Shown here piece after piece: positions 1-64,000 of a stretch of 64,000 nucleotides of DNA. The notes under the pieces are model-generated. The model had not been told where the DNA came from. It did not search any database and worked only from the letters and a program-made list of their open reading frames with translations. This DNA is from Escherichia phage vB_EcoM_PHB13. Location: the sequence record MK573636; one strand, given 5' to 3'. A program made the translations under genes and the position numbers. Each line of letters starts with the position of its first letter. Positions within the stretch are counted from its first letter, which is position 1.

Positions 1-9
1 CATGCTTAC

Positions 10-267
10 ATGGAAACAATTGATTGGTTAATTTCTAACGGGGTGTGTTTTGATAAAATCTTTATGAGAGGCCGTACCGATTCCCGTAAAGACTATCACA
101 TCAAATTAGAGGTAATTAAATCCTTTGATAAAGATGAAGTTGTCGGAGTCTTTGAGGATAACCCAGAAGTGATTAAAGTTTTGCGTGAAAATGGTTATCG
201 TGTCTTTGACGTAGGAAATCACAAAGATAAGACGCGAGCGGATATTGCAAATCACGGTCATGATTAA
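10..267 (+). CDS. hypothetical protein; reading frame is open back to position 1, so the gene may start upstream of the window
   Basis: ATG at 10, 85 codons, followed by a hairpin terminator; no motif recognised. Confidence 0.4.
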   Translation: METIDWLISNGVCFDKIFMRGRTDSRKDYHIKLEVIKSFDKDEVVGVFEDNPEVIKVLRENGYRVFDVGNHKDKTRADIANHGHD

Positions 268-277
268 TGTTTGTTCA

Positions 278-305
278 AAGTCGCCCATAGTGGCGACTTT
301 TTTTG
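278..305 (+). terminator. rho-independent terminator
   Basis: GTCGCCC-loop-GGCGAC hairpin followed by a run of seven T. Confidence 0.6.
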
Positions 306-315
306 TTATTGGGTG

Positions 316-344
316 TTGACAATCTGATCTTGCCATAGCATAAT
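316..344 (+). promoter_or_regulatory. sigma70-like early promoter, degenerate member of the cassette family
   Basis: TTGACA, 17-bp spacer, CATAAT, then leader CATCGAAACGGAGG and ATG at 369. Confidence 0.5.
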
Positions 345-368
345 ACGCACATCGAAACGGAGGAACAT

Positions 369-587
369 ATGGAAACAGAAGAACAAGTCATTGCATATTT
401 TCATCGTAAAAAGATGAAACTTAGAATCGAAAAGCAGTACATCAATCACTACATTGACCGAGTTCACTTAACAAGTACACCTTACCTATTCCGGTTGATA
501 AACCCTAGAAAACGGTGGGAGAAGTTGGATAGAAACACAAAAATAATTGATAAGCTCACCCAATGGTGGAATGAATACAACAAGTAA
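369..587 (+). CDS. hypothetical early protein
   Basis: 72-aa ORF directly downstream of promoter cassette with GGAGG ribosome-binding site. Confidence 0.5.
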   Translation: METEEQVIAYFHRKKMKLRIEKQYINHYIDRVHLTSTPYLFRLINPRKRWEKLDRNTKIIDKLTQWWNEYNK

Positions 588-601
588 AAAGTAAAAAGTA
601 G

Positions 602-629
602 TTGACACTGAATAACGGGGTAGTAAGAT
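602..629 (+). promoter_or_regulatory. sigma70-like early promoter cassette
   Basis: TTGACA, 16-bp spacer, TAAGAT; -10 lies inside inverted repeat GGGGTAGTA/TACTCCC; conserved AGGAGAATCAAA before ATG 661. Confidence 0.55.
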
Positions 630-660
630 ACTCCCATCAAGAAAACAAAGGAGAATCAAA

Positions 661-879
661 ATGAAATTTACTTGCACCGACTCTATCAACAAACACTTTG
701 TAGTGGGCGAAGTATACGAATCTACTACCATTCGCCAGCGTGACCTGATGGGTCGCCTTTACAATCAGCCAGTATTCATTATTGGTGAAGAATTGTTCTA
801 CATTGAAAACCGTCCGTGGGTTGCTTTCAATAAACGAGGACGCAAGGTAGCAAAATTCGAACTTGTCATTAAAAAGTAG
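661..879 (+). CDS. hypothetical early protein
   Basis: 72-aa ORF after cassette promoter and ribosome-binding site. Confidence 0.5.
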   Translation: MKFTCTDSINKHFVVGEVYESTTIRQRDLMGRLYNQPVFIIGEELFYIENRPWVAFNKRGRKVAKFELVIKK

Positions 880-908
880 TTGACAGCATGAAACGGGGGT
901 AGTAATAT
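880..908 (+). promoter_or_regulatory. sigma70-like early promoter cassette
   Basis: TTGACA, 17-bp spacer, TAATAT; perfect 7-bp inverted repeat GGGGGTA/TACCCCC around the -10; leader CATCGAAACGAAATACACTTTAAGGAGAATCAA. Confidence 0.55.
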
Positions 909-947
909 ACCCCCCATCGAAACGAAATACACTTTAAGGAGAATCAA

Positions 948-1097
948 ATGAACAACTTTGACGCGGTACTGAAAATGGCAATCGAAACTTACGCGGAGAT
1001 CTCCGGCGAGAAAGTAGAGGACATTATCAAAGAATGTCAGAACTTTGAAAGCCAGACAGCCAAGAATGTTCAAATGTTGATGTTTGCGGTTGCATAA
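948..1097 (+). CDS. small hypothetical protein, 49 aa, not in ORF track
   Basis: ATG 9 nt after the cassette GGAG site; translation MNNFDAVLKMAIETYAEISGEKVEDIIKECQNFESQTAKNVQMLMFAVA ends at TAA. Confidence 0.45.
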   Translation: MNNFDAVLKMAIETYAEISGEKVEDIIKECQNFESQTAKNVQMLMFAVA

Positions 1098-1105
1098 AAA
1101 AGCAG

Positions 1106-1134
1106 TTGACAGCATATCACGGGAGTAGTAAGAT
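1106..1134 (+). promoter_or_regulatory. sigma70-like early promoter cassette
   Basis: TTGACA, 17-bp spacer, TAAGAT; inverted repeat GGGAGTA/TACTCCC; AAGGAG before ATG 1168. Confidence 0.55.
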
Positions 1135-1167
1135 ACTCCCATACCAAAACAACTAAGGAGTATCAAG

Positions 1168-1566
1168 ATGATTAAATTTCAAACTCGCAAAGACGTTCTG
1201 GACTTCGTTAAAGTTTTCGGTTACGCTGCATTGCAACATGCAATGGACAAAATGACCATCTCCCCAGATCAGACTATGCTGATCCGTATGGTTAAAGCAA
1301 CCGCCTACAAAAACGACATTACCCTCTCAGAAATCAACGACGGTAATACTGTCCGCGAGGTAATTGTTTCTTTCGAATCACCGAAAATTGGCGGTTTTCA
1401 TACCACGATGTTAGGTGAAATCACTGTCACTGTATACGGGCAAGGTGGCGGAGTGTTTACCGTCAAAGAAGCAATGGAAAATGGAACGCTGAACAAAGAA
1501 AAACTGGAATTTGTCCTGAAAATCATCAAGGAGCGTAACGAAGCTCGCGATATTCTGGAAAGTTAA
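1168..1566 (+). CDS. hypothetical early protein
   Basis: 132-aa ORF after cassette; followed by terminator. Confidence 0.5.
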   Translation: MIKFQTRKDVLDFVKVFGYAALQHAMDKMTISPDQTMLIRMVKATAYKNDITLSEINDGNTVREVIVSFESPKIGGFHTTMLGEITVTVYGQGGGVFTVKEAMENGTLNKEKLEFVLKIIKERNEARDILES

Positions 1567-1574
1567 TAAGGTGG

Positions 1575-1597
1575 GCGGGAGAAATCCCGCCTTTGTT
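1575..1597 (+). terminator. rho-independent terminator
   Basis: GCGGGAGAAATCCCGC hairpin followed by CTTTGTTG. Confidence 0.55.
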
Positions 1598-1616
1598 GTG
1601 ACGTGAGGAAAGGATA

Positions 1617-2078
1617 ATGATTAATGAGCTAATAGAAAACTATGGATTCGTTAAATATTCATGTTTAGAGTGTAAAGATGGTGATGTGATTCTACCGCCT
1701 CAGAAGAACCGTTTAAATGTTCTTTATGCTATTGTGGTTGATGATGAACTGGTATACATTGGTCAGACTGTCAATCTCAGAAAGCGGATCAATTATTACC
1801 GGACTAGCATTAACAGACAAACACCAACAGCGGATACTCGCAAGAGTAAGAATATTCATAAGGCGCTAGAGGAAGGGAAGACAGTAACATTCTATTACCG
1901 CCAGTGCTTTGAGTTATATATTGAGAATCCAACGGGTAAAGATATTATAAGCACTGCCGATATCGAAGAACCTGTTTTGATCACCAAATTTAAACCAGAA
2001 TGGAACACAAATTATGTCAACAAAAGAAAACAACAAAAAAGTTTTAGCATTGTTCAAAAATCTGATGGCACTATGTGA
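1617..2078 (+). CDS. denA: GIY-YIG nuclease resembling T4 endonuclease II
   Basis: Motif VLYAIVVDDELVYIGQTVNLRKRINYYRT matches the GIY-YIG core as I recall it in T4 DenA; sits immediately upstream of rnlA as in T4. Confidence 0.6.
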   Translation: MINELIENYGFVKYSCLECKDGDVILPPQKNRLNVLYAIVVDDELVYIGQTVNLRKRINYYRTSINRQTPTADTRKSKNIHKALEEGKTVTFYYRQCFELYIENPTGKDIISTADIEEPVLITKFKPEWNTNYVNKRKQQKSFSIVQKSDGTM

Positions 2079-3183
2079 CGGATCTGATACGTTCTATTAC
2101 AAAGATGAAATTACGGCGATGCAAACCCGTATGCGCATTTTTAGCTATCTGTACTTGAGCAAACCGGAAATGTGGAATAAACCAGATGCGTTAGAGTGTC
2201 GCGGGATCATGTTTGAAATTGACGATAAAGGTCGTCCGGTCCGCATCGCATCTCGTCCTATGGAGAAGTTTTTTAATTTGGGTGAGAATGATCGCGCTCG
2301 CTTTAAGCCGGAAGATGTGGAAATGGTCATGGACAAAATGGACGGTAGTCTAGTAAGCACATACATTGATAACGGCTATGTTCAGTTGAAGTCTAAAGCG
2401 GCCTTGTACTCAAGCCAGGCAGAGAGAGCAAACGGTCTTCTGTATTCAGAGAAGTATGCGGATCTACGAGCTAAGATCGCTGATATTGGGTCTGATTATA
2501 CTTTCAACTTTGAATATACAGCACCCAGCAACCGAATTGTTGTAGAATATTCTGAACCGTCGCTAACACTTCTGAATGTACGCCATAACGTCACAGGAGA
2601 ATACGTACCGCATCAAATGCTATTTGCTGACGCAATCCTACGTTCTCATCTGGTAAATGCGTTACAGGTTGATTCAGCGCGTTTTAGTAATATTCTTGAT
2701 GAAGTTCGGACCGCAGAAGGTATCGAAGGAATTGTTGCACGCACTAAAGACGGTCAAATGTTCAAGGTGAAGAGTGAATGGTATATTGGTGTGCATAACA
2801 TTAAAAACACATCGATGTTTCCTAATAACCTGATCTACTATGTCGTAGAAAGCGAAACCGATGATTTGCGTGCTGCATATGAAGGCGAACCGGAAGCACT
2901 GGAACGAATCGAGCTATTCGAGGAAGCATTCAGGTCTATTCTTCGCAATGCCTTCACGACAGCAACAGAATTTTATAACGCACACGCGGGAGAAGACAGA
3001 AAGACATATGCATCCAATGCGACTATCGAATCACGTAAACATGGTGACGCACAAGCATATATTTTCATGTGTCTGATGATTGCATTTGATGGTCTTGATT
3101 ATGACCGTATTCTGGCTTCAATGAAAACCTACTATCTACGGAATTATAAGAAACTGATTCCGGCTGATAAGATTGATTGGTAA
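2014..3183 (+). CDS. rnlA: RNA ligase 1
   Basis: N-terminal region (RIFSYLYLS..PDALECRGIMFEIDDKGRPVRIASRPMEKFFNL) resembles T4 gp63; KMDGSL nucleotidyltransferase lysine motif. The 5' end overlaps denA by 65 nt, so the true start may be downstream. Confidence 0.75.
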   Translation: MSTKENNKKVLALFKNLMALCDGSDTFYYKDEITAMQTRMRIFSYLYLSKPEMWNKPDALECRGIMFEIDDKGRPVRIASRPMEKFFNLGENDRARFKPEDVEMVMDKMDGSLVSTYIDNGYVQLKSKAALYSSQAERANGLLYSEKYADLRAKIADIGSDYTFNFEYTAPSNRIVVEYSEPSLTLLNVRHNVTGEYVPHQMLFADAILRSHLVNALQVDSARFSNILDEVRTAEGIEGIVARTKDGQMFKVKSEWYIGVHNIKNTSMFPNNLIYYVVESETDDLRAAYEGEPEALERIELFEEAFRSILRNAFTTATEFYNAHAGEDRKTYASNATIESRKHGDAQAYIFMCLMIAFDGLDYDRILASMKTYYLRNYKKLIPADKIDW

Positions 3184-3189
3184 TAATAA

Positions 3190-3212
3190 GCGGGGCTTGC
3201 CCCGCCTTTTGT
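3190..3212 (+). terminator. rho-independent terminator
   Basis: GCGGGGCTTGCCCCGC hairpin followed by TTTTGT. Confidence 0.6.
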
Positions 3213-3225
3213 CGTTGGGGGTAAT

Positions 3226-3549
3226 ATGTCAAAACTGATATACATTGTTATCATATCTGTGTTGCTGGGGGTAGGTGGCAATATGTGGTGGGAAAATAAA
3301 AAGGAGGTAGATCGACTGAATCAGGAATTTACAGAGTATAAGAAAAAGACAGATGAGAAGATGAAGATTGTAGACTCACTACAAAAGGAGATGTACGGAA
3401 TAAGAACTAAGTTTGCAGAAGAACAAAACAAAGCAATGAAAGACGCTACACGAGGCTATGTAGTAGCACAAAAACCCAAGTTGGTAGAGAAACAGCTTAA
3501 TGATTCATTTAAGGAGTTTACCGAAGAATTAAAGGAGGCTACTAAATGA
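3226..3549 (+). CDS. membrane-anchored coiled-coil protein
   Basis: N-terminal hydrophobic helix IYIVIISVLLGVGG followed by charged heptad-like sequence. Confidence 0.45.
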   Translation: MSKLIYIVIISVLLGVGGNMWWENKKEVDRLNQEFTEYKKKTDEKMKIVDSLQKEMYGIRTKFAEEQNKAMKDATRGYVVAQKPKLVEKQLNDSFKEFTEELKEATK

Positions 3550-3998
3550 GCATAGAAATATTGCCTACACAAGAGCAGATAAGCAATTTTAATCTGGTTG
3601 ATTATCTGTGGATAGGTGCAAGCATTATTATCCTGATGGTGTTTTCAATTTTCGTGATACACTGGATGTTTAAGAAAGCACATAAGAATTTTCAGACCGC
3701 CATAATCCATGTCTTCGCTGTGCCTATTGTATTTGCTCTTTCTTCGTGTACAATGGACCATTATTCACAGGAACCGAAATTACATCCTCCACTACCAGCA
3801 CCAATAGAAAAAGTTGACATTGACCTGAATGTGGATACAATAGACGGTAAGCCTAGAGTTTCTATGTCGTGGGAGGACTCCCAAAAATTTAGAGTCTGGT
3901 TGGCTGATATTAAGAGATATACACTTGAAAGTAAGTTGATCCTGTGTTATTATCGCAAAGAACTCAATGAGGAACGGTGTAAACCGAAGGAGAAATAA
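3546..3998 (+). CDS. hypothetical membrane protein
   Basis: Two hydrophobic segments; start overlaps upstream stop, stop overlaps pseT start (TAATG). Confidence 0.45.
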   Translation: MSIEILPTQEQISNFNLVDYLWIGASIIILMVFSIFVIHWMFKKAHKNFQTAIIHVFAVPIVFALSSCTMDHYSQEPKLHPPLPAPIEKVDIDLNVDTIDGKPRVSMSWEDSQKFRVWLADIKRYTLESKLILCYYRKELNEERCKPKEK

Positions 3999-4876
3999 TG
4001 CCGAAATGTGAAGTGATTTTAACCGTTGGTTGTTCTGGGTCCGGTAAAACTACATGGGCTATGGAAACGTGTAAACGGTTTAGTAATTATCGTAATGTGA
4101 ATCGTGATGATCTTCGTCTTATGTTGTTTGGTGTTGACTCACCTTTGAAATACAAATATACTAAGGAAAAGGAAAAGCTGGTAGAGTCTATTCAGAGAAT
4201 GATTGCTCGCGAGACTCTATCACGCGGATTAAGTATCATTATCTCTGATACTAACCTGAAAGAAAAACATCGTGTATTCTACAAAGAACTTGCAAAAGAA
4301 TTTAACGCGGTGTATACTGAACAAGTGTTCAATGAATCATTTGAGACACTAAAGAAACGTAATTTCTATCGCGGCGAGAAAGCAATTCCACTTTCTCATT
4401 TGCGCAACCAATTTTATCTGATGCAGGAATATATGGGTCAAGAAGTATACAATCCGAATACCATGCTGCCGAAGGCAGTGATCTTTGATATTGATGGAAC
4501 ATTAGCGGATAAGGGCGGTCGTCATCCGTTTGACTGGACAAAGGTCAAAGAAGATAAACCACGTCCGCAAGTGATCGAAATGCTTAAACTGTATCGTGAT
4601 AATGGCTATCGTATCATTACATGCTCAGGGCGTGAGGATGTTTGCGAAGAAGATACTCTGCAATGGTTGCGTGAACAGGGTATTGAACCGAGTGATCACT
4701 TTCAACGTGAAACTAATGATCGTCGTCCTGATCATGAAGTGAAGAAAGAGATTTTCTTCTCTGAAATTGCACCGCGTTATCATGTTGTGTTGGCAGTAGA
4801 TGATCGTGATCAAGTGGTTGACATGTACCGCTCAATTGGTGTAGAATGTTTTCAGGTTAACTACGGAGACTTTTAA
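3998..4876 (+). CDS. pseT: polynucleotide 5'-kinase / 3'-phosphatase
   Basis: P-loop GCSGSGKTT, HAD phosphatase motif VIFDIDGTLAD, C-terminus VDDRDQVVDMYRSIGVECFQV closely resembles T4 Pnk. Confidence 0.85.
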   Translation: MPKCEVILTVGCSGSGKTTWAMETCKRFSNYRNVNRDDLRLMLFGVDSPLKYKYTKEKEKLVESIQRMIARETLSRGLSIIISDTNLKEKHRVFYKELAKEFNAVYTEQVFNESFETLKKRNFYRGEKAIPLSHLRNQFYLMQEYMGQEVYNPNTMLPKAVIFDIDGTLADKGGRHPFDWTKVKEDKPRPQVIEMLKLYRDNGYRIITCSGREDVCEEDTLQWLREQGIEPSDHFQRETNDRRPDHEVKKEIFFSEIAPRYHVVLAVDDRDQVVDMYRSIGVECFQVNYGDF

Positions 4877-5079
4877 TGTTTACCGATAAAATCAAGCAAT
4901 TAGGCGAAGCACTTGCTAAACGTGGTTTTAGTGTTGATATTGAACCAGCGCCAGTTATGCCGTTTAGCGATGAACGTCGTAGTTTATATGTCATCATGAG
5001 AAATAATCATGGTGTGAATACATTCAATGTAAAACAGTATAGCGACGGATCAGTAGAATACTTTCGCGTATACGGTTAA
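4876..5079 (+). CDS. hypothetical protein
   Basis: 67-aa ORF with start overlapping pseT stop (TAATG). Confidence 0.4.
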   Translation: MFTDKIKQLGEALAKRGFSVDIEPAPVMPFSDERRSLYVIMRNNHGVNTFNVKQYSDGSVEYFRVYG

Positions 5080-5100
5080 TTAATATGTGAGTATTATATT

Positions 5101-5607
5101 ATGTTGTCACAAACTTACATGCAGATCGCCTATCTAATCGCAAAGAACTCTAAATGCGTTTCGTGGAAGGTAGGCGCACTGATCGAAAAAGACGGGCGAA
5201 TCATTTCTACTGGATTTAACGGCACTCCAGCAGGGCAAGTAAATTGTATCTGTCATGCACATAAAAGCGGTTGGCTGGATGATGACGGCAAAATGATCTC
5301 AGAAAAACGACCAGAGCATAGTGCATGGTCACAGAAAAACGAGATCCACGCTGAATTAAATGCTATTTTGTTTGCTGCCCGTAGCGGTGTATCGATTGAA
5401 GGCGCTAGTATGTGGTGTACTGCTTCACCGTGTCCAGATTGCGCTAAAGCAATTGCAAACAGTGGAATTAAACATTTATACTATTGCGACACATATGATC
5501 GAAATGGTGGGCGTGATTGGGCTGATATTCTGAATAATGCAGATATTACGATCACGCGTATTCCAAAAGCATTATTGACTGATTTGAAGGGTATTGATAA
5601 TGACTGA
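5101..5607 (+). CDS. cd: dCMP deaminase
   Basis: Zinc-binding deaminase signature HAELNAI ... CTASPCPDCAKAI; position matches T4 cd. Confidence 0.8.
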   Translation: MLSQTYMQIAYLIAKNSKCVSWKVGALIEKDGRIISTGFNGTPAGQVNCICHAHKSGWLDDDGKMISEKRPEHSAWSQKNEIHAELNAILFAARSGVSIEGASMWCTASPCPDCAKAIANSGIKHLYYCDTYDRNGGRDWADILNNADITITRIPKALLTDLKGIDND

Positions 5608-5920
5608 ACAAGTTGATAATATCGCACTTCGTGAAGCACTAAAGAAAATGTTTTCGGTCGGTACTCACTCTTTGCAGTTTACTAAGAAAGATGGTACTGT
5701 CCGTGAGATGATCGCCACGCGAGATCCGGCACTGATGCCATTTGAAACATACGAAAAATGGTTAGTTCCTAATGTTGAAAAACCGCGTAAAGAATCAGAA
5801 ACATCTTTGCCAGTATATGAAATTGCAGTTGAAGGTTTCCGTAGTTTTGGGCTTGATAGTCTGATTAATGTAGACGGGCTGACTCCAGCGCAGATCGTCG
5901 AAATTTACGGTGGCAGTTGA
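5600..5920 (+). CDS. hypothetical protein
   Basis: ORF track start at 5594 is TTG; first ATG at 5600 overlaps cd stop. Confidence 0.4.
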   Translation: MTEQVDNIALREALKKMFSVGTHSLQFTKKDGTVREMIATRDPALMPFETYEKWLVPNVEKPRKESETSLPVYEIAVEGFRSFGLDSLINVDGLTPAQIVEIYGGS

Positions 5921-5922
5921 CA

Positions 5923-6534
5923 ATGGAAACAAAAGATGATAATATCGTATTACCAGCGCCGGAAGAATGGAGACAAGCTGTAGGTTATCCGTGGTATGAA
6001 ATCTCTAATTATGGTAGATTGAGATCTATTGACCGAAGTATCGAATTTTATAGAGAAGTTTCTCCCGGTAATATTAAGCTCGTAAAACAAAAACGTGCTG
6101 GTAAAATAATAAAACCAATTTTAGACCGATATGGATATTATTATTCAACATTGTCAAAACAAAAAGACAATGGTAAAATCTCAGTTAAAGCCGAAAAGAT
6201 ACATCGACTTGTAGCAAATGCATTTCTAGGAGACGTTACCGGACTTGAGGTTAATCACATCAATGGTGTAAAAACCTGCAATTATGTGTGGAATCTAGAA
6301 ATAGTAACCTTACTAGAAAATATGAGACATTCATTTAGAACTGGACTCAATAACAATGTCGGTGAAAACCACTCACGGGCAAAACTGACAAATGCGCAAG
6401 TCGAAGAAATAATGCGGCTTAAAGGAAAAGTTAAGAAGCAAATTATAGCTGATATGTTTAATGTTTCTTATTGTTGTATAGCGCAAATACATTCCGGTCT
6501 GCGGAGAAATCCAAAGGTCGCGAAATATAAATAA
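5923..6534 (+). CDS. HNH homing endonuclease, free-standing
   Basis: N-terminal WYEISNYGRLRSIDR (NUMOD4-like) and EVNHINGVKTCNYVWNLEIVTLLENMRH (HNH_3-like); ORF track start at 5917 is TTG, ATG at 5923. Confidence 0.7.
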   Translation: METKDDNIVLPAPEEWRQAVGYPWYEISNYGRLRSIDRSIEFYREVSPGNIKLVKQKRAGKIIKPILDRYGYYYSTLSKQKDNGKISVKAEKIHRLVANAFLGDVTGLEVNHINGVKTCNYVWNLEIVTLLENMRHSFRTGLNNNVGENHSRAKLTNAQVEEIMRLKGKVKKQIIADMFNVSYCCIAQIHSGLRRNPKVAKYK

Positions 6535-6570
6535 TTTACTATTGAGATGAATTGAAGAGGTAAGAAAATT

Positions 6571-6894
6571 ATGACCGTTAAAACTCCTAAAGCACTTGGT
6601 GACTATGTGATCATTGAAGCTAAAGCGGAAAGCGCAGGGACCGAAGTAAAGAGCGATTTTGGTATTATCATCGAGCAAAAACGAACTATGGGAGAGATTC
6701 CTTTAGTCGGTAAGATTATTGATATCGGTGATAACGTTGATAAAGAATTGCTGGGCAAGACTGTATTGCTTCCTCATGGGAAACTTAATAAAGTTCCTCA
6801 TCCAGACGTTATTAACGGCGTTAAGAAGGAAGAAGAGATCGACCTGAAATGGACTGTAACGCACAAACAGAATATTGTGGTAGTTTACGGTTAA
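6571..6894 (+). CDS. 31: co-chaperonin for GroEL (GroES analogue)
   Basis: 107 aa; LGDYVIIEAKAE and NKVPHPDVI resemble T4 gp31; position between cd and gene 30 as in T4. Confidence 0.7.
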   Translation: MTVKTPKALGDYVIIEAKAESAGTEVKSDFGIIIEQKRTMGEIPLVGKIIDIGDNVDKELLGKTVLLPHGKLNKVPHPDVINGVKKEEEIDLKWTVTHKQNIVVVYG

Positions 6895-6905
6895 TGATTT
6901 TAAAC

Positions 6906-6932
6906 GGCGGGAAATAATCCCGCCTATATTTT
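6906..6932 (+). terminator. rho-independent terminator
   Basis: GGCGGGAAATAATCCCGCC hairpin followed by TATATTTT. Confidence 0.55.
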
Positions 6933-6976
6933 GGCTATATGATTTTGTAAGTTATTGATTATTAAGGAATTTTATT

Positions 6977-7141
6977 ATGAAAACTATGAATGTAAACATC
7001 CACGAAATCCATACCGAAGTATTCACCGAAGAAGACCAGTTTGGTGTATGGGTAAATCCTCATTCGATTACTATCGATATTCCTAATGACGATTATGATC
7101 CGTTCTCTCTGATTAGCGAGATTAGTTTCAATGACTTCTGA
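6977..7141 (+). CDS. small hypothetical protein, about 54 aa, not in ORF track
   Basis: AAGGAA ribosome-binding site then ATG; stop overlaps the next gene start (ATGACTTCTGA). Confidence 0.35.
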   Translation: MKTMNVNIHEIHTEVFTEEDQFGVWVNPHSITIDIPNDDYDPFSLISEISFNDF

Positions 7142-7610
7142 AATTGATATCTATGCGGGTGGACCTTATCCATCGGGTGAATTGAGTAATTTCAATAAAA
7201 GACCATTCCGTCTATTTGGTTGCGATATTAACAGCACAGAAGGATTTTTACAGGGGCTAAGATTTAAGAACCCTCAGAGACAAAGAGAAATCTTTTTGAT
7301 GCATGGTGGCAAAGCAAAAAGAACCGGAAGAACTGAAAAGATTGAGAATCACATGTTATATTTTCAGGGTCGCCCGATTCATCGAATGAGTGAGCATTAT
7401 TACAAACTGGTACATCTGGCATTTGTTACGATGGCACGGAATAACCCAGAATTTTGTAAAGCATTACTCTCGACCGGAAATAAGAAATTACGTCATAGTA
7501 TAGGTGGAACTGATCCGTTAAAGACTATATTGACTGAATCGGAATTTTGTAGTATCCTCAATGATATTCGTGAACGTTTAACAAAACGAGGTGAAAATGT
7601 CAATTCTTAA
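7131..7610 (+). CDS. NADAR (YbiA-like) domain protein
   Basis: GELSNFNKRPFRLFGCDINSTEGFLQGLRF matches the NADAR signature (SNF ... PF ... S/T-E ... Q ... KF) as I recall it. Confidence 0.5.
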   Translation: MTSEIDIYAGGPYPSGELSNFNKRPFRLFGCDINSTEGFLQGLRFKNPQRQREIFLMHGGKAKRTGRTEKIENHMLYFQGRPIHRMSEHYYKLVHLAFVTMARNNPEFCKALLSTGNKKLRHSIGGTDPLKTILTESEFCSILNDIRERLTKRGENVNS

Positions 7611-9093
7611 TATCATTAATCAGCTTGCAGCAACAGACAAAACATCGCTGAAAGAAAAGATCCTGAAAGAATCTGCAAGCAATGAAACGCTGAAAGAATG
7701 CTTTTATCTGGCATATTGCAAACAGGTTACGTTTGGCGTAAAGAAATACGATAAACCATCGCGTTATTCGTCTGTATTGTCTTTATCCGGTGCATTACAG
7801 GTCTTTAAAAATAAACTTGCCACGCGTCAAGTAACTGGTAACGCAGCATTACAGCTAGTTACCGATACTCTGACTTGCTTGTCAGAAGATGATGCTAAAG
7901 TTGCAATGATGGTCCTGAATCGTGATCTGGAATGTGGTTGTTCCGCTACCACTGCAAACAAGGTATGGAAGAAACTGATCCCCCAGCAACCGTGTCACCT
8001 TGCATCGTCATGTTCTGATAAGACTATTGCTAATATCAAGTATCCGGCGTATGCACAACTTAAAAGCGATGGCGCTCGTGGTATGGCTGATATTGACGGG
8101 GAAACATTAGCAATCTATACCCGTTCAGGTAATACCTATCAGGGACTTGATGATTTGTTTGCGGTTTTAGAGCGTCTACGAGGCCGTGGAATTGTTCTAG
8201 ATGGCGAATTGGTATATATGCCTACCCTTTCGCAAACACCAGCGCAGAACTTCGTTGAGAGCATTTATGATGGTACTCTGTCATGGATATTTGAAGAAGA
8301 GGAAATGCCATTAACGCCAGTAGCGGAAGCAGTAAAAGAATCCGTTGTTGCAGATCGTCAGACCGGAAATGGTATCCTCAACAAATCACTGAAAGGAACT
8401 ATTCCAAAAGAAGAAGCCCAATGTATTGTTTACACTGTCTGGGATGTTATCGACCGTGATGTGTATTACGGAAACGAGAAAGCAACGAAGCAATATAAAG
8501 ATCGATTCGAAGAACTAAAACAGATTGTTGAAGAACTTAACGATCCTCGTGTTCAGATAATCGAAAACACTGTAGTTAACAATATAGATGAAGCTCGCGA
8601 AGTATATCATCGCTATGTAAACATGGGCTTAGAAGGTATTATCCTTAAAAATTTACATGGTGTATTTGAAGATCGTCGCAGTAAAGATCAGGTTAAATTT
8701 AAAGAAGTGATTGACTTCGACGCGGAAATTGTTGATGTATATCCGCATAGTAAAGACCCTAATAAGGTAGGCGGTTTTACTGTCCGTAGTGCGTGCGGAC
8801 GAATGATGACTAACACCGGATCGGGATTGACTGACACCACAACCGAAAAAGGTGATGATGGTATTGAACGTGTAATTCCGTTCGATCGTCGAAATGAACT
8901 CGACCGAGAAATGTTATGGGCTGACCGTCATAACCTGATTGGAAAAGTCATTGAGATGACATGCAACGGGTATATCCGCAGCAAATCACGTAAAGAAGAT
9001 GAACCGGAGTTCTCTTTATTTCTCCCGATCATCAAACGTATTCGCTACGACAAGACCACTGCAAATACAGTAAAAGAGGTATTCGATGTGTGA
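7597..9093 (+). CDS. 30: ATP-dependent DNA ligase
   Basis: Active-site motif KYPAYAQLKSDGARG (KxDG); about 498 aa; C-terminus FSLFLPIIKRIRYDKTTANTVKEVF resembles T4 ligase; ORF track start 7591 is GTG, ATG with GAGGTG site at 7597. Confidence 0.85.
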   Translation: MSILNIINQLAATDKTSLKEKILKESASNETLKECFYLAYCKQVTFGVKKYDKPSRYSSVLSLSGALQVFKNKLATRQVTGNAALQLVTDTLTCLSEDDAKVAMMVLNRDLECGCSATTANKVWKKLIPQQPCHLASSCSDKTIANIKYPAYAQLKSDGARGMADIDGETLAIYTRSGNTYQGLDDLFAVLERLRGRGIVLDGELVYMPTLSQTPAQNFVESIYDGTLSWIFEEEEMPLTPVAEAVKESVVADRQTGNGILNKSLKGTIPKEEAQCIVYTVWDVIDRDVYYGNEKATKQYKDRFEELKQIVEELNDPRVQIIENTVVNNIDEAREVYHRYVNMGLEGIILKNLHGVFEDRRSKDQVKFKEVIDFDAEIVDVYPHSKDPNKVGGFTVRSACGRMMTNTGSGLTDTTTEKGDDGIERVIPFDRRNELDREMLWADRHNLIGKVIEMTCNGYIRSKSRKEDEPEFSLFLPIIKRIRYDKTTANTVKEVFDV

Positions 9094-9559
9094 TAATGAA
9101 GGGGCGAAAGCCCCTAAACCTAAAAAATTGTCAAAGAAAGAGCAACGCCAGATCCTGAAAATGAAATATGGTGGACGTTGTGCCTATTGTGGCGAGGAAC
9201 TAGGGGATCGCTGGCACGCAGACCACATCAAACCAGTATTGCGACGCTCAAAGGTAGTCTATGATGAAAATGGACGAATTGCCCGTAATGATGATGGATC
9301 GTGGAAGTATAAGGTTGTAGGAATGCATAAACCGGAACATGATATACTTGATAACATGAATCCGGCGTGTGTGCAATGCAATCTTTATAAAAGCTGTATG
9401 GGCTTAGAATACTGGCGTAAGTTTATACGCGAGAACTTCCAGAAGTACATTCAGCGAAATATGGGGTTGCGAGCGGCTAAACGCTTTGGCTTGCTGTCAA
9501 TTCATGACCAGCCAGTAGAATTTTATTTCGAAAAGTACGAGCGCGAAAATAAGGAGTAA
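9086..9559 (+). CDS. HNH nuclease
   Basis: CAYCGEE...HADHIKPV...NMNPACVQCNLYK: CxxC, H-x-DH, N, CxxC-N-x-x-K HNH core. Confidence 0.65.
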   Translation: MCDNEGAKAPKPKKLSKKEQRQILKMKYGGRCAYCGEELGDRWHADHIKPVLRRSKVVYDENGRIARNDDGSWKYKVVGMHKPEHDILDNMNPACVQCNLYKSCMGLEYWRKFIRENFQKYIQRNMGLRAAKRFGLLSIHDQPVEFYFEKYERENKE

Positions 9560-9566
9560 CCATTAT

Positions 9567-9911
9567 ATGTTCTTTATGTTTATCTATATCCTTTTTGTTT
9601 TCCTGGTAGGCATGTACGCAAGCCGTTTAAACCGTAGCGTTATCGGTTATGTTCTCCTATCTTTGATCATTAGCCCGTTGATCACCTTTATCATTTTGTT
9701 GGTGTTGGGTCCAACTAAATCATATGAACAGGAACAAGCAGACAAGCTAAAAGCAGAGATGGTAGAGAAACAATTTGTTCAACTGTATCTAGAAAACCCA
9801 GAGTTTGAGGAAGTTTCCACCCTTAAGCGAATGTATGACGATCTAACACGATACCCTAACTATCGAAATGTGCTGGCTATGGAAGAAGCCATTAAGCTCA
9901 TGAAAAAATAA
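9567..9911 (+). CDS. hypothetical membrane protein
   Basis: AAGGAG site; two predicted transmembrane helices in first 50 residues. Confidence 0.5.
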   Translation: MFFMFIYILFVFLVGMYASRLNRSVIGYVLLSLIISPLITFIILLVLGPTKSYEQEQADKLKAEMVEKQFVQLYLENPEFEEVSTLKRMYDDLTRYPNYRNVLAMEEAIKLMKK

Positions 9912-9924
9912 TTCAAAAAAGTTG

Positions 9925-9953
9925 TTGACAGGGGATCACGTATCCCCTATACT
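9925..9953 (+). promoter_or_regulatory. sigma70-like early promoter cassette
   Basis: AAAAAGTTGTTGACA, spacer GGGGATCACGTATCCCC (inverted repeat), TATACT; ATG at 9997. Confidence 0.6.
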
Positions 9954-9996
9954 ACACACATCAAAACGAAACACACTTTCTTAAGGAGAATCAAAA

Positions 9997-10308
9997 ATGA
10001 AATACATCGTAACGCTGCCAATGATTGACTTCGACGGAACCATGAACACCCAGAAGACCATGAGCGCGGAGAACCAACTGAAAAACGCTACCCTGATTCG
10101 TGAAGTTCGCAAGGCACTGGCAAAAGAATTTAACACCAAAATTCATTCTGTAACTGGCGAACGTTTCGCGGATCATCTTGATATCAATATCAAACCAGTG
10201 CGCAACGGTGTTATCTCTGTAACAACCAACCGCCCACATGCTGACGCTGATAATCTGACCGCTCGCGCAGAAGATGTAATTATGACCGTTATCATGGAAA
10301 AACTTTAA
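9997..10308 (+). CDS. hypothetical early protein; paralog of 13313..13600
   Basis: 103 aa; shares REVRKALAKEFNTK / LVRDAVAKEFNFK block with 13313 ORF. Confidence 0.5.
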   Translation: MKYIVTLPMIDFDGTMNTQKTMSAENQLKNATLIREVRKALAKEFNTKIHSVTGERFADHLDINIKPVRNGVISVTTNRPHADADNLTARAEDVIMTVIMEKL

Positions 10309-10317
10309 AAAAAGTTG

Positions 10318-10347
10318 TTGACAGGGGAGGTTAAACTCCCCTATAAT
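10318..10347 (+). promoter_or_regulatory. sigma70-like early promoter cassette
   Basis: TTGACA, 18-bp spacer GGGGAGGTTAAACTCCCC, TATAAT. Confidence 0.6.
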
Positions 10348-10381
10348 ACACACATACCGAAACGAACTAGGAGAATCAATT

Positions 10382-10561
10382 ATGAACTTCAACGAAATCA
10401 TCGCTAAAATCCGCTACAACGAAGAAACCATTGAACTGATGCAAAACAATATCACCAATGGATATATGATTGCAGCGTCACAAGAAATCATTGATTTGAC
10501 GGTAGCAGAAAATGCTCAGTTGAAACATCAACTTTCAACGGCTGGCGTGATTGTTATGTAA
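10382..10561 (+). CDS. small hypothetical protein, 59 aa, not in ORF track
   Basis: ATG after cassette GGAGAATCAATT; translation MNFNEIIAKIRYNEETIELMQNN... Confidence 0.45.
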   Translation: MNFNEIIAKIRYNEETIELMQNNITNGYMIAASQEIIDLTVAENAQLKHQLSTAGVIVM

Positions 10562-10578
10562 TAAAGAGAGGTGACTAA

Positions 10579-10881
10579 ATGGCAAAAGTTCAGGTAGGTG
10601 AGGTCTTCAAAATGGAAGACCATACCGTGGAAGAGATGAAAGGCGCAGTATTGAAAGTAATTAATTCAATGTGGCGTAGTGTGCTTTACATCAACTTTAT
10701 CGACGGTGATGTGTGGTGGGCTAGCGATAGCGATAAATGGGATATCAAGTTCTACAAAGGTCATACTCACTGGTTAGGATCAGAGGATGTTGTAGAAGTT
10801 CTGGCGGTTGATGTTATGCCAGGAGAGATCGAGAATCTTAGCGGAACAGCAAAAGAAGCATTGACACGCCATTTTGCGTAA
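10579..10881 (+). CDS. HxHW-family small protein, copy 1 of 6
   Basis: 100 aa; GHTHW ... VLAVDVMPGE signature shared with five downstream paralogs. Confidence 0.55.
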   Translation: MAKVQVGEVFKMEDHTVEEMKGAVLKVINSMWRSVLYINFIDGDVWWASDSDKWDIKFYKGHTHWLGSEDVVEVLAVDVMPGEIENLSGTAKEALTRHFA

Positions 10882-10937
10882 TGTAGTATAACAATAATCG
10901 GGAGGGTAATACTCTCCCACAAATTGAGGATAATATT

Positions 10938-11129
10938 ATGTGTGGTCTTAAAATGGTTGCTGAATATAAGCGAACTGGTAATGTTATGATGTATCGACGC
11001 AATGCCAACGAAGAATGGAAACCTTCAAACCGCATTAAATCCATCCAGACGTTTATGAATAACATCAAAGAAAACCTTTTCGTTAAGCGTGCTGGTGCTG
11101 GACATTGGGAAGTTTACGAAGCTGTATAA
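10938..11129 (+). CDS. hypothetical protein
   Basis: 63 aa; preceded by degenerate cassette hairpin GGGAGGGTAATACTCTCCC and GAGGA site. Confidence 0.4.
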   Translation: MCGLKMVAEYKRTGNVMMYRRNANEEWKPSNRIKSIQTFMNNIKENLFVKRAGAGHWEVYEAV

Positions 11130-11145
11130 TTTTGAGGAAAATATT

Positions 11146-11454
11146 ATGGAACAAACTAAGCTATTTGTCGCGGAACCTTTTGTAAGAGACAATAAAAATC
11201 TGGCTAAAACAATCATTTTGTATTCGGATTGGATCTTTTATATCGATGGTAATTTAGACGTATATTGTCGCACAGCTCCAACTGATTCGTTTTATATCGA
11301 AGAAAACGACACTCATAATCATTGGTATGATGGAAACGACAAAACCGAACTAGCTGTTGTCCTAGCGTCAGACGTAGAACCTGAAAACGCGGACAAAGTA
11401 GCAGACAAATTTATGAAGTACGCATATAAAGATAAAAATGAAGATGAAGAATAA
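11146..11454 (+). CDS. HxHW-family small protein, copy 2 of 6
   Basis: THNHW ... LAVVLASDVEPENADKVADKF; ORF track start 11089 trimmed to ATG 11146. Confidence 0.5.
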   Translation: MEQTKLFVAEPFVRDNKNLAKTIILYSDWIFYIDGNLDVYCRTAPTDSFYIEENDTHNHWYDGNDKTELAVVLASDVEPENADKVADKFMKYAYKDKNEDEE

Positions 11455-11461
11455 AAAGTTG

Positions 11462-11490
11462 TTGACAGGGGATCACCGATCCCCTATAAT
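11462..11490 (+). promoter_or_regulatory. sigma70-like early promoter cassette
   Basis: TTGACA, spacer GGGGATCACCGATCCCC, TATAAT. Confidence 0.6.
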
Positions 11491-11524
11491 ACACACATAC
11501 CAACGAGATATAGGAGAATCAAAA

Positions 11525-11692
11525 ATGTTCCAGACTAAAGCAGAATGCGAAGCATACATTGTAGCAAACCACGGTGAAGACTACCTGAAATTCGATATCG
11601 TAGTAGCACAGAAGATCACCGGAATGGTTGCAAAATATCTGGGTGTTAAAGAAGGTTACTATCCTAGCAACGCACCAGAAATTAACAAATAA
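11525..11692 (+). CDS. small protein, 55 aa; near-identical paralog of 14783..14950
   Basis: MFQTKAECEAYIVANHGEDYLKFDIVVAQKITGMVAKYLGVKEGYYPSNAPEINK versus MFETKAACEAYIIETHGEDYLKFDIVVAQKIVGMVAKYLGVKEGYYPSNAPEINK; ORF track start 11438 lies inside the promoter. Confidence 0.55.
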   Translation: MFQTKAECEAYIVANHGEDYLKFDIVVAQKITGMVAKYLGVKEGYYPSNAPEINK

Positions 11693-11695
11693 TAG

Positions 11696-11724
11696 TTGAC
11701 AATGATTAAAGGGAGTAGTAAGAT
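11696..11724 (+). promoter_or_regulatory. sigma70-like early promoter cassette
   Basis: TTGACA, 17-bp spacer, TAAGAT; inverted repeat GGGAGTA/TACTCCC identical to the copy at 1121. Confidence 0.55.
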
Positions 11725-11756
11725 ACTCCCATCAAGACAACAAACGGAGAATCAAA

Positions 11757-11936
11757 ATGAAAGCTATCGAAGTTCAGAAGTACATGGAAATCATCGTTGA
11801 AAGTAAAGCACATTTAGTGTTGACTACTCACGTAGGATATGATAAAAATGTGCATATGCTGGTAGACAACATCGGCTGGATGAAGTTTAATCCTAACGAG
11901 AACGTACAAGCTCAAGAAATGACCATCCCTTTCTAA
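11757..11936 (+). CDS. small hypothetical protein, 59 aa, not in ORF track
   Basis: ATG after cassette GGAGAATCAAA; translation MKAIEVQKYMEIIVESKAHLVLTTHVGYDKNVHM... Confidence 0.45.
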   Translation: MKAIEVQKYMEIIVESKAHLVLTTHVGYDKNVHMLVDNIGWMKFNPNENVQAQEMTIPF

Positions 11937-11948
11937 GAGGAATATATT

Positions 11949-12227
11949 ATGATGCGAATTACTGCAACGCTGGATAAGACACACAAAGAAAGATTTTTCG
12001 GTATGATCTTAAAAACGCCGATTTTCGATAATTACCTTTATGTTGACTATAACGGTCACATTAGCTATAAATGTAAAAATGATATTCGTGATTCCTTTGG
12101 TGATAAATCACAAGCCGATATTCACGATCATTGGTGGAACCATGACGAACCTTTACGGGTTATCGCAGTTGATGTAAAAACAACAAAAGAAGCTGATAAG
12201 GTAGTGAATGATTATGAGCAAATTTAA
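11949..12227 (+). CDS. HxHW-family small protein, copy 3 of 6
   Basis: IHDHWWNHDEPLRVIAVDVKTTKEADKVV; AAGAGGA site. Confidence 0.55.
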   Translation: MMRITATLDKTHKERFFGMILKTPIFDNYLYVDYNGHISYKCKNDIRDSFGDKSQADIHDHWWNHDEPLRVIAVDVKTTKEADKVVNDYEQI

Positions 12228-12423
12228 AGATTATAAAGCATATCAACAGATCTTGCGAGTATACGAACCAGAGTTCGCCGAAAAGATGATGGAAGATGCA
12301 TCAAAATGCCCGTCCTTTTCTGGAAACAAAAACCATTATTCTACTGGTATTGTATCATGGAAAGAAACCGCATATACTCAACAATGGATAGATGTGTTTT
12401 CAAAAACTCTTGATTGGTGTTAA
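12208..12423 (+). CDS. small protein; tandem paralog A
   Basis: MSKFKDYKAY ... MMEDA ... W; paralogous to the next gene. Confidence 0.45.
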   Translation: MIMSKFKDYKAYQQILRVYEPEFAEKMMEDASKCPSFSGNKNHYSTGIVSWKETAYTQQWIDVFSKTLDWC

Positions 12424-12425
12424 TT

Positions 12426-12641
12426 ATGAGTAAATTTAAAGATTATCGAGCATATAAAGCGATCTGCGATATATTCGATGAAAAGACCGCTCATGCAATG
12501 ATGGAAGATGCAGAACAATATGAATCATTCGTCAATTCCAAAGATTGCACAGTAAACGAGGTTGTGTGCTGGAAAGATACAAAGTATGAAGAAAAATGGA
12601 TTACTGTGTATTACGGAGAACTAGAATATGAAATTAACTAA
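12426..12641 (+). CDS. small protein; tandem paralog B
   Basis: MSKFKDYRAY ... MMEDA ... W; ORF track start 12414 is TTG, ATG at 12426. Confidence 0.45.
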   Translation: MSKFKDYRAYKAICDIFDEKTAHAMMEDAEQYESFVNSKDCTVNEVVCWKDTKYEEKWITVYYGELEYEIN

Positions 12642-12948
12642 AAAGATTTTCCCAGAATTGCGTAACTGTCTGTTACTGGTTACTGAATATAAACCTTATA
12701 CGATCTACTTGTATGTTGATGAAAATCTGAAAATCCGTTACTATGATTATACGTCTCCAGTAATGAGATCATTTGCTCACGCGATAGCAAACAATTGTAT
12801 GAATCATAATCATTGGGTAAGTGATAATGATCATGATGCGTCAGAAGTTGTAGTGATCGCATGGAATCTATCACCAGCGGAAGCAGATCAAGCACGCATT
12901 AAGCATTATGCGAAAAACAATTGGTTTGACCTTATAAGTGAGGACTAA
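12628..12948 (+). CDS. HxHW-family small protein, copy 4 of 6
   Basis: MNHNHWVSDNDHDASEVVVIAWNLSPAEADQARIKHY. Confidence 0.5.
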   Translation: MKLTKKIFPELRNCLLLVTEYKPYTIYLYVDENLKIRYYDYTSPVMRSFAHAIANNCMNHNHWVSDNDHDASEVVVIAWNLSPAEADQARIKHYAKNNWFDLISED

Positions 12949-12952
12949 TATT

Positions 12953-13231
12953 ATGTTCAAAGTAGGTGATAAGTTTATTCTTAGTCGTGATATTCTCCCT
13001 AATCTGAAAGGTTGTATCATCAATCCTAGTAAAAATTCATGGTTTTATCTGTTTATCGACGACAAACTGAATGTACGCGCCGAATATAAAGAAGGTCTTC
13101 GTACTGGTCTAGGTTTCTTTCACGATCATGATCATAGCCATTGGCTAAACGGTGGATTCGAAGCAACGGTGCTAGCGGTTGATGTGACTTACACGAACAT
13201 CATAGAAAAATATCAAAAAATTATTTTATAA
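12953..13231 (+). CDS. HxHW-family small protein, copy 5 of 6
   Basis: FHDHDHSHWLNGGFEATVLAVDVTY; GAGGA site 9 nt upstream of ATG 12953. Confidence 0.5.
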   Translation: MFKVGDKFILSRDILPNLKGCIINPSKNSWFYLFIDDKLNVRAEYKEGLRTGLGFFHDHDHSHWLNGGFEATVLAVDVTYTNIIEKYQKIIL

Positions 13232-13237
13232 AAAGTG

Positions 13238-13266
13238 TTGACATAAGATCGGGTGTATAGCATAAT
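13238..13266 (+). promoter_or_regulatory. sigma70-like early promoter cassette
   Basis: TTGACA, 17-bp spacer, CATAAT inside perfect 8-bp inverted repeat GGGTGTAT/ATACACCC. Confidence 0.55.
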
Positions 13267-13312
13267 ACACCCATCGAAACGAGATACACTTTCTAACTAG
13301 GAGAATCAAATT

Positions 13313-13600
13313 ATGGCATACATCACTATCACTCTGAAAGTTAACAAATTTGCTCACGCTGCACACGAAACCGATAATGCAATCCGTAACAACAAGTTTG
13401 CACGTCTGGTACGCGATGCAGTAGCTAAAGAGTTCAACTTCAAATTTGCAGATGGTAAAGTTATCACTAAATGGACTCATGACGGCGAAACTAAAGTAGA
13501 ACTTGCTGACAACTTCGCAAATCAGGAATATGCACACCGCCGCATCAATGAAATCATCAGCGATGAACTCTACTACGGAGTACAGGAAGGTTTGTTTTAA
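13313..13600 (+). CDS. hypothetical early protein; paralog of 9997..10308
   Basis: 95 aa; shared AKEFN block. Confidence 0.5.
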   Translation: MAYITITLKVNKFAHAAHETDNAIRNNKFARLVRDAVAKEFNFKFADGKVITKWTHDGETKVELADNFANQEYAHRRINEIISDELYYGVQEGLF

Positions 13601-13604
13601 TATA

Positions 13605-13626
13605 GGGGGCGTTAAGCCCCTTTTAA
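13605..13626 (+). terminator. rho-independent terminator
   Basis: GGGGGCGTTAAGCCCC hairpin followed by TTTT. Confidence 0.55.
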
Positions 13627-13649
13627 TCTATCTGAATGAGGATATCACT

Positions 13650-13958
13650 ATGAAAAATCTTGTAGTTGAATTTACCCGCGAGAATTTACCACAATTTCGC
13701 AATTCTCTGCTTAAACTAGAGAACAGTAATTATGATGTATATTTTTACATCACCGAAGATCTAGAGATCCTTTACGCTGATTACCCAGGTCCGATCCGTA
13801 CCTTCGAAACCGCATCAAAATATAAAAATGTGCACGGTCATGAGCACTGGTTACGAGAAAACCCAGGTCGCAAGAAAGCACGCGTTAAAGTGTTGGCGAT
13901 TGACATAACACCAGCATACGCCGACCGGATTGCACAGAATGATTATTTGTCTAAATGA
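13650..13958 (+). CDS. HxHW-family small protein, copy 6 of 6
   Basis: VHGHEHWLRENPGRKKARVKVLAIDITPAYADRIAQNDY; ORF track start 13503 trimmed to ATG 13650 with GAGGA site. Confidence 0.5.
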   Translation: MKNLVVEFTRENLPQFRNSLLKLENSNYDVYFYITEDLEILYADYPGPIRTFETASKYKNVHGHEHWLRENPGRKKARVKVLAIDITPAYADRIAQNDYLSK

Positions 13959-13965
13959 TTTCATT

Positions 13966-13991
13966 AGCCGACCTTAGTGTCGGCTTTTTTA
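13966..13991 (+). terminator. rho-independent terminator
   Basis: GCCGAC-loop-GTCGGC hairpin followed by TTTTTT. Confidence 0.6.
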
Positions 13992-14016
13992 TTGCATAAA
14001 ATTTAAAAAAAAGGCA

Positions 14017-14045
14017 TTGACACCAGATCACGCCTATAGCATAAT
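14017..14045 (+). promoter_or_regulatory. sigma70-like early promoter cassette, one hairpin arm lost
   Basis: TTGACA, 17-bp spacer, CATAAT, ATACACCC arm only; conserved leader CATCGAAACGAGATACCACTTAGGAGAATCAAA. Confidence 0.5.
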
Positions 14046-14085
14046 ACACCCATCGAAACGAGATACCACTTAGGAGAATCAAACA

Positions 14086-14355
14086 ATGGCGCTGACTAAA
14101 ACCACTACCAACTTTGCAAAACGTCACGGCTTCGACCTTGAAATCAATAGCTTTAACGATTACACCCTTCTGTGTGTATATGAAATCGAAAATGATTGCG
14201 AGTGGATGTTCAGCTATCGCGTAAACGAAGACGGATCTTTCACTTGGAACGGAAATATCTATCTTGCACAGGAAGTAAAAGAAGAACTTCCGGCGACTAT
14301 CAAAGATGAGAAACATTTACGTCAAGTTTTAAAATTTATTTCTGAAAATATCTAA
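14086..14355 (+). CDS. hypothetical early protein
   Basis: 89-aa ORF after cassette. Confidence 0.5.
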   Translation: MALTKTTTNFAKRHGFDLEINSFNDYTLLCVYEIENDCEWMFSYRVNEDGSFTWNGNIYLAQEVKEELPATIKDEKHLRQVLKFISENI

Positions 14356-14362
14356 AAAGTTG

Positions 14363-14391
14363 TTGACACCAAAGTAAGAACATAGCATAAT
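14363..14391 (+). promoter_or_regulatory. sigma70-like early promoter cassette
   Basis: AAAAAGTTGTTGACA, 17-bp spacer, CATAAT. Confidence 0.5.
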
Positions 14392-14424
14392 ACACCCATA
14401 CCGAAACGAACTGGAGAATCAAAA

Positions 14425-14706
14425 ATGAAATTCATCAAAGCAACCGAAATCCTGAAAAACAAAGAAGCATACATCGGAAACATCGTTGGTATGAACATTC
14501 GCGGCGCTGGTAGCCAGTGGACCAAACTGGTTGATGTTAAAGCTAAAGGCGATAAAATTGAGTTCACTGTAAAAATGCTTACTCATAACGCACATATGGG
14601 TATCAAGACAAAAACGATGGCAGCAGATAAAAGCATCAACTATCAGGATCTGGGTGATTGGCTGAACTGGTGCAAAATGCACAACATCGAAACTAATCAC
14701 GAATAA
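14425..14706 (+). CDS. hypothetical early protein
   Basis: 93-aa ORF after cassette. Confidence 0.5.
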   Translation: MKFIKATEILKNKEAYIGNIVGMNIRGAGSQWTKLVDVKAKGDKIEFTVKMLTHNAHMGIKTKTMAADKSINYQDLGDWLNWCKMHNIETNHE

Positions 14707-14720
14707 TTTTAAAAAAGTTG

Positions 14721-14749
14721 TTGACGGGGATCGGGAGATCCCCTATAAT
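14721..14749 (+). promoter_or_regulatory. sigma70-like early promoter cassette
   Basis: TTGACG, spacer GGGGATCGGGAGATCCCC, TATAAT. Confidence 0.55.
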
Positions 14750-14782
14750 ACACACATACCGAAACGAAATAGGAGAATCAAA

Positions 14783-14950
14783 ATGTTCGAGACTAAAGCA
14801 GCATGTGAAGCATATATCATTGAAACCCACGGCGAAGATTATCTGAAATTTGACATTGTAGTAGCACAGAAGATTGTAGGGATGGTTGCGAAATACCTCG
14901 GAGTTAAAGAAGGTTACTATCCAAGCAACGCACCGGAAATTAACAAATAA
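14783..14950 (+). CDS. small protein, 55 aa; near-identical paralog of 11525..11692; not in ORF track
   Basis: See 11525 feature; ATG after AGGAGAATCAAA. Confidence 0.5.
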   Translation: MFETKAACEAYIIETHGEDYLKFDIVVAQKIVGMVAKYLGVKEGYYPSNAPEINK

Positions 14951-14965
14951 TTTTTATAAAAAGTG

Positions 14966-14994
14966 TTGACAGGGGAGACACCCTCCCCTATAAT
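14966..14994 (+). promoter_or_regulatory. sigma70-like early promoter cassette
   Basis: TTGACA, spacer GGGGAGACACCCTCCCC, TATAAT. Confidence 0.6.
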
Positions 14995-15034
14995 ACAACC
15001 ATCAAGACGAGATACCACTTAGGAGAATCAAACA

Positions 15035-15286
15035 ATGGCTAACATCGAAACCGCAAAGAAAATCGCTAAAGACCTGAACGTTAAAGGCTTCCGTAAACTG
15101 AAATTACAGCGTGTACGCTACACCATCGGCAAACAGTGCTCTTTCATGAGCGAAGAAGTTGCTAACAGCCTCATTGATAACCTGATTGCGGCTGGCTGGG
15201 AAGTTGCGGATCTGAAAACTTGCCGCGAACTGGCTAACAAAGGTCTTTTAGATTCTGTTACTATAAAACCAATGGGGGCAGCGTGA
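15035..15286 (+). CDS. hypothetical protein, first gene of a five-gene operon
   Basis: 83 aa; first 16 nt (ATGGCTAACATCGAAA) identical to the start of the 17164 gene. Confidence 0.5.
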   Translation: MANIETAKKIAKDLNVKGFRKLKLQRVRYTIGKQCSFMSEEVANSLIDNLIAAGWEVADLKTCRELANKGLLDSVTIKPMGAA

Positions 15287-15528
15287 AAAGAAAATTAATT
15301 AAACGAAATAAGGAATTTTTGAATAACTGCATTAAGGTTGCTAATGGTTGGCCTTTGTTCCTCTTCCTTTATGATTGGTATTCTAAACAATCGGTAGAGG
15401 AAACACGACACTATAAGAAGATCAGAAAAGAATCATATACAAAACAAGGCCGCATTAACGGACTTTACTTAATGTGGCACGGCAAAGAACCTTCTAAAAT
15501 CTGTGTTGGATTAAAGGGGCGTATATGA
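15283..15528 (+). CDS. basic hypothetical protein
   Basis: 81 aa; apparent GTG start overlapping upstream stop; no internal ATG until residue 64, so start is uncertain. Confidence 0.35.
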   Translation: MKRKLIKRNKEFLNNCIKVANGWPLFLFLYDWYSKQSVEETRHYKKIRKESYTKQGRINGLYLMWHGKEPSKICVGLKGRI

Positions 15529-16241
15529 AACAAAAATTAATATTCTGCAACTTTGACGGATCGGGGATAATGGGGCTAGAATGGGCTAAAGCAGGTCATA
15601 AGGTGATCTGCTTTAATGCAGATGATGCCGACCACGGCACATACAAAAAGTATAATACCCGATTTGAACATCCAAACATTACATATGTAAACACATGGAT
15701 TGATTTGGATTGGCTGGAAAGAGCAATGGACCTTGAATGGGGAAAACCAGATATTATCTTTGCATTCCCACCGTGCACCAATTTAGCTGTTAGTGGCGCT
15801 GCACACTTTGAACGAAAGAAACGAGAACAAGGACCATTAATTCAAGTTCATGATGTAAGGGCAGCTAAAATAACCGCTTATTTGGGCGAATGGTTAGAAG
15901 TTCCCTACATGATAGAGAATCCTGTAAGCGTTATCTCTAGCATGTGGCGTAAGCCTGATTACATGTTCCACCCGTGGGAATATGGCGGTTATTTGCCGGA
16001 ATATGATATACATCCTACGTTTCCTGAGTATATTGCCTCCCGTGATATGTACCCGAAAAAGACTTGCTTATGGACGGGACAAGGTTTTATAATGCCAGAA
16101 AAGAAACCTATACCGATTAATAAAGGGTACAGTAAACAGCATTCTAAGCTAGGCGGGAAAGGAACCAGAACAAAGACTATCAGGTCACTTACCCCGCGAG
16201 GATTCGCAAAGGCAGTATTTGAAGCCAATAAGGATCTATGA
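15525..16241 (+). CDS. cytosine-C5 methyltransferase-like protein (mini Dcm fold)
   Basis: Motif I-like LIFCNFDGSG, motif IV-like FAFPPCTNLAVSGAA (Pro-Cys), motif VI-like MIENPVS, C-terminal RSLTPRGFAKAV; only 238 aa with no room for a target-recognition domain. Confidence 0.45.
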   Translation: MKQKLIFCNFDGSGIMGLEWAKAGHKVICFNADDADHGTYKKYNTRFEHPNITYVNTWIDLDWLERAMDLEWGKPDIIFAFPPCTNLAVSGAAHFERKKREQGPLIQVHDVRAAKITAYLGEWLEVPYMIENPVSVISSMWRKPDYMFHPWEYGGYLPEYDIHPTFPEYIASRDMYPKKTCLWTGQGFIMPEKKPIPINKGYSKQHSKLGGKGTRTKTIRSLTPRGFAKAVFEANKDL

Positions 16242-16570
16242 TGGGATTGTTTAAGTATTCGCTAACGTCAAATTACGATAAACAAGGTCATTGCATCAGT
16301 TGCCCTGATTGTCGTAGCCATAACATCGAAAGCAAGATCACCGATCATATTGATGGACTTTGGTCGCCAGCAAGCGAGATAGAATACTATTGCGCTGATT
16401 GTGGAATTGTAGTAGCATATTGGGCATACGGATCATATGATCCTTACTTCCAGATGGGAGAGCGTTCAATCCCTGCTCTTATCTGGAGAATTAAGAACAA
16501 TATCCGCCATTCATGGGATGAGTTCTTAAAAGATATTGATTTACGTGATGATCCATTCAGGAGACTATAA
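16238..16570 (+). CDS. zinc-ribbon protein
   Basis: CISCPDC ... CADCG (two CxxC pairs); start overlaps upstream stop. Confidence 0.4.
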   Translation: MMGLFKYSLTSNYDKQGHCISCPDCRSHNIESKITDHIDGLWSPASEIEYYCADCGIVVAYWAYGSYDPYFQMGERSIPALIWRIKNNIRHSWDEFLKDIDLRDDPFRRL

Positions 16571-16571
16571 C

Positions 16572-17090
16572 ATGAACCGTTTGACGCCTAAACGCCGTTA
16601 CTATACCAATACTAAAAACTTTGTCATCTCTGTTTATGAGGCGTGGTTAGAAGATGGCTATATCAACATGAACCCAGATTACCAGCGTCCTTTGGTATGG
16701 GACACCGAAAACAAACGTATGTTTATCGAAAACCTGATTAATGATTTTCCGGTTGGTGCTATCGCAATGGCTAAGATTGATGATGGCTCTCGCTATGAGA
16801 TCGAAATCGTGGACGGTAAACAGCGTTTAAACGCAATATTCTCCTTTATGAAAGATGAGTTTAGCATTGCTGGTAATGATGATTCTATGTTGTATTACAG
16901 TGATTTTACGCCAGCAGAAAAGCGACGTTTTCGCAATCTCGGACTACCCGCGATCATGATGGAAGAGAGCACACGAGAAGATCGATTAGAATATTTCTAC
17001 AAAACAAACTTTTTCGGTGTGCCTCAATCAGAAGATCATCGCCAGCATGTGATTGCATTATTGCAAGATGAGCAATTAAAAAATAACTAA
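16572..17090 (+). CDS. DUF262 / ParB-like nuclease-superfamily domain protein
   Basis: NPDYQRPLVWD ... EIVDGKQRLNAI (YQR-W and DGxQR motifs); ORF track start 16536 trimmed to ATG 16572 with AGGAG site. Confidence 0.6.
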   Translation: MNRLTPKRRYYTNTKNFVISVYEAWLEDGYINMNPDYQRPLVWDTENKRMFIENLINDFPVGAIAMAKIDDGSRYEIEIVDGKQRLNAIFSFMKDEFSIAGNDDSMLYYSDFTPAEKRRFRNLGLPAIMMEESTREDRLEYFYKTNFFGVPQSEDHRQHVIALLQDEQLKNN

Positions 17091-17097
17091 AAAGTTG

Positions 17098-17127
17098 TTG
17101 ACAGGGGGATCGGTGATCCCCTATAAT
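17098..17127 (+). promoter_or_regulatory. sigma70-like early promoter cassette
   Basis: TTGACA, 18-bp spacer GGGGGATCGGTGATCCCC, TATAAT. Confidence 0.6.
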
Positions 17128-17163
17128 GCAAACATACCGAAACGAACTACTAAGGAGTATCAA

Positions 17164-17376
17164 ATGGCTAACATCGAAATCATCATTACCGACGTAACTT
17201 ATGACCGCATTAACGAAATCGGTACTGCTTTGCTAGAAGATGGAACAACTCGCACCATCAACTACGCAGAATACGTTGAAATGCGCGGTTGTATTAAACG
17301 AGTAGGAAAATATATCCTGATTGAAAAAGACTATTCAGGATACACATTAGAGCAATTGCTCGATGGTGCATTATAA
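17164..17376 (+). CDS. hypothetical protein
   Basis: 70 aa; ORF track start 17095 lies in the promoter; ATG at 17164 after AAGGAG. Confidence 0.5.
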   Translation: MANIEIIITDVTYDRINEIGTALLEDGTTRTINYAEYVEMRGCIKRVGKYILIEKDYSGYTLEQLLDGAL

Positions 17377-17382
17377 TAAATT

Positions 17383-17403
17383 GGGGCGTTAAGCCCCCTT
17401 TTC
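17383..17403 (+). terminator. rho-independent terminator
   Basis: GGGGCGTTAAGCCCC hairpin followed by CTTTTC. Confidence 0.5.
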
Positions 17404-17410
17404 ATAAATA
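17403..17410 (+). promoter_or_regulatory. possible T4-type late promoter variant for alt
   Basis: CATAAATA (7 of 8 match to TATAAATA) about 33 nt upstream of the alt ATG. Confidence 0.3.
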
Positions 17411-17443
17411 TAGGTTTATAGGTTATCAACTAGAGGATATAAA

Positions 17444-19495
17444 ATGTTTAACTTAGAAATCGACGATCTAATGATTGAATCTTTCGAGAAATGGCTGTTG
17501 ACGGAAGAGGAAGAAAACTTTGGCAGTATTGCTCCGGTACAGTGCTTAAAGCCTAAGCAGAATCCTAAACAGCTTTTTGCAGTACAGACACGCGATAAAG
17601 ATGTGATTGTCCGTCTTTGTAACTTCACCAACAAAACACCTAAAATCATTCGTATGGGTGACAAGACCGCACATGTTGTACTGTGCGAAATGAACAAAAG
17701 CGGTCGTATTGTACAGCTTAAAAATGGTCTAGGCGATAACCCGATTGCAGTTATGGCAAGTGCTTTTGATGTGGTTATGGAAACAGCCCGTAAAGCGCAA
17801 TTAGACGCTGTTATGTTCCGTTTTAACGTATCCCGCATGAAAGGTAAGACCGAACTGGTTAAGCGCGTTATAGAGCGTTTGGTGCGTCGTACACCGAAGT
17901 TTGAAGTATTCCAGCAGGAAGTAATGACCAGCAAAAAGATCGCTTTAGTTGTTGTCAAGCGTCGAGGTATGGCGATTGATAAGATTAAAGGGATTAAACT
18001 TGATGAATCCTTGTTCACTAAAGTAGAAAGTGATTTAGGTGATCGCTGGGTATCTAAAGCTACTGGCGAATCTCTGACTAAAGATGAAGCATATGCGGCT
18101 AGTCTTGTGTCAGAAGAAGAACGAAACGCGGAAGCAGAACAACGCGTAGCGGCTAAATCTCGTTTGACTAAAGAAGAAATGCTGAAAACTCAAGCGACCT
18201 ATAACAGCGACTATGTGAATCATCCAGAAAAAATTAATCTTAAACCGGAAGAAGATATCACCGAAGCAGAACCTAAGAAACAGTTTAATACTCTGATTGA
18301 CCGTCAAGCCTTAGAACGTTCAACCGCCCGTTCTCTGAATGACTGGACAAGTGATATTATCACTCGCTATGGTTTCATGCGTACTATTTTTGAAAGCGAA
18401 GCCGATGCAAAATACGCAGTAAGCGAACTGGTAAAAGTTCAGGACCAATATGATCCGTTGTCTGCGGAAGTTATCGCAGCATCAATCAAACGCTTAAAAG
18501 AAATCATGAGCGAGGAAGTATTCGAAAACAAGATCACTGCGTTGGCAATGGATCGAGTAGACCAGTCTATGCCAGCAGATGTAAAAGCTGAAATGCTGCG
18601 TAGTCATATCACACAGATTAAAACCGATGCCCTTCGTAATGTTGCCTCCGGTATGTTTGAAGCAATTGCAAGTAACATGGGTGAAATGATGGCAGATATT
18701 GATCTTGACCTACCAGGCGCGGAAGGTTTTGTGTTGAGCGAATATGCGGATGCAGCATACATCAATATGAACAACTTCCTAACCGATCGTAAGCTGGATG
18801 AGTTCGAAGGGATCGCTGACCCAGAAGAATTGGTCAAGATGTGCGACGCACTGGATAATGCCTTCGCTAACTATGGCGTTAAACTTGATCCGGGTACTAT
18901 TCTGTATCGTGGTATGGACTTCCGGTCTCAAATGTGGGAAACTGCACGTAAGCAAAAAGCGTTTTACTTTAAAAACTATGTGAGCACTTCCCTTGCACCT
19001 AACATTTTTGGCGGCTGGAATGCAAACGTGGCTAGTGCCGTTGCTGGTGTTGATTCTATGGCTGGCTCTCGCGGTGAAGGTGGCGCGAATGTTGCTTTCT
19101 CCATTGCTGGCGCGGAAAACATCCCTGTATTGCCAGTAGGTAACAAAGCATTTGCTTACAAAGAATGCGAGATTTTACTTCCTCGCGGTGTTGTGTTATC
19201 CTTTGATACGGTAACTCGTGCTACGGCATCGACGGATTCACAAGAAACATATTACATTGAGGCACATATTATGAACAAAAGTGAACTGGCAGCATTACAA
19301 GAATCTGGCGAAATGATCGCGGATGGTGATGCATTCATCCGTGAAGGTGTTGTTAAACCTGCTTCTGACCTGTCTTTCTCCAGATTCATTACAGAAGCTA
19401 AAACCGAACGTAAGAAAGCAGATAAGGCAACTCTACGTCAGCTTATCGCTGATCTGGTGTCTGTAGACGCAATGCCAGATAAATTTAAAATGTAA
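17444..19495 (+). CDS. alt: ADP-ribosyltransferase Alt
   Basis: 683 aa (T4 Alt is about 682); C-terminal ART triad LYRGM / YVSTSL / ECEILLPRG; position between gene 30 region and gene 54 as in T4. Confidence 0.75.
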   Translation: MFNLEIDDLMIESFEKWLLTEEEENFGSIAPVQCLKPKQNPKQLFAVQTRDKDVIVRLCNFTNKTPKIIRMGDKTAHVVLCEMNKSGRIVQLKNGLGDNPIAVMASAFDVVMETARKAQLDAVMFRFNVSRMKGKTELVKRVIERLVRRTPKFEVFQQEVMTSKKIALVVVKRRGMAIDKIKGIKLDESLFTKVESDLGDRWVSKATGESLTKDEAYAASLVSEEERNAEAEQRVAAKSRLTKEEMLKTQATYNSDYVNHPEKINLKPEEDITEAEPKKQFNTLIDRQALERSTARSLNDWTSDIITRYGFMRTIFESEADAKYAVSELVKVQDQYDPLSAEVIAASIKRLKEIMSEEVFENKITALAMDRVDQSMPADVKAEMLRSHITQIKTDALRNVASGMFEAIASNMGEMMADIDLDLPGAEGFVLSEYADAAYINMNNFLTDRKLDEFEGIADPEELVKMCDALDNAFANYGVKLDPGTILYRGMDFRSQMWETARKQKAFYFKNYVSTSLAPNIFGGWNANVASAVAGVDSMAGSRGEGGANVAFSIAGAENIPVLPVGNKAFAYKECEILLPRGVVLSFDTVTRATASTDSQETYYIEAHIMNKSELAALQESGEMIADGDAFIREGVVKPASDLSFSRFITEAKTERKKADKATLRQLIADLVSVDAMPDKFKM

Positions 19496-19512
19496 TTTTT
19501 AAGAAATAATGG

Positions 19513-19550
19513 TTGACTCAAACGGGGACTAGTTTTATACTAGCCCCGTT
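19513..19550 (+). promoter_or_regulatory. sigma70-like promoter overlapping a terminator-like hairpin
   Basis: TTGACT, 17-bp spacer, TATACT embedded in ACGGGGACTAG / CTAGCCCCGT hairpin followed by TTTTCTGTT. Confidence 0.45.
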
Positions 19551-19573
19551 TTCTGTTATATGGGAGGTTTAAA

Positions 19574-20398
19574 ATGTTCAAGAAATTACAGGATTTTCGT
19601 CTTTCAGAAGAATCACGCGAATCAATGATGGAACGTATGGATAATTACATCGAAACATATGACATTGAGGGGATTAATGGTTACATGATCACTGAGATGA
19701 TCAGCGATCAGATTAACTTTGATGATTATGTGAAGGTTATCCGCTTCCTTGAGCGTGAGACACAAGATTATGGATTTGTCAAGAAAATCATTAATGTGAT
19801 GTATGAAGTACACTCCGAAGACTTTGGAGATAATGTATTCAAACATTACAAACATAACAACATAACCCCAGCAGAATATAATGCAATCTGTGATTATGTG
19901 TCTGAACAATACGAATGGGTAAATGGTGCTCTCTTAGGGGAAGAAGACATGACCGATGAGATATCAGAGATTGTTGATTTGATGGATTGCGCCATGGATA
20001 AAACCGAAAAGTTAAACGGTACTCTTTATCGCGGTCAACATCTTGACATTCAGACAATAGAGCGTATTATTGAAGATAAGGAATTTACCTTTAAAAACTT
20101 TGTGTCAACCAGCATGACACCGATCATCTTTGGAGGCTGGCTATCAAACAGCACTAGCCTTTATTGTGAGAATCGATATGAATCCATGACCGGAAAGATG
20201 CAACATTCTTGTAATGTATCGTGGGTAATTGACGTAAAAGATCATAAAGGTTTTGTTGTTGGGTCAATTGCATGGAATCCTTGCGAATGTGAAGTAATTT
20301 TACCGCGCGGGACTTGCGTCAAGGTAAACGACGTAGTAGAATCTTTCGGTGATGAGAATCGTAGACAATTTACAATTTTCGGTGAGGTGACTAAATGA
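19574..20398 (+). CDS. ADP-ribosyltransferase, short Alt paralog
   Basis: 274 aa; LYRGQ / FVSTSMTPIIFGGW / CECEVILPRG parallel the Alt catalytic motifs. Confidence 0.6.
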   Translation: MFKKLQDFRLSEESRESMMERMDNYIETYDIEGINGYMITEMISDQINFDDYVKVIRFLERETQDYGFVKKIINVMYEVHSEDFGDNVFKHYKHNNITPAEYNAICDYVSEQYEWVNGALLGEEDMTDEISEIVDLMDCAMDKTEKLNGTLYRGQHLDIQTIERIIEDKEFTFKNFVSTSMTPIIFGGWLSNSTSLYCENRYESMTGKMQHSCNVSWVIDVKDHKGFVVGSIAWNPCECEVILPRGTCVKVNDVVESFGDENRRQFTIFGEVTK

Positions 20399-20907
20399 AA
20401 ATGATTAAACTGATTGGTCTTGCGGCTTTAGTGGCTATGCTTAATGGGTGCGCTGTGCATGATCTGGCACTTGCATCTAAGAATACACACGAGTTTGTAC
20501 GGTCATGTGAACGATGGCAGAAAGAGTCACGTTTTCCATTTAATAGCGTTGAAGATTGCGTGATTGACTACCTTGAAAAGAAAGACGCCTCATTACAGCG
20601 TTTAGGTCGTCAACCGGAATCAGCAGAACAGATCGCAAAGATTAAGGCAGATAAAGAAGCAGAGAAGAAACGCATTTACGAATATTATTATGGTCATGAA
20701 AATTCAATTGAAGAAATGAATCGCAAAGCAATGGAAGATGCCGACCGTCGTAGAAAATTTGGAGTATGTGTAATCGGGACGGAAGCAGCATATCAAGATG
20801 ATCTTTCGGCTGCATATGAGGAAGGGGATTATGAAAAACTTCAATTGCTACAATCAAAACAGTATCGCTATAAACTACGCAAACAATGTGATGATTTAAT
20901 CAAATAA
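20395..20907 (+). CDS. predicted lipoprotein
   Basis: Signal peptide MKMIKLIGLAALVAMLNG followed by lipobox Cys (LNGC). Confidence 0.55.
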   Translation: MKMIKLIGLAALVAMLNGCAVHDLALASKNTHEFVRSCERWQKESRFPFNSVEDCVIDYLEKKDASLQRLGRQPESAEQIAKIKADKEAEKKRIYEYYYGHENSIEEMNRKAMEDADRRRKFGVCVIGTEAAYQDDLSAAYEEGDYEKLQLLQSKQYRYKLRKQCDDLIK

Positions 20908-20909
20908 AA

Positions 20910-20935
20910 GGCGGGGATTATCCCCGCCTTTCGCT
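20910..20935. terminator. bidirectional rho-independent terminator
   Basis: GGCGGGGATTATCCCCGCC hairpin with T-runs on both strands; lies between convergent lipoprotein gene and gene 54. Confidence 0.6.
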
Positions 20936-20937
20936 TA

Positions 20938-21870
20938 TCAGAACCAGTTAGTGACAGTATTCACCACACGCCCACCAACGCCATTTAGACGCGATAAAGC
21001 ATTACCAGCAGCAGATAACCCACTATCAAGTAAATTATTGCCGAACGTGTTTGTTATTGCGTTTATTGCCTTATCCTCAATCCATTCTCGCGCGGCTTGC
21101 TCTCCTACAGCACCAGTTTGCATAGAACGATATGCGAAAGTAACATCGAATGTTGTGATTTCGTTGTTGTTTTCATAGTTTAATTCCGGTGCACTCACAC
21201 CAACAGGAACACAACCATTAAACATCATGATCGTGTGAGGAACTCCCATTCGGTTATGTAAGTTGACCTGAATATCTGCTTCAACGTCAACAGGAAGCGC
21301 ACGAAGCCCTGTAACGGGGTCTTCTACTGAGTTAACCCAATCCTGCATTGCTCGATAGTTTGATGCGCTAGAGTCCATTCTAAAGCTCAATACAAGCGGA
21401 TCGAAATCACGTCCGGTAATTCGAATGTTTGGCGCATTGTGGTTACGGTCCATTTCATAATTCAATCTGTTTTCTGGAACCTTAACAGCATACACCAGAA
21501 GACCGCTTGTCTTATATGCCATATTGAACCAGTCAAGCGCATATGTACCAACATCAAATTGCCCCAGAAGAGATTGAACTACGCGGGATGACATTGCACC
21601 TAAAAGATACTTTTTGACACCAGATGAATCAACAGCACGCCTAACACCCTGTACAGCAAGATTTGTTAATGCGTCAGTATAATCACCACGAGTAATCCCG
21701 AAATAGTCATTTAATGCATTTGGTATAATATCATATACCGCACCGCCCATACTTTCTAGGATCGCTTGTGTCTTATTACTTGGAGTGGTGGCAAATGCCA
21801 CGCTGAATAAGTTAGATCGCTGAAAGTCAAGGTTAGCGGCTTGTTCGTTAAAGTCATTTAAATCAAACAT
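20938..21870 (-). CDS. 54: baseplate tail-tube initiator
   Basis: 310 aa (T4 gp54 about 320); synteny alt - 54 - 48 - 29. Confidence 0.6.
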   Translation of the reverse strand: MFDLNDFNEQAANLDFQRSNLFSVAFATTPSNKTQAILESMGGAVYDIIPNALNDYFGITRGDYTDALTNLAVQGVRRAVDSSGVKKYLLGAMSSRVVQSLLGQFDVGTYALDWFNMAYKTSGLLVYAVKVPENRLNYEMDRNHNAPNIRITGRDFDPLVLSFRMDSSASNYRAMQDWVNSVEDPVTGLRALPVDVEADIQVNLHNRMGVPHTIMMFNGCVPVGVSAPELNYENNNEITTFDVTFAYRSMQTGAVGEQAAREWIEDKAINAITNTFGNNLLDSGLSAAGNALSRLNGVGGRVVNTVTNWF

Positions 21871-22928
21871 TATGCCGCACTCCCAAATATAGTACCACGG
21901 GAAAGTGTCAAGATCTCTCTAAATGATACTTCCAGAACAAAGGTACTCGGCAAGTTAGGAGAAATAGCAAGGCCATTAAACTTACCATCAGGCGACTTGT
22001 CCAGACGTACACTTGAGATCTGAGCGGGACCAAATGCATCGCTACGCCCTTCAAACGATGTACGCTTACCGAAGTTAGAGATCATCCATATTGTCGGGTT
22101 AGATACAGTAATTGCGTTTGATAGAAAATCGGTGATCCCTTCAAACAGAGTATCATTTCTCTTCGCTTCCTCTGGGGTGGATTTTCTCAATAGTGTATTT
22201 TTATACCACGCATCAACTTCCGCTTTTAGTTCTTTTGCGGTGCTTGAAATACCACTAGATCCATAAGACAATTCTAAAAACGTTTCGTATATGATCAGAA
22301 TATTGCGAAGGTCTTCAATACTACGTGGGGTTAAATGCCATACATAGTTTTTAGTTCGTGCGTCAGCACCCGCATACATGCTTCGTGCAGTATTATAAAT
22401 CTGTTCACCGTGATCGGCAAGGTATCCACCAGTAATACTTTCGATACCACCAAAAACGGCAGTAGATGCCATATTAGAAAGAGCACCGCCTAAAGTACCA
22501 CCGCCGCGAGAAATGACAGATTCACCAACATCATTAAACTTATGGCTAGCAGCGTCAACGTCAGATTGACTACGAGGAAGAAGAATATTAGCAATTGCCT
22601 CTCGGTCAAATGCAGCATTTCTCCCACCCAAATTTAAATCAAAACCAGCGATATTAACGCTACCACCAAAACCACTAGCAACATTTTTCTTTTTCCTGAA
22701 ATCACGCAACGATCCGGTAGTACGAGATGTATAATCGTATGCAGTGAATAACAGACCATTATTATATAAGTCGTTGATATAATAACCGCTAGCATCATTA
22801 CCGCTAGCACGTTCAGCGGGGAATTGAGCGGTTAATGTTTTCCCTTTATTTTTTGAGGTAAAACCAGCGGAGGTTTTAACCCCCGCTTTAAAGCTATCAA
22901 CGGCATCATTGATAACACTAATTTTCAT
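21870..22928 (-). CDS. 48: baseplate tail-tube cap
   Basis: 352 aa (T4 gp48 about 364); synteny. Confidence 0.6.
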   Translation of the reverse strand: MKISVINDAVDSFKAGVKTSAGFTSKNKGKTLTAQFPAERASGNDASGYYINDLYNNGLLFTAYDYTSRTTGSLRDFRKKKNVASGFGGSVNIAGFDLNLGGRNAAFDREAIANILLPRSQSDVDAASHKFNDVGESVISRGGGTLGGALSNMASTAVFGGIESITGGYLADHGEQIYNTARSMYAGADARTKNYVWHLTPRSIEDLRNILIIYETFLELSYGSSGISSTAKELKAEVDAWYKNTLLRKSTPEEAKRNDTLFEGITDFLSNAITVSNPTIWMISNFGKRTSFEGRSDAFGPAQISSVRLDKSPDGKFNGLAISPNLPSTFVLEVSFREILTLSRGTIFGSAA

Positions 22929-24655
22929 TAAAAGTTCCCCATATTAATTGTACCGGGGGCATCAATTCTAGTTGTTGGTGCACCCTGTTTAATAGTTCTA
23001 TTGTTTGTTACAATTTGTGTATTATTTACGTTTGAGGTCTGATTTGTCGTTTGTTGCTGGATTGCAGCTTGTTTCTGCATTTGTTCAGTACGTTCCGCTT
23101 GTTTTGCTGTTTCCGTTTCAGTTGCAGGAACAGGATTAGTTGGAACCACACCATTAGTTTTATCAGCATACATCTCATCAAATTTTTCAATAAGACGCTC
23201 TAACTGAGAACGATCACTTTCAACTAATGTAGGATCTTGAACTTGCTCACGGTAAACATCAATATCCTTTTTCAACTCTACCATTCTTTCTTTGTCATAG
23301 TCACCGCTCAAATTCTCCATAACTTCATTAATATTATTGATCGCACCCTCGCTTTTAATTCTAAGTTTACGACTAGCAGATCGTTGTTCAGCAGAAACAG
23401 ACTTGTATTCCCCTCGTTTTAATTCTTCTTGTCGTTTCTCTGCGTCAACATCCTTTTGATCTCTCCAGCCCAGACTAACAAGACCTTCATTAAATTTATC
23501 TTTAATAGATTCGCCTATGGCCTCGCCAATATCACGGGCTTTTCCTGTCCATCCTGTGCGCTCTCCATATTTGTCTTCTTCGTGTTCAGACTCGACCTTA
23601 TCCATTAATTCGAGTTCTCTGTCATTTGGCTTATAGCCTTTAGCAACAGCAGACTTTAAAGCACCGTATTCTAAATTATCGGCATAATCACCCATACCAG
23701 GGATCATGCGAAGAATTTTAGCAATACCAGTAGTGATAATTCGATCAAGTTGGATAAAGGTTTTATAGAATGCATCACCAATACCCATAACCAGCGATTT
23801 AATTAATTCTTTATATTCTCCTTTAGACCAATAATCTCGAACCTGACGAACAGTAGTTAAAATATCGCTAATAGGACCAGCCCATCCTCCGGCCTTATCC
23901 ATAAATTCATTGAATTTTGTTTCGAATAAATCACTCCAATATCTGAAATGAACCATCAGGGTATCAATAACAAAAACAATACCCAGCAAAATAGCACCCC
24001 ATTTTGCGGCTTCTGCCATTGCGGTTAAGGTGATCTTAAATAACATCCCTAAGACCTTATTAGAGATTCCTATGGTTTCTTTAAATCCACCACGAACAAC
24101 TTTAATAAGATTTTCCATAGAGTCTTTATCTAACTCTTTCCTTTTCTTCTTTTTGTCTTCCTGTTCAGGTTTCCTCTTAGGGAGATTCTGATAATTGTCG
24201 TTGTTAGGTTGTTCAGGGACAGTAGGCAAAACTGGCTGAGGTGATGGCATTGTTTGCGGTTGTTCCGGTTTTTTCAGTGCTTCTTCAATCGCACCAATAC
24301 CGCTAGCCATTTTACTGACAACACCAAATCTACGTTCCATCATAACACCAAAACCACGTAATTTCTCATTCATCTGAGAAGAGAAATTATTGAGTTTTTG
24401 CAATTCTTCATAAGTTTTTTGGGTATTGCCAGCGGTAGATTGTGTATTTTCTGCCGTCAATTCATTGGCTGCGGTGTTATCCTCTACCGCACCAACAACT
24501 TCATTAGATTTTTGTTCCACTGTCTCCGCCACCAATTCGGTAGCGGCTTGCAAATTATCAATAGAATCAAGTTTATCTAATTTGTTAAGTTTATCAATCG
24601 GGTTTTCTTCCGCTTCCTTGCGCATCCCGCGAAATGATGTTAATGCGTCATTCAT
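22928..24655 (-). CDS. 29: tail length determinator / baseplate hub protein
   Basis: 575 aa (T4 gp29 about 590); synteny. Confidence 0.6.
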   Translation of the reverse strand: MNDALTSFRGMRKEAEENPIDKLNKLDKLDSIDNLQAATELVAETVEQKSNEVVGAVEDNTAANELTAENTQSTAGNTQKTYEELQKLNNFSSQMNEKLRGFGVMMERRFGVVSKMASGIGAIEEALKKPEQPQTMPSPQPVLPTVPEQPNNDNYQNLPKRKPEQEDKKKKRKELDKDSMENLIKVVRGGFKETIGISNKVLGMLFKITLTAMAEAAKWGAILLGIVFVIDTLMVHFRYWSDLFETKFNEFMDKAGGWAGPISDILTTVRQVRDYWSKGEYKELIKSLVMGIGDAFYKTFIQLDRIITTGIAKILRMIPGMGDYADNLEYGALKSAVAKGYKPNDRELELMDKVESEHEEDKYGERTGWTGKARDIGEAIGESIKDKFNEGLVSLGWRDQKDVDAEKRQEELKRGEYKSVSAEQRSASRKLRIKSEGAINNINEVMENLSGDYDKERMVELKKDIDVYREQVQDPTLVESDRSQLERLIEKFDEMYADKTNGVVPTNPVPATETETAKQAERTEQMQKQAAIQQQTTNQTSNVNNTQIVTNNRTIKQGAPTTRIDAPGTINMGNF

Positions 24656-25170
24656 GATAGGCGATCCAATATGTTAATTCCACCATAGATAGTACCTTCC
24701 GGTGTATCCAGTGCAATAGTTTTTCTTAATCCTGTAGCCCAATCCATAATAAAAGCTGGGAAATCATGGAAGTCTACGCTAGGATCGTGATAATGATGAC
24801 TCAAGAAATCAGCGTCATCGATAATGGGGTCAGAAGTATACATTGGATTTTTAAATTTAAAGACTTTACCATTTAAAGTAAATTCAGTCTCTGTACAAAT
24901 ATACACATCAGACAGCTTAAGACCATCTTTTTCTTCCAGACACTTACCATTAAACGCACAAAGGTTAAGCATAACCAATTCAGACTCGGCAGCGTTTAAC
25001 CCAGGACAGATTGAATCAAGAAGAATCTTTAATGTTTCATCACAGCTACGAACATCTTTTAATAATCGATGTTGCTTAATCCCCATTTTTGGGATCTTAA
25101 TATGTTTCCCGTTTATCTCTAATTTTTTTACAGGAACAACAAATTTTAACATAGGTTTAGTTTCTGTCAT
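24652..25170 (-). CDS. 28: baseplate hub distal subunit
   Basis: 172 aa (T4 gp28 about 177); synteny. Confidence 0.55.
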   Translation of the reverse strand: MTETKPMLKFVVPVKKLEINGKHIKIPKMGIKQHRLLKDVRSCDETLKILLDSICPGLNAAESELVMLNLCAFNGKCLEEKDGLKLSDVYICTETEFTLNGKVFKFKNPMYTSDPIIDDADFLSHHYHDPSVDFHDFPAFIMDWATGLRKTIALDTPEGTIYGGINILDRLS

Positions 25171-26279
25171 TATATCTTACCTTCAAATTTGACTTCCTGT
25201 AATTCTTCGCTGTTACCGATCATATACAGGTGAGTTAATGATTGCTCTCGGCTAATTTCATGCACAACTTCGTCAACAATAAAATCATTGCGTGCTTGTT
25301 GCTTCTCATCAAAGAATCGAATAACCATACCGGGGCGCAACGAAAAATTACCGTGACACACGGCGGTAGCATATGAATCATATTGTTCTATTGTGGCAAG
25401 TTTAGAACCTTCCAAAAACGCATTCTTATAAGTTAAATCGCCATAAGCGCCACCATGAGCAAAGTGTGCAATATTATCCCCATTACCAACAATAATTTTA
25501 TTATACTGCTTAGTAACAAAATCAATAGTTGTGTATGTCACATTGCTAAACGAATTTTTAACTTTAGCATTGCTCTTAGTCTGCCATTCGAAATTAAAAA
25601 CCATCAGATTAGGCGACATATCAATAAATTGCCCCATGAGTCTAGGCTCACAGATTATAGCTGGTATTGGCTCATTTTTTAGTATTGTATCGTGTCCAGC
25701 GATCGTTATACCATCAAAATCTTCCCAGCAATACACGAAAGACTCTGTTTCTACGCTTTGCCCGTATGCCCTCACAAAATCCATATAGTCATTTATGGTA
25801 CTAACCCACGGACAACGAGGAATAACAACGTTATCACCCTTTATAGTAGGTTTCCATAAAGGAACTTCCTTATAGATGGCATCAATCATGCTAGTTACGT
25901 TATTAACCGCGTTATTTGTCAATGAGCGAGAAAATTTAAGGTTTAATGTTTCGTGATAGCTCTTTAACTGGAATGTTAAAATATTGTCGGATTTTTGGTC
26001 AATTGTTACATTACTATGAGAGATCCCATAGATTCGGTTAAACACTTCATCTGTATTAGCAGTGGATAGCGAAATCTGAATGATCTCTCTCCCGTTTAAT
26101 TTTGTATGCATCGCCTTATTATCATAGAATTGCAACAATCCTTCATTCACCCCACGAATCGAATCACGCAGAGTCATTGTAACAAAGGTAGCACCCAACT
26201 CTATAAAGCGATGATTTAGAAATGCCTCATAATCCTGATAAAGTTTTATTGAGACATTAGGAAACCCCGTTCTTTGCAT
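25170..26279 (-). CDS. 27: baseplate hub subunit
   Basis: 369 aa (T4 gp27 about 391); synteny. Confidence 0.6.
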   Translation of the reverse strand: MQRTGFPNVSIKLYQDYEAFLNHRFIELGATFVTMTLRDSIRGVNEGLLQFYDNKAMHTKLNGREIIQISLSTANTDEVFNRIYGISHSNVTIDQKSDNILTFQLKSYHETLNLKFSRSLTNNAVNNVTSMIDAIYKEVPLWKPTIKGDNVVIPRCPWVSTINDYMDFVRAYGQSVETESFVYCWEDFDGITIAGHDTILKNEPIPAIICEPRLMGQFIDMSPNLMVFNFEWQTKSNAKVKNSFSNVTYTTIDFVTKQYNKIIVGNGDNIAHFAHGGAYGDLTYKNAFLEGSKLATIEQYDSYATAVCHGNFSLRPGMVIRFFDEKQQARNDFIVDEVVHEISREQSLTHLYMIGNSEELQEVKFEGKI

Positions 26280-27027
26280 TATTTGCCTCTTTTACGTCTT
26301 TCTCGACCAGTGTCAGCGCAATGTTTCTCTCAATCGGTAACATATCCATAAGATCACTGATAGAATAATTTGATTTTGCCAATAGATGGTTTATTCGATA
26401 AAAGATGAATAACTCATCTGGATTCAACAACAATTTGAATAATGGAAGAAGACCTATGTATTTCAGGTCATGACTTTCACAACAAGATATCTTTTGTTCG
26501 ATCTTGATTGTGTGCATCTGCTTAACAACTTCTTCAAATTCAGCAAATGAGATTGAATCGATAACCTGTTCTCTAACTTCTTCCGGTAATTCAGTCCATA
26601 GATAATCATTAATACCATCAGATACACGCTCTATCGCATCCAGAAACGTTTTTGCATAGTCGGTTGATGGTTTAACATACCGGAAAGTTATTTTAAGCCC
26701 TGCGGCCTCTAGAACGATTGGTTTTAGTGCTTCAATCTGTAAGTTAAGCAACATTTTTCTTTCTTTGTTGCAAGTCGGGCAAGTAAAGCAAAGCGGTATC
26801 TTTGTTTTACCTATTGAGCTAGTAAAAACGTTCAGGAAAATATATTCACGAAATGCAGGGTCTACGTCTGGATATATTTCTTCTAGTAGCTCATCCAGGA
26901 TAGTTTGTTCTTCTTCTGGATTCATCTTAATTTCAGTTGACACCAGAAGGAAATCTCTGTAATCTTTAACAGTGAAAGGTTTAAATCGCTGTACACCTTC
27001 CGGTAGTTTTATTCGGATAATATTCAT
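26257..27027 (-). CDS. 51: baseplate hub assembly protein
   Basis: 256 aa (T4 gp51 about 249); synteny; divergent from gene 26. Confidence 0.55.
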   Translation of the reverse strand: MNIIRIKLPEGVQRFKPFTVKDYRDFLLVSTEIKMNPEEEQTILDELLEEIYPDVDPAFREYIFLNVFTSSIGKTKIPLCFTCPTCNKERKMLLNLQIEALKPIVLEAAGLKITFRYVKPSTDYAKTFLDAIERVSDGINDYLWTELPEEVREQVIDSISFAEFEEVVKQMHTIKIEQKISCCESHDLKYIGLLPLFKLLLNPDELFIFYRINHLLAKSNYSISDLMDMLPIERNIALTLVEKDVKEANNAKNGVS

Positions 27028-27047
27028 GGTATAATCCCCCTTTCGGG

Positions 27048-27055
27048 TATTTATA
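27048..27055 (-). promoter_or_regulatory. T4-type late promoter
   Basis: Exact TATAAATA on minus strand about 21 nt upstream of gene 51 ATG. Confidence 0.55.
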
Positions 27056-27097
27056 AAATACTAAATAATTCTATGTGTTTATAAAGGGTGTTTTATT

Positions 27098-27727
27098 ATG
27101 CAATACTTTTTCAAGATCCAATTAGGCGAAAAGTTGATACACGCCCGTGCTTTCACCTTCGGCGAATTTCAAAAACTGGTAGCAGCAAAAGAGACTGGCA
27201 AGCTGTCAGAGGTTGTTATAGAGATCATACATGAATGTACGGGGATCAATGCATTAGAGCTAGAGAAATGCGAAGCAGAATATATTTTTCTTCTCTTATG
27301 GTGTCACAGCCTCAATAAGATGAAAATTGATGCTACTTGGGTATGTGGTGTATGCAATAAAGAGAAAGTATATTCTCTTGATGTTTCACGCACACAGATA
27401 CCAGAAGTTGAACCGTATATTCTGGACTTAGGTCAAATAAAAATTAAATTTCGTCAACCTAAGTTTACAGAAGATGTTGATATTATGCAGATGGTAATTG
27501 CATGTATCGAATATATCGTGATCGGCGATCAGCAATTCAATATAGACGACCTGAACGCACAGGACTTTGACCGTGTGCTGGATATGCTTACCACGGATAA
27601 AGTGGAAGAAGTGATCGACGAGCTAACAAGAAATCAAATCACGCTGGCAGTACCGATCAAATGCGAATGCGGGGAATCTGGTGTATATTCATTATCAGGT
27701 CTATCCAGTTTCCTTAAAATTCTTTGA
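27098..27727 (+). CDS. 26: baseplate hub subunit
   Basis: 209 aa (T4 gp26 about 208); divergent from 51 and upstream of 25 as in T4. Confidence 0.55.
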   Translation: MQYFFKIQLGEKLIHARAFTFGEFQKLVAAKETGKLSEVVIEIIHECTGINALELEKCEAEYIFLLLWCHSLNKMKIDATWVCGVCNKEKVYSLDVSRTQIPEVEPYILDLGQIKIKFRQPKFTEDVDIMQMVIACIEYIVIGDQQFNIDDLNAQDFDRVLDMLTTDKVEEVIDELTRNQITLAVPIKCECGESGVYSLSGLSSFLKIL

Positions 27728-27735
27728 GGTATAAC

Positions 27736-28122
27736 ATGGCAACTATTAATCAGATGTATACTGATTTGGATCTCAATATATCCAGATCGTGGAATAACGA
27801 CGTTAAAAAGAACATAGGGATTAAAGCGGTTAAGGATTCTATTCTACTGATCGTAACTACTCGCAAAGGATCTCGTCCATTTGATCCACTGTTTGGATGC
27901 GATCTCAATAAATCACTGTTTGAGAACATGAACCCACTGACAGTGGATACCTTATCAAAAAACATTAATGAGGCGATCCGAAACTATGAACCACGGGTCC
28001 GAAACCTGACAGTAGAAGTAACTCCGCAGTACGACGATAACTCAATCATAGTATCAATCTACTTTTCAGTAATAGATAACCCGGATGATCTTGAACAACT
28101 ACGCATAAGACTTGCAAAGTGA
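27736..28122 (+). CDS. 25: baseplate wedge subunit gp25
   Basis: TTRKGSRPFDP.FGCDL...LFENM.PLT.DT...NI..A.RNYEPR ... FSVIDNPDD.EQ matches T4 gp25 nearly residue for residue; ORF track start 27724 is TTG, ATG at 27736. Confidence 0.9.
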   Translation: MATINQMYTDLDLNISRSWNNDVKKNIGIKAVKDSILLIVTTRKGSRPFDPLFGCDLNKSLFENMNPLTVDTLSKNINEAIRNYEPRVRNLTVEVTPQYDDNSIIVSIYFSVIDNPDDLEQLRIRLAK

Positions 28123-28169
28123 TTTTGTGTGTGATATGATATAGGTCTTAGTGTGAATAAGGGGATATT

Positions 28170-28577
28170 ATGGACCTAAACGATTTGAAAGAACAATTAG
28201 AAGCTGACATGAAGATCGATGCGACTAAGTTGCAATGGGAGGCGCTGAATAATCCGGTAGTATACTCAAAGTGGTTAAGGATTTACAGCGAGGCAAAGCG
28301 AGAGACGATTGCACTTGAGGCTAAAAAGAAAAAGGCTATGAAAAATCGTCTTGATTTTTATACTAACCGTAGTGATGACTGGTGTCGCGCAGAGTACGAG
28401 AAATCAGAATTGAAAGTTGTCATGGCAGCAGATGACGAGATCTTGCCACTTGATACGAAAATTGCATATTACCAGATGGTAATGGATTTCGCTGGTCGCG
28501 CACTTGATATCGTTAAATCTCGTGGATTTGCGATCAAGAATGCTATAGAATTGCGTATGCTGGAATCTGGTCGCTAA
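28170..28577 (+). CDS. uvsY: recombination mediator UvsY
   Basis: 135 aa; KLQWEALNNPVVYSKWL and ALDIVKSRGFAIKNAIELRM resemble T4 UvsY. Confidence 0.8.
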   Translation: MDLNDLKEQLEADMKIDATKLQWEALNNPVVYSKWLRIYSEAKRETIALEAKKKKAMKNRLDFYTNRSDDWCRAEYEKSELKVVMAADDEILPLDTKIAYYQMVMDFAGRALDIVKSRGFAIKNAIELRMLESGR

Positions 28578-28597
28578 ATACATACAGGAGGAATTTT

Positions 28598-28774
28598 ATG
28601 AAAATCTGTATTTGTTGTAAACAACCTGTCGAGGATGCGTTAGCCGTCCAGACAGAAAACGGCGTTGTTCACACTGGCTACTGCTTACAGCTAGTAACAG
28701 AACGTTCGATTAGTGAAGATGCGAACGGCGAAGAACAAGAACAACTCGTAGAGCAAACAATGCTGTTAATGTAA
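28598..28774 (+). CDS. small cysteine-rich protein, 58 aa, not in ORF track
   Basis: AGGAGG site then ATG; MKICICCKQP...GYCLQ. Confidence 0.4.
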   Translation: MKICICCKQPVEDALAVQTENGVVHTGYCLQLVTERSISEDANGEEQEQLVEQTMLLM

Positions 28775-28807
28775 TTTGTTGATAACCGATTTTAATTGGT
28801 TTATTTT

Positions 28808-28832
28808 GCCCCATCATTGATGGGGCTTTTTT
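28808..28832 (+). terminator. rho-independent terminator
   Basis: GCCCCATCATTGATGGGGC hairpin followed by TTTTTT. Confidence 0.65.
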
Positions 28833-28837
28833 ATATC

Positions 28838-29074
28838 TTAAAAATCCTCTTCTGGCTCCTCTTCTGGCTCGTTGTCGGCCTCCAATTGCTTACGGCGTCC
28901 AGCGATGGCATCACGGATCGAAATATCATCAGCAGGTTTCAATTCTGTTTCTTTCTTGCGCTTCTCATAATATGCCTCAAGTTCATTTAATCCCTCGATA
29001 GTATTACAAGAATAAATCTTACTCATGAAACCGTCAATAGCGGCCTCAACCAAAAAACGTTTAAAGCTAATCAT
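28838..29074 (-). CDS. uvsW.1: UvsW.1 small helicase-associated protein
   Basis: 78 aa; FKRFLVEAAIDGF...KIYSCNT resembles T4 UvsW.1; immediately downstream of uvsW. Confidence 0.65.
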   Translation of the reverse strand: MISFKRFLVEAAIDGFMSKIYSCNTIEGLNELEAYYEKRKKETELKPADDISIRDAIAGRRKQLEADNEPEEEPEEDF

Positions 29075-29117
29075 TTTTAATCTCCGTAGAATAAAGGGGC
29101 ATTAAAGCCCCTATTTA

Positions 29118-30620
29118 TTAAATCTCGATGGTTTTCGTGACATATTCGAATCGATCGGTGTTGTAAATTTTTATTCTTTCAAGGGCATGTTTAAGAGCAT
29201 AATTAAGGTGACTAAACTGTTTCTTAGCATTCTTGCTCTTTGTCTTCACCGCCAGATGATCTATAAGATCCCAGACCGTTGCAATATCCTTAGAACCATG
29301 TTTACGCAATGCACGACCGATACTCTGACGAACGATAGTTGATTCCTTCACTGGATGACCGAAAATAACATGGTGCAAATTCTTAATTGAAACACCAGTA
29401 GAGAACACACCATAGGATGCAACACAAATGATCCCGGTGTCACCCTCCGCCATTTTCTTAAATTCATCACGTTCTTCTGTCTTAACTCCACCGTCAATAT
29501 AATAAACCTTGTCGTGTACCTTCTGTAACGCGTCATACATAAGTTTTCCGTGCTTAGTATTGCGGAACATCAGGAATACGTTTTCTCCCTTCTTAGCGAG
29601 TTTTAGCGCCAAATTGCAAGCAAACTTATTACGTCGTGGGTTAGATGTAATATACTTGATCTCTTCCGCATATTCTCTCCCCTTAACCGCGCTACATTCC
29701 TCATCGGTATAACGAAGGAAAAGACAGTTAATTTTCAGTTTTGTCACTTGCCCTTCTTCCATCAGGCGGTCAATACTCACGATCTTAGAAATATCACCGA
29801 AAAGCCCGACATACTGCATCATGTTAGCTTTCCCGTCACGAGGGGAACCAGTCATACCGATCTTAAATTGGCAATGATCCATATCAGTAACGATGTTTAG
29901 CAGGTTTTTAGCAGTGGCTTTGTGACATTCGTCAACAATAACCATCCCAAATTGCTGGAACCACTCACGAGGTTGTTTACATGCAGATTGCCACGTACTA
30001 ACAACGATCAGGCGATCACCTACGTGTTTACTAGTACCGCTCATGATAGTATGAATTGCTTCATAAGGAAACTGGCGATAATCAACAAAGTCATCACGCA
30101 TTTGCAGCACTAGCGACGTGGTAGGAACGATGATCAACACTTTCCCTTCGTAGTTCTCTAAGTACCAACGAGACAACATACAAGCAATCGCAGATTTACC
30201 AGCGGACGTAGGCAAAACTAACATACGGCGTTTATGATGAATACCTTCAAAGACGGCCTTTGATTGATACCAATGAGGGGTGATCCTGTTATCACCGGAA
30301 TATAATTCTAAGTCATTACACCATTTTGTAATTTCTTCTTCTGTAACTTGTTCTTTTTCGAATAAGCGAGGATCTACCCATACGCTATAGCCCATATTTT
30401 TAGCGAAGATTCCCACGGTTTTAGTTAGGCCGATTGGCAGCTTTCCGTTGTAATCTAAAAGACGAATACGCCCATCCCATCCACCATACTTAAATCTTTT
30501 TTGAAACCGCGCTCCCTCGACTTCAAAACTAAAATAATCTCGCATTTCTAATAAAATTGAATCGCTACATTCAATTTGAACATGGGAGTAGTTCAGAAAG
30601 TGAATTTTAATATCTTGCAT
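29118..30620 (-). CDS. uvsW: SF2 DNA helicase UvsW
   Basis: Walker A LVLPTSAGKS, DExH-box VIVDECH, helicase motif VI; N-terminus MQDIKIHF parallels T4 UvsW; ORF track start 30635 is GTG. Confidence 0.85.
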   Translation of the reverse strand: MQDIKIHFLNYSHVQIECSDSILLEMRDYFSFEVEGARFQKRFKYGGWDGRIRLLDYNGKLPIGLTKTVGIFAKNMGYSVWVDPRLFEKEQVTEEEITKWCNDLELYSGDNRITPHWYQSKAVFEGIHHKRRMLVLPTSAGKSAIACMLSRWYLENYEGKVLIIVPTTSLVLQMRDDFVDYRQFPYEAIHTIMSGTSKHVGDRLIVVSTWQSACKQPREWFQQFGMVIVDECHKATAKNLLNIVTDMDHCQFKIGMTGSPRDGKANMMQYVGLFGDISKIVSIDRLMEEGQVTKLKINCLFLRYTDEECSAVKGREYAEEIKYITSNPRRNKFACNLALKLAKKGENVFLMFRNTKHGKLMYDALQKVHDKVYYIDGGVKTEERDEFKKMAEGDTGIICVASYGVFSTGVSIKNLHHVIFGHPVKESTIVRQSIGRALRKHGSKDIATVWDLIDHLAVKTKSKNAKKQFSHLNYALKHALERIKIYNTDRFEYVTKTIEI

Positions 30621-30656
30621 AGCGAATAGCCTCACTCAATAAATACAGTATACAAA

Positions 30657-30664
30657 TATTTATA
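30657..30664 (-). promoter_or_regulatory. T4-type late promoter
   Basis: Exact TATAAATA on minus strand about 37 nt upstream of uvsW ATG. Confidence 0.55.
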
Positions 30665-30690
30665 CAAACACCCCCAATCAGGAGAATAAC

Positions 30691-31416
30691 ATGTTTGATA
30701 AAGAATATTTCGAAGAACTCCGCGCTATTGCGGCGTCCGACGACAAAGAAGCACAGAAAACCGCTAAAACAGAATTAGCGGACTACGCGAAACAATTTGA
30801 TATTAAGGTCAAAAAGACGTTCTCACTAGAGAACATGATCGAGTTCGTAGAAACCGAATTAACTAAACTGGCTTCCGAAATGGAAGAAGAAACTCCGGCA
30901 GAAGGAACCAGTATTAACGATCTTATTCTGGCAGCAGACACCGCAGATGATAAAGTGGTATTCGACGAAGTTGATCCGTCTCTGGTTGAAGCAATGAAAG
31001 AACCTGAGATCGTCATTGAAGAAACAAAAGAAGAATCTCCAGCAGTTGAACCAGTGGTCGAAGAAGTTAAGTCAGATGTTGAAGAAGCACCGGAAGTTAA
31101 AGTGGAATCTCCGGTAGCCAACATTTTCTCTAACGAAGCAGAGCATCGTTCCCCAGCACATGACACTGATTCATTTTGCGATCTTACCGGCTTCCGTCCG
31201 ACCATTTGCTTGATCGGTGGCGGTCGTGGTTACTACTCCTGCCCGTGGTGGATTTTCGACTGGATCGTTAATACTCCAGATTGGAAGAAGTATCCAGAGC
31301 GTTTCCCGCACGCGTATGTACACGACACCCTCAAGTCACTGATCTATTATATCAAACGCGATGGGTCTGTCAAGGTGCGAGAGACTAAACATAGCCAATT
31401 CCACACACTCAAGTAA
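30691..31416 (+). CDS. acidic protein with Hoc-like C-terminal domain (possibly Inh-like)
   Basis: C-terminal CPWWIFDWIVN ... YYIKRDG parallels the Hoc C-terminal GWWVFDEIVKF block; sits at the T4 inh position. Confidence 0.45.
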   Translation: MFDKEYFEELRAIAASDDKEAQKTAKTELADYAKQFDIKVKKTFSLENMIEFVETELTKLASEMEEETPAEGTSINDLILAADTADDKVVFDEVDPSLVEAMKEPEIVIEETKEESPAVEPVVEEVKSDVEEAPEVKVESPVANIFSNEAEHRSPAHDTDSFCDLTGFRPTICLIGGGRGYYSCPWWIFDWIVNTPDWKKYPERFPHAYVHDTLKSLIYYIKRDGSVKVRETKHSQFHTLK

Positions 31417-31681
31417 TTTTTGGGTGATAAAAGTTGTGAAATATTTGTTATACTTTTAATTGTAGTTCCGTTATGCAATTAAAAAGAGGATACTACATGT
31501 CTAACAAAATCAATGTATTACATCAAACAGAACAAATACCCAGACGAGATCGATACTATTTCGGCCTCGTTGCATCACTATTCTAATACTCATGTATTGG
31601 AATCTCGCAATGGTTATCTGGTTGATGACAATCAACTATTTCAATTAATTAAATTCGGATTTTCGATGGGAGTGGCTTTAT

Positions 31682-32896
31682 ATGGCTTTCACAGTATCAA
31701 TACAATCTAACAAAAGATGTTTTCTTGCTGGAGATGGTTTCACCTTAACGGCGACTGTAGCGGGTGACGAACCATTACCCAGCAATTTGACATATACATG
31801 GACAAAAGACGACCAACCGCATGAAAATAGCACAGCTACGCTAACTGTAGCAGACGCAACAAGTGAAAATGCGGGTAGCTATAAAGTAACGGTACAAGAT
31901 ACCGATACGACGGAATCAGTAGAATCTGAAGTTTTCCTCATGGAAGAAGCTGAATTAATCGTAAATATCACCGAACCGCAGCATTTCTACGTATCATCAC
32001 AAAAAGACGTAGAATTACATGCAACAGTAAATTTTTCTGGTGGGAAGACCCCAGCAGACAACTATGAACTACATTATAGTTGGAGTAAGGGCGAAGACGT
32101 TATAGACACAAAACAGGATATTACAATCCAAGAATTTACAGCAGATAAAAACGGCGTGTATACTGTAAAAGTGTGGGGTGAGTCGGAAGATTCAGCCGCT
32201 AGCGCATCGACTAAAATCATGCTGGCAACAATGAACGTAGATCAGGATGTGGTGGAATCAAAGACCGTGGCACTAGGTAATGAGATCTTACTTAATTATG
32301 TTGTGTCAGAGGACATTGTAGGCGATTCTAGCGGTATGCCTAATTTGACGATCAAATATAACTGGTATTTGCAGCGCGAAGGGCAACCGTCACCGACTCT
32401 AATCGGTAGTGAGGTCGGCGAAGCACTGGAAGGATTTTCTATCATGCCAGACGGTCATCTGTTCAAAGAGAGTGCTACTTACGATGACACAGCCAAATTC
32501 TGGTGTGTTGCTAAACTATATCAACAGATCGAAGATGAAACAGTAGAAGTTGCAGCAAGTACAAGCCGAAAATGTTCAATGGAAGTTGTTAAAATGTTTC
32601 GTTACGTACACCCGATCCCGTGGCGCAAAACTTCATTTATCTACATTGGATGGTGGGTATTTGACGAGATTGTTAAATTCAATGAGGCTGGGTTAGAGTG
32701 GCGTGATCGAGAAGTTTATTCAACCAGCAAGTACGCCAAAGATCTGGAGACAATCGCGGCAGCGGAAGAAAAATATAGTGATTGCACTTGCATGGAATCT
32801 CGCAATGGTTTCATGTATCATTCCAAAGAGTTACATAAACTGGACCGAGATACGTTAGAGCGAGTTCTACGCATTCGTGAAACGCATCCTGCTTAA
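31682..32896 (+). CDS. hoc: highly immunogenic outer capsid protein Hoc
   Basis: Ig-like repeats (TATVAGDEPL...TYTWTKDDQP...SYKVTV) plus C-terminal YVHPIPWRKTSFIYIGWWVFDEI ... ESRNG matching T4 Hoc capsid-binding domain as recalled. Confidence 0.75.
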   Translation: MAFTVSIQSNKRCFLAGDGFTLTATVAGDEPLPSNLTYTWTKDDQPHENSTATLTVADATSENAGSYKVTVQDTDTTESVESEVFLMEEAELIVNITEPQHFYVSSQKDVELHATVNFSGGKTPADNYELHYSWSKGEDVIDTKQDITIQEFTADKNGVYTVKVWGESEDSAASASTKIMLATMNVDQDVVESKTVALGNEILLNYVVSEDIVGDSSGMPNLTIKYNWYLQREGQPSPTLIGSEVGEALEGFSIMPDGHLFKESATYDDTAKFWCVAKLYQQIEDETVEVAASTSRKCSMEVVKMFRYVHPIPWRKTSFIYIGWWVFDEIVKFNEAGLEWRDREVYSTSKYAKDLETIAAAEEKYSDCTCMESRNGFMYHSKELHKLDRDTLERVLRIRETHPA

Positions 32897-32907
32897 TGAA
32901 ATCTATC

Positions 32908-32938
32908 AGCCATCCTTCGGGGTGGCTTTTTTGTTTTT
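32908..32938 (+). terminator. rho-independent terminator
   Basis: AGCCATCCTTCGGGGTGGCT hairpin followed by TTTTTTGTTTTT. Confidence 0.7.
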
Positions 32939-32943
32939 AGTGC

Positions 32944-32971
32944 TTGACAGAGCGATTTAGATGCCTATAAT
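32944..32971 (+). promoter_or_regulatory. sigma70-like promoter
   Basis: TTGACA, 16-bp spacer, TATAAT. Confidence 0.55.
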
Positions 32972-33097
32972 GGCACGCATCGACATGCTACTGTCATAGT
33001 GAGGCGAAGAAAATATTATGAATATGGGGTTGAAAATGGCTTTAATAACTGTTACTGTCCTATTCGTTGTTGTGTTTATGAATGTATGAGGTGAAGT

Positions 33098-33295
33098 ATG
33101 AATGAGATTGTACGATTGATCAAAGAAGCACCAATCGAGATGTATTTTCTGGCTTTGGTTGCAACAATGGTCTATCAGCTAGTCGCATGTCATGTGTGGA
33201 AGTCGGAAAATGCGTTTATCCGGTTTTTTGGTACTGTCATGATCCAGTTTCCGGTACTGATCACTATCCTGTTAATCGTCAATGGGGCGAAGTGA
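33098..33295 (+). CDS. small membrane protein
   Basis: 65 aa with two hydrophobic helices; GAGGTG site. Confidence 0.45.
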   Translation: MNEIVRLIKEAPIEMYFLALVATMVYQLVACHVWKSENAFIRFFGTVMIQFPVLITILLIVNGAK

Positions 33296-33570
33296 TGGAC
33301 AAGAAAACAGCGTTAATGGTTTACATGCTACGCGAAGACCACGGTCTTAATTTTGTTGATATTGCTAAAAAGATTGGCGGGATCAGCGGACAAGATGCGG
33401 CTAAGGCATGGTTGATGGTAAAAGATGCACGCGAGGCTTACGCCAGCCGTGAAAAGGTTGTTTATCGTAAACACCACATCAACAAAAAATTTAAAAATAA
33501 AGTTCAAAAACGTGTTGACAAGCCAAATAACACTGTTATAATGGACGCATTCAAACGGGCAATGTCCTGA
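33295..33570 (+). CDS. hypothetical protein, possible helix-turn-helix
   Basis: ATG overlaps upstream TGA (GTGATGG); ORF track start 33187 rejected because it overlaps the 33098 gene. Confidence 0.4.
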   Translation: MDKKTALMVYMLREDHGLNFVDIAKKIGGISGQDAAKAWLMVKDAREAYASREKVVYRKHHINKKFKNKVQKRVDKPNNTVIMDAFKRAMS

Positions 33571-33616
33571 TTTGTAATTAATATTCTGAATAACTAATCA
33601 ATAGAGGTGACTAATT

Positions 33617-34054
33617 ATGAAATTCCGTAAAAACCACGTAGCAATGAAAAAGGCAATGTTCGAAGCATTCAAAGCAGTTGATCAGGGCGGTGTTACTCTG
33701 ATTGAGCAAATTAATGTTGATGTTTGGCAATCTCCGGCGATCACCTGCTCCCGTCTTGCTACGGCTGGACTTCTGAAAGTTCACAGCTCTACCGCATACG
33801 ACGAAGCATTGCAAGTTATTAAGGCTTTTTCTGGAGACGTTACCAGCAAGTTGGTCTATGAGAATAAAGGTGAAATTGCGGTTGCTCACGTAGGCAACAA
33901 TATCCAGATGGAGATCAAGATTAAGGAAGGGTCTAAACGCAATCAGATGCTTGTTCGCTTCCAACCATACAAAACTAACGTAGTGCCGGATGATCTGATC
34001 ATCTCTAAGAGTAATGTTACCATTCGCCGAAATCAGATCGTTATCAACAAATAA
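33617..34054 (+). CDS. hypothetical protein
   Basis: 145 aa; GAGGTG site; followed by a strong terminator. Confidence 0.5.
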   Translation: MKFRKNHVAMKKAMFEAFKAVDQGGVTLIEQINVDVWQSPAITCSRLATAGLLKVHSSTAYDEALQVIKAFSGDVTSKLVYENKGEIAVAHVGNNIQMEIKIKEGSKRNQMLVRFQPYKTNVVPDDLIISKSNVTIRRNQIVINK

Positions 34055-34062
34055 TTAACATT

Positions 34063-34088
34063 AGCCGTCCTTCTGGGCGGCTTTTTTG
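34063..34088 (+). terminator. rho-independent terminator
   Basis: AGCCGTCCTTCTGGGCGGCT hairpin followed by TTTTTTG. Confidence 0.7.
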
Positions 34089-34111
34089 TATCTGTTATCA
34101 ACATAATTTTA

Positions 34112-34325
34112 GTTTACATGTGCACAATATTAATACTGTTTGATTAAATTGTGACCAAAACGAAGAAAGATCTTTAGAACATAGAAAATGTATCTTTGGT
34201 TAATTATTAATCACTACATATTGTAACACAAATGTTATACTCCGTAGGAGTTCGCGAAGCGATATCCTTTTGTGTAGTTTTTACATATATGATTAAATTA
34301 TGAACAAAACGAAGACTTATCTTAT
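34112..34325. repeat. imperfect direct repeat pair in AT-rich intergenic region
   Basis: GATTAAATTGTGACCAAAACGAAGAAAGATCTT (about 34142) and GATTAAATTATGAACAAAACGAAGACTTATCTT (about 34291), each preceded by TTTACAT. Confidence 0.5.
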
Positions 34326-34467
34326 AGAATAATAAAAATTTGTTTCGAACATTTATTAATCAATTACTGGAAGTGTTTTAATGCTCGCTGTGCTCGCTTC
34401 CGCTACGCGGATACTTGTATTTGTTATTAACTTGTAGTATGATATTGCTTTCTATGGAGGAAATATT

Positions 34468-35055
34468 ATGTTTGACCAGTTACAAGATCTATTTGGAGTA
34501 AAACCACTTCGTAGATGTGCTCTTATAGGCTCTAGAAAAGCGCCTAACGACATTTTGATAATGGCTAGTACCATTGGGAGGGTATTGTCAGAAAATCGCG
34601 TTGTAGCGCATTCTGGAGGGGCTTACGGTATGGACAATGCTTTCATGAAGTATTACGACCCAGATTATAGAAAAATTTTCATTCCAAATTGGAAGTTTTA
34701 CGATCATAAGCATAATGGTCGTGATGTGATTGCGTGGCAGACTCTAGAGCAAAAGAATCTGGCGATGGATGAATTAGAACACGTTTATGATAATCCTCGT
34801 TCTATACCGTTATACATGCAAAATCTGTTTTCTAGAAATGTTGCTCAAGTCTTAGGTGAGACACTTGATGATCCTGTAGATTGTGTGTTATTTTGGGCGA
34901 AAGAAGTTAATGGAATCGTTTCGGGAGGAACTCGAATTGCTGTCTATATTGCTCGTAGACATGGGATACCATGTTTTAACTTATATCATCAAGAAAATAG
35001 ATCCGCCGTCGAAAAAATATTGGGCGGATCTGACTTGTCTTGGTTAGATATTTAG
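34468..35055 (+). CDS. SLOG / DprA-like Rossmann-fold protein
   Basis: ALIGSRKAPND ... VVAHSGGAYGMDNAF resembles the DprA/Smf GxR and SG-x-GxD blocks; occupies the T4 rnlB position next to gene 24. Confidence 0.45.
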   Translation: MFDQLQDLFGVKPLRRCALIGSRKAPNDILIMASTIGRVLSENRVVAHSGGAYGMDNAFMKYYDPDYRKIFIPNWKFYDHKHNGRDVIAWQTLEQKNLAMDELEHVYDNPRSIPLYMQNLFSRNVAQVLGETLDDPVDCVLFWAKEVNGIVSGGTRIAVYIARRHGIPCFNLYHQENRSAVEKILGGSDLSWLDI

Positions 35056-36297
35056 TTAAGCGTTGTCAATCTCAAGCGGTGGCAGTTCGATTCCTAAAAT
35101 GTAGGACATTTCTGAACGTCCAGCCATTTTACCCCAATCGTCACCCTTGATGACCTGGTGTTCTTCCTGATCAACTTTTGATGTGTATGGGTTGACAGAG
35201 AGTGAATAACGATTCATAATAGCTACATGATGCTGGAAGCTATTAGGGTCAATTACGCTCTTATACGCGCCAGCGCCGTCGGCTTCTGTATATGGGGAGT
35301 AGAACAGAGAACCTACACTCTCCATATCACCGATCATGTGCTTACAACCAACGAGCATATAATCGAAAGGTGTTGTCGTGTCTGCGTACACTTCCAGACC
35401 GCAACGTAGACGACCTTCGCTTAGAGCATTGTCGGTTTCTTCCATCCAACCGGTAGATTGCAGGAGGCCAACCACGCGAGAAGACGCCAAAACGTATGTA
35501 CCAGCAAAGGAGGAAGTCCGCAACATTTGATTGCTCATCTCGCAAGCATAGCGGTAAAGTTCACGCGCTTGTGTTGGTGCATCCTGAACGCTAACGAGAG
35601 AAAGTACGCCATCAGGGGTGATCCCTTTAATTTTATAGCGAGATGATACAGTGATCAACTTCTGAATAATATCTTTGTTGATCTCTTCGGAAGCAACAGT
35701 AGCCAGAAGATCAATTACAGAGTTTTCAGAGTTGATTTGGCTTGCCTCAAGATCCTGCATTAATTCAGTGGTGAACGAGGTTTTCAGTTTACGAGAACCT
35801 ACATTAACTTGCCACTTGTCAAACTGCATAGAGGTAGACGCAATTTCGGTGTTTTTATCTTCAAAGTATTCTACCGATGCACAATCGCTATAGAAACGAA
35901 TTTTGTTTGTCATTACGCCTTTAAAGATCGCAGCTTCTGGAGTTGCGGCATCTTCACCGACTGTACCAGCGGTCACAACTTCGTATACAACATCGCCTGA
36001 TTTGAATAGTGCGCCTTCGTCATAAGATTTTTCTTTTGAAAACTCTTCAATCTCTGTGCGATCACCAACCGCTCCACCGTAGGTTGCAGCAGTTCGGAAA
36101 GTCATCTGACCATCATGATTAAGATAACGTAGGCCGTACAATGCAGATACTGGTTGATCCGTTGGTTGGATTGCTACCAGATCAGAGAAAATCAGGTTGT
36201 TTACCGCGCGAGTTAATGATAATAGTTGCGGTCGCGCTGTCTGGTTAGCTACTGAGGAAGTAGATTCCCGCAACAGTTCAGTAAAAATATGAGTCAT
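35056..36297 (-). CDS. 24: capsid vertex protein gp24
   Basis: MTHIFTELLRESTSS ... parallels T4 gp24 N-terminus; ORF track start 36345 trimmed to ATG 36297, which then lies 38 nt below the late promoter. Confidence 0.8.
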   Translation of the reverse strand: MTHIFTELLRESTSSVANQTARPQLLSLTRAVNNLIFSDLVAIQPTDQPVSALYGLRYLNHDGQMTFRTAATYGGAVGDRTEIEEFSKEKSYDEGALFKSGDVVYEVVTAGTVGEDAATPEAAIFKGVMTNKIRFYSDCASVEYFEDKNTEIASTSMQFDKWQVNVGSRKLKTSFTTELMQDLEASQINSENSVIDLLATVASEEINKDIIQKLITVSSRYKIKGITPDGVLSLVSVQDAPTQARELYRYACEMSNQMLRTSSFAGTYVLASSRVVGLLQSTGWMEETDNALSEGRLRCGLEVYADTTTPFDYMLVGCKHMIGDMESVGSLFYSPYTEADGAGAYKSVIDPNSFQHHVAIMNRYSLSVNPYTSKVDQEEHQVIKGDDWGKMAGRSEMSYILGIELPPLEIDNA

Positions 36298-36334
36298 GTT
36301 TATGAATCCTGTATTTGCCTTAATGGATATATCA

Positions 36335-36342
36335 TATTTATA
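36335..36342 (-). promoter_or_regulatory. T4-type late promoter
   Basis: Exact TATAAATA on minus strand upstream of gene 24. Confidence 0.6.
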
Positions 36343-36381
36343 CAAAAAGAAAAAGGAATCCGAAGGATTCCAAAAATAAAC

Positions 36382-36534
36382 TTACTTCTTCCTAGAAACA
36401 TTATCAACGCTACGGTTAACTTTGTTTACCATATTAATTGCATGATCAGAACGAATAATTGCATAAGCTAATGCTAACATCAATTCGTTGTATTCCTTAC
36501 GAGTCATAACATAGCTGTTTTCTTTCTTACTCAT
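36382..36534 (-). CDS. small hypothetical protein, 50 aa, between genes 23 and 24
   Basis: AAGGAGGA site then ATG; MSKKENSYVMTRKEYNELMLALAYAIIRSDHAINMVNKVNRSVDNVSRKK. Confidence 0.35.
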   Translation of the reverse strand: MSKKENSYVMTRKEYNELMLALAYAIIRSDHAINMVNKVNRSVDNVSRKK

Positions 36535-36566
36535 GCATTCCTCCTTATGGAGAATTTTGGGTTAAT

Positions 36567-36704
36567 TCAGGGAACAGCGTACCAAAACCAAAAATTATCG
36601 CTAGCGTCACGCTGGAATGCCATAACAAGGTCGACATACACCAGATCTGTATATCTACCAAATCTATCCGACCCAATATCAACATGAACGCTCATTTCAT
36701 TCAT
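36567..36704 (-). CDS. small hypothetical protein, 45 aa, between genes 23 and 24
   Basis: ORF MNEMSVHVDIGSDRFGRYTDLVYVDLVMAFQRDASDNFWFWYAVP downstream of a late promoter. Confidence 0.3.
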   Translation of the reverse strand: MNEMSVHVDIGSDRFGRYTDLVYVDLVMAFQRDASDNFWFWYAVP

Positions 36705-36896
36705 TGGTCCTTTGCCATGCAGTTACTACGAAAATTGGTGAAATTGTTTGTTGTGTTTTAATAAATCCAGCATCAAAAGCAATTACACATATCATAGCCA
36801 CCGGATTTAGGCTCGCGACCCCCGATGTTCTGCATCTTCCTGTCTTTGTTGTGTGTATCTATTTTTCGCTCCCAATAGAATATAGGCTTGCAACCT

Positions 36897-36904
36897 TATT
36901 TATA
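36897..36904 (-). promoter_or_regulatory. T4-type late promoter
   Basis: Exact TATAAATA on minus strand just downstream of the gene 23 terminator. Confidence 0.45.
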
Positions 36905-36917
36905 ACGGGATATAATA

Positions 36918-36949
36918 CGCAAAAAGGGAAGACCCTTTCGAGTCTTCCC
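36918..36949 (-). terminator. rho-independent terminator after gene 23
   Basis: GGGAAGAC-loop-GTCTTCCC hairpin followed on minus strand by TTTTTGCG. Confidence 0.65.
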
Positions 36950-37034
36950 TTTGGAATTAACACTTTACACTGTCATAAGGTTTATGATAAGTCGGGTATT
37001 GCACCCGACCGGAGTTTTTCAGGAATGGCTTATA

Positions 37035-38621
37035 TTAGCAACCTTTAACCCATACACGACGGAAGTATGCGTTTTTACCTACGCTGTCTTTGCTCAACAT
37101 ACCGGAGGTGATGCGAGCGGACGGTGCTTGGGATTTGCTGTCTGCAAACGGGTTAATGCCGATGCCATAGCGAGTCTTGAAGCCCAGAACCGGGTGGAAA
37201 GACTGCGGGTCAGTTGCACGCAGCGGAGTCAGAGCAACATACGGAGCATAGTAGATACCAGCATCCATTTCGTTGTCGCCTTTGTAACCTACGGTGAAGT
37301 AGTCTTGACGAGCATACTGGTCGATGAACACTTTGTACTTACCAGCCAGAACACCAGCGAAAACAGCTTTAGTGGTGTCGGTATTCAGACCTTTTGCAGC
37401 ACCCTGCATAGCAAGACTGATACCCTGATCAGCAGAAGCCAGAATGTTTACAACGTTACGGGAAGCGATAACAAAGTTACCCGCACCGCGACCAGTCTGA
37501 CGAGCGATTTCAGCAGCTTCTTTGTCGATCTGGTAGATCAGAGATTTGAAGGATTCACCAGCCCAACGAGCACCGCGAGTATCGATCGGGTCTTGCAGGT
37601 CAAATACACCAGCTTTAGAACCAACGGTCTGAGTCATGCCAGTCTTACCAACCTGAGCGGTAAAGTTGATGACGTCAACGATTTCACGGTTGATTTCAAG
37701 CAGAACTTCGTTAGCCAGGATAGCATTCAGTTCAGCGTCAGCATCCATACCGTGTACAGCACGCAGATCCTGCGCAACTTCGATAGAGTAACGGGCTTTC
37801 AGTTGGCGAGATTTCGCTTCAACAACCTGTTTGTCAATACGCATTGACATTTCAGCCCACGGGTTATTGCTGGAACCGTTAAAGCCTTCCTGAATTTCGG
37901 CAATGGAAGTAGCCATACCGAAAGCGATTTCAGCAAGTTTACCTTCTTCCATCAGCTTCATGACAACTTCATCATCTGACTCGCTGCCAGCTTTGGTCGG
38001 GGTTACTGCGCCAGCGGTAACGTTTTGCAGATATGCAATGCCAGTTTCTGCGAAGGTGTGGTGTACAATATCACCTGCTTCAATCTGAGTATTGATAGTT
38101 AGTTTAGCAAACGGAGTCCCGGTCGGAGAACCTACAGCTGCACCTTTAGCAGCAAGAGAGCTATGGAACGCATCAGGTGCATACATCGGATGGAATGCTT
38201 CTTTAGCCTGAGACGCCAGCGGATCAGCACCATATACAGAACGGATTGCAAAGATCTGGCTAGTCGGAGTGCTCATCGGCTGAACGCCACAAATATCAAA
38301 TGCGATCAGGTTAGGGATAGCACGGCGAACCATACCGATAACAGCCGGACCTACGTTGGTGATTGCACCGGTAGTCTGACCAGCCGCGATGTGAGATGCA
38401 TCATAACCGTGGTCGCCAGCAACTTCGGCTTCTGCGATAAAGCCACCGAATGCTTCAACAACTTTTTCATCCTTATAGATCGGGTCTACAGCAAAATCCG
38501 CTTCCTGAGATTCCAGAATTTTAGCAACCAGTTTCTGCTTAGACGCAGTTGCGATTTCCGGCAGTTTTTCGTTCTCCAGCAGCGGGGACCATTTTTCCAT
38601 CAGTTCTTTGGTAGTTTTCAT
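37035..38621 (-). CDS. 23: major capsid protein gp23
   Basis: 528 aa; GMVRRAIPNLIAFDICGVQPM, NPWAEM, YFTVGYKG and C-terminal AYFRRVWVKG match T4 gp23. Confidence 0.92.
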   Translation of the reverse strand: MKTTKELMEKWSPLLENEKLPEIATASKQKLVAKILESQEADFAVDPIYKDEKVVEAFGGFIAEAEVAGDHGYDASHIAAGQTTGAITNVGPAVIGMVRRAIPNLIAFDICGVQPMSTPTSQIFAIRSVYGADPLASQAKEAFHPMYAPDAFHSSLAAKGAAVGSPTGTPFAKLTINTQIEAGDIVHHTFAETGIAYLQNVTAGAVTPTKAGSESDDEVVMKLMEEGKLAEIAFGMATSIAEIQEGFNGSSNNPWAEMSMRIDKQVVEAKSRQLKARYSIEVAQDLRAVHGMDADAELNAILANEVLLEINREIVDVINFTAQVGKTGMTQTVGSKAGVFDLQDPIDTRGARWAGESFKSLIYQIDKEAAEIARQTGRGAGNFVIASRNVVNILASADQGISLAMQGAAKGLNTDTTKAVFAGVLAGKYKVFIDQYARQDYFTVGYKGDNEMDAGIYYAPYVALTPLRATDPQSFHPVLGFKTRYGIGINPFADSKSQAPSARITSGMLSKDSVGKNAYFRRVWVKGC

Positions 38622-38654
38622 GTTCTTTAAACCTTGTTTGTTGTTAACCTAAAG

Positions 38655-38662
38655 TATTTATA
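38655..38662 (-). promoter_or_regulatory. T4-type late promoter
   Basis: Exact TATAAATA about 34 nt upstream of gene 23 ATG. Confidence 0.65.
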
Positions 38663-38680
38663 AAGTAGATTTGAATTACA

Positions 38681-39475
38681 TTAGATGAAATTCAGGTAGC
38701 GGGATACGCCGGAATCTACAGTTGCCTTTTTATCTGATTTTTCGACATTTTCTGCAATAACATTCAGCTTGTCGGCATCAGTATTTAGTGATTCTTCAAT
38801 CTTCGCTTGTTTGTCTTCTTTCTTAGCAACCATTTCGACAATTGCAGTTAATTTCTTATCGAAAGTTTCGCTATATTCCAGACCTTCAATCAGCGCGGTT
38901 ACTTTTTCTTTCTGAGTATCGGAAAGATCACGAGTGCTTTCATTGATCGCTTGTTCGCGCTTCATGCCACGAATTTCGCTTTCAAGTTGCAGTTTGGCAT
39001 CAAAGAGTTCAGAGGTTTTTTCTTTTTCTTCTTTGAGTGCTTCGTCAAGTTCAGCAACAACGTCTACAGATTCTTCCGGTACTACAACATTGTGAGTAAC
39101 GAAAACATCTTTCAGAGAACCAATCAGGGATTCACACAGATCCGCTTTAATATTACGGGTGACGGCTTCTTTATTTTCTGCCAGCCATTTAGCGCCTAAG
39201 TGATTCAGGAATTTATCTGCATCTTCGTACAGTTTGGTTTCAATCTCGGTGCGTGCTTCTTCGACCTTTGATTCTACCAGTTCATCGGCTTTAGCGGCGA
39301 TTTTTTCAATGTGGCTTTCTGCCAGTGCAGCAGCATTAGCTTTTACCGCCTGAGCGTAGATAGTACCAAAATTTTCTTTTACTTCCGGCGACAGTTCGAC
39401 GGATTCAAACAGGTCATCGAGAGCAACGTCTACGGTGATCTGTTTTGCTTCTTCGAGCAGCATTTCTTTAAGCAT
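38681..39475 (-). CDS. 22: prohead scaffold core protein
   Basis: 264 aa, highly charged coiled-coil-like (T4 gp22 about 269); synteny 21 - 22 - 23. Confidence 0.7.
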   Translation of the reverse strand: MLKEMLLEEAKQITVDVALDDLFESVELSPEVKENFGTIYAQAVKANAAALAESHIEKIAAKADELVESKVEEARTEIETKLYEDADKFLNHLGAKWLAENKEAVTRNIKADLCESLIGSLKDVFVTHNVVVPEESVDVVAELDEALKEEKEKTSELFDAKLQLESEIRGMKREQAINESTRDLSDTQKEKVTALIEGLEYSETFDKKLTAIVEMVAKKEDKQAKIEESLNTDADKLNVIAENVEKSDKKATVDSGVSRYLNFI

Positions 39476-39506
39476 GGTTATAACCTTCTTGTTGATAACG
39501 ACGTTA

Positions 39507-40202
39507 TTATTTATAGCGTTTAGATAACGCTTCTGCGAGCGCCATAAACGCGCTATTATTCGATTCTACGATGTTTTGTTGTGAGGCTGTAGGGTTAGTC
39601 ACTTTTTCGGTTTTATCGCTTTCTGGTGCGTCTGACGCGCTAGAATCGCTATCCGTTGACTCAACCACCGGAGTTACCCACGCATCTGGTGCGCTCGGAC
39701 CCCAAACAACATCAACACCAACCGTCAACACAAAACCTTCCTGTACAATATTGTATCCGCGACCAGAGTCTTTCAACCGACCCAACCCACGGGAGGAAAC
39801 GCCAGGAATCCAGCCAGCGCGAATCAGTGCAGCAAGTTTATCACCTGCGCCTTTATCCCCTTCAATAACACGGGCTTTACCCATCACGTTATTACCTTCC
39901 CACCATAATTTTTCAATTATGATGCAAGCATTAGATGGATCTGGCATTGCTCTTGCTGGGTGATTAAGTTCGCCTAGAGCTTGATGTGTCTCAACTTGTT
40001 CATGTATGTATTTAGTAACCGCATTTTCTAGAACACTGCGAGGATACCAGCGTTTATTGCGGTTTACCGTTTCGGCTTGCAGGAAAATCCCTTGAATATA
40101 GAGATTTCCTGTAGCCTTATCATCAAATGATTCAAGCAATGACGAACTACCGCGAGCACAAGGAACGCCCCATTGTTCGATCAGTAATTCGTTCTTTTCC
40201 AT
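39507..40202 (-). CDS. 21: prohead core protease
   Basis: ALGELNHPARA ... IRAGWIPGVSSRGLG ... VWGPSAPDAWVTP match T4 gp21. Confidence 0.85.
   Translation of the reverse strand: MEKNELLIEQWGVPCARGSSSLLESFDDKATGNLYIQGIFLQAETVNRNKRWYPRSVLENAVTKYIHEQVETHQALGELNHPARAMPDPSNACIIIEKLWWEGNNVMGKARVIEGDKGAGDKLAALIRAGWIPGVSSRGLGRLKDSGRGYNIVQEGFVLTVGVDVVWGPSAPDAWVTPVVESTDSDSSASDAPESDKTEKVTNPTASQQNIVESNNSAFMALAEALSKRYK
39508..39515 (-). promoter_or_regulatory. T4-type late promoter
   Basis: Exact TATAAATA about 33 nt upstream of gene 22 ATG. Confidence 0.6.
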
Positions 40203-40213
40203 GTTGTTTCCTG

Positions 40214-40621
40214 TTATAATCCTAACGCCTTACGTTTACGCATTGCTTTTTTGCGCTTACGTTCCGCATGACGTTCGATAGATGGATTTGCACGTTTGGT
40301 TTTTGCAGCACGACGGGCAATTTGACGGCGTTTAGCTTTGCTTAGGCCAGTAGTCATGTAAGCATTACGCTCACGGGTTTTGCGATCTTTCTTACGTGCA
40401 ACTTCCCCGCGTGCGTTTACATGTTTAACCATTGCTTCATTTACAGTAATTCCGTCGATGATAGACAGCATTGCTACCGCCAGTTCAGGCTCATCCTCGG
40501 AGATACCTTCAACGATTTTCAATAGTTCTTCTGACTCAAACATAGCCAACATGTCCAATTTTTCCTGTGCTTCCGGCAGAAAAGTTTCTAAGTCAGCTTT
40601 AGGAGTAAAATCTTTAATCAT
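40214..40621 (-). CDS. 68: prohead core protein
   Basis: 135 aa with basic C-terminus (T4 gp68 about 141); synteny. Confidence 0.55.
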   Translation of the reverse strand: MIKDFTPKADLETFLPEAQEKLDMLAMFESEELLKIVEGISEDEPELAVAMLSIIDGITVNEAMVKHVNARGEVARKKDRKTRERNAYMTTGLSKAKRRQIARRAAKTKRANPSIERHAERKRKKAMRKRKALGL

Positions 40622-40633
40622 GTTGGCTTCCTA

Positions 40634-40873
40634 TTATTCGTCGTCTTCTTTATCTTTTTTATCGTCTTTGCGATCTTCGTCTTCGTCGTCCTCATAATCC
40701 ATATCTTCATCATCGCGGTCTTTTTCTTCTTCACCTTCGATCATGATACTGGATGCGATTTCGACACGCTGAGATTCGATGATCTGGGCTTTTTTAGCCT
40801 CCATGATCTTATCAAATTCTTTTTCGATCAGCGTTAGATCGCGAGTTTTAATTGCTTCGATAAATTGTTTCAT
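40634..40873 (-). CDS. 67: prohead core protein, acidic
   Basis: 79 aa with poly-acidic C-terminus (T4 gp67 about 80); synteny. Confidence 0.6.
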   Translation of the reverse strand: MKQFIEAIKTRDLTLIEKEFDKIMEAKKAQIIESQRVEIASSIMIEGEEEKDRDDEDMDYEDDEDEDRKDDKKDKEDDE

Positions 40874-42439
40874 TTAAAAATCCTCTATTTCATCGGGAGT
40901 TTGTTTAAAGCGCGGATCGTTCGCTTCTTCTTCGATCTGTTTCTTCTCGGTGTCCATCTGGTCATCGGTATATTTCAGAATGTCACGCATCACTGTCTGG
41001 TTAGAGAAATATTTACCAATGTAAGGTGTAATACGTTCGATTAGACCGATTCGACGTTCTAAAATTTCCGCGTCTTTAACTTCTGTATAGTAAGAGTCCC
41101 GATGGAAAACCACCTTGATATTATTTATTTCACGATCCCAATCGTCTTCCGTAATTACATTTTTGAGAATCAGATTATATTTCAGAGGATCGCGCAATAC
41201 TTCCGAAAACTGTGATTGCAGAGTTCTAATGAATTTCGAAAATTCCAACTCATCGCGAGTAATTTCTGAACCGTCACCACCGATCACCATATTAGCATCG
41301 GAGAGATTGCTGCGTGACAATGGCACACGCAACGCTTCATACAATTTACGGTTAAAGTAGCGAATATCATCGATATCACTCATACCGGATGCACCGGGTA
41401 AAGTAGTAACGTCGGTGATTGCTTTACCATCTCGACGCTGTAACCAGTAGTCCTCTGTCATTGATAGATTTGCTTGCTGGTTTTTAAGTTTACCAGTCGA
41501 TGCATCATAAACAACGCGGTTTTTAAAAGACTGTGCCACTGAGTTCATGTGCTGTGCAGCCTTGCGGTTGTTCATGTTTCCGGTATCAATAAAGAACACT
41601 CGGCGTTCCGGTGCACGCGTGATACGATAAACGACCATTGCGTCTTCCAACAATTTAAGCTGGTTTGCTGGCTTAACAGCCCGATGCAAATAACCAATGA
41701 TATATTTATCATCACAATCCATCAAGCCGCTGTGAGCGTATGTAATAGCACTACGAGGGATTTTAACGCGACTGTTAGGAGAGAATACTTGACCACCTGC
41801 GCAATAAGAGCTATTGCCTACAGTGTAAATGAAATATTCTTTCGTTGCTTTATAAATTTTACCTTCCGGTGTGTCTTCTGTAATGATCTCGCGAACATAT
41901 TCAAGATTACGTGGGTCAAGCTGGCGCAATTCTACGATACCATCTTTTGGATTTTTGCCGATGATTTTATGGAAGAAAATACGCGAATCGACATACCAGC
42001 GACGGAACATATCCTGACCGCGCCTATCAAACTGGATAGTGTTTAAAAGATCTTTAAATTCTTCATGAATGCGCTCTTTTACAGATTCACTAAAGCCAGT
42101 CGCCTCAAGATTTAATGAAACAACTTCATGGCCTTCTTCAAATACAATCGCATCGTTAACGATATTTTGTACAGCGTTTTCGACTTCATGGTTATTCATC
42201 AAACCGCGATATGTGTTAACTAATTGCTTAGTTGTGCTGATTTTCTGGTCGGTGCTGTAAAATTGCTGGGTAAGAGAGTTCCACGCGCTAGCAGGTAAAT
42301 TATCATTAATTTCTACTTCCGTAGCACCATCATTGTTTTTAGGTGCGGCGATAGACTCTGCTTTATCTTTAATTTGTTCTTCGTATTTGTCGTTGTCAAA
42401 ATCAGCCCAACGCGCAAGCATTTTTAATCTACTAAACAT
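40874..42439 (-). CDS. 20: portal vertex protein
   Basis: 521 aa; N-terminal LARWADFD ... TYRGLMNNHEVENAV parallels T4 gp20. Confidence 0.85.
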   Translation of the reverse strand: MFSRLKMLARWADFDNDKYEEQIKDKAESIAAPKNNDGATEVEINDNLPASAWNSLTQQFYSTDQKISTTKQLVNTYRGLMNNHEVENAVQNIVNDAIVFEEGHEVVSLNLEATGFSESVKERIHEEFKDLLNTIQFDRRGQDMFRRWYVDSRIFFHKIIGKNPKDGIVELRQLDPRNLEYVREIITEDTPEGKIYKATKEYFIYTVGNSSYCAGGQVFSPNSRVKIPRSAITYAHSGLMDCDDKYIIGYLHRAVKPANQLKLLEDAMVVYRITRAPERRVFFIDTGNMNNRKAAQHMNSVAQSFKNRVVYDASTGKLKNQQANLSMTEDYWLQRRDGKAITDVTTLPGASGMSDIDDIRYFNRKLYEALRVPLSRSNLSDANMVIGGDGSEITRDELEFSKFIRTLQSQFSEVLRDPLKYNLILKNVITEDDWDREINNIKVVFHRDSYYTEVKDAEILERRIGLIERITPYIGKYFSNQTVMRDILKYTDDQMDTEKKQIEEEANDPRFKQTPDEIEDF

Positions 42440-42497
42440 TATTCACCTCGAATTGGGAGAAATTAGGCGGGGAACTTCTCCCCGCATGATAATATAT

Positions 42498-42992
42498 TTA
42501 TTCTACCCAATCGATAGCAAAAGTAACTTCAAACGTTTCAACTTCGTTGTTTTGTTCCCAATCGAGGGTTACTTCACCAACGTTGGTCGGGAAAATACCG
42601 TACAATGTTTTTTCGCTAGTTGATTCGGTGTTACGGTTAAGTTGACGAACAATAGCTTGTTTCTTATATTGTGCAGGAGTTGCACCAGTGATCGCCGAAC
42701 CAGTGCCGTGTGTCTGATCGCTCCATGCAACGATAGCATCACGGATCTTGTGTGCGTCATCGTTGAATACAGTGATGGTCCAGTCGTCATATACACGGTC
42801 GCCAGCGATGTTAATTTTACGGTTTTGATAGCCTATAGCAATTTTTTCTACGGTAGCAGCCGGGACAGTCGCAGCCTTACACATCAGCTTAAAGTTTTGC
42901 CCCAGATACGGGATCTCAACTTCAAACAGGTTAGGACGAGCAAAATCGCCAGACTCGAAACCGCGTGTAATATCATTCAAATCGAGTGCCAT
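42498..42992 (-). CDS. 19: tail tube protein
   Basis: 164 aa; FESGDFARPNLFEVEI.YLGQNF ... KINIAGDR ... DDWT.TV.NDDAH ... NNEVETFEVTFA match T4 gp19. Confidence 0.9.
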   Translation of the reverse strand: MALDLNDITRGFESGDFARPNLFEVEIPYLGQNFKLMCKAATVPAATVEKIAIGYQNRKINIAGDRVYDDWTITVFNDDAHKIRDAIVAWSDQTHGTGSAITGATPAQYKKQAIVRQLNRNTESTSEKTLYGIFPTNVGEVTLDWEQNNEVETFEVTFAIDWVE

Positions 42993-43065
42993 AATTGATA
43001 TTCCTTAATAGAGCGGGGATTTTCTCCCCGCTTGATTTAACTTTTAATCTATGCTAATTTACTGA

Positions 43066-45066
43066 TTATGCCTGGTTAGCTGGACCGATAATTTCGTCAA
43101 AGTCAGCACCAGTTGCAACAGCAGTGAAATTGAGCATGATATAGTTGATCGATTTTGCTGGTTTGATGAACATACTAGCAACAAATTCATTACGATCAAT
43201 TACATCCGGCGTGTTATTCGTGGTGTCGCATTGTACTCGGAAGTCATAAATGCCACCCAGAGAGCGAATCGTGCTGAGATATTGCGAAACCTCCATACGG
43301 AAGGAAGCGCGAGTAAAGTTATCGTTGTTTTCAAACAGTTTGTATTTGCTTGAATCGCCGATATTCTTTTTCAGCATGTTAAACAGACGACGAACGTTAA
43401 TTCGGTCAAACGGGCTAGGAACAGTCGTAGCGGTTTTATCACCCATCAGGATAAACCCTTCACCACCAGCACCGATTACCGGGTTAATTGCGGCCTGATA
43501 CAGACGATCGCGGTGCGCCTTGCGAGGCTCAATTGCCAGTTTAACCACGTTCATGATCTGACCACGGTTATAACCTGCCGGACTCATCCACGGCTGGGAT
43601 ACAGCATCAGTACGAGCGCACAGACCAGCAATATCGGCAGCCAACGGAACCCAACGGTTTACGTCGTTGTATTTGTCATACTGATATTTGTAGTTACCAT
43701 CAATAACCGCGTAAGTGGTATTAATGTTCATGTTGTTTTCATTATAGTTTCCTGAACCTTCGCGCCATGCAATCAGGTTATCAATTGCAGTAGTCACCGG
43801 AATATTAACAACAGTGCTACGCGGCGGAGAAACCATTACTAAGCAATCCTGACGCTCATCACCGATGGAAACAGCATGTTTCTGTACGGTAGAGAACGCA
43901 TCGCCTTCGCCAGCACATGCACCAGCGATCAACAGGTTTACGTGAATAGATTCTCGTTCAGCAAACAGATCCCAACCTTGCATCATCGCACCGATGAACG
44001 GATCAGCACCAACACCAGCAGTCGTTGCTTCGTTAGCAGAAACACCACCAGCAAGAGAGATAATACCACTGAAACCATCTACCCACCCTTGAGCGGTTGC
44101 ATAGATGTACTGGCTAGAACCACGAGCAAAGAAGTCGTCCATGTAGATAGAATTGCCGTATACGTCTTTATCCCCTTTCAGAGTAGACAGTACATAGGAT
44201 TCTACCACAACACCATCGCGACGAACAATAAATGCATATTGATTATCATTCTGCGGTGCATATGGAATCAGGTTGCGTGCTGCGGTGCGCTCGCCACCAT
44301 AAGGATACATGGTCAGATCCGGTGCAGTGTTCTTAAACGCACTACGTGCCAGAATTTCCACTTCCAGCGAGTTGCCAATCTCACCAGCATAGATCGCGCT
44401 TACCGCTGGCATATCATACTTCTGGAGTTTAGTCAAGAAAGTTTGATTTGTGATATTGGCGCGGGAAGTTTCCAGATCCGTTAAGAGAAGACCGGAATCA
44501 GTGACAATTTTAGTTACTGACAGCGCCGCACTACCGTTACCTGACGAAGAAGTGAACTCTGCCGTCCAACCTCCATCAAGTTCTGGATATACACCGATTG
44601 CTTTAGCGTGAGCGATAATTTTACCAGTTGGGATAAATACGCCCTTAACTTTACCATCACCATCAACTTTAGTTACTTTACCTGCCGTTTCAATATCTTG
44701 ACGGTTATGTTTAATCTTGATGGTATCGCCTACTTCATAGTTTGAACCTTCGTTTGTGATTTCAAACTCTACGTTACCAGCTAGGGCAGTTGCGTTTTTT
44801 GCTTTTTCTTTATTGAGTACACGAACAACACGCAGGTCATTGCCATACTGGAGGAAGTTAGCCCCGCTCATGAAATAGTCTGCGGTGTTATTATCCGGCT
44901 GACCAAATTTATTAACTAATTCAACTTCATTAGTTACTTGAATAATCTGGAAAGCTGGACCCCATTGGAATTTACCTACCAGTGCCGCGCGACCAGTCGC
45001 AGATTGCACAATGGTAGTGGAGAGAGTAGTTTCTTTCGTTTCGAAACCCGGTGATAATAGAGTCAT
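43066..45066 (-). CDS. 18: tail sheath protein
   Basis: 666 aa (T4 gp18 about 659); synteny 17 - 18 - 19. Confidence 0.8.
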   Translation of the reverse strand: MTLLSPGFETKETTLSTTIVQSATGRAALVGKFQWGPAFQIIQVTNEVELVNKFGQPDNNTADYFMSGANFLQYGNDLRVVRVLNKEKAKNATALAGNVEFEITNEGSNYEVGDTIKIKHNRQDIETAGKVTKVDGDGKVKGVFIPTGKIIAHAKAIGVYPELDGGWTAEFTSSSGNGSAALSVTKIVTDSGLLLTDLETSRANITNQTFLTKLQKYDMPAVSAIYAGEIGNSLEVEILARSAFKNTAPDLTMYPYGGERTAARNLIPYAPQNDNQYAFIVRRDGVVVESYVLSTLKGDKDVYGNSIYMDDFFARGSSQYIYATAQGWVDGFSGIISLAGGVSANEATTAGVGADPFIGAMMQGWDLFAERESIHVNLLIAGACAGEGDAFSTVQKHAVSIGDERQDCLVMVSPPRSTVVNIPVTTAIDNLIAWREGSGNYNENNMNINTTYAVIDGNYKYQYDKYNDVNRWVPLAADIAGLCARTDAVSQPWMSPAGYNRGQIMNVVKLAIEPRKAHRDRLYQAAINPVIGAGGEGFILMGDKTATTVPSPFDRINVRRLFNMLKKNIGDSSKYKLFENNDNFTRASFRMEVSQYLSTIRSLGGIYDFRVQCDTTNNTPDVIDRNEFVASMFIKPAKSINYIMLNFTAVATGADFDEIIGPANQA

Positions 45067-45097
45067 TAGAATTTCCTCATCTTTTTATGCATTATCG

Positions 45098-47418
<2,321 letters not shown>

Positions 47419-47431
47419 AATAAATTACCTC

Positions 47432-48265
47432 TTAAAACTCTCTTACAATACGTGGACCCGGTGGAGTTGGCGCAACTGGTATTGGAATATCACTAGAATA
47501 TGATTCTTTGACAGTTCCGTCCCATTCTTCTTGCTCAACATCACGTTTAACGACCTCATGATCCACTGATTCAAAATTACCGCTAGGATTTAATTCACGA
47601 GAATTAGCATGAAAATCAAGATAAATCGTTCTGATTTCCCCCTTAACGTCGGTGGCTGGAGGATAGATAAACCCGATGAACTCAAACATAATGGTCCACT
47701 CAAGACGACGACGAGAAAACTTATCTTCGCCTACCTGTTCATCTGGAGTGATAGAACTAATTGTGACCTGAATATCTCGATCAATCCATACATCATTACC
47801 GTGTAGTTCTTTAATCTTACAGTTAAAATGAGGCTGGAAGTAAGGAAGAATCTGTTCAATTATCTGAAACATATCATCTTCGCTACGCGTATAAATCCCT
47901 AACTCGAAAGTAAACTTATATGGTACAGGATTATATTGTGTTACGCTCCTGATTCCATCCGCTGTATATTTTGGTACTGTCTTATTTGCAATATTGGTTT
48001 TAAAGTTCTGGGCGTATGTCATATCAATCAAAGAAAGACACATACGCGGTAAAATAGTTTCTACCTTTGCTACGTCTTCCTCACTTGAGATATTGTTATA
48101 TTTGTCCAGACTCATCATGAATTTTTCTTTCTTTGCGTAGGTAATTGGAACTTTAATATAACGCTCACCGTCACTACGCACCCTTTTAATTTGTACGCCG
48201 GAGAATAAATTACCCAGCAATACAATATACCGTCTAATTGACGAATTATAGTGCCAACCGAACAT
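47432..48265 (-). CDS. 15: tail sheath stabiliser / tail completion protein
   Basis: MFGWHYNSSIRRY ... RVPITYAKKEKFMM parallels T4 gp15 N-terminus; ORF track start 48295 is TTG. Confidence 0.75.
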   Translation of the reverse strand: MFGWHYNSSIRRYIVLLGNLFSGVQIKRVRSDGERYIKVPITYAKKEKFMMSLDKYNNISSEEDVAKVETILPRMCLSLIDMTYAQNFKTNIANKTVPKYTADGIRSVTQYNPVPYKFTFELGIYTRSEDDMFQIIEQILPYFQPHFNCKIKELHGNDVWIDRDIQVTISSITPDEQVGEDKFSRRRLEWTIMFEFIGFIYPPATDVKGEIRTIYLDFHANSRELNPSGNFESVDHEVVKRDVEQEEWDGTVKESYSSDIPIPVAPTPPGPRIVREF

Positions 48266-48291
48266 TTGACCCCCTTGTTTATGAGTATTTA

Positions 48292-49032
48292 TCAAAAATT
48301 AGCAAAAGGTGAACCAGTGCCATTAATTGGATCAAATGGGTCAATAAAATCTTGTCCTTCGCTTCTGAATTGCTTATCTTCTTTGTACTGATCTAAGTTG
48401 ATATCTGTTAACCCGTCCAGATTAGTGATCGGTGCAAGATCCAGATCCGCGAACTCATCAACGTTGATTCCCTCGTTGCGTTGTAATTCTGGTCGCAATT
48501 CCTCACCGCTATACACGAATTTCTCTGCAATGATTTTACGCATGGCATTTTTGCCAGCCTGAAAAAACGGCTGATATGGCTCGACGTAATTGATTTCAAA
48601 TAAATCATTACTCATTGGAATATAAATCAAGTCACCTGATTTTGGCTCTTGATCATCTACTTGATGTTTGAATAGGTTAGGATTAACCGTAAAAGTTAGT
48701 TCATCATTGGCTTGATAACCGAAACTAGAGAAGAAATTACCCGCGCCTTCATACCCATCAAATGAGTTAATATAAGCAGCAAATTTCCATGCTTTAGTAA
48801 ATTTGCTTTGAACATCCTCGCCAAAGATCATGTCTGGTTTGACAAATTCACGAGGGATGTAATATAATTCTACACCTCGCATCTGAATAGCTTCGGCGAC
48901 CATAACGTCGGCTAACGTCTGAGTATTTGTATATTTGTGAAAGTTCACATAAGGATTAAGAATCTCTGATTGTCGTGTATTCTCATAATCCTTTTGCGAT
49001 TCAAGGCGAGCAAAAAGAGTGTTGTTAAACAT
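48292..49032 (-). CDS. 14: neck protein
   Basis: 246 aa (T4 gp14 about 256); synteny. Confidence 0.6.
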
Positions 49033-49937
49033 ATGTTACTCCAAATGGGGGAATACTCCCCCAATTTATTAATCTACGAAGAAATAATTTTTGTTTTTAT
49101 CGGTATTTGATTTAAGTCTTCCGACAATCAATCCTCGCTTAACGTTTAATTTTATAACAGCTTCTCCTATGCTATTGTATATCACTCCGTTGATGCTTAT
49201 TCTTCTTGATCTAGTGCTAGTTATTCCGAGTCTAGATTTGCTAATTCTTTCTCTCCATTCTTTAGTAAAAACACGTCCGGTGTGTTTTTGTCTTATTTTA
49301 TCTTTCACCTCATCGGATAACGATAGCCCCTTATGTGAATCAGACATTTTTCTTCTCGTTTCTTCTGTATGTCTTTTTCCTAAATTAATCATCCTTAACT
49401 TTTCTTTTGTCTCCTCTGCAATAACTTTTCCTAAGTTATTTTGTCTCATCTTTTCTTTTGTTTCTTCCGTGTGCTTCCTTCCCTTTTGAGATGCGGACAT
49501 CTTTTGTCTTGCATCTTTAGTATGTTTCCTTCCGGTATTTTTCTCTGAGATCTTTTTTCTCATTTCTTCTATCTTTGCTTCATCAGAAACCTTCCACATA
49601 CAAACAGTGCCACCGCCTTCTGCTATATTATATGTGTCTTCTCTCCTGACAAAATCAACCGTAACAATCCTTGCCTCTTCTTTATCCGCATCTTCTCTGC
49701 TATCAAATTTTGACAATATCTCTTTAGTGAAATTTTCTAATCCGTGATGCTTAATAGCTTGTTTTATTATTTTTCCACTTCCCATGTATTTTGTATCGTC
49801 TTCTGCCAATCCATCACAAGACCGAACACCTACGTAAATCTTATCGTTTATTTTGTTGGTTATTTTGTATACATAATGTTCCATTTAGTATCTCCGATAT
49901 AACATAGGGTATATGATAACATATACCCATATTTATT
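49033..49937 (-). mobile_element. free-standing homing endonuclease insertion between genes 13 and 14
   Basis: GIY-YIG endonuclease gene flanked by hairpins; T4 has genes 13 and 14 adjacent. Confidence 0.45.
49069..49884 (-). CDS. GIY-YIG homing endonuclease (Seg-like)
   Basis: N-terminal YVYKITNKINDKIYVGV ... GSGK; repeated NUMOD3-like units EETKEKMRQNNLGK, EETKEKLRMINLGKRHTEETRRKMSDSHKG. Confidence 0.7.
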   Translation of the reverse strand: MEHYVYKITNKINDKIYVGVRSCDGLAEDDTKYMGSGKIIKQAIKHHGLENFTKEILSKFDSREDADKEEARIVTVDFVRREDTYNIAEGGGTVCMWKVSDEAKIEEMRKKISEKNTGRKHTKDARQKMSASQKGRKHTEETKEKMRQNNLGKVIAEETKEKLRMINLGKRHTEETRRKMSDSHKGLSLSDEVKDKIRQKHTGRVFTKEWRERISKSRLGITSTRSRRISINGVIYNSIGEAVIKLNVKRGLIVGRLKSNTDKNKNYFFVD

Positions 49938-50870
49938 TTATATCATTAGTATACCAAATGGTGGATCTAAGTCAAGTAATTCTTGTCGTAATTTCTCAAT
50001 ATCCGCGCGTGCTTCTTCGATGATTCTGACACCATCAACTGTTACACCACCTGGTAATTGCAACCCTTGATGTTTAGCTAAGATCTGCCCCCATAGCTCA
50101 CGAGTAAACGCGGTCGCGCAGTCTTTAACCCAGCGGTTATTATATGCGCCCTGCTTGTTCTCACTGATCGGTCCCATGCCAGCAACAATCCCGCTTAAAC
50201 CAGCAGTTGGATTATCATAAACGGCGCTAATCCCGCCAGCGGTAGAACATCCTCCAGCATGAGCATAACCAGCAACCGCGCCGATCATATCAGGAACGTC
50301 TACATAGCTTTTAACATATAATTCAACAACAATGAGATCACCTTCTCGGAAGTTTCCTGTAATCTTAAGTTGTCCGTTTGCGCTATTATACCAATAGTCT
50401 GGCAGTGGATTAAGCATATTTTGCATAGTGGCTCGATAGCTCATAAGCTGTTCGAAATATCCTAGATCACCGCCCATTGCATTTGGACCATAAAATTTAC
50501 TACATCCAGATCCTAAACCGCCATTTACACCAGCTAAACCCAACAGAAAGTCAGTAAACCACGGATAAACGGCAGTGCCATCCATCGTAGCCGCGCTACC
50601 TACGTTTGTTCTAATTATTTTAGTTACTGCGAATACCCCAGAATCGCTTAAATCAAATACCCCGTGTTGCGCTTGCTCTGCACTAACACGAAATACTTTA
50701 TATCCTTTATTCACACCATCGAAATGATATTCCCCATAGAGTTCTAATGCTCTCTGAATACAATCGTAAATCTGGTCTTCTGTTACTTCTACGTTAATTA
50801 CTGGTGCGCCTAAACGACGCAGAATAGCGTCTTTTAATTCTCTTGGGTTATTTGTTACATATCCTGACAT
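49938..50870 (-). CDS. 13: neck protein
   Basis: 310 aa (T4 gp13 about 309); synteny wac - 13 - 14. Confidence 0.65.
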
Positions 50871-50879
50871 AATATCACC

Positions 50880-50908
50880 TATAAACGAAAAAGGGGCTTA
50901 ACGCCCCT
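50880..50908 (-). terminator. rho-independent terminator after wac
   Basis: AGGGGCTTAACGCCCCT hairpin followed on minus strand by TTTTTCGTTTAT. Confidence 0.6.
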
Positions 50909-50916
50909 TTAATTTC

Positions 50917-52686
50917 TTATACCGGAGAAATTCCAAAGAGGAACTCTTTAATTTGTAGCTGTTGCGCTAATGCTTCTTCGGATACGCCCTTAATGCGAAT
51001 ATCGATCCGGTCGCCCTTTTCAATATTTAGGAAAGCACTGGTAGAATAGCTAATTAAATCATCAGCTCCATAATGACCATTTCGTACCTCATGTACAATC
51101 AGACCATTTTTAGCAATACCGACTACGAAAGTAGCGTTATGTGCCGCATTTACAGAACAACGGAAATCACAACGGAATAAGCCTTTGTCGTTAACCGTAA
51201 CAAGAGATTCGCTCTTAACCATTCCACGCGCAGGAACTTCTTCGGTCATATCGTTTAGCGGAATCGGTTTATAAACATCCTGTTCGTCAAGTTCAACCGT
51301 AATATCTGCGGTATTTTTAAATGCTCCAGCAGCATATGCAACTTGCACCCATTCGCCGTGCTTACGCAGATAATGAAAACCGTCATCAGGTACATCATCT
51401 ACTTTGTTTCCGTTAGATGTTTGTAGCTCTTTGACGATTTTAATCACGCCTTTCTGAGTAAATGGATCTTCTGAACCATCATCGCCATAGATATCACTTG
51501 ATAGTTTAATAACGCCAGCGGTCAAACCTGATTCGCGATCACCTACAAGCTGTTCCATGTCCTGTACGCTTGCTTCTAACCGACCCTGAGTGTTTTCTAC
51601 AACTTTAATACGTCCGGCTAGAGTATGTCGATCGCTGTCAGTGCCAATCTCATTGGAAAGTCGAACAACTTCACCGCGCAAACCGTCAGCACCGCTTACA
51701 CCAACAACCTGTTTAAGATCTAAAAATTCTCGCTCTGTGTTGGTTAATCGATAATCAATGCTTCCAGCCGATTGAGGCGTTCCGATCTTATTCTCGACAG
51801 CCAGAAGACGAGGACGAATACCGGAATCTACACCATTAACATCATTGTTTAGACGTTCATAATTAGTTCCCAGCGTAGTGACTTTAGTCCCGATATCAGG
51901 GATTGAATCAAACAAAATTGCTTTCTTGACTTCTAGAACTTCGTTTGATAAGTTAGCAATGTTTCTTGCGTTGGTGCGGAGACGAACATACACATTTTCT
52001 TGTGTTGCAAGAGACGTGTCGCCGATCTCACTGCGCATTTTGTTAACTTGTCTTGTTAACTCGCCTACGTCAGAATCTTGCCAGTCGTTTTCAAGCTGAA
52101 CGATTCGGCGACCGTGGTCATTTAATGCTGCGGTATTCTGAATAACTCGGTATTTGATGCCAGAACCGGAACTGCCAGCATCAGGGGAACCATTGATATT
52201 AAAGTTAGGATAAGAACCCATTTCTTGTTTGATGAAAGAAATGTCATCATAGATTGTTCTTGTGCTAGGATCGGCAGCGGGGCGATCACCAATCTTGATG
52301 TTAAGTTCTGATACAGCGTCTACCGTTGTTTGCAGAGTTCTTGCTGTTTCTCCTAAGTTCTCTTCGACGGATTCAACTTTTGCGACAGTCTGGTTAACCA
52401 CATCAATGATACTTCCGTCAGAAATTACCCCTAAAGTTGTTTTAATATCGTTAACCGCCGTTACAACCTCGTTAACTTTAGCGACGGTTGATTTTGCGTT
52501 TTCGTTTACGCGTGCAACGTTTTCTTGAATTGCAACAGGGGCGCGGTTAAGCGTCCCGTCATTGCCAGTCTGTGTCGTTGCTGCGCTTAAACATTCGCCA
52601 TTCTTGATCCAGTTAATACGGTGCTGTCCTTCGCTTGGTACACCGTCAACATGTGGGATCTCGTGGATGTTTAATTGTTCAATCAT
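50917..52686 (-). CDS. wac: fibritin (whisker) with C-terminal extension
   Basis: N-terminal HVDGVPSEGQHRINWIKNGE parallels T4 Wac; foldon-like HYLRKHGEWVQV followed by about 110 extra residues. Confidence 0.75.
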   Translation of the reverse strand: MIEQLNIHEIPHVDGVPSEGQHRINWIKNGECLSAATTQTGNDGTLNRAPVAIQENVARVNENAKSTVAKVNEVVTAVNDIKTTLGVISDGSIIDVVNQTVAKVESVEENLGETARTLQTTVDAVSELNIKIGDRPAADPSTRTIYDDISFIKQEMGSYPNFNINGSPDAGSSGSGIKYRVIQNTAALNDHGRRIVQLENDWQDSDVGELTRQVNKMRSEIGDTSLATQENVYVRLRTNARNIANLSNEVLEVKKAILFDSIPDIGTKVTTLGTNYERLNNDVNGVDSGIRPRLLAVENKIGTPQSAGSIDYRLTNTEREFLDLKQVVGVSGADGLRGEVVRLSNEIGTDSDRHTLAGRIKVVENTQGRLEASVQDMEQLVGDRESGLTAGVIKLSSDIYGDDGSEDPFTQKGVIKIVKELQTSNGNKVDDVPDDGFHYLRKHGEWVQVAYAAGAFKNTADITVELDEQDVYKPIPLNDMTEEVPARGMVKSESLVTVNDKGLFRCDFRCSVNAAHNATFVVGIAKNGLIVHEVRNGHYGADDLISYSTSAFLNIEKGDRIDIRIKGVSEEALAQQLQIKEFLFGISPV

Positions 52687-54086
52687 TAGCGCACCCTTAT
52701 GATATAGTTTAATGCCAGACTCTTGACGCGAGTCTCGTTAGCCGTTCTTACGGATCTTCCTGAGTCAAAGTTAACAGTAGTACCCCAATCATCACCACCA
52801 CCGTTTTTATAGTTCGTGCTCCATTGACCGCGCTGTGCAGTAAATGCTCCACCATACCAACCGCGCCAGCGGTCAGCTACAGGGAATTTACCAGTAATTC
52901 TCTGCATTGCGTCTTCTTGATAAGAACCAAATCGACGACCTGGATCAAGGTTTCTTCCATGATCGCAACCACGAGCAACTAAACCGCGCATATCAGGAAT
53001 GTTAAAATTGTCACCTGAACCACCAAAGGTATAACCAATCGCAGAAAATAATTGCGGATATTGATTTTTATTCAGCGAACGACCATTACAGATCAGAAAG
53101 TCACCTCGATCGGCATTGAATCCAGAAAGGATAATACCACCAATTGGCATTGCGTGATTCGCTAATTCATTTTTAGTAACAAACTGGTTGCCGTCTGAGT
53201 TTGAACCTTTATAGACGTTTCCGCTTACCGTACCGCCAGTGCTAGGAAGAACCTTAGCATTTGCTGATAGTGCAGCGTTAGCCTCACTTCCCACGGTGTC
53301 TCGTAGTTTAACAATACCGTATTGAGACGTTGTTGCCTTAGTGCTTGCAAACTTCTTAGCAGAAACAACTACAGTATCATCTGAACCAGCATTCATCTGT
53401 GACTGACTGGCGATCTTAACAGTACCCGCCTGATTCTCATTGGCGCGAGCATTTGCAAATGCATAAGGACTAATTGCAAAACCTTCTCGAATCTGGCCTT
53501 GTAAAACTTGCGCATTGGTTGCTAACTGAACTAAACCCTGTGCGCTTTCGGTTGCTGTGTTTTGATCTGGAATTAATCCAGGTACAATCTGTGCAATGGC
53601 AGTGTGCATCTTTTTCGGTGTTACTGCCATTGTGTCATCACTGCCAATCTTTGCCGCCTCAAGAGAACATATCTTAATAGTCCCCTGAACGCTCTCTGAC
53701 GCCTTTTTAGTGGTGAAGTAATGGTTTAGTGTGTCTGGACCGATTGCTATGTTCTCGTTGCTCTCTTGCAGCGATTCTTCCATCGTGGCAAATCGGGTAA
53801 TGCCTTTTACTTCTTTTGTGGCATCTGGACGTGACATTTTAACAGCCAGTGTTTTTGGAGTCACGATCTTATTGTCTACTGTCCCGTCGTTTACTTCTTC
53901 CTGAGTTGCGATTGCAGCGATCCCGGCTGTATCTTCCGTAGCGTCCGGTAATCCATTTACGGCAAAGCCATTAATAGCGGCTAAAGCCGCTTGTACGTTG
54001 GTAATGCTTTGAGGCCAATCATTTACAGGGTTAAACTTGACGTATTGAGCATCGTCTTTTACATGGTTAATAGTATTGTTTGCCAT
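52686..54086 (-). CDS. 12: short tail fibre
   Basis: N-terminal MANNTINHV..DAQYVKFNP ... QAALAAI ... GLPDA and C-terminal SLALNYIIRVR match T4 gp12. Confidence 0.85.
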   Translation of the reverse strand: MANNTINHVKDDAQYVKFNPVNDWPQSITNVQAALAAINGFAVNGLPDATEDTAGIAAIATQEEVNDGTVDNKIVTPKTLAVKMSRPDATKEVKGITRFATMEESLQESNENIAIGPDTLNHYFTTKKASESVQGTIKICSLEAAKIGSDDTMAVTPKKMHTAIAQIVPGLIPDQNTATESAQGLVQLATNAQVLQGQIREGFAISPYAFANARANENQAGTVKIASQSQMNAGSDDTVVVSAKKFASTKATTSQYGIVKLRDTVGSEANAALSANAKVLPSTGGTVSGNVYKGSNSDGNQFVTKNELANHAMPIGGIILSGFNADRGDFLICNGRSLNKNQYPQLFSAIGYTFGGSGDNFNIPDMRGLVARGCDHGRNLDPGRRFGSYQEDAMQRITGKFPVADRWRGWYGGAFTAQRGQWSTNYKNGGGDDWGTTVNFDSGRSVRTANETRVKSLALNYIIRVR

Positions 54087-54097
54087 TATACATCACC

Positions 54098-54742
54098 TTA
54101 TGCAATACGTTTGAAATAATATAGGGTAGTTCCAAATTTCTCTTCTGTACCCATTCGAGACCATGAACCATAACCAACACGAGCAGGAGAATCAACATTT
54201 CCTGTGATTGTAATTCCGTACTTGTTAATATCGGTTGGTGGATGTTCAAGAGAATCGATATAATGAATTTCTAATTGGTCGTTGCTACTTCCTTTTCTTT
54301 TTACTTCTTTGAACATAATGTTTTTATTCATTAGTTCGGTAAATTTTTCCGTTACTTTCTCACATAGAGAAACGCCGGAAGACCCAACATCAACAATAAA
54401 TGGATAACCCAAAACATCAATTAATACTTTGTTTGCGTCTGGATTATGCTGATTGTTAACAGAACCAGAAAATGACAGAGTTTCAATCTGTCCTGCGGCT
54501 TGTGGTGGAGTTGAGTTGGTTGTAACCAACACATCACCAATTCGGATCATTGACAATGAATAAAGGTCATCAATTGCAGATTGAACGTTGCTTACATAGG
54601 AACCTTTTCTTGATTGATCGACATTAACACCACCGATAGGACGAGAACCACCGATAACAGGATCTTTCGATCCTGGATCGTATGAAATAAACGCCGCATC
54701 GCTGGAAAATACACTAGCTTTTGAACGTGTTTTCGAAATCAT
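54098..54742 (-). CDS. 11: baseplate wedge / short-fibre attachment protein
   Basis: 214 aa (T4 gp11 about 219); synteny. Confidence 0.65.
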   Translation of the reverse strand: MISKTRSKASVFSSDAAFISYDPGSKDPVIGGSRPIGGVNVDQSRKGSYVSNVQSAIDDLYSLSMIRIGDVLVTTNSTPPQAAGQIETLSFSGSVNNQHNPDANKVLIDVLGYPFIVDVGSSGVSLCEKVTEKFTELMNKNIMFKEVKRKGSSNDQLEIHYIDSLEHPPTDINKYGITITGNVDSPARVGYGSWSRMGTEEKFGTTLYYFKRIA

Positions 54743-54743
54743 A

Positions 54744-56546
54744 TTAACCTACCCTTAGCCAACGATAGACAGTTCTGTATGGAGGAAGAATACCAATCAT
54801 TGACGGGTCGGTATTTCCCTGATTAACTTTAACATTATCTTCGCGATATTTGGTAAACGCTGGACCTACTGCATCAGGATCTACCTGACAACCACCGATA
54901 ATAATATTTCCGTTATCATCTTTTACAAGAACTCGATCGTCGCTCTGTAATTCAGGAATCATATTTTTCTTGATCTGGTATGCAACATCACCACCGTTAC
55001 CCCCTGCGGTGTGTGTAGGTTGACCATGTGTATCAAGATCGTTGTTGTTTAGTGCGAAGTTTTGATCGCTTGCGTCAGAAGACCAACCAACTAAAAATTC
55101 TTTTTCTGCATAACGTACCCATGTACCAAATCCCATATATGTCGCTGGGTTAGCTGGGTTATGCGCATTTTCATAAATTGTGCCTATAGGATAGAAAATA
55201 TCGAATATGGAATAGATATCCATCACACGACCTGTATAATCTTCCATTGGGCGTTTAGTTGCTTGGCTTGGATTCTGGAAATCGGTATATTCAATTCGAT
55301 TTGTCAGAGTAACTTCATCTTCGTTATTAAGATAGATTTTATCTGCTTTTTCTTTAATACCGCCTACACCGTCCCATTCCATTAATGTTCCGATATCATT
55401 ATTAAACCAGCGAATTGTGATAGTATCTCGGTTATCTAGTGCTTTAGATAATTTAATACCAGTCACCACGCTGTTTTCGTCGAACATCAATGAATAATCT
55501 TCCCCAGATTCCACCCATTGACCGCCAGCAAGTACGCAGGTTTCTTCCGTTTCACCGTCAGCGCCTTCACAAATAAAGGAAGGTAAATCCGCATCACCCG
55601 CTTTAATCATTTGTGTGCCGTTGATCAGCAATTCAAATGAATTTGGATTAATAAGATCTCGCTTACTTACGCCTAATTCAACATTAGTAAATTCTTTCTT
55701 ATTAGCTAGTTCACCAACCCAAACTTCACCAGGGATGGATTCCAAAGTGGTCATTCCTGTTTCATAAACGCGGATTGTATGAGTAATATAGCTTGACCGG
55801 AAGGATGCGATACCGTCCATATAAGTTATGATTTGAATGGTATCACCCGCCGAACAAGGGAAGCGTAATTTAATGCTTTTACCGTCCAGCGGAACAATAT
55901 CACCGTTTTCACCGATTGATCCATAGTTAGAATCATCGGTTAAATCCTTGCCATAATAAAGCAAGTTACCGCGATAATACACTTCAACATTTCGAATATT
56001 GTAAGTATTGGAACCAAACACATTAGGGAAGTCTGTTTGTCCTTCGGTTGCAATATAAACTTCTTTGGCAACTGTGCTTAAATCGGAAGTGGTGATAGTA
56101 TCTACTCGTTTATTTTCGACATATTCCCAACGTCCAGGCGCACAATAAACCAATTCAACATCCATGAAATCTTTATACAACTCACGGTCGATTGGAGATC
56201 CCTTAATGGTATCACCTTGTGCTGGCTTCAACGTTACGTTATGTGCAGCCCATGAGCGCCAAACATCACGAAGTTTAATTGTTTTATTATAATCACTCGC
56301 GCTTCCTTTAGGCAATTCAACAGAAACAGCGTTGTTCGTTGTATTAATCGCCCATGCATCACCAAAATTTGGTTTTAATACTGGTTGTGTGTGAGTTTTC
56401 CACGCGCCGGATGCATGAGGGATATCACCATCCCCCAGCTTATTATAAAGTTCAGAAAAGTTGTCATTAATCTTTTGACCACCTTTTCTTAGATAATCAC
56501 CTGTACCGTCATCAACAACGTTACCGATATTAATTAATTGTTTCAT
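54744..56546 (-). CDS. 10: baseplate wedge subunit and tail pin
   Basis: 600 aa (T4 gp10 about 602); synteny. Confidence 0.7.
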   Translation of the reverse strand: MKQLINIGNVVDDGTGDYLRKGGQKINDNFSELYNKLGDGDIPHASGAWKTHTQPVLKPNFGDAWAINTTNNAVSVELPKGSASDYNKTIKLRDVWRSWAAHNVTLKPAQGDTIKGSPIDRELYKDFMDVELVYCAPGRWEYVENKRVDTITTSDLSTVAKEVYIATEGQTDFPNVFGSNTYNIRNVEVYYRGNLLYYGKDLTDDSNYGSIGENGDIVPLDGKSIKLRFPCSAGDTIQIITYMDGIASFRSSYITHTIRVYETGMTTLESIPGEVWVGELANKKEFTNVELGVSKRDLINPNSFELLINGTQMIKAGDADLPSFICEGADGETEETCVLAGGQWVESGEDYSLMFDENSVVTGIKLSKALDNRDTITIRWFNNDIGTLMEWDGVGGIKEKADKIYLNNEDEVTLTNRIEYTDFQNPSQATKRPMEDYTGRVMDIYSIFDIFYPIGTIYENAHNPANPATYMGFGTWVRYAEKEFLVGWSSDASDQNFALNNNDLDTHGQPTHTAGGNGGDVAYQIKKNMIPELQSDDRVLVKDDNGNIIIGGCQVDPDAVGPAFTKYREDNVKVNQGNTDPSMIGILPPYRTVYRWLRVG

Positions 56547-57397
56547 GTAGCAACCCCGATTTTAATAGTGTCTACGGCTTTAACTGCTAAACGAATATTT
56601 TCGCCAGTAGCCTTATACTCTGCATATACTTTATCGCCGGAACCGATGAAATAACGAACCGTGTATAGTTCATCTTCTGTCTTCTGCAAAACTGCATATT
56701 CCGTCGCATAAACTTTTCCGGCTTTAGAATCAATCATCAGTAGCGTTTCACTTGAACGCATTTTTGAACCGGATGTATTGCTAGCGGTAGTTAATAATTT
56801 GATGGAAACGTATTCTGTTTTTGCGGCAATAGCAACGTTTGTTGCTACTCCAGTTACGTTAACTGTTTTATCTAATGGCGTTGTTGTATCGGTAAACATA
56901 CTTTCGATACCCAATCTCCACGTTACGCGACTACCTTCAACGGCAGTACACCAAACAGTGACTTTTGAAAATGGTTGTGTTATTGTAGCATCACCGGAAT
57001 AACCGCTAATAGAATCACCTGCTTGAGTTCGAATATTGAGCGGTGTCGTCGTTGAAAGGCTACCGTTACTATTTATGAATACAACACCCTCGCCGACCTT
57101 TGCTTTAGGTAGAATAGCAATAAGTGCGCCTTGAGTTGTATCGATATCGTGTAGACTCCCAATCTCAACAGCGGAACCAGCGTAGCTTTGACGTGGATGT
57201 TTCTGATAGTATCCGGTTGCATGAATAACCATTCTTCCCACGCCGTGGTCTACGTCTTTAAACCGTTGATCAGCGAATGCGTCATAGATTGAATCAAAGT
57301 TATCGTTAATTTTATTACCGCCATCATATAAGATATCGCCAGTCGATGGATTGCCGACAGTACCTGTGTCTATTCTTTTCTTTGGAACTTGTGCCAT
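56543..57397 (-). CDS. 9: baseplate wedge protein, long-fibre socket
   Basis: 284 aa (T4 gp9 about 288); synteny. Confidence 0.65.
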   Translation of the reverse strand: MAQVPKKRIDTGTVGNPSTGDILYDGGNKINDNFDSIYDAFADQRFKDVDHGVGRMVIHATGYYQKHPRQSYAGSAVEIGSLHDIDTTQGALIAILPKAKVGEGVVFINSNGSLSTTTPLNIRTQAGDSISGYSGDATITQPFSKVTVWCTAVEGSRVTWRLGIESMFTDTTTPLDKTVNVTGVATNVAIAAKTEYVSIKLLTTASNTSGSKMRSSETLLMIDSKAGKVYATEYAVLQKTEDELYTVRYFIGSGDKVYAEYKATGENIRLAVKAVDTIKIGVAT

Positions 57398-57424
57398 TGT
57401 TTAATTCCTCATGTTATGATGTAT

Positions 57425-57432
57425 TATTTATA
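57425..57432 (-). promoter_or_regulatory. T4-type late promoter
   Basis: Exact TATAAATA about 28 nt upstream of gene 9 ATG. Confidence 0.6.
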
Positions 57433-57467
57433 AAATACATACAAAAAAGCCGCCCACAAGGACGGCT
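57433..57467 (-). terminator. rho-independent terminator after methyltransferase gene
   Basis: AGCCGTCC-loop-GGGCGGCT hairpin followed on minus strand by TTTTTTGTATGTATTTT. Confidence 0.6.
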
Positions 57468-57472
57468 TATAA

Positions 57473-58312
57473 TTAAATGTCAAACAAATCTGAGAGCGTC
57501 CCAGACTCGCTTTCCTGTTTCGGTAAGATAATCTCCTTACTTTCTTCTATTTGTTCGTTAGGACGTGATTTAGGAGCTTCTACGGCTTCTTTCTCGTAAT
57601 ACCGAACCTCAACCACTTCTGTTAAAACGTTGGTACTATGCCATTCATCGCGATAGATTGATGTATCGATCCCACATCCGGCATAAGTCACCAAACCAGT
57701 TTGTTTGCTCCATTTTAGATATTTATTAGACTTCATGGTCCCGTCATAATAAGGTCTACCAGAATAGGCAAAACCAGCGGAACCAACAGGAACAATAAAA
57801 TAACCTACATCTGCAAACTTCTGGCCTAATGTCATAACCTTAAATTCAAATTCTCCGCCAGTGTACTCAAATACATCCTTTGTGTCGGTTGTATTGATTT
57901 TCCCGAAAGGTGGATTGCTGATCACCACATCGAATTTTTCGTTTGACTCAAATTCGAATACATCGCTGGTGATCCATTCTGCTTCCGGTAATAGTCGCTT
58001 GCCAATCCGCGCAAATTCTGGATTGAGTTCGACGCATACGATCTTTTCTGGCTTACAACGATGTAACATACAAAAAGATAAGCGACCGATCCCAGCACAA
58101 AGATCTAATACTTTTCCTGTGCAATGTGCATCGATGGTAAAATCCCATGCAAGCCCTTCTGGGGTAAAGAATGCACCGGAACCACCTAGCCCATCGCCAT
58201 GATAGTTATTATAGCAAAATTCTTTTTCTTCATATGTCAATGGGCGATCTGAATTAATCAACTCCATTGCTCGGTCGTGTAATTTTTGTTCTTGTTTAGA
58301 AAGTCGTGCCAT
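57473..58312 (-). CDS. N6-adenine methyltransferase, gamma-class motif order
   Basis: FFTP (motif X), VLDLCAGIGRLS (motif I), ISNPPFGK (motif IV NPPF) in that order. Confidence 0.6.
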   Translation of the reverse strand: MARLSKQEQKLHDRAMELINSDRPLTYEEKEFCYNNYHGDGLGGSGAFFTPEGLAWDFTIDAHCTGKVLDLCAGIGRLSFCMLHRCKPEKIVCVELNPEFARIGKRLLPEAEWITSDVFEFESNEKFDVVISNPPFGKINTTDTKDVFEYTGGEFEFKVMTLGQKFADVGYFIVPVGSAGFAYSGRPYYDGTMKSNKYLKWSKQTGLVTYAGCGIDTSIYRDEWHSTNVLTEVVEVRYYEKEAVEAPKSRPNEQIEESKEIILPKQESESGTLSDLFDI

Positions 58313-58644
58313 TATTTAACCTTTGCTGTGACGGTAACGCTATGCCCCAAATAAACATGAGACATAAAGAACACAAAGTTTTTAAATTGCGGATTCTTAC
58401 GAATCCATCGTTTCAATTTTCGAATGCAAGTTATACGATGGTCATAATTAGAATAACTAAATTCAATACCCTGTTTCATCATCTCGTGCATTTCTTCGTA
58501 TGTGTGCCATTGGTTATCATGTTTACAAAACCAATGAGTACCATAGAGTTTAGGATCTTGTGCACGTAGACCATAGTAATGCTTTTGCATTGGGAACTTA
58601 GCTTTATTCATTGTGTAATGCAATTTAATATTTACGCGTGCCAT
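58312..58644 (-). CDS. hypothetical protein
   Basis: 110 aa; translationally coupled to the methyltransferase gene (stop/start overlap). Confidence 0.4.
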   Translation of the reverse strand: MARVNIKLHYTMNKAKFPMQKHYYGLRAQDPKLYGTHWFCKHDNQWHTYEEMHEMMKQGIEFSYSNYDHRITCIRKLKRWIRKNPQFKNFVFFMSHVYLGHSVTVTAKVK

Positions 58645-58655
58645 TTTCTAGTTCC

Positions 58656-58889
58656 TCACATACCGAAAGTTGGATTATACACAAAATAGATAGCTTCGTC
58701 GATAGTCTTGAATCGTTTAGTGTCATTCATGAAGTTGATACCCTCCCATAGTTCATCGGTGTAATCGGCTAATGATGAATGAGTATGATCGATGATCTCT
58801 CCGATCTTTTCACCGTTCGCGATCACATCCCAACCGCAAGGGGATACCTGAATTGCTTCACAATTATCTGTAAATTTACGACGTGCCAT
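58656..58889 (-). CDS. hypothetical protein
   Basis: 77 aa; GGAGGA site; first gene after the cassette promoter. Confidence 0.45.
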   Translation of the reverse strand: MARRKFTDNCEAIQVSPCGWDVIANGEKIGEIIDHTHSSLADYTDELWEGINFMNDTKRFKTIDEAIYFVYNPTFGM

Positions 58890-58918
58890 AATTTATCCTC
58901 CGTTGTTTAGATGTGAGC

Positions 58919-58947
58919 ATTATACCTTTACCAGACAAGATTGTCAA
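58919..58947 (-). promoter_or_regulatory. sigma70-like promoter on minus strand
   Basis: TTGACA, 17-bp spacer, TATAAT, about 25 nt upstream of the GGAGGA site of the 58889 gene. Confidence 0.6.
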
Positions 58948-58952
58948 CACCA

Positions 58953-58988
58953 AAAACAGAAAAAGCCAACTCTCTCGAATTGGCTTTT
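58953..58988 (-). terminator. rho-independent terminator after gene 8
   Basis: AGCCAA-CTCTCTCGAA-TTGGCT hairpin followed on minus strand by TTTTTCTGTTTTT. Confidence 0.6.
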
Positions 58989-58999
58989 AAATCATACAC

Positions 59000-59995
59000 T
59001 TAGAACTCAAACAATACAGAAACAAGTTCTGTTTGATCTAATGACCGAACGATAGGTTGTCGGTTTTCCATGTAGATCATTTCTCCTGAGTGTGGCTCTA
59101 AGTCTTGCGGACGGTACTGATCTTTAACCGCTTTAACGTCTGGATCGCTAGGGCGTGCTTTCTTTTCCAATGGGTTAAGGATAATGCTTAACTGACGGAA
59201 ACCAGTATTACCCACTAACGCGGTAGTTGGGAATTGCGCAGAGTCCATATAAGCCTGAAAACGCAAAGTTACTACTTTCAGCCGATAAAGCAGATTATAG
59301 TCATTATACCAGGTGATCACATTGTCATAGCCCCAACGCGCCGGATCTTGTCGCAGTTCATCGGGGAACGGTACAACAATATGTTCATTGGTGCAACGGT
59401 TGATCGCCGCATCAGGTGGAATTGTGTACAAATATTCCCAACGATATCCGTCACCCATATCAATAGAATCGCCTTTCCCTACTGGTGGCGCGATTGATTC
59501 ATGCGTAGGGGTCCATTTTCCACCCAATTTCAAACACTCTACTTTTGCGTCAATGCTTGAAATAGAACAATAACCGCGATCAGGAACATCTGTCACTCGA
59601 TACACCATCCAACCGCTACCAACATCTGTACGGTTATATGGTGCTGAGTTTACAACAACAACGTCATTGATAAAGAACGTGCGCGGATTATCCTGTCCGG
59701 TATCACCCCAATCTTTACGAGGGATAACCGCATCAAGAAGTGATTTGTTAATCTTAACCGCCCCCATCATATGGGTCCACATATCAACAACGCCAGCCGT
59801 TGAATCGGTCGGATAAGGTGGGGCAAAGCCAACCTCTTTTTCGTTTTCTGACCACGGCTCCGAACGTCCAAACGTTCCATAAATTGTAATTTGATTTGCC
59901 TCATCGCCTACAGAATTATAGAAATTCAGAAGTTTTTCCGTTCTAAATTTACTAGTAATTATTGAGCGATAGATCACACTATTTTCATTAGCCAT
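59000..59995 (-). CDS. 8: baseplate wedge protein gp8
   Basis: 331 aa; SVIYR.I.TSKFRTEK.LNFYNS ... FGRSEPWS.NE.EVGFAPPYPTDS ... HSGEMIYMENR match T4 gp8. Confidence 0.9.
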   Translation of the reverse strand: MANENSVIYRSIITSKFRTEKLLNFYNSVGDEANQITIYGTFGRSEPWSENEKEVGFAPPYPTDSTAGVVDMWTHMMGAVKINKSLLDAVIPRKDWGDTGQDNPRTFFINDVVVVNSAPYNRTDVGSGWMVYRVTDVPDRGYCSISSIDAKVECLKLGGKWTPTHESIAPPVGKGDSIDMGDGYRWEYLYTIPPDAAINRCTNEHIVVPFPDELRQDPARWGYDNVITWYNDYNLLYRLKVVTLRFQAYMDSAQFPTTALVGNTGFRQLSIILNPLEKKARPSDPDVKAVKDQYRPQDLEPHSGEMIYMENRQPIVRSLDQTELVSVLFEF

Positions 59996-62900
59996 TAATT
60001 TTCCTCTGTGTCGGATTCTTCGGATCTCGTGGATTCCCTATATTATCCTTCAACCGTTTATCTACAAGTTCACGGAACATAGAGAATGTTACCGCCGATT
60101 GGTCAAACAGTGGACTCATTGCAAATCTTCGTTCGCTTGCTTTAAGTCCGTGGAACAATTCGCTGTTCTCCTGATCATATTCAGGAGGAACGGGGAACTC
60201 TTCGCCCATTGTCGGTGACGTTAAGTATAATGCTTTTCCGGTAAGCGGGTCTTTCTTAATGTTTCCGTCAACGTCAAGGTCTGCCACCCGATCAGGATAC
60301 ACGCTAGGCAATCCGCTGTCAAACTTATAATTTTTTAGAGATTGAATTATCGTCTCTGTGTGTTTCATGCTTAACCCGCTGTTAATGAACATCGTAAGCA
60401 GGGTAACACCGATAAACCCAAAGCCGACAGGATGAACGAATCGCATTACATCATTTGCATAGCGAGAAACTGGCAATGCACTTTTAATCTTCATGGTGTA
60501 TTGGCTTCGTGAGCGGTTGATATAGTCGATTGAACTACTCAACAACTCTTTACCACGTACACCAACAAGGATCATCCCTTCAAACGCTGTTTTCTCTGAT
60601 TTGATCACTTGACCTTCTTCGAACCGCCCGATCAGGTTATGAATGGTTACTCGCCAGCGTAGGCGACCACCTTCATATTCCCTTTCAAGATACGTCACGT
60701 TAGCCCGTCCGGTTTGAGTATAGATCGTGCGACCTACGATATCCTCGTCAATGTTCGTTGAACTAACGACAATATCATACTCTAGTCCGGCTTGCGATTC
60801 AACCTCAATTTCCACATCTTCATTATACAGTAACTTAAACAGGAACTTATAAGAAGCCTCCACGCCCTTAGTGGAATAAAAATCTGATTTGCGGGATTCA
60901 AAGAATCTTACTACCGCATCTCGCTTGTTTTTGTCTGCATAGATGTTTCGTTTGTTCATTTCTGACCAAAGATACTCATATGCATCTTGCTCGCGTGGAT
61001 ATTTGTTTTTAATCAGATTTTTTAGTTTATTATAATATGTTCCTGAACCATCACTTAAGAATTGCAGATAATATTCAGAGAATTTTCTGAAATTTTCGTT
61101 CTCAAGTAAAAAGCTATCCGGTGTCATCTTATTCAGTAAAGGTCGCAAATCTGGATCTTGCTCTCGATCGTAGTGAACCGGAACCCAGGGAACCTCTCGA
61201 ACCTGATTTTGCAATTCAGCAACAAGTGCTACATTTGTTGGCTTCCAGTATACACCAACTTGATCACGAACACGGTAATTAAATTGATAGAATCCTATGA
61301 TCTCTCCCGTGTTTTTATGGAACATTACACCGGATGCATATTGTTTGAATCCTTCAAATTTAACATTGTTCAGATAACAGGTCACGGTCCCCTTATCATA
61401 AACTTCTCGGTTGACCCTATTTTGATCAAGAATGCCGGACGTATCAACTTCTTGAGTATAGATAACCTCTGGATAAACAACCAACGGGCGATTATCATTT
61501 GTGATCCACACACGGACACCGTTTCGACGCATCCATGTATAATCAGCCTCATTATAATACGCTTGCGGTCCTAACTCCCAAATACGCAAATCATCATAAC
61601 TTGCTCTGAAAGTAGTTTGATGTATTTTCTTATCAGTTAGATAAGTTGGCTCCTGAGAATATTTCACAGCTTCGCCTAATTCATATTTCGCGGCAGTTTC
61701 TGGATCAGGTAAAATGCTTTCGAAGTGATGATTATAATGGCTTATGAACACCTCATAACCATTGGTTGACATATTACTGAACCCATGCTGAATATATTCC
61801 CTTTCCTGCGGAGTGTTGCCAAATACTCTCTGAAAAGACAGACCATCACTCCCTATTAAGTATACACCCGCATCATCTGACGGAACAACGTTTTCTGGTT
61901 TAGTTGGATCTTGATAACGCTGTTTAACTTCACCCGTAACAAATACAAGCAATTTACCGTCGATCACATCCATTTTCTGAATGACAGCTTTATCATTTCC
62001 TGTTACTCGGATAACATCAGGATCGAATATTTTTTCTCCAAACGTAGGCGAACCCTGTACGGTATCGACCGGAGTATTCTTAAGGCGAATCCGGCGAATA
62101 ACATCTTTAGCACCAACCCACAAATAGTCATCACTGCACGCCATAGCTTCGGCGTATTTTGTGGTGTCCCCTGTTAATCTGGAAAATACACCAAAGACCT
62201 CAACATCAAACCCTAAGTCGTTTTCGTCACCAACCTTTGCAAAAGTGATCGTATCATCACTAAATCGAACATCGTCCGCGCTCCATCGAGTATCGCTAGC
62301 TTGTCGTCCGTAAAAGATTCGGTCATATCCTAAAACGTAAGTAGTGGTTTTAGACTGATAAACGCATGTGCGGGAAACCGGATTGCCTACACGATCATTA
62401 AAAGCCTTGTATGCTTTCCATGATTGACCTTTATCATTTGACACTTTCACGATCGGCTGGAACCGTTCGAAAAGGTACAAAACACCGTTCATTTCCGCTA
62501 ACATAGTGCGGTTTATATCAATACAAACTTTTTCTATGTGATCCTGTATTTCATGAAAGTTCTCATCAACTACAATGTAGTTTGAGATATTTGTCATGTT
62601 TGCGTATTCAGGACTAAAGACAAAATCTTCCTTCATCAATGATGCTTGAATCAGGTCAGTATTAAACTTGACATACTCTCGATTATCGTATGTAAATTTT
62701 TCCTTTATAAACTCATTTGCAAGGTTGAACTCGCGCATCATAGAAAAATTATATGCGTTTGTTTTAAATGTCTGAAACTCTTCTGTTTCAATCCATTTAC
62801 TTTGTTCAAATCCTTCTGCGGCTACTGCTACACGAAACTTGTAATAAAATTCTGGAAAAAGGTTTTTATCCTCAAACCAGTTTTGGTCGGCAGTATATCC

Positions 62901-63074
62901 CAGGTTTACCCAGCTTAACTCATCGACGGGGATGATCTCCCCGTCTCGTGTTCTGGTTTCGGCTAACTCCACAAAATAAAAGAAGTTTTCGCCTACGTCA
63001 TCCCATGTGATATACGCCTGATTAGCAGACAATTTTTCTATTGTCAAACTAGTTACACTAGGCGCTTTAATCAT
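59988..63074 (-). CDS. 7: baseplate wedge initiator gp7
   Basis: 1028 aa (T4 gp7 about 1032); synteny 6 - 7 - 8. Confidence 0.75.
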   Translation of the reverse strand: MIKAPSVTSLTIEKLSANQAYITWDDVGENFFYFVELAETRTRDGEIIPVDELSWVNLGYTADQNWFEDKNLFPEFYYKFRVAVAAEGFEQSKWIETEEFQTFKTNAYNFSMMREFNLANEFIKEKFTYDNREYVKFNTDLIQASLMKEDFVFSPEYANMTNISNYIVVDENFHEIQDHIEKVCIDINRTMLAEMNGVLYLFERFQPIVKVSNDKGQSWKAYKAFNDRVGNPVSRTCVYQSKTTTYVLGYDRIFYGRQASDTRWSADDVRFSDDTITFAKVGDENDLGFDVEVFGVFSRLTGDTTKYAEAMACSDDYLWVGAKDVIRRIRLKNTPVDTVQGSPTFGEKIFDPDVIRVTGNDKAVIQKMDVIDGKLLVFVTGEVKQRYQDPTKPENVVPSDDAGVYLIGSDGLSFQRVFGNTPQEREYIQHGFSNMSTNGYEVFISHYNHHFESILPDPETAAKYELGEAVKYSQEPTYLTDKKIHQTTFRASYDDLRIWELGPQAYYNEADYTWMRRNGVRVWITNDNRPLVVYPEVIYTQEVDTSGILDQNRVNREVYDKGTVTCYLNNVKFEGFKQYASGVMFHKNTGEIIGFYQFNYRVRDQVGVYWKPTNVALVAELQNQVREVPWVPVHYDREQDPDLRPLLNKMTPDSFLLENENFRKFSEYYLQFLSDGSGTYYNKLKNLIKNKYPREQDAYEYLWSEMNKRNIYADKNKRDAVVRFFESRKSDFYSTKGVEASYKFLFKLLYNEDVEIEVESQAGLEYDIVVSSTNIDEDIVGRTIYTQTGRANVTYLEREYEGGRLRWRVTIHNLIGRFEEGQVIKSEKTAFEGMILVGVRGKELLSSSIDYINRSRSQYTMKIKSALPVSRYANDVMRFVHPVGFGFIGVTLLTMFINSGLSMKHTETIIQSLKNYKFDSGLPSVYPDRVADLDVDGNIKKDPLTGKALYLTSPTMGEEFPVPPEYDQENSELFHGLKASERRFAMSPLFDQSAVTFSMFRELVDKRLKDNIGNPRDPKNPTQRKING

Positions 63075-64000
63075 TGAGCAATTGCCTCCAGACTAATAGT
63101 TGTGTACTGAGGACGGAGATCGTTTTCGAACACGATCAGAGATCCGTCTTTAGTAAAGATGTTATCAGCAATCGGTTTAGCTGTCAACTCAATATATGAA
63201 CCAGTAAAGCGATCGCTATTGATATTCAGTTTACCCAGATCCCATGAAATAAGGTCGTCATAATGCTTAACCTCTCCAACCTCAAAGTATAGGTCCGCAC
63301 CGTCGATAACCTCTTTATCAAAATCAGTGCCGGAATAGTGCGGTAAAGCGATTGTAGAATCAACAGGGAAAGGTCCAACCAGCAATTTAGCTAAACCGGA
63401 TTCTTTGTTCATTTCTGTACTTACATAATGGATCGGATATTGCTTGTCGTCCTTTTCGAAGTTGAATGAACTAGACTTGATTCCGCTCTTATACTGGTTT
63501 AAAAACTTGATTCCAGCCATCGGTGCTTTATAGAAGTTGTCGATCTCTCGCACCATCTCGATTTCTGCACTAGAACCTATCACAGATACATCAGCTTTGT
63601 CAATACGCGCAAGCATTTTAGACTTACTAAAGGTCTGGTTAAAAATTTCCACTTCGTCGTTATAATATGCATCAATCTGATCAATAACCGCACCGCGCAA
63701 CCACTGCTCTGATTCTGACAAGTCATTGATTGAATAGGAAACTTTAATATTCTGTTTAATATACAGATAGTTAGGGTCAATGATGCTCGGTGTGATAGGG
63801 GCAAGGTTATATTTTGCCAGATAATCCCGCATATCTTCTTTTTGAACAGTTGTCAAGCGCAAGCCAGATTTAGGCTTAACAGCAACAAAAGCATAACCCG
63901 GTTTTTCTCGGTCGGTGAAACATTGTACCGCCTGAACAATACTACCAAAACGGCTAGACACAAAAGCCTCATAGTCGGAAGCAGTAACACAACGACGCTG
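63071..64000 (-). CDS. 6: baseplate wedge protein gp6, C-terminal part; 5' end beyond window
   Basis: Open frame continues to window edge; directly upstream of gene 7 as in T4. Confidence 0.6.
   Translation of the reverse strand, partial: QRRCVTASDYEAFVSSRFGSIVQAVQCFTDREKPGYAFVAVKPKSGLRLTTVQKEDMRDYLAKYNLAPITPSIIDPNYLYIKQNIKVSYSINDLSESEQWLRGAVIDQIDAYYNDEVEIFNQTFSKSKMLARIDKADVSVIGSSAEIEMVREIDNFYKAPMAGIKFLNQYKSGIKSSSFNFEKDDKQYPIHYVSTEMNKESGLAKLLVGPFPVDSTIALPHYSGTDFDKEVIDGADLYFEVGEVKHYDDLISWDLGKLNINSDRFTGSYIELTAKPIADNIFTKDGSLIVFENDLRPQYTTISLEAIAQ

Follow-up and report, generated by a model that had tools for sequence, protein, structure and literature searches.

Repeated early-promoter modules of Escherichia phage vB_EcoM_PHB13 are very probably the promoter-early stem-loop cassettes of RB49-like phages

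Promoter-early stem-loops (PeSLs) were defined in the coliphages RB49 and phi1 (Arbiol et al., 2010, Genome Biol Evol 2:140; PMC2839356), with PeSL211/210, PeSL206/205 and PeSL192/191 among the named elements and ORF211c-ORF185c of RB49 as the experimental region. In that work, promoter strength of PeSL206/205 reached about 13,000 Miller units, and a terminator role was demonstrated for PeSL211/210, whose stem-loop alone cut read-through like rrnB T1 (PMC2839356). Formation of PeSL mini-circles was also reported for the RB49/phi1 elements (PMC2839356). The RB49 early-promoter consensus is consistent with published 5'-end mapping (PMC1524935). PeSLs have also been described in T4/PST and KVP40/nt-1 (Comeau et al., 2014; PMC4122927).

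The window analysed here, 64 kb of Escherichia phage vB_EcoM_PHB13 (MK573636), is a Krischvirus (RB49-like) genome with approximately 97% identity to phage KFS-EC, and its 9.9-17.2 kb portion is orthologous to RB49 ORF211c-ORF185c. An earlier note, based on the sequence of this DNA, had read the modules recurring before its small early genes as PeSLs, and this reading is supported by homology and by each defining feature at the sequence level. Three cassettes are orthologous to named RB49 elements: those at 9925, 11462 and 14721 match PeSL211/210, PeSL206/205 and PeSL192/191 at 97/99, 72/79 and 81/86 positions, respectively. We are therefore highly confident that the modules are PeSL cassettes of an RB49-like T4-type phage, with an early promoter role and recombination between copies. 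The class is already known from RB49-like T4-type coliphages and is not new. The cassettes and related features are as follows.

277..371, plus strand: cassette 1, with a canonical terminator hairpin (277-300) and T-run, TTGACA at 316, CATAAT at 339, GGAGG as ribosome-binding site (RBS), ATG at 369 and no promoter-internal hairpin (E 3.9e-10).
589..663, plus strand: cassette 2, with A-tract, TTGACA at 602, hairpin GGGGTA-GTAAGA-TACTCC(C) over the -10 TAAGAT, GGAGAATCAAA and ATG at 661.
858..950, plus strand: cassette 3, with TTGACA at 880, hairpin GGGGGTA-GTAATA-TACCCCC over the -10, a long leader and ATG at 948.
1088..1170, plus strand: cassette 4, with TTGACA at 1106, hairpin GGGAGTA-GTAAGA-TACTCCC over the -10, GGAGTATCAAG and ATG at 1168.
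1573-1592: terminator closing the gene of cassette 4.
9908..9999, plus strand: cassette 5, the PeSL211/210 orthologue, with TTGACA at 9925, spacer hairpin GGGGAT-CACGT-ATCCCC, -10 TATACT and ATG at 9997.
10298..10384, plus strand: cassette 6, with TTGACA at 10318, spacer hairpin GGGGAG-GTTAAA-CTCCCC, TATAAT and ATG at 10382.
10861..10940, plus strand: degenerate remnant, not significant in the profile, with TTGACA within the upstream gene, imperfect hairpin GGGAG..CTCCC, a GAGG-type RBS (GAGGA) and ATG at 10938.
11449..11527, plus strand: cassette 7, the PeSL206/205 orthologue, with -35 at 11462, spacer hairpin GGGGATC-ACC-GATCCCC, TATAAT and ATG at 11525.
11678..11759, plus strand: cassette 8, with -35 at 11696, hairpin GGGAGTA-GTAAGA-TACTCCC over the -10 TAAGAT and ATG at 11757; it heads a six-gene run to 13231.
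13219..13315, plus strand: cassette 9, with -35 at 13238, hairpin GGGTGTAT-AGCATA-ATACACCC over the -10 CATAAT, a long leader and ATG at 13313.
13604-13621: terminator closing the gene of cassette 9.
13966..14088, plus strand: cassette 10, with a canonical terminator (13966-13985), TTGACA at 14017, CATAAT, the 5' arm of the hairpin lost, and ATG at 14086.
14345..14427, plus strand: cassette 11, with TTGACA at 14363, CATAAT, the hairpin reduced to its 3' arm ATACACCC, no upstream terminator, and ATG at 14425.
14701..14785, plus strand: cassette 12, the PeSL192/191 orthologue, with TTGACG at 14721, spacer hairpin GGGGATC-GGGA-GATCCCC and ATG at 14783.
14947..15037, plus strand: cassette 13, with -35 at 14966, spacer hairpin GGGGAG-ACACC-CTCCCC, TATAAT and ATG at 15035; it heads a five-gene run, one gene of which is annotated Dcm / putative C-5 cytosine DNA methylase in relatives.
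17080..17166, plus strand: cassette 14, with -35 at 17098, spacer hairpin GGGGATC-GGT-GATCCCC, TATAAT, GGAGTATCAA and ATG at 17164.
19513..19576, plus strand: divergent PeSL-like element just beyond the range of the earlier note, with TTGACT, a 17-nt spacer, TATACT, hairpin GGGGCTAGT..ACTAGCCCC over the -10 followed by TTTT, and ATG at 19574.
58887..58985, minus strand: the only opposite-strand copy, of the cassette 1 subclass, with a terminator hairpin, TTGACA at 58947, TATAAT, a CACATCTAAAC leader, GGAGG and ATG.

All 14 copies that the earlier note had placed at the -35 positions of cassettes 1 to 14 carry TTGAC[AG], a spacer of 16-18 nt and a -10-like hexamer. A profile built from these copies and run on the 64 kb returned each of them, all on the plus strand, with E <= 4e-10, and the sole other notable match lies on the minus strand (58951..58896, E 2e-5 (2.3e-5)). 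The motif GGAGWATCAA, expected 0.33 times, was counted 14 times, 13 of these within cassettes, and the pattern of A-tract and -35, expected 1.5 times, was counted 13 times. The claim that genes 15035 and 17164 share their first 16 nt is correct, the common sequence being ATGGCTAACATCGAAA. Two statements of the earlier note need revision: its degenerate copy at 10861-10940 gives no significant profile match (E 8.1), and placing the module before most small genes was too strong, as cassettes lead 14 of the 44 genes in the interval (14 of 28 if the two variable blocks alone are counted). Cassette-less runs hold many of the small genes.

The cassettes are about 75-95 bp long and begin with an A-rich tract that usually includes the stop codon of the preceding gene, AAAAAG(T/C)NGTTGAC being aligned across the 14 copies. 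The -35 is TTGACA in 13 and TTGACG in one, and all 14 match the sigma-70 consensus at 10-12 of 12 positions, at the top of the consensus-scan list. An A-rich leader of 18-40 nt follows, with GGAG located 6-9 nt upstream of the ATG in 14/14, in the fixed context GGAGAATCAAA; promoter types and leader types occur in all four possible pairings. Promoters are annotated at homologous sites in the GEC-3S record. Products of the cassette-led genes gave only "unknown function" in PHROGs (10 scanned) and no match in Pfam (seven scanned), the two sets jointly covering all 14, and relatives annotate all of these genes as hypothetical. This fits PeSLs, which sit before ORFans in hyperplastic regions. With its near-consensus sigma-70 promoter, each cassette would be fired by the host RNA polymerase just after infection to express a small gene of unknown function or a short gene run.

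The earlier note also linked the GGAG sites to RegB, and cleavage there is no more than a plausible lead. The T4 strong-site consensus is GG*AGRAYARAA (reviewed in PMC3014915), and the conserved 3' module GGAGAAUCAAA, which could be a candidate RegB/S1 site and thus a built-in shut-off of early mRNA, fits it at 10/11 positions; measured on GGAGAATCAAA, the match is 10/11 in ten cassettes and 8-9/11 in the remaining four. GGAG is used by 14/14 cassette-led genes against 6/30 others, but the copies are homologous and this count is therefore not independent evidence. Once GGAG is given, moreover, a 6/7 match in an A-rich spacer has by our own estimate a chance of about 7%. The leaders are predicted to be unstructured (minimum free energy at least -3.3 kcal/mol), but the unpaired probability predicted for GGAG itself varies from 0.12 to 0.79. 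A RegB homologue is encoded in Krischvirus (GEC-3S, 42% identity, E 8e-25), although none was found in the 64-kb window, and RB49 RegB is reported active, but it is divergent and may prefer a different site. The likeness to the RegB/S1 sites of T4 early mRNA (PMC3014915) lies in the early-gene GGAG followed by an A-rich context and in the regB homologue of the genus, whereas the cassette motif is also simply a good RBS, and the PeSL papers make no mention of RegB. We hold such a shut-off to be a tentative proposal, somewhat on the doubtful side, and one that is compatible with the PeSL reading.

The stem-loop, which gave the PeSL its name, was absent from the earlier description of these modules. 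A G-run/C-run hairpin of -7 to -12.5 kcal/mol is found in 11 of the 14 cassettes, in six within the spacer between -35 and -10 and in five over the -10. In two of the three cassettes without one, its place is taken by a canonical terminator lying 16-31 nt upstream, and only the cassette at 14363 has neither. Over Krischvirus loci, 31 distinct hairpins keep their pairing by compensatory changes (GGGGAT/ATCCCC against GGGGAG/CTCCCC; GGGAGTA/TACTCCC against GGGGGTA/TACCCCC, with a G.T intermediate).

By its geometry the hairpin lies upstream of the start site of its own cassette and thus could act only on RNA from the previous unit, for which it would serve as a terminator or attenuator. A scan for the intrinsic-terminator consensus did not call the cassette hairpins, which have no U-tract, so that their termination efficiency is extrapolated from the one tested RB49 orthologue. 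That missing U-tract, together with the position inside the promoter, would also suit a hairpin acting mainly as DNA, either as a cruciform or as a protein-binding operator that shuts early promoters off, and loop inversions (ACC against GGT in an otherwise perfect palindrome) point to a dynamic DNA palindrome. Stems that vary with compensatory changes around unrelated loops, however, indicate that structure rather than a sequence-specific operator is kept, canonical terminators occupy the equivalent place in hairpin-less cassettes, and the PeSL211/210 stem-loop lowered read-through on its own (PMC2839356). A role mainly in DNA is thus improbable beside one as an RNA terminator.

Comparison with eight related genomes revealed 18 structural differences. 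A cassette is involved in ten of them, eight being indels or replacements that run from one cassette to another, with 17-98 bp of common junction sequence and chimeric cassettes, which bears out the gene gain and loss at cassette boundaries that the earlier note had expected among relatives. Another eight show no cassette involvement, among them the insertion of an HNH homing endonuclease and genes gained or lost inside operons; the cassettes are one route of plasticity and not the sole one. Half of the indel breakpoints (18/36) fall inside cassettes, which make up 7.4% of the sequence (P about 1e-11), an enrichment that is partly expected because viable indels must lie between genes; against a null confined to gene junctions, P = 0.005. 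Cassette 3 is the left partner of a deletion in phiS and UPWr_E1, and cassette 6 the right partner of one in UPWr_E1 and Makalu. RB49 and UPWr_E1 carry an additional unit of 407-431 bp at the site of cassette 10, and cassette 12 stands single where RB49 (AY343333) has the 544-bp ORF192 unit. In GEC-3S, FL04, Makalu, UPWr_E1, kaaroe and RB49 (AY343333), two cassettes enclose an additional 59-aa gene, and cassette 14 is a chimera of this pair. Within the window, the units 11449-11692 and 14701-14950 are duplicates (89% amino acid identity) with homology from A-tract to stop codon.

With some 80 bp of nearly identical sequence returning every few hundred bases, the cassettes undergo homologous recombination with one another, which deletes, inserts, duplicates or replaces whole units of promoter and gene. 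As the comparative junctions show, each exchange leaves one intact chimeric cassette. The cassettes very probably both turn on small genes of unknown function and serve as common homology for gene swaps between phages.

The same junctions bear on a rival view, in which a dedicated mobile element has the cassettes as its ends or attachment sites and owes its movement to a site-specific recombinase or homing enzyme instead of general homologous recombination. Comeau et al. (2014; PMC4122927) left open "homologous or site-specific recombination", the G-run/C-run palindromes could serve as recognition structures, and homing endonucleases are close by. Crossovers, however, vary by event: triple alignments of the chimeric cassettes place them in the -35 region, the -10 region or the leader, and the AT-rich edge is a further site. 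This spread speaks against a fixed-site mechanism. Target-site duplications and terminal inverted repeats are, furthermore, absent, the HNH insertion (5908-6547) is not bounded by cassettes, and no recombinase gene was noted within the annotated variable blocks. We consider a dedicated element very unlikely. Least credible of all is convergence of independent strong promoters on sigma-70 and RBS consensus, with neither common descent nor a role in recombination: -35, -10 and GGAG are all under functional constraint and the top consensus-scan matches could simply be the best promoters, but the copies also agree where no constraint is known, namely at AAAAAGTTG ahead of the -35, at CATACCGAAACGA within the leader and at AATCAAA downstream of GGAG, and the chimeric junctions and 17-98 bp overlaps in relatives represent real exchange between copies.

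With RB49 and phi1, PHB13 shares the genus, the genomic region, the parts (AT-rich tract, TTGACA-N17-TATAAT, a G-run/C-run stem-loop that occupies the spacer or covers the -10, RBS and ATG) and cassette-bounded indels, with crossovers between -10 and RBS as in the mini-circles (PMC2839356). Nothing essential differs, although PHB13 has its own complement of units: its topology is of the phi1 type, without the ORF192 unit, it has no 59-aa gene unit at 17098, it possesses an ORF at 9567-9911 and the HNH gene, and its cassette at 14363 has lost the hairpin. The PeSLs of T4/PST and KVP40/nt-1 are likewise indel-associated composites of promoter, terminator and RBS before variable genes in hyperplastic regions, but their promoter consensus is weaker (TTTACW or TTGYVH), their stems are of another kind (AGNA..TCNT; A3-4G3..C3T3-4), and the stem-loop precedes the promoter instead of lying within it (PMC4122927). 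Integron gene cassettes (attC) are similar in that small units of promoter-dependent genes lie between structured repeats and are excised as circles and reinserted, producing variable arrays. They need, however, a dedicated integrase and folded single-stranded attC and are usually without promoters, whereas each PeSL cassette has its own promoter, exchange points vary and the annotated variable blocks have no noted recombinase.

More divergent promoter/terminator composites of the PeSL kind also occur outside the range of the earlier note, at 19513(+), 32944(+), 33515(+) and 58947(-), and the GEC-3S record has a promoter annotated at the site matching that at 19513. The same hairpin-in-promoter design is also seen in the non-T4 phage Certrevirus PBES 02, an observation that is possibly new.

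A TTGAC(A/G) hexamer, a spacer of 16-18 nt and a -10-like hexamer were present at every position where the earlier note had placed a promoter/leader cassette. Multiple alignment defines a unit of 75-95 bp, in which AAAAAG(T/C)NG-TTGACA is followed by the spacer and a -10 of TATAAT, CATAAT, TAAGAT, TATACT or TAATAT, and then by ACAC(A/C)C, CAT(A)C(C/G/A)AAAC..., (A)GGAG(A/T)ATCAA and ATG. Searching the 64 kb with a profile derived from the copies gave 14 plus-strand matches between 295 and 17165, each at E <= 4e-10, and only one further match of note, on the minus strand (58951..58896, E 2e-5). GGAGWATCAA was observed 14 times against 0.33 expected from shuffles, and the A-tract plus -35 pattern 13 times against 1.5. 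The identity of the first 16 nt of genes 15035 and 17164 was likewise confirmed, whereas the claim that cassettes precede most small genes proved too strong, given that they lead 14 of the 44 genes of the interval and 14 of the 28 in its two variable blocks. A proposed degenerate copy at 10861-10940 had no significant profile match (E 8) and was dropped as a fifteenth member.

The earlier note equated these cassettes with the promoter-early stem-loop (PeSL) elements of T4-type phages, and their architecture agrees with the published definition of PeSLs in RB49 and phi1 (Arbiol et al., 2010; PMC2839356). About 52 PeSLs per genome were reported there, clustered in hyperplastic regions before ORFans. 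Alignment with RB49 shows identity by descent, beyond mere resemblance. RB49 ORF211c-ORF185c is collinear with 9.9-17.2 kb of the window, and cassettes 9925, 11462 and 14721 (named by their -35 positions) match PeSL211/210, PeSL206/205 and PeSL192/191 at 97 of 99, 72 of 79 and 81 of 86 positions, respectively. In published tests of the RB49 elements, the PeSL211/210 stem-loop terminated transcription like rrnB T1 and PeSL206/205 yielded about 13,000 Miller units (PMC2839356). The 544-bp ORF192 unit of RB49 is missing from the window, which therefore has the phi1 topology (Figure 3, PMC2839356). Homologous sites are labelled as promoters in the GenBank record of GEC-3S. Nolan et al. reported an RB49 early-promoter consensus in agreement with 5'-end mapping, and its T or C at -12 and C-rich positions -3 to -1 recur in the window cassettes (PMC1524935). 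Genus and locus are those of the original PeSL definition and the biology is already known, so the value here is confirmatory: a published mechanism of phage genome plasticity is re-identified in a new RB49-like genome.

The stem-loop itself, which had been overlooked, occurs in several arrangements, three cassettes having no internal hairpin (316, 14017 and 14363).

Hairpins of the plus-strand cassettes
9925, 10318, 11462, 14721, 14966, 17098 (six cassettes): hairpin (G-run, loop, C-run) exactly filling the promoter spacer
602, 880, 1106, 11696, 13238 (five cassettes): hairpin overlapping the -10
316, 14017: canonical hairpin-plus-T-run terminator 16-31 nt 5' of the -35
14363: 3' hairpin arm alone kept

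Hairpin energies range from -7 to -12.5 kcal/mol. Among 31 distinct hairpins from the window and nine Krischvirus loci, stems vary with pairing kept: GGGGAT/ATCCCC against GGGGAG/CTCCCC, GGGAGTA/TACTCCC against GGGGGTA/TACCCCC (with a G.T intermediate), and also GGGTGTAT/ATACACCC and GGGGATAT/ATATCCCC. Because the stems differ yet remain paired, it is the structure that is conserved and not one sequence. With transcription presumed to start about 7 nt 3' of the -10, each hairpin would lie upstream of its own transcript and would thus act only on RNA transcribed from the unit before it, or at the DNA level. The predicted leaders (18-40 nt, 50% A) are essentially unstructured (MFE >= -3.3 kcal/mol).

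The perfectly palindromic hairpin GGGGATC-ACC-GATCCCC occurs 9 times in orthologous and paralogous cassettes, and GGGGATC-GGT-GATCCCC, its exact reverse complement, 8 times; loop orientations were compared at window 11468-11484 and at about 1690-1706 of the RB49 segment L011. Since both forms are common, the ACC/GGT loop has been flipped; template switching or cruciform processing at palindromes would be expected to have this effect.

Structural differences between the window and RB49 (two records), KFS-EC, phiS, FL04, GEC-3S, Makalu_002, UPWr_E1 and kaaroe were listed from blastn HSPs with overlap-tolerant chaining, which gave 18 distinct events. Both breakpoints fell in cassettes in eight of these, with 17-98 bp of junction sequence common to both flanks, and one breakpoint did so in two more. 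The cassette-bounded gain and loss that the earlier note expected in related phages is thus borne out by eight cassette-to-cassette events.

Cassette-to-cassette events
915-1092: loss in phiS and UPWr_E1
9962-10307: loss in UPWr_E1 and Makalu
14758-14983: loss in UPWr_E1
11499-14386: replacement in FL04
14435-14711: replacement in FL04
13997: extra unit of 407-431 bp in RB49 and UPWr_E1
14707: extra 544-bp ORF192 unit in RB49 (AY343333)
17098: extra unit of 222-232 bp in six phages

Cassettes make up 7.4% of the sequence and hold 18 of the 36 breakpoints (P about 1e-11); under a stricter null that confines breakpoints to gene junctions, 14 of 43 of which carry a cassette, P = 0.005. In triple alignments the remaining cassette is chimeric, with parts from both flanking cassettes, and the switch lies in the -35 region for phiS, at the -10/discriminator for two UPWr_E1 events and in the leader CATACCGAAACGA for cassette 17098. 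These junction alignments document clean, nucleotide-level exchange from cassette to cassette well beyond the original RB49/phi1 pair, in many more Krischvirus genomes, and place the crossover points at scattered positions over the cassette. Within the window, units 11449-11692 and 14701-14950 are duplicates (89% protein identity), the homology running from the A-tract to the stop codon; cassette-led genes 9997 and 13313 belong to the same PHROG, and promoter type and leader type are found in all four combinations.

Eight of the 18 events do not involve cassettes, among them a 640-bp NUMOD4/HNH gene and gains and losses inside cassette-less runs, so that cassettes are a major route of plasticity and not the sole one. 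The former (5908-6547) encodes a homing endonuclease of 205 aa with NUMOD4 and HNH_3 domains and has no cassette at its bounds; it is shared by KFS-EC and phiS and replaced by 25-29 bp in the seven other relative records aligned across the site, which include RB49 OZ035808, FL04, GEC-3S, Makalu_002, UPWr_E1 and kaaroe. OZ035808 was considered as an RB49 stock minus ORF192 and dropped; at only 97.5-98.5% identity to AY343333 it is a different isolate. ORF 9567-9911, a predicted membrane protein of 114 aa between gene 9086-9559 and cassette 9925, is missing from RB49, GEC-3S, kaaroe, UPWr_E1 and others, and only the right breakpoint of this indel (9547-9911) adjoins a cassette. Cassette 14966 leads a cassette-less run that has gene-sized differences of its own: UPWr_E1 lacks the 81-aa ORF 15283-15528 through a deletion with 16 bp of overlap at the junction, phiS has 536 bp in place of this ORF (site 15283-15539), and FL04 and kaaroe carry an inserted 184-bp gene at 16565-16571. 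The differences at 15283-15539 and 16565-16571 suggest exchange at short repeats without cassettes.

RegB, the T4 endoribonuclease that cuts GGAG in early mRNAs, had no tblastn match in the window. In GEC-3S a homologue was identified that is 42% identical to T4 RegB (E 8e-25), regB being located elsewhere in Krischvirus genomes, outside the window region, and the RB49 enzyme has been reported as divergent but active (PMC3014915). The invariant cassette motif GGAGAAUCAAA agrees at 10 of 11 positions with the T4 strong RegB/S1 consensus, GG*AGRAYARAA (PMC3014915), from which the preference of the divergent RB49 enzyme may differ. GGAG precedes all 14 cassette-led genes, the cassette copies being homologous, and 6 of the 30 others, most of which have GAGG (Fisher P 3e-7). 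Given GGAG, the additional 6-of-7 match to the consensus in an A-rich spacer would arise by chance in about 7% of cases by our own estimate. From motif agreement, GGAGAAUCAAA is suggestive of a candidate RegB/S1 site in the cassette leaders; the two PeSL papers (Arbiol et al., 2010; Comeau et al., 2014) do not mention RegB.

A sensitive blastn search with one cassette retrieved 58 Krischvirus records, with 5-10 detectable copies each, and otherwise only Cronobacter phage PBES 02, a Certrevirus (Vequintavirinae) that is not T4-type. The right-hand 12 kb of PBES 02 contains at least 12 promoters before small ORFs, each having a GC-rich hairpin that lies in the spacer or overlaps the -10 (NC_028672, 138-149.7 kb; segments L010 1-3075 and L012 38000-49733). 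They are arranged as A-tract, TTGAC(G/A), hairpin (e.g., CCGGGACGGTTCCCGG or GGGGCC..GGCCCC), (T/C)ATAAT, CA-rich leader, ribosome-binding site, ATG and small ORF, and window cassette 14703-14785 has 75% identity to one of them. A literature search found no paper describing hairpin-in-spacer promoters in Vequintavirinae, and the likeness to PeSLs may reflect convergent design.

A wider reading of these motifs, which we regard as rather doubtful, is that the PeSL would be a complete plug-and-play early-gene unit, having GGAGAAUCAAA as its strong RegB/S1 site in addition to promoter, terminator and ribosome-binding site, and that the hairpin-in-promoter design shared with PBES 02 would be a general, possibly convergent solution in large virulent phages and no T4-type peculiarity. 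If so, capture between two cassettes would automatically give any ORF high expression at first and silence it once the early period is over. The RegB/S1-consensus fit and the Vequintavirinae parallel are the sole parts that might exceed the existing literature, and both are leads.

Cassette-led genes have a higher GC3 than the others (0.44 against 0.36; 14 and 30 genes, window 369-17376; Mann-Whitney P 3e-5), with no significant difference in overall GC between the two sets; codon adaptation to strong, very early expression, or another origin, could account for this. Window bases 1-18000 matched 59 phage records, every one of them RB49-like (genus Krischvirus, Straboviridae), and the top match was Escherichia virus KFS-EC (96.8% identity, full length). 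The cassette interval carries T4-type early-region genes, including denA, rnlA, pseT, cd, gene 31, DNA ligase and alt, broken by two blocks of hypothetical-only small genes. No family was returned when the whole window was scanned against Rfam at gathering thresholds. More divergent PeSL-like early promoter/terminator composites lie beyond the interval of the earlier note, at 19513-19576, 32944-33020, 33515-33620 and, on the opposite strand, 58887-58985. A paralogous family of small cassette-less genes occupies 10579-13958 (starts 10579, 11146, 11949, 12628, 12953 and 13650); Pfam gave no match for 12628, the one member tested, and the family has in common a His-rich H-x-H-W motif with a '...V(L/I)A(V/I)D(V/I)' segment after it. 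Genes 12208 and 12426 form a tandem pair with 41% identity.

Follow-up and report, generated by a model that had tools for sequence, protein, structure and literature searches.

The 159-aa protein encoded directly upstream of DNA ligase in Escherichia phage vB_EcoM_PHB13 (sequence record MK573636) is best read as the Krischvirus ortholog of AdfN (gp30.3) of phage T4, an enzyme that would strip DarT1-made ADP-ribose from guanines of phage DNA and allow replication in DarTG1 hosts. By analogy with the T4 protein, a probability of roughly 0.78 is attached to this reading. The window, that is, the whole stretch of DNA analysed, is 64,000 nucleotides long. Within it the evidence comprises family membership, a NADAR fold, conserved Glu and His residues, an intact C-terminal helix, purifying selection and gene layout. 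Family, fold, reaction and biological role are already published for the T4 ortholog; the sequence-only reading, which recognised a NADAR-like protein from a motif, missed that the gene belongs to the already named gp30.3/AdfN family. The gene can now be named as an AdfN/gp30.3-type NADAR and a candidate anti-DarTG1 factor.

The window belongs to a Krischvirus (RB49-like, Straboviridae) phage of E. coli, placed outside Tevenvirinae in current taxonomy; its region 6500-9600 shares 99.0% identity with Escherichia phage vB_EcoM_G37-3 and 95-99% with another 58 records. The gene was reported with the correct boundaries, length and motif in the sequence-only reading: the ORF listing with its translation contains ELSNFNKRPFRLFGCDINSTEGFLQGLRF exactly as quoted, and phage KFS-EC, 98.7% identical, has a RefSeq CDS with the same start and stop. 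That CDS is labelled 'hypothetical protein', as is the gene in all close relatives seen. The features of the region are collected in Table 1.

Table 1. Coordinates of adfN, its predicted functional residues and other features of the window
Feature	Position	Strand	Basis or remark
adfN / gene 30.3 ortholog, 159-aa single-domain phage NADAR (gp30.3 family)	7131..7610	+	ATG ORF, ORF listing
Glu37, codon GAA	7239..7241	+	aligned with catalytic E36 of T4 AdfN and Glu of the YbiA/NADAR 'SEH'
Arg44, codon AGA	7260..7262	+	at the phosphate-coordinating Lys (T4 K43, E. coli C7 NADAR K95)
His122, codon CAT	7494..7496	+	last-strand His of phage (gp30.3) NADARs; Glu in YbiA, Asp in DarG1
C-terminal alpha-helix, residues 136-152	7536..7586	+	AF2 model; element lost in the defective RB69 allele
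Shine-Dalgarno-like site, GAGGTG	7589..7594		just 5' of the ligase ATG
Overlap of adfN 3' end and ligase 5' end, 14 nt	7597..7610	+	sequence; adfN TAA stop at 7608-7610
Gene 30 ortholog, ATP-dependent DNA ligase	7597..9093	+	PF01068, E 2.8e-22; phrog_114, E 1.3e-141
54-aa ORF (phrog_15277), first gene 3' of the terminator-like hairpin	6977..7141	+	annotated in KFS-EC, present in L007
Terminator-like GC hairpin and T-run after gene 31	6906..6924	+	putative, pattern scan only
Cpn10-like gene (gene-31 co-chaperonin)	6571..6894
NUMOD4+HNH_3 gene, homing-endonuclease-like	5917..6534	+
HNH gene (phrog_2118), homing-endonuclease-like	9086..9559	+
RNA ligase 1 (RnlA), polynucleotide kinase/phosphatase (PseT), dCMP deaminase	2014..3183, 3998..4876, 5101..5607	+	T4-like order
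184-aa ORF, GmrSD N-terminal domain	16536..17090	+	PF03235, E 5e-20
Alt-like ADP-ribosyltransferase, 683 aa	17444..19495	+	PF03496
274-aa ADP-ribosyltransferase	19574..20398	+	PF03496

Profile matches place the 159-aa protein clearly within the phage gp30.3 family. Its match to the Pfam family 'Bacteriophage protein GP30.3' (PF08010) spans profile positions 2-138 of 138 and scores 130.6 bits (E 4.6e-38) where 36 is the cut-off; phrog_652 is matched with E 2e-44. The protein aligns end to end with T4 gp30.3 (BLASTP E 6e-30), which was counted in favour of the AdfN reading, but at only 38% identity to this tested protein, a value that was counted against it. By tblastn the family is present in 1509 phage records, in 1502 of them near full length, and these are nearly all Straboviridae-type myoviruses of Escherichia, Klebsiella, Aeromonas, Acinetobacter, Vibrio and others. 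For the census of the family, 1.8 billion cluster representatives were searched exhaustively, with 969 relatives returned at E <= 1e-3; a word-indexed homolog search gave 7 proteins only, too few for this purpose. Some metagenomic relatives are long. Two of them (P0012 and P0013) consist of tandem double gp30.3 domains, and others (P0047, P0065, P0059 and P0146) carry LRR_5 (BspA-type), calcineurin-like phosphoesterase, alpha/beta hydrolase or LGT fusions. These fusions are a mixed set without a consistent functional message, and some may be gene-call artefacts.

The protein is also a member of the NADAR superfamily, in which the gp30.3 proteins are a distinct subfamily. The earlier assignment to NADAR by motif is confirmed, though not by the Pfam NADAR model itself. 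The direct match to that model, PF08719, stays below threshold (15.9 bits against a gathering score of 35.1, E 0.016) and was counted against the AdfN reading; the refuting condition set in the sequence-only reading, lack of a significant NADAR profile match, therefore called for closer scrutiny. Pfam treats gp30.3 as a family of its own, separate from PF08719. The NCBIfam NADAR anti-phage model is likewise sub-threshold (14.5 against 240 bits) and was disregarded. A phmmer search of the PDB sequences with the protein alone retrieved no NADAR; its best match, DltA (E 0.0019), was judged spurious. What upholds the assignment is the family as a whole and its structure. YbiA (2b3w) is recovered from the PDB sequences (E 3e-4) by a profile built from 80 members of the family, and when this profile is set against E. 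coli YbiA with hhalign the probability is 95.8% (E 7e-9, 135 columns). The AF2 model, made from a 7-sequence alignment with a mean pLDDT of 88.7 and a pTM of 0.83, has the predicted three-dimensional fold of YbiA/NADAR, and a structural fold search also recovers the NADAR link.

Residues of the presumptive active site were counted over 161 aligned family rows and followed through alignments to T4 AdfN and YbiA; hhalign places E37, R44 and H122 opposite Glu, Lys and the last-strand Glu of YbiA. Position 37 is Glu in 155 of the 161 rows and invariant in one alignment (A3). The next position, where G38 corresponds to G37 of T4 and to the His of YbiA, is Gly in 138 of 161. The sequence-only reading had treated 'STEG rather than EH' as a possible defect that left activity uncertain. 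This concern is unfounded, because EG is the norm of the family and is present in the enzymatically active T4 AdfN, which also has Gly after Glu (LEGFLQG). His occupies position 122 in 154 of 161 rows, the LRHSI of the window protein aligning with KHSI of T4, and the protein carries both the catalytic Glu and the last-strand His of its family. It is a core-only domain with no extension: the alignment reaches the T4 C-terminus, the predicted C-terminal helix is intact, and its TILTExEF motif is conserved across family rows. The last-strand His is the residue by which 'phage NADARs (gp30.3 proteins)' were defined, as against Glu in YbiA and Asp in DarG1 (PMC11125620, PMC11543638, PMC12945103).

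The function of T4 gp30.3 has been established in detail, and gene 30.3 was renamed adfN, for anti-DarT factor NADAR (Johannesman et al., Nat Commun 2025, PMC11825919). In that work DarTG1 resistance was mapped to 30.3 with RB69 × T2/T4 chimeras, deletion of 30.3 left T4 and T2 without plaques on DarTG1 cells, expression of T4 AdfN rescued RB69 from DarTG1, and purified T4 AdfN stripped ADP-ribose from DarT1-modified DNA in vitro (PMC11825919). T4 AdfN is necessary and sufficient for DarTG1 resistance; it does not counter DarTG2, and it is impaired by E36A and K43A (PMC11825919). In a transposon screen (HIDEN-SEQ 2025) adfN likewise proved conditionally essential on DarTG1 hosts. Independent work by other groups established that T4 gp30.3 hydrolyses guanine-ADPr in vitro and does not rescue uninfected cells from DarT1 (PMC11125620, PMC12945103). 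The full activity of T4 AdfN only in T-even infection implies an additional helper factor (PMC11825919). The need of T4 AdfN for a T-even factor, together with the position of Krischvirus outside Tevenvirinae, was counted against the AdfN reading. Since T4 AdfN needs an additional phage factor, small co-translated neighbours such as the 54-aa ORF are candidates for that role. The T4 construct in Toxins 2024 (PMC11125620) is given as 'gp30.3; residues 1-208', whereas the T4 gp30.3 CDS has 152 aa.

For the window protein, the substrate, the anti-DarTG1 role and the part of each residue are modelled on the T4 ortholog and on NADAR biochemistry. In E. coli carrying DarTG1, DarT1 would ADP-ribosylate the N2 of guanine in phage DNA and block replication. 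In binding ADP-ribose, the phage enzyme would place Glu37 and His122 about the distal ribose and Arg44 at the diphosphate, and hydrolysis of the ribose-guanine bond would release ADP-ribose and restore the base with no strand break, after which phage replication could resume. The proposal in the sequence-only reading of a phage NADAR that reverses guanine ADP-ribosylation of the DarT type is borne out to this extent: the characterised T4 ortholog does so, and the window protein, with the same family and fold, may be expected to act alike. A search of the accessible literature found no paper linking Krischvirus and DarTG, which was counted against the AdfN reading. The AdfN reading predicts that RB49-like phages resist defence of the DarTG1 type, and phages of this kind are used in phage-therapy cocktails.

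One residue departs from the pattern and had been overlooked. At the position of the phosphate-coordinating Lys the window protein has Arg44, where Lys is found in 144 and Arg in 11 of the 161 rows (Arg about 7%). On this count Arg44 is a real deviation from the family, and a conservative change, Lys and Arg being chemically similar. It is shared with a 67%-identical metagenomic relative (P0002), and Arg recurs in several other lineages that keep Glu and His, which argues that evolution tolerates it. The corresponding K95R mutant of the E. coli C7 NADAR was active in hydrolysis in vitro but left cells unprotected from DarT1 in vivo (Schuller et al. 2023, PMC11543638); because of this failure, full in vivo potency of the window allele cannot be assumed. 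The value of the allele is as a natural Lys-to-Arg variant, at a catalytic-site position with a published mutant phenotype, from which the effect of this residue on potency in vivo and on specificity could be learnt.

The substitution also opens the main alternative, in which the same NADAR fold and chemistry serve a target shifted via Arg44, with little or no protection against E. coli C7 DarTG1. Candidate targets would be RNA guanosine-ADPr, the product of another DarT1-like or pierisin-like toxin, products of the phage Alt/Mod-type ADP-ribosyltransferases (ARTs), or soluble ADP-ribose derivatives. Besides the K-to-R change at the phosphate-binding position and the separation of in vitro hydrolysis from in vivo DarT1 rescue by K95R in C7 NADAR (PMC11543638), such a shift would fit the observation that NADARs also hydrolyse RNA G-ADPr and, in some cases, C-ADPr (PMC12945103). 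It would fit, too, the argument of Iyer and Aravind that low-molecular-weight ADPr derivatives may be the main substrates of phage NADARs and that these are co-expressed with phage ARTs; two ART genes do occur on the strand of adfN, about 10 kb downstream. However, the only family member that has been tested hydrolyses G-ADPr in DNA and determines resistance to DarTG1, and a summary table lists the T4 NADAR as guanosine-only, with C-ADPr assigned only to the NADAR and YbiA families (PMC12945103). All other conserved positions are retained in the window protein, and the Lys/Arg similarity and the recurrence of Arg in otherwise intact lineages weigh on the same side. A shifted target is accordingly judged unlikely. 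It is similarly doubtful that the Krischvirus allele has been retuned to another adduct, DarT variant or partner, or has become independent of the T-even helper, an idea suggested by the fixation of Arg in the clade, the loss of T4-type neighbours and the uncoupling of a bacterial NADAR by K-to-R. If true, the allele would be a natural specificity variant, useful for dissecting the limits on AdfN function.

The integrity of the gene argues in favour of a working AdfN. Against the 67%-identical relative L007, in a comparison where synonymous sites are near saturation (dS about 1.8), dN/dS is 0.12 for adfN, equal to the 0.117 of the adjacent ligase, and points to purifying selection on adfN; for the 54-aa ORF dN/dS is about 0.15 against the same relative. 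All 59 close Krischvirus records have adfN at full length. A naturally defective allele is known from RB69, where 30.3 is frameshifted and lacks the C-terminal helix, a truncation that lowers activity (PMC11825919). With that precedent, and with the conserved Lys replaced by Arg44, the gene of the window might be taken for a dead or decaying remnant, kept only because it carries the ribosome-binding site of the ligase. The full-length ORF with its intact C-terminal helix, the retention of E37 and H122, the low dN/dS across the whole gene and the conservation of full length among the Krischvirus records all oppose this, and a decaying remnant is unlikely, indeed to a degree that gives it very little weight.

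Comparison with known systems places the window protein closest to T4 AdfN, with which it shares the Pfam and PHROG families, the minimal core-only NADAR fold, the S-x-E-G-F-L-Q motif, the last-strand His, the C-terminal helix and a neighbourhood between gene 31 and gene 30. The two differ in several respects: T4 has Lys43 in place of Arg44; the window protein is longer by 9 C-terminal residues; its gene, owing to the absence of 30.2 and 30.1, overlaps the ligase directly; the small ORF that overlaps it upstream belongs to phrog_15277 and is unrelated to T4 30.4 (phrog 2042), which holds the same position; and the gene resides in a Krischvirus, outside Tevenvirinae. DarG1 proteins (G. lovleyi 8BAT and E. 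coli C7 NADAR; PMC11543638) possess an N-terminal extension and a last-strand Asp and are encoded beside their toxin, whereas the window protein has no extension, has His, and is an orphan in a lytic phage, its neighbours being the 54-aa ORF and the ligase rather than a DarT1 gene. E. coli YbiA (2B3W) and the Phytophthora NADAR (8BAU), of Pfam PF08719, differ from it in having 'EH' and a last-strand Glu instead of 'EG' and His; its own PF08719 score is sub-threshold. YbiA is an N-glycosidase in the detoxification of riboflavin intermediates and gives no protection from DarT1 in vivo. T5-like and Vequintavirinae phages also encode orphan NADARs that neutralise DarTG1, AdfN-Bas32 and AdfN-Bas60, but they belong to other NADAR clades, independently acquired and not of the gp30.3 type; both function without phage infection (PMC11825919).

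The junction with the ligase gene, which the sequence-only reading had described, is confirmed as a 14-nt overlap by the sequence and by the annotation of KFS-EC, in which the ligase begins at the ATG that lies at 7597 of the window. The ligase is 41% identical to that of T4. The overlap and a GAGG are also kept in L007. Upstream, the stop of the 54-aa ORF overlaps the adfN start by 11 nt, and downstream the HNH endonuclease gene overlaps the ligase end by 8 nt on the same strand, and adfN would be co-transcribed in this tightly overlapping block of 54-aa ORF, adfN, ligase and HNH. The hairpin after gene 31 is likely the upstream boundary of the block; a promoter scan remained at background level (9 found, 10.4 expected). 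Translational coupling of adfN and ligase, as predicted from the overlap, is plausible and nothing special.

The order of these genes varies among relatives. In T4 it is 31 - rIII - 30.9...30.4 - 30.3 - 30.2 - 30.1 - 30; in RB16, 30.3 and 30 are separated by four genes, among them 30.2 and a homing endonuclease, and in Acinetobacter phage PhT2 by 30.2. In Aeromonas phage 25, 30.3 is embedded in a tRNA cluster; several hypothetical genes come next, then nrd genes, and the 3.5 kb examined to each side contain no ligase. When T4 proteins of the region were searched against the window by tblastn, only 30.3 and 30 matched; homologs of 30.1, 30.2, 30.4-30.9 and rIII were not found, in a search that missed gene 31 too and is thus insensitive for fast-evolving small genes. 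That the neighbouring T4 genes 30.1, 30.2 and 30.4-30.9 went undetected in the window was counted against the AdfN reading. From these gene orders, the contact of adfN with the ligase is ancestral synteny condensed through the absence of 30.2 and 30.1.

This bears on the suggestion that a NADAR directly upstream of ligase fits a repair-type counter-defence. In its full form the two proteins would be a repair cassette: the NADAR step would create or expose a lesion or nick that the coupled ligase seals, and the overlap would keep AdfN and ligase in matched quantities. As such a cassette would have it, both enzymes work on DNA, and a 67%-identical relative retains the 14-nt overlap. The chemistry speaks otherwise, as NADAR hydrolysis leaves base and backbone intact (PMC11543638, PMC12945103). 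No ligation step is needed, because this hydrolysis is a direct reversal of the modification. The adjacency itself is not kept, with one to four other genes between 30.3 and 30 in T4, RB16 and PhT2 and no ligase in the 3.5 kb to either side in Aeromonas phage 25; stop/start overlaps are the rule in the block of the window and in T4, and the ligase has a Shine-Dalgarno-like site of its own. The repair-type link to the ligase is therefore not supported, and a repair cassette is highly improbable.

Several other genes of the window are of related interest. The block formed by gene 31, adfN and ligase is flanked by two homing-endonuclease-like genes of the HNH type (Table 1), and the NUMOD4+HNH_3 gene is missing from L007, which fits mobile insertions in a hyperplastic region. 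Further upstream, genes for RnlA, PseT and dCMP deaminase follow in T4-like order. RNA ligase 1 and PseT are the classic counter-defence pair of tRNA repair, and the pair is located in the same early region as adfN. The two ART genes downstream of adfN encode an Alt-like protein and a smaller enzyme, and the phage, which writes ADP-ribosylation on proteins, probably also erases it from DNA. In T4 and in Acinetobacter phage PhT2 alt is near the ligase, with one small ORF between. Upstream of the Alt-like gene, the match of the 184-aa ORF to GmrSD restriction endonucleases is confined to their N-terminal (DUF262/ParB-like) domain; such a stand-alone domain is odd for a lytic phage and might serve against type IV restriction, as a decoy or inhibitor, or else as a nucleotide-binding factor.

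Follow-up and report, generated by a model that had tools for sequence, protein, structure and literature searches.

The GC-rich hairpins inside strong early promoters of a Krischvirus belong to the PeSL cassettes of RB49-like phages

The window analysed here is a stretch of 64,000 nucleotides from Escherichia phage vB_EcoM_PHB13 (MK573636), an RB49-like T4-type coliphage of the genus Krischvirus with 94-96% identity to Krischvirus genomes. Its positions 9925-17127 are collinear with ORF211-185 of RB49, the hyperplastic region where promoter-early stem-loops (PeSLs) were defined, in coliphages RB49 and phi1 (Arbiol, Comeau, Kutateladze, Adamia and Krisch, 2010, Genome Biol Evol 2:140; PMC2839356). 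PeSLs are composite promoter/terminator units: an AT-rich tract leads into a consensus σ70 promoter that bears a G(n)-loop-C(n) stem-loop, and an ORFan with its Shine-Dalgarno sequence comes next. Five positions were described for the stem-loop, including between the -35 and -10 or overlapping the -10 (PMC2839356). An nhmmer profile of the cassette found 13 strong copies in the window, all on the + strand, plus two weak ones. In the strong copies TTGAC starts at 602, 880, 1106, 9925, 10318, 11462, 11696, 13238, 14017, 14363, 14721, 14966 and 17098; six of them (class A: 9925, 10318, 11462, 14721, 14966 and 17098) have a stem of 7-8 bp occupying the -35/-10 spacer exactly, five (class B: 602, which is imperfect with a G·U pair, 880, 1106, 11696 and 13238) have a stem around the -10, and two (14017 and 14363) lack a hairpin. 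The features are:

277..344, + strand: canonical terminator (277-300), then hairpin-less promoter TTGACA-17-CATAAT (316-344)
602..634, + strand: PeSL, TTGACA-16-TAAGAT; imperfect hairpin 617-634 around the -10, with one G·U pair; dG -7.3
880..914, + strand: PeSL, TTGACA-17-TAATAT; hairpin 895-914, GGGGGTA/TACCCCC, around the -10
1106..1140, + strand: PeSL, TTGACA-17-TAAGAT; hairpin 1121-1140, GGGAGTA/TACTCCC, around the -10
9925..9953, + strand: PeSL, TTGACA-17-TATACT; spacer hairpin 9930-9948, AGGGGAT-cacgt-ATCCCCT; dG -10.1 to -11.1; orthologue of RB49 PeSL211/210
10318..10347, + strand: PeSL, TTGACA-18-TATAAT; spacer hairpin 10323-10342, AGGGGAG-gttaaa-CTCCCCT; slot of RB49 PeSL210/209
11462..11490, + strand: PeSL, TTGACA-17-TATAAT; hairpin 11467-11485, AGGGGATC-acc-GATCCCCT; orthologue of RB49 PeSL206/205
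11696..11730, + strand: PeSL, TTGACA-17-TAAGAT; hairpin 11711-11730, GGGAGTA/TACTCCC; equivalent to RB49 PeSL205/204
13238..13272, + strand: PeSL, TTGACA-17-CATAAT; hairpin 13251-13272, GGGTGTAT/ATACACCC; equivalent to RB49 PeSL199/198
13966..14045, + strand: hairpin-less cassette, TTGACA-17-CATAAT (14017-14045), with a canonical terminator upstream (hairpin 13966-13985 and T-run)
14363..14391, + strand: hairpin-less cassette with no upstream terminator; hairpin absent in 17/17 genomes
14721..14749, + strand: PeSL, TTGACG-17-TATAAT; hairpin 14726-14743, GGGGATC-ggga-GATCCCC, taking in the last -35 base; equivalent to RB49 PeSL192/191
14966..14994, + strand: PeSL, TTGACA-17-TATAAT; hairpin 14971-14989, AGGGGAG-acacc-CTCCCCT; dG -16.6 with flanks, z -4.1; equivalent to RB49 PeSL191/190
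17098..17175, + strand: chimeric PeSL; 5' part with hairpin 17105-17121 from the ORF187/186 cassette, 3' part CTACTAAGGAGTATCAA-ATG from the ORF186/185 cassette
19513..19553, + strand: promoter TTGACT-17-TATACT with an 11-bp bulged hairpin (19520-19551 as folded) around the -10, then TTTTCTGTT; dG -20.6, z -4.3

The cassettes in the window are PeSLs, and the GC-rich hairpins in their strong promoters are real and of a kind already published for RB49-like T4-type coliphages. All nine palindromes quoted in the first-pass annotation are present, seven at exactly the coordinates given and two displaced by one base: the GGGGATC arms begin at 14726 rather than 14727, the former using the last G of TTGACG, and at 17105 rather than 17104. 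Two cassettes correspond to units with published measurements. The hairpin at 9930-9948 exactly matches the stem-loop of RB49 PeSL211/210, the one assayed as a terminator, which is reported to lower downstream lacZ in vivo about as much as rrnB T1, and the cassette at 11462 is the orthologue of PeSL206/205, a strong promoter with a reported activity of ∼13000 Miller units (PMC2839356).

Such hairpins far exceed chance expectation. Among 157 unrelated phage promoters of the form GTTGACA-N16-19-TATAATACAC from IMG/VR, which served as a chance control, perfect spacer stems reach 7 bp or more in one promoter and 6 bp or more in four, whereas stems of 7 bp or more are present in all six class A cassettes of the window. 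By RNA folding, ten hairpin cassettes have z-scores between -2.0 and -4.3 and the eleventh, the imperfect one at 602, has -0.5; the two without a hairpin have -0.05 and -1.6. Across the 64 kb we obtained 38 hairpin calls, corresponding to about 28 distinct hairpins that are perfect, contain GC and are 7 bp or longer, against ∼5 calls (sd 3) in first-order Markov random sequence; ten of the real hairpins are located in PeSL promoters.

The two arms change together, as had been proposed from the window. Over 17 genomes we found ten arm types, all perfectly complementary (70/70 pairs), whereas re-pairing arms at random gives a mean complementarity of 71% and reached the observed value in none of 20000 permutations. 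Class A by itself shows modest covariation: 90.8% of its cells are paired, and its score of 0.156 compares with 0.077 after shuffling and is attained by 2 of 500 shuffles. Class B alleles pair as A-T, T-A or G-C at stem position 4, where RB49 has a G·T intermediate, and as G-C or A-T at position 5; at the 13238 slot, five genomes carry GGGGATAT/ATATCCCC, which amounts to two compensated pairs. Complementarity is kept while arm sequence varies, and the 5' arm tracks the 3' arm even where the register of the stem relative to the promoter differs; this bears out the earlier suggestion of selection on structure and not on primary sequence. Almost all alleles at eleven slots retain a hairpin in the 17 genomes; weighted means of dG range from -11 to -14 kcal/mol, most alleles fall between -10 and -14, and the weakest is at -5.4 kcal/mol. 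The cassette at 14721 is identical in 9 genomes. The outer GGG/CCC hardly varies and always has G in the 5' arm and C in the 3' arm, a strict polarity not explained by stability alone. Where a stem is retained despite an internal defect, the sense-strand mismatch is G·U (4 alleles, in which sense is better than antisense by 3.8-4.7 kcal/mol) and never A·C, an asymmetry that leans towards action as RNA but, at 3-4 events against 0, is not significant.

The first-pass annotation held that the spacer is not transcribed and hence that the hairpin is no RNA terminator, which is wrong for this arrangement. The cassettes are tandem and co-oriented with intergenic gaps of ∼65-120 nt, so polymerases reading through from the promoter one gene upstream transcribe every spacer, and the hairpins follow stop codons by 15-20 nt. 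The transcript of each cassette itself begins just downstream of its hairpin. Among 199 cassette instances, an internal hairpin without an upstream terminator occurs in 158, a canonical terminator ∼25 nt upstream but no hairpin in 22, neither in 18 and both in a single one; in the window, upstream terminators accompany 4/7 hairpin-less promoters and 0/11 hairpin promoters. Internal hairpin and upstream terminator are almost mutually exclusive, the former probably taking the place of the latter, and the arrangement of terminator and hairpin-less promoter at 13966..14045 is kept in 17/17 genomes. At 19513 the promoter-embedded hairpin has a true U-tract after it, and the Makalu_001 annotation lists it as a terminator; here the PeSL stem-loop doubles as a canonical intrinsic terminator. 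On the other hand, none of the class A and B hairpins has a U-run after it, the next bases being UAUAAU or AUCGAAAC; they were called neither in a consensus terminator scan nor in the ARNOLD-based annotation of G2494, and the 14363 slot, with neither hairpin nor terminator in any of 17 genomes, counts against a terminator role.

Exchange in the region appears to proceed by homologous recombination between repeated cassettes. The chimeric cassette at 17098, with its crossover within the shared CATACCGAAACGAA, marks the loss of ORF186 from the window, a deletion also present in JK32, KFS-EC and PTE-Eco09. The window further lacks RB49 ORF192, and other genomes lack ORF191 and ORF210, one hybrid cassette being left per deletion. 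A recombination target that moves the cassettes, as envisaged earlier, agrees in this respect with the published PeSL model, but the recombining unit is the ∼100-bp cassette homology and not demonstrably the palindrome. At the 210/209 slot, RB49, kvi and others have GGGGATC-NNN-GATCCCC instead of the AGGGGAG hairpin of the window, implying that an entire hairpin was exchanged, and the acc loop at 11462 is the reverse complement of the GGT in RB49 PeSL206/205. Such loop flips and the G·U intermediates between arm types appear to be new, both being small additions to what was known.

Taken together, the hairpin is probably an attenuator or terminator of read-through that insulates each ORFan within recombining PeSL cassettes. 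A cassette occupies the gap between the stop codon of a small early gene and the next gene's start codon, and consists of an A-rich, UP-like tract, a consensus σ70 promoter, the 7-8 bp hairpin (G on its 5' arm, C on its 3' arm, filling the spacer or wrapping the -10) and a conserved, unstructured, A/C-rich leader with GGAG before the ATG. As the hairpin lies wholly upstream of the start site, it is absent from the cassette's own mRNA; it would be transcribed solely by polymerases arriving from the upstream cassette, fold in that RNA at a predicted -10 to -14 kcal/mol and attenuate or terminate read-through at or just beyond the next promoter, the A/U-rich -10 hexamer perhaps standing in for a U-tract. 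Each ORFan may in this way form its own transcription unit at no added intergenic length, and the cassettes, being near-identical repeats of ∼100 bp, act as homologous recombination sites that delete, insert and swap ORFans. Terminator and promoter activity have been shown in the literature for single examples, the former for one stem-loop in one plasmid reporter (PMC2839356); termination as the selected function of every copy, and the positions of the 3' ends, we infer. We found no Krischvirus transcriptome or 3'-end map in the literature.

The lacZ drop in the published reporter (PMC2839356) could also mean RNA processing; that assay cannot separate termination, processing and polarity. Read-through RNA might be cut or trimmed to the hairpin, which would shield the upstream ORFan mRNA from 3' exonucleases in a REP-like manner; stability as RNA, the missing U-tract and the position shortly after each stop codon are all in keeping with this. 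We nevertheless consider it unlikely as the main role, as both the near-exclusive distribution with canonical upstream terminators and the U-tract hairpin in the same position at 19513 suggest equivalence to real terminators. The stability and termination roles are compatible with each other.

A duplex palindrome bound by a dimeric protein, whether a regulator of phage or host origin or a recombination protein initiating cassette shuffling, is less probable still. Arbiol et al. (PMC2839356) speculated that a recombination protein binds GGGG...CCCC, and the nearly invariant outer GGG/CCC of fixed polarity and the operator-like overlap with the promoter would suit such a site. However, the inner half-site differs over the ten arm types, arms of 6-8 bp and loops of 3-6 nt vary the half-site spacing, the 5' arm is displaced against the hexamers by two positions from one subclass to another, and G·T mismatches are tolerated, leaving the operator proposed in the first-pass annotation without support. 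No Pfam DNA-binding domains occur in neighbouring ORFs, which also counts against a protein site, and we know of no candidate protein binding this palindrome.

We regard as quite improbable an action in DNA, where a cruciform or an unusually GC-rich spacer would tune the strength or supercoiling response of the cassette's own promoter. The palindrome does sit exactly between or around the hexamers, loop flips suggest at least occasional formation of intrastrand DNA hairpins, and the kvi/FL37 allele lengthens its stem by giving up the first T of the -10. Yet arms of 7-8 bp are short for stable cruciform extrusion, and the DNA hairpins reach just -5.6 to -7.4 kcal/mol, about half the stability of the corresponding RNA hairpins, making the cruciform raised earlier unlikely; strong promoters of the same family at 14017 and 14363, conserved in 17 genomes, work without a palindrome, and the several stem positions relative to the hexamers are hard to fit to one geometric effect on RNA polymerase. 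Finally, neutral matching of arms through quasi-palindrome template switching and gene conversion among ∼50 paralogous cassettes, to which the flipping loops, the evident recombination of cassettes and the swapping of whole hairpins with adjoining spacer changes between alleles (ORF198 and ORF209 slots) could point, has next to no likelihood given that having or lacking a hairpin is a stable property of each slot over 17 genomes, with hairpin-less slots drifting without gaining arms, that the near-exclusive distribution with canonical terminators has no neutral explanation, and that the published lacZ reporter shows an effect (PMC2839356).

The closest known systems are the PeSLs of RB49 and phi1 (PMC2839356), which share with the window the genus, the genomic region (ORF211-185), the anatomy and the association with ORFan insertion and deletion; RB49 PeSLs 211/210, 206/205, 205/204, 199/198, 195/194, 194/193, 192/191 and 191/190 are identical or near-identical to cassettes in the window, which differs only in allelic detail (another hairpin at 210/209, the flipped loop at 206/205, no ORF186 or ORF192). 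The PeSL/PmSL elements of T4/PST and KVP40/nt-1 (Comeau, Arbiol and Krisch, 2014; PMC4122927) are likewise composite promoter and stem-loop cassettes of hyperplastic regions linked to insertion and deletion, but their stem-loop lies just upstream of the promoter, not inside it, their arms are A3-4G3/C3T3-4 or AGNA/TCNT, and their promoter consensus is another. Rho-independent terminators resemble the window hairpins in being GC-rich, 7-8 bp long and short-looped, 15-20 nt after a stop codon, and true ones occur in the same cassette family, upstream (13966, 277) or embedded (19513), while classes A and B have the -10 hexamer or discriminator in place of a U-tract. Integron gene cassettes with attC and lambdoid 'morons', a comparison drawn by the original PeSL authors (PMC2839356), are also mobile single small accessory genes with their own expression signals, although PeSL exchange, unlike that of integron cassettes, involves no integrase or site-specific recombinase.

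A megablast search with positions 9000-18000 of the window matched 58 phage records, all of them from Krischvirus (RB49-like T4-type coliphages) and 94-96% identical. The studied region, 9925-17127, is collinear with the stretch from ORF211 to ORF185 of RB49 (NC_005066), between the DNA ligase and alt genes, and a search with a cassette-derived profile gives 13 strong copies on the + strand, plus two weak ones. Every cassette has the same order of parts: a stop codon, an A-run, (G)TTGACA, a spacer of 16-18 nucleotides, a TATAAT-like hexamer, a ACACACATACCGAAACGA-like leader, GGAGAATCAA and the ATG. Their stem-loops have a strict polarity, with G on the 5' arm and C on the 3' arm, and fall into the following classes (cassettes are named by the start of their TTGAC):

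9925, 10318, 11462, 14721, 14966 and 17098, + strand: class A, six copies in which a 7-8 bp stem occupies the spacer exactly, the A of TTGACA being paired with the T of TATAAT
602, 880, 1106, 11696 and 13238, + strand: class B, five copies in which the stem encloses the -10 and the 3' arm is the discriminator
14017 and 14363, + strand: two copies without a stem
277 and 13966: stem-loops of the upstream type
10900: one candidate for a stem-loop downstream of the -10
10861-10925: promoter-like TTGACA-17-TAGTAT, with its -35 within the end of the upstream ORF and, after the -10, an imperfect hairpin (GGGAGgg...CTCTCCC)
19513-19553: promoter TTGACT-17-TATACT between alt and the next ADP-ribosyltransferase gene, with an 11-bp bulged hairpin around the -10, then TTTTCTGTT

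All palindromes quoted in the first-pass annotation are present, two of them one base away from the coordinates it gave. The element at 10861-10925 may represent the "downstream of -10" subclass of the family described next, or a decayed cassette.

This architecture is that of the promoter-early stem-loop (PeSL), named by Arbiol et al. (2010) in RB49 and phi1 for a promoter of the sigma70 consensus that is preceded by an AT-rich region and carries a polyG/polyC stem-loop; the latter may fall between -35 and -10, overlap one of these boxes, or sit just upstream or just downstream. Each genome has about 50 PeSLs, which are concentrated ahead of ORFans in hyperplastic regions (PMC2839356). The window cassettes agree with this description in their promoters (9-12 of 12 hexamer positions matched, and an A-run upstream in every copy), in their stable G(n)-loop-C(n) hairpins at one of the five positions, and in their placement between a stop codon and the next SD/ATG in a hyperplastic region, where the flanking ORFs are small and belong to no Pfam family (a Pfam scan of ten neighbouring ORFs returned nothing informative on the hairpins). 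They are also homologous and syntenic to the RB49 intergenic regions, which we extracted for comparison, from 211/210 to 186/185 (numbers denote the flanking ORFs): positions 9930-9948 are identical to the stem-loop of PeSL211/210, 11462 is the ortholog of PeSL206/205, whose promoter activity was about 13000 Miller units (PMC2839356), and other cassettes correspond one-to-one to 210/209, 205/204, 199/198, 195/194, 194/193, 192/191 and 191/190. The RB49 elements tested by the PeSL authors thus come from the same region as studied here, and the element is an already described family, encountered in its type genus and type region.

The hairpin pattern goes well past what is expected by chance. 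Spacer stems of 7 bp or more are found in 6/6 class A cassettes, as compared with 1/157 unrelated phage promoters with the same hexamers from a pattern scan of IMG/VR (among the matches listed, which included no Krischvirus cassettes). RNA folding z-scores range from -2.0 to -4.3 in 10 of the 11 hairpin cassettes, with -0.5 for the imperfect copy at 602, and are about 0 and -1.6 in the hairpin-less copies. Hairpin enumeration gave 38 calls in the window (∼28 distinct perfect ones of at least 7 bp), against ∼5 in Markov random sequence, and ten of the enumerated hairpins are located in these promoters. No Rfam covariance model matched positions 1-22000 at gathering score. The GATC (Dam) sites in the arms were considered as a separate lead and dropped, the window holding 387 where a Markov model expects 359, so that they are neither avoided nor specially enriched.

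Across 17 Krischvirus genomes (199 cassette instances, grouped by downstream ORF into orthologous slots), it is the pairing and not the sequence that is conserved. The arms occur in ten types (GGGGATC, GGGGAT, GGGGAG, GCGGGGA, CGGGGA, GGGAGTA, GGGGGTA, GGGTGTAT, GGGGATAT and GGGAGTAT), and all 70/70 arm pairs are perfectly complementary, whereas random re-pairing of the arms yields 71% pairing and reached 100% in 0/20000 trials. The proposal that complementarity rather than arm sequence is maintained is borne out, and the structural inference drawn from it was right. For class B, MAFFT aligns on the promoter and sets the 5' arms of the subclasses two columns apart, hence our use of an outer-anchored arm table with permutation; in this class, the fourth pair is A-T, T-A or G-C and the fifth G-C or A-T, and the GGGGGTA/TACTCCC of RB49, with its G·U pair, is intermediate between two of the perfect arm types. 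The slot of ORF198 has GGGTGTAT/ATACACCC in 12 genomes and GGGGATAT/ATATCCCC in 5, a difference of two pairs, both compensated, for which no broken intermediate occurs. Class A alone is less variable (90.8% of cells paired), with a covariation score of 0.156 against 0.077 for shuffles, 2/500 of which reached it. The hairpin is kept in nearly every allele of eleven slots (weighted mean dG, -11 to -14 kcal/mol; weakest allele, -5.4), while two slots are hairpin-less in all 17 genomes and their spacer drifts freely. Relative to the hexamers, the 5' arm of one class B subclass sits two positions away from that of the other, while both have their 3' arm in the discriminator, so that the arm tracks the partner with which it pairs and not the geometry of the promoter.

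In the slot of ORF186, stem and promoter are visibly traded off against each other: an allele at loci L245 (kvi, about 10218) and L253 (FL37), GGGGGATCGGTGATCCCCC-ATAAT, has gained a fifth G:C pair and lost the first T of the -10.

As to function, we consider that the hairpins, including, by prediction, the window copies, probably act in termination or attenuation. The first-pass annotation had excluded an RNA terminator on the grounds that the spacer is untranscribed; this was mistaken, as the genes form a co-oriented array, separated by about 65-120 nt, in which each spacer is transcribed from the upstream cassette. The hairpin ends at or before the start site of its own cassette, and is therefore present solely in read-through RNA. 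Over the 199 instances, 158 have only the internal hairpin, 22 only a separate canonical terminator, 18 neither and 1 both; the two are thus almost mutually exclusive, which fits a terminator/attenuator role, and in the window an upstream terminator is found at 4/7 hairpin-less promoters and at 0/11 hairpin promoters. The same role fits the published reporter result, in which the PeSL211/210 stem-loop, identical to 9930-9948, lowered expression like rrnB T1 when placed between a promoter and lacZ; this one construct is the experimental basis for the role (PMC2839356). It also fits the element at 19513, which by its sequence is an ordinary intrinsic terminator sitting inside a promoter. Folded as RNA, the hairpins reach -10 to -14 kcal/mol, roughly double the stability of their DNA counterparts (-5.6 to -7.4), and the alleles with an internal defect, compared for core hairpins only, have G·U on the sense strand in 4/4 cases and A·C in 0, an asymmetry of 3-4 events that is suggestive of an RNA-level role and no more.

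Intrinsic terminators consist of a hairpin followed directly by a U-run, whereas the class A and B hairpins have no U-tract: none of them passes a U-run test (5 T in 8), which only 19513, 13966, 277, 13604 and 17383 pass, and none is called by terminator scans, which counts against a terminator role. We found no Krischvirus transcriptome in the literature. The main rival to termination or attenuation is that the hairpin is a 3'-end protection or processing element. Since standard predictors miss hairpins without a U-tract, the annotation of Krischvirus therefore understates transcription-unit boundaries. DNA-level roles, as a protein site or a cruciform, are minor rivals: the PeSL authors speculated that GGGG...CCCC might bind a recombination protein (PMC2839356), and the first pass had offered an operator, but the arms are of ten types, the loops measure 3-6 nt and the 5' arm is displaced by 2 nt from one subclass to the other, which does not make conserved half-sites in fixed spacing and register.

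The cassettes have also been sites of gene loss. Positions 17098-17175 are chimeric: the ORF187/186 cassette supplies the 5' part and the ORF186/185 cassette the 3' part, the junction being within their common CATACCGAAACGAA, and ORF186 is gone; this shows its deletion by recombination between two neighbouring cassettes. ORF186 is likewise deleted in JK32, KFS-EC and PTE-Eco09, ORF191 is missing from JK32 and Brandy, ORF210 from several genomes, and RB49 ORF192 is absent from the window (between 14706 and 14721). These ORFan losses are modular shuffling by way of PeSLs, as in the published model (PMC2839356), in which ORFans are inserted and deleted by cassette-by-cassette recombination.

The loop of GGGGATC-NNN-GATCCCC is hypervariable, orthologs differing at 0.51 of loop sites as compared to 0.08-0.13 in the flanks (as alleles were chosen by their fixed arms, the zero diversity of the arms is circular, and the usable figures are those for loop and flanks). 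Its alleles come in exact reverse-complement pairs, ACC/GGT, GCC/GGC and ACA/TGT, at 11474-11476 and 17112-17114 in the window and in the orthologous cassettes at loci L001-L003 and L242-L254; for 8 random triplets, the probability of 3 or more such pairs is 0.002. The pairs suggest that loops are occasionally inverted via a DNA hairpin, or exchanged between cassettes. A bolder reading, which we regard as improbable, is that the palindromes extrude in vivo, or fold in replication, as DNA hairpins, flip their loops and, as entry points, start PeSL-by-PeSL recombination; a structure-specific nuclease, e.g., a T4-type endonuclease VII, might then act on these hairpins. If true, ORFan shuffling would be driven by the stem-loop itself and not by cassette homology alone, with the reverse-complement loops as its footprint.

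Among the neighbouring genes, we observed 1) six tandem paralogous ORFans of 22-26% identity (10579-10881, 11146-11454, 11949-12227, 12628-12948, 12953-13231 and 13650-13958), which have two motifs in common, an invariant H-x-H-W and V(L/I)A(V/I)D(V/I), matched no Pfam family in 4/4 scanned, and in several cases follow the previous gene directly, without a cassette of their own, 2) two closely similar 55-aa paralogs at 11527-11694 and 14783-14950 (MFQTKAECEAY... and MFETKAACEAY...), each with a class A cassette ahead of it, which look like a duplicated gene-plus-cassette unit, and 3) in the hyperplastic region, at 16572-17090 and 15525-16241, a GmrSD_N (DUF262)-containing protein (E 4e-20 for the domain) and an adjoining gene, whose annotation in relatives is C-5 cytosine DNA methyltransferase and whose window copy has no Pfam match. 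Repeated TTGACA-N17-TATAATACACACATA...GGAGCA cassettes were seen in IMG/VR environmental contigs of unrelated phages (L039, L068, L072 and L094, the last without a blastn match among deposited phages), some of them with 5-7 bp spacer hairpins such as AGCACCTGAAAAGGTGC and CGGGAGCGATCCCG.

Compensatory change, covariation, cruciforms and loop flips appear in neither PeSL paper (PMC2839356, PMC4122927). What we add to the published model is the quantification of pairing conservation over 17 genomes, the near-exclusive distribution of hairpins and terminators, and the G·U intermediates and loop flips, the latter two being small additions that seem to be new. PeSLs illustrate how, in a large lytic phage, a single intergenic gap of ∼70 nt holds both promoter and transcription stop, and how accessory genes can be shuffled through regulatory cassettes present in repeated copies; as PeSL work on the same genus and region was published in 2010 and 2014, the present data sharpen that model without changing it.

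Follow-up and report, generated by a model that had tools for sequence, protein, structure and literature searches.

Probable old paralogues among the PeSL cassettes between DNA ligase and alt in an RB49-like phage

PeSL promoter/stem-loop cassettes and gene mini-circles were reported at the ligase-alt locus by Arbiol et al. (2010, PMC2839356). The published mini-circles include ORF191-194 and ORF210, and both promoter/terminator activity in vivo and mini-circle formation were shown experimentally for the RB49 and phi1 cassettes orthologous to those described here (PMC2839356). That paper and Comeau et al. (2014, PMC4122927) deal with the insertion, deletion and replacement of ORFans, and a full-text search of the two found no relevant mention of paralogues, duplication or gene families. 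The window analysed here, the whole 64,000-nucleotide stretch of Escherichia phage vB_EcoM_PHB13 (MK573636), belongs to a Krischvirus, a T4-type coliphage resembling RB49: it is 94-97% identical in nucleotide sequence to 58 Krischvirus records over 7 kb, and is syntenic with the annotation of RB49, phi1 and ECD7. Its small paralogues sit between DNA ligase and alt, in the variable or hyperplastic region, such that the genus and the region are those of the PeSL papers and the genes are orthologous, with cassettes of similar anatomy and, in both, indels with chimeric PeSLs at their junctions. Gene shuffling among repeated promoter cassettes at this locus has been known since 2010, and the finding is to that extent largely ordinary. 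Nevertheless, of the four pairs of small genes originally predicted to be duplicates, three can be regarded as genuine paralogues, old and well conserved. Overall, the best explanation is likely to be a PeSL region harbouring three old pairs of paralogues, and a fourth pair, sharing the N-terminal residues MANIE, that did not arise by duplication.

The cassettes of the window have the anatomy described by Arbiol et al. (2010). Nine sigma-70 promoters that match the consensus at 11 or more of its 12 positions lie on the + strand across the 8.1 kb from 9500 to 17600, four of them matching at 12/12, in the near-consensus form of TTGACA, approximately 17 nt and TATAAT. A stem-loop formed by a G-run and a C-run lies between, or overlaps, the -35 and -10 elements. 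The six PeSLs that were folded have stems of 7-8 bp, with energies of -10.5 to -16.6 kcal/mol, and z-scores against shuffles of -3.1 to -4.1 in five cases, the PeSL preceding 9997 reaching only -1.7. Read from the sequence, the 5' end of a PeSL is a stop codon followed by an A/T-rich stretch (examples are AAAAAGTTG and TTTTTATAAAAAGTG) that leads into TTGAC, and the 3' end is GGAGAATCAA followed by the ATG of an ORFan, thereby including both the AT tract and the SD of the published cassettes. Genes led by PeSLs tend to begin M-[KA]-x-I, with ATC as codon 4 in six of the 13 such genes in the window. All eight gene starts in the original prediction are true ORF starts (Table 1), and searches of Pfam and PDB with the small proteins returned zero matches. 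The region is crowded with small early genes, the transcription of which would be driven by about ten near-consensus sigma-70 PeSLs.

Table 1. Positions of the PeSLs and small genes discussed in the text, in coordinates of the window
Feature	Coordinates	Strand	Remarks
PeSL heading ORF210-type gene	9912..9996	+	AT-rich tract, TTGACA-17-TATACT, GGGGATC...TCCCC stem-loop, leader, SD
103-aa ORFan, RB49 ORF210 orthologue	9997..10308	+	distant paralogue of 13313; single-gene PeSL cassette
PeSL heading 55-aa copy A	11455..11524	+	12/12 sigma-70 consensus, 8-bp G/C stem between -35/-10
55-aa copy A, RB49 ORF205 orthologue, phrog_8009	11525..11692	+	single-gene PeSL cassette
Tandem paralogue T1, 69 aa, RB49 ORF202 orthologue, phrog_8471	12214..12423	+	alternative start 12208
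Tandem paralogue T2, 71 aa, RB49 ORF201 orthologue, phrog_8471	12426..12641	+	start 2 nt past T1 stop
PeSL heading ORF198-type gene	13232..13312	+	stem-loop overlaps -10
95-aa ORFan, RB49 ORF198 orthologue, phrog_7474	13313..13600	+	distant paralogue of 9997
PeSL heading 55-aa copy B	14707..14782	+	83% identity to copy A PeSL
55-aa copy B, RB49 ORF191 orthologue, phrog_8009	14783..14950	+	single-gene PeSL cassette
PeSL heading 15035 operon	14951..15034	+	
83-aa ORFan, RB49 ORF190 orthologue, phrog_14908	15035..15286	+	no paralogue of 17164
PeSL heading 17164	17091..17163	+	
70-aa ORFan, RB49 ORF185 orthologue, phrog_10679	17164..17376	+	

The window was compared cassette by cassette with 11 related genomes for gain, loss and chimeric PeSLs at the junctions. 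Cassette B has been lost in JK32, Brandy and UPWr_E1, and in the first two the junction PeSL is a chimera of the 5' half of the PeSL preceding B and the leader of that preceding 15035. JK32 and Brandy are also without the ORF210-type gene, the PeSL of which is chimeric with the next PeSL, as in their loss of B; the orthologue of this gene (9997) is present in 43 of the 58 Krischvirus records. The deletion in MIZ4 takes in B and everything up to and including 16572; its crossover lies in the AT-rich/-35 part, and the 5' half of the PeSL preceding B remains. Every gene between A and B is gone from Cognac and FL04 (3.3 kb, containing ten accessory genes). The crossover points differ: that of Cognac falls in the leader, after the -10 and before the ATG, and that of FL04 in the -35/stem-loop. 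The indels of JK32, Brandy, MIZ4, Cognac and FL04 thus lie in a hyperplastic region and are bounded by PeSLs, with chimeric junctions, as in the published cassettes. Across 58 related genomes, 51 have both copies of the 55-aa gene, five have only A, two have only B and none has neither. The polymorphic copy number and the chimeric PeSL or leader junctions uphold the prediction of ongoing modular shuffling, which is real, still polymorphic, and the process described by the published PeSL model for this locus (PMC2839356).

Copies A and B of the 55-aa gene are single genes, each flanked by PeSLs, lying 3.26 kb apart. The proteins are identical at 49 of 55 residues (89%) and the genes at 142 of 168 nt (84.5%), such that the predicted pair is real, but the protein identity of approximately 85% originally attributed to it instead fits the DNA. 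Their local alignment spans the full length (E=3e-36; z = 52 against 1000 shuffles), as do the matches to the phrog_8009 HMM (residues 1-55 of 55; A 1.2e-38, B 6.8e-38). The similarity extends from within the PeSL preceding each copy as far as the stop codon, at which point the next PeSL begins. However, the promoter part is no proof that the cassette travelled as a unit, because the likeness between the PeSLs of A and B (83% identity) is not unique, that preceding B being closer to the PeSL preceding 10382 (86%). Structure prediction gives, with low confidence, a hairpin of two helices for the 55-aa protein; the AlphaFold models obtained for the small proteins of the region are poor (pLDDT 62 and 38). 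ORF191, the orthologue of copy B, belongs to the published four-ORF mini-circle, ORF191-194 (PMC2839356).

Between A and B, dN is 0.055 and dS is 1.05, a value that is imprecise, as it rests on approximately 34 synonymous sites, giving an omega (dN/dS) of 0.05. Within the genus, the dS between orthologues is approximately 0.06 for both A and B, and 0.106 for the ligase, and the two lineages can be told apart at 26 diagnostic sites in 12 of the 12 genomes examined. These values point to an old duplication, far older than the sampled genus, and to strong purifying selection on both copies. The copies also appear occasionally to exchange short gene-conversion tracts: copy A of Brandy has six consecutive B-type synonymous sites, and copy B of Cognac has three A-type sites, with the swaps at the 3' sites 141 and 153 possibly being recurrent synonymous changes.

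Recombination between non-allelic PeSLs would be the most likely origin of this pair. An excised PeSL mini-circle might have re-entered a genome still holding the donor copy, or there might have been unequal exchange between replicating genomes. The mini-circle route is one possibility, and both unequal crossing-over with loss and the capture of a diverged allele would end identically. Were the second of these to apply, A and B would be xenologues, one having been captured from a diverged phage by PeSL-mediated or other horizontal transfer, with no duplication in this lineage. That would account for an A-B dS of approximately 1, more than ten times the genus-wide divergence of orthologues, and the 55-aa gene does move among unrelated phages, with homologues in Swiduovirus-type and Salmonella siphoviruses (66-68% identity) and in Sasha-like phages (44%), as well as on an unrelated metagenomic contig (78%), where it is without a PeSL; additionally, the diverged Krischvirus-like relative L013 lacks any 55-aa copy. 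Yet A and B resemble each other (89% aa) more than either resembles any of the outside homologues that were found (78% at most), and the siphovirus homologue is equidistant from them (62.5% and 61.9% nt). As their positions are fixed, and orthologue divergence is equal across the genus, any capture predates the sampled radiation, making it hard to distinguish from an old duplication; we consider it unlikely. Since the two copies arose, purifying selection has held both nearly unchanged, with at least one kept per genome. The comparison of genomes shows the present-day copies and their PeSLs behaving as direct repeats, which occasionally exchange short conversion tracts and, in some isolates, bring about the deletion of one cassette or the whole interval.

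The predicted tandem paralogues at 12208 and 12426 are likewise confirmed: T1 and T2 are identical at 28 of 68-69 residues (41%), collinear over their full length (BLASTP E=4e-19; alignment z=26), and both match phrog_8471 from end to end (1.5e-36 and 3.9e-35). They lie within a six-gene operon, with no PeSL or promoter between them. Two copies are found in 53 records, one in three and none in two. L013 has a single copy, which shares 38% identity with T1 and 28% with T2, and is therefore less like either than they are like each other, which argues for a local tandem duplication in the operon that would have arisen within the Krischvirus lineage. Hence the prediction of repeated duplication at cassette boundaries describes the dispersed pairs, found directly behind PeSLs, but neither the tandem pair inside its operon nor the MANIE pair.

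These genes were further predicted to be dosage-sensitive or fast-evolving, which would imply recent, repeated duplication and rapid divergence, perhaps in an arms race. The tandem pair comes closest to such behaviour, with a higher dN/dS of approximately 0.39, an RB49 T2 allele only 62.5% identical to the window copy (90% for T1), and T1 identities to the window copy of 80-90% in 24 of 56 records. Each 55-aa copy has its own strong promoter, and the retention of at least one in 58 of 58 genomes would be consistent with selection acting on how strongly the gene is expressed. However, the omega of the 55-aa pair indicates constraint (0.05), protein identity between orthologues in the genus is 97-100% for most genes, with divergent alleles in the tandem pair only, and seven natural isolates live with a single 55-aa copy, of either type. 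Synonymous sites are near saturation in every pair, hence no duplication is recent. The fast-evolving view of these small genes therefore needs correcting, and recent duplication is very unlikely.

The third pair is more distant. Direct likeness between 9997 and 13313 is limited to a 27-aa block around AKEFN, as predicted; their Smith-Waterman score of 57 was attained by five shuffles in 20000 (Gumbel p of approximately 2e-4), they are reciprocal best matches among the 158 ORFs of the window, and hhalign gives a probability of 82% (E=1e-5). BLASTP of one against the other produced zero alignments, the C-terminal halves align with z=-0.8, and a model with a pLDDT of 38 is unusable for structural comparison. 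A 101-aa Gaprivervirus protein (UPEC01) bridges the two, with matches of 6e-13 to 9997 (residues 1-95) and of 4e-15 to 13313 (residues 9-93). The pattern is mosaic, its N-terminal half being 9997-like and its C-terminal half 13313-like, with the non-matching halves reaching z-scores of only approximately 2.5. Both proteins match phrog_7474 over their full length (2.9e-43 and 4.8e-43), partly by construction, as this PHROG probably holds both types. The homology thus looks real but distant, its full-length extent resting on an intermediate that may itself be a chimera. The two would be deeply diverged members of a single family; in other T-even phages, its N- and C-terminal halves would have recombined around the conserved AVAKEF block. 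The orthologue of 9997, ORFan210, has its own published mini-circles (PMC2839356).

The fourth pair, 15035 and 17164, does share identical MANIE codons, within 16 identical nt (ATGGCTAACATCGAAA) that make it the sole real-gene outlier among 12403 pairs of ORF starts, and this identity is not a chance event. Beyond MANIE there is no likeness between the proteins (z=0.3, with 355 of 1000 shuffles as good, and no BLASTP alignment), and they are assigned to separate PHROGs (14908 and 10679). Gene duplication is therefore rejected for this pair, in which the similarity is confined to the junction of cassette and coding sequence. It might then be argued that the cassettes dictate the leaders and opening codons, and that these account for all the similarities, without true protein homology; 15035 and 17164 fit such an explanation, and the M-[KA]-x-I starts of PeSL-led genes inflate the apparent N-terminal likeness of 9997 and 13313. 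Against this, the 55-aa and tandem pairs align over their whole lengths, and the block common to 9997 and 13313 lies at residues 20-50, well within the proteins, with support from the intermediate sequence. This explanation is rejected for these three pairs, and is extremely improbable for the locus.

A bolder proposal is that PeSL recombination may extend past the start codon to make chimeric small proteins, through swaps of N-terminal codons or half-genes, and that old paralogues act as portable homology arms for block loss. It draws on the shared 16-nt start of 15035 and 17164, the different start of a diverged orthologue of 15035, and the mosaic Gaprivervirus member. We regard it as quite unlikely, but if true, paralogue pairs of the 55-aa type would shape which accessory blocks vanish together.

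This work mainly extends from two genomes to 58 the evidence that the published PeSL model accounts for how genes come and go in these phages. The phenomenon itself had been described before, and the details of paralogy are minor additions to it. Three appear to be new to the PeSL literature: some cassette genes are old duplicates, probably under strong purifying selection; duplicates may undergo conversion with one another; and a pair of paralogous cassettes can act as the repeats that delete a 3.3-kb, ten-gene accessory block in natural isolates (Cognac and FL04). As at least one 55-aa copy is always kept, it is reasonable to suspect a useful early function for this gene.

Similar arrangements are found in other systems. 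Like PeSL cassettes, integron gene cassettes carry small, mostly promoter-proximal ORFs of unknown function, are excised as circles, and reinsert at a conserved site, an analogy already made by Arbiol et al. (PMC2839356). Unlike integrons, PeSL cassettes have no integrase or attC, and each has its own promoter; their recombination is presumed to be general and homologous, acting on about 70-100 bp of PeSL homology. Lambdoid morons, as represented in PMC2839356 (citing Hendrix et al. 2000), are also genes added one at a time to a phage genome, each bringing a promoter and a terminator, whereas in Krischvirus the conserved flanking regulatory sequence is itself the substrate for recombination. 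The siphovirus homologue of the 55-aa gene is moron-like, being on the strand opposite to its upstream neighbours. Short-repeat deletions in the nonessential regions of T4, as cited in the same paper (Mosig et al. 1998; Singer et al. 1982), likewise appear to be homology-driven losses of blocks of small nonessential early genes. Those deletions, as described there, were in laboratory mutants, whereas in Krischvirus the repeats are each a 168-bp paralogous gene with its promoter cassette, and the deletions occur in natural isolates.

The duplicated small genes lie in a region flanked by the DNA ligase gene gp30 and an HNH gene on one side, and alt on the other. Megablast matched window positions 11000-18000 to 58 phage records, all Krischvirus (T4-type coliphages resembling RB49), at 90-97% identity. 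The "promoter cassettes" of the original prediction are the promoter-early stem-loop elements (PeSLs) that Arbiol et al. described in 2010 (PMC2839356), in which an AT-rich tract and a near-perfect sigma-70 promoter are combined with a G/C stem-loop, leader and SD. On the + strand, nine promoters matching the consensus at 11 or more of its 12 positions occur within 8.1 kb, and stems of 7-8 bp were present in all six cassettes tested, with z scores of -3.1 to -4.1 in five and -1.7 in the other; both promoter and terminator activity have been demonstrated for the PeSLs of the RB49-type locus (Arbiol et al. 2010, PMC2839356).

Features of the ligase-alt locus and their counterparts in relatives
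Feature	Position	Counterpart or remark
DNA ligase gp30	7591-9093	flank
HNH gene	9086-9559	flank
ORF211 orthologue	9567-9911	RB49 ORF211
ORF210-type gene	9997-10308	RB49 ORF210 (L002:5454-5783)
HxHW family, six genes	10579-13958	
55-aa gene, copy A	11525-11692	RB49 ORF205
Tandem pair	12214-12423 (alternative start 12208) / 12426-12641	RB49 ORF202 / ORF201
ORF198-type gene	13313-13600	RB49 ORF198
Small gene	14086	RB49 ORF194
Small gene	14425	RB49 ORF193
55-aa gene, copy B	14783-14950	RB49 ORF191
MANIE-start gene	15035	RB49 ORF190
DNA methyltransferase	15525-16241	
Small gene	16238-16570	
GmrSD_N (DUF262) gene	16572-17090	
MANIE-start gene	17164	RB49 ORF185
alt	17444-19495	flank
Gaprivervirus mosaic homologue	L016:2501-2806 (UPEC01)	compared with 9997-10308 and 13313-13600; mosaic around the conserved AVAKEF block
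Cargo upstream of copy B in JSE	L012:10100-10411	103-aa basic protein

The 55-aa genes at 11525 and 14783 (copies A and B) are paralogous, as had been proposed, with 49/55 amino acids and 142/168 nucleotides identical (z=52). Their DNA similarity extends from within the upstream PeSL as far as the stop codon; there a different PeSL follows each copy, and hence each constitutes a single-gene cassette. A nearest-neighbour test among the PeSLs did not find those of A and B to be uniquely closest to each other, so PeSL comparison does not decide whether the whole cassette moved together. The copies are separated by 19 synonymous and seven non-synonymous differences (dS=1.05, dN=0.055, omega=0.05; Nei-Gojobori), whereas comparison of the window with RB49 or phi1 gives a dS of 0.06 for each of the two copies and 0.106 for the ligase, meaning the A/B split exceeds the depth of the sampled genus by a factor of roughly ten or more. 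A-type and B-type copies can be told apart at 26 diagnostic positions in 12/12 genomes examined, and short conversion tracts are visible as six consecutive B-type synonymous sites in copy A of Brandy, and three A-type sites in copy B of Cognac. Capture of one copy from another phage is less likely: although the gene is found in siphoviruses (66-68% identity) and on an unrelated contig (78%), A is closer to B than either is to any outside homologue. More probably, the dispersed duplicate would have originated through recombination between non-allelic PeSLs, via either mini-circle reintegration or unequal exchange.

Gene content was mapped at the locus retrieved from 11 Krischvirus genomes. The genes are bounded by PeSLs, and natural insertions and deletions have junctions in chimeric PeSLs, in which parts of two elements are joined, or in leaders. 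Cassette B is missing from JK32, Brandy and UPWr_E1; in the first two, the junction PeSL takes its 5' half from the pre-B PeSL and continues into the pre-15035 leader, and the gene spacing in UPWr_E1 is the same. These three phages also lack ORF210, with an analogous chimera at the junction in JK32 and Brandy. In MIZ4, everything from B through 16572 is gone, the crossover having fallen within the AT-rich/-35 part. Cognac and FL04 have both lost ten genes, the ~3.3 kb between A and B, so that a single B-type gene now follows the A-side neighbour, yet the crossover fell in the leader, between -10 and ATG, in Cognac, and in the -35/stem-loop in FL04; hence these deletions were independent events. 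The A/B cassette pair mediates both deletion and conversion. Assembly collapse as the source of single-copy genomes was ruled out by the 26 differing sites, and by the precise and distinct junctions of the four deletion types.

Copy number of the duplicated families in 58 records
Family	Two copies	One copy	None
55-aa gene	51	7 (5 A only, 2 B only)	0
Tandem family	53	3	2
ORF210-type	n/a	43	15
ORF198-type	n/a	56	2

PeSLs of the same type, with a permuted gene order, occupy the ligase-alt region of a diverged Krischvirus-like metagenomic phage, L013 (ENA ERZ27235406 k119_4708, 5494-9827; ligase dS>2), in which the tandem family is represented by one copy, and both the 55-aa gene and ORF210 are absent. 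In this comparison, coding sequences were less conserved than the PeSLs they surround. All-against-all BLASTP confirmed paralogy within the HxHW family (25-35% identity, E 2e-3 to 6e-15), which has two members in L013; four of the six in the window fall within the stretch that Cognac and FL04 have lost. Cargo varies in the slot just before copy B, between 14706 and 14783, which is empty in the window and phi1, occupied in RB49 and G2494 by ORF192 (157-158 aa, signal-peptide-like), and in JSE by an unrelated protein with a signal-peptide-like N-terminus. The ORF211 orthologue, described by Arbiol et al. (PMC2839356) as homologous to an ORF from a Vibrio superintegron, was found in RB49, Cognac and JSE as well as the window, with a shorter ORF annotated there in G2494, and is absent in ECD7, phi1, MIZ4, FL04, JK32 and Brandy. 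The methyltransferase and the GmrSD_N-domain protein (Pfam 4.4e-20) are encoded in one operon, separated by one small gene, and lie in the stretch from copy B through 16572 that MIZ4 has lost.

The genes at 12214 and 12426 (phrog_8471) are likewise paralogous (41% amino acid identity over the full length, E=4e-19). However, they do not represent an event at a cassette boundary, as they lie 2 nt apart in a unit of six genes (11757-13231), and no PeSL separates the two. The pair is an ordinary case of tandem duplication, which would have been generated by local unequal exchange inside the Krischvirus lineage. Their RB49 orthologues have diverged, with 90% and 62.5% protein identity to the window for the first and second gene, respectively.

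The AKEFN block shared by 9997 and 13313 reflects a real but distant paralogy, for which the direct significance is confined to 27 aa (shuffle p ~2e-4; reciprocal best matches among 158 window ORFs). BLASTP between the two found no match, and their C-terminal halves show no similarity (z=-0.8), whereas hhalign returned a probability of 82% (E=1e-5). In tblastn searches of phage genomes, each matched the same gene in ~30 other T-even phages of Gaprivervirus type, the 101-aa product of which aligned to residues 1-95 of 9997 (6e-13) and residues 9-93 of 13313 (4e-15). The N-terminal half of this protein resembles 9997 (z=12.8) and the C-terminal half 13313 (z=13.7), the other two combinations giving z ~2.5. 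Hence, as judged by sequence comparison, the three appear to be one family (phrog_7474), with intragenic mosaicism around a conserved block. RB49 ORF210 contains an in-frame 18-nt tandem duplication (ERFADH ERFADH), absent in the window and other relatives, and is only 93.6% identical owing to this insertion.

By contrast with these three pairs, the predicted relationship between 15035 and 17164 did not hold, as similarity stops after MANIE (z=0.3), with no BLASTP alignment and different PHROG assignments. The first 16 nt, ATGGCTAACATCGAAA, are nonetheless identical at 15035-15050 and 17164-17179, though the leaders differ, and this match is non-random, being the sole real-gene outlier among 12403 pairs of ORF starts; it may have been left by a crossover where cassette and coding sequence meet. 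The diverged 15035 orthologue in L013 (7093) begins MKVDA. Codon 4 is ATC (Ile) in 6/13 PeSL-led genes (9997, 11757, 13313, 14425, 15035 and 17164, starting MKYI, MKAI, MAYI, MKFI and, twice, MANI), a weakly significant pattern picked after seeing the data, which could reflect either a preference in translation initiation or coding sequence shared at the 5' end.

Neither a Pfam search with eight of the paired proteins nor a PDB sequence search with the 55-aa protein found anything above threshold. A large protein database yielded two matches for the ORF198-type, one for the ORF210-type and five for the 55-aa family, too few for deep profiles to be built. An exhaustive HMMER search with the 55-aa protein gave six matches, of which three long ones (PB1, PPC and FG-GAP) were judged spurious hits to unrelated repeat proteins. 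AlphaFold models of the 55-aa protein (a two-helix hairpin, pLDDT 62) and 13313 (pLDDT 38) were too poor for fold searches. The retention of at least one copy in 58/58 genomes, together with the low omega, argues that the 55-aa protein is useful, but says nothing about what it does.

Most of the original observation holds, with three of four pairs real. The original prediction that these genes are fast-evolving or dosage-sensitive is unsupported. Neither fast evolution nor recent duplication fits the strong constraint on the 55-aa gene, an A/B split older than the sampled genus, and saturation of synonymous sites in both the tandem and 9997/13313 pairs. For most paired genes, moreover, the orthologous proteins share 97-100% identity throughout the genus; only the RB49 tandem pair and RB49 ORF210 fall outside this range. 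The PeSL papers make no mention of paralogy, and a search of the literature on paralogues or duplication in RB49-type phages found nothing relevant; the paralogy is implicit in PHROG clustering, and unsurprising. Modular shuffling, on the other hand, is borne out by the PeSL-bounded indels, chimeric junctions and copy-number polymorphism among relatives. It has already been published for this exact locus, for which excised mini-circles were demonstrated, one carrying ORFs 191-194 and others ORFan210 (PMC2839356).
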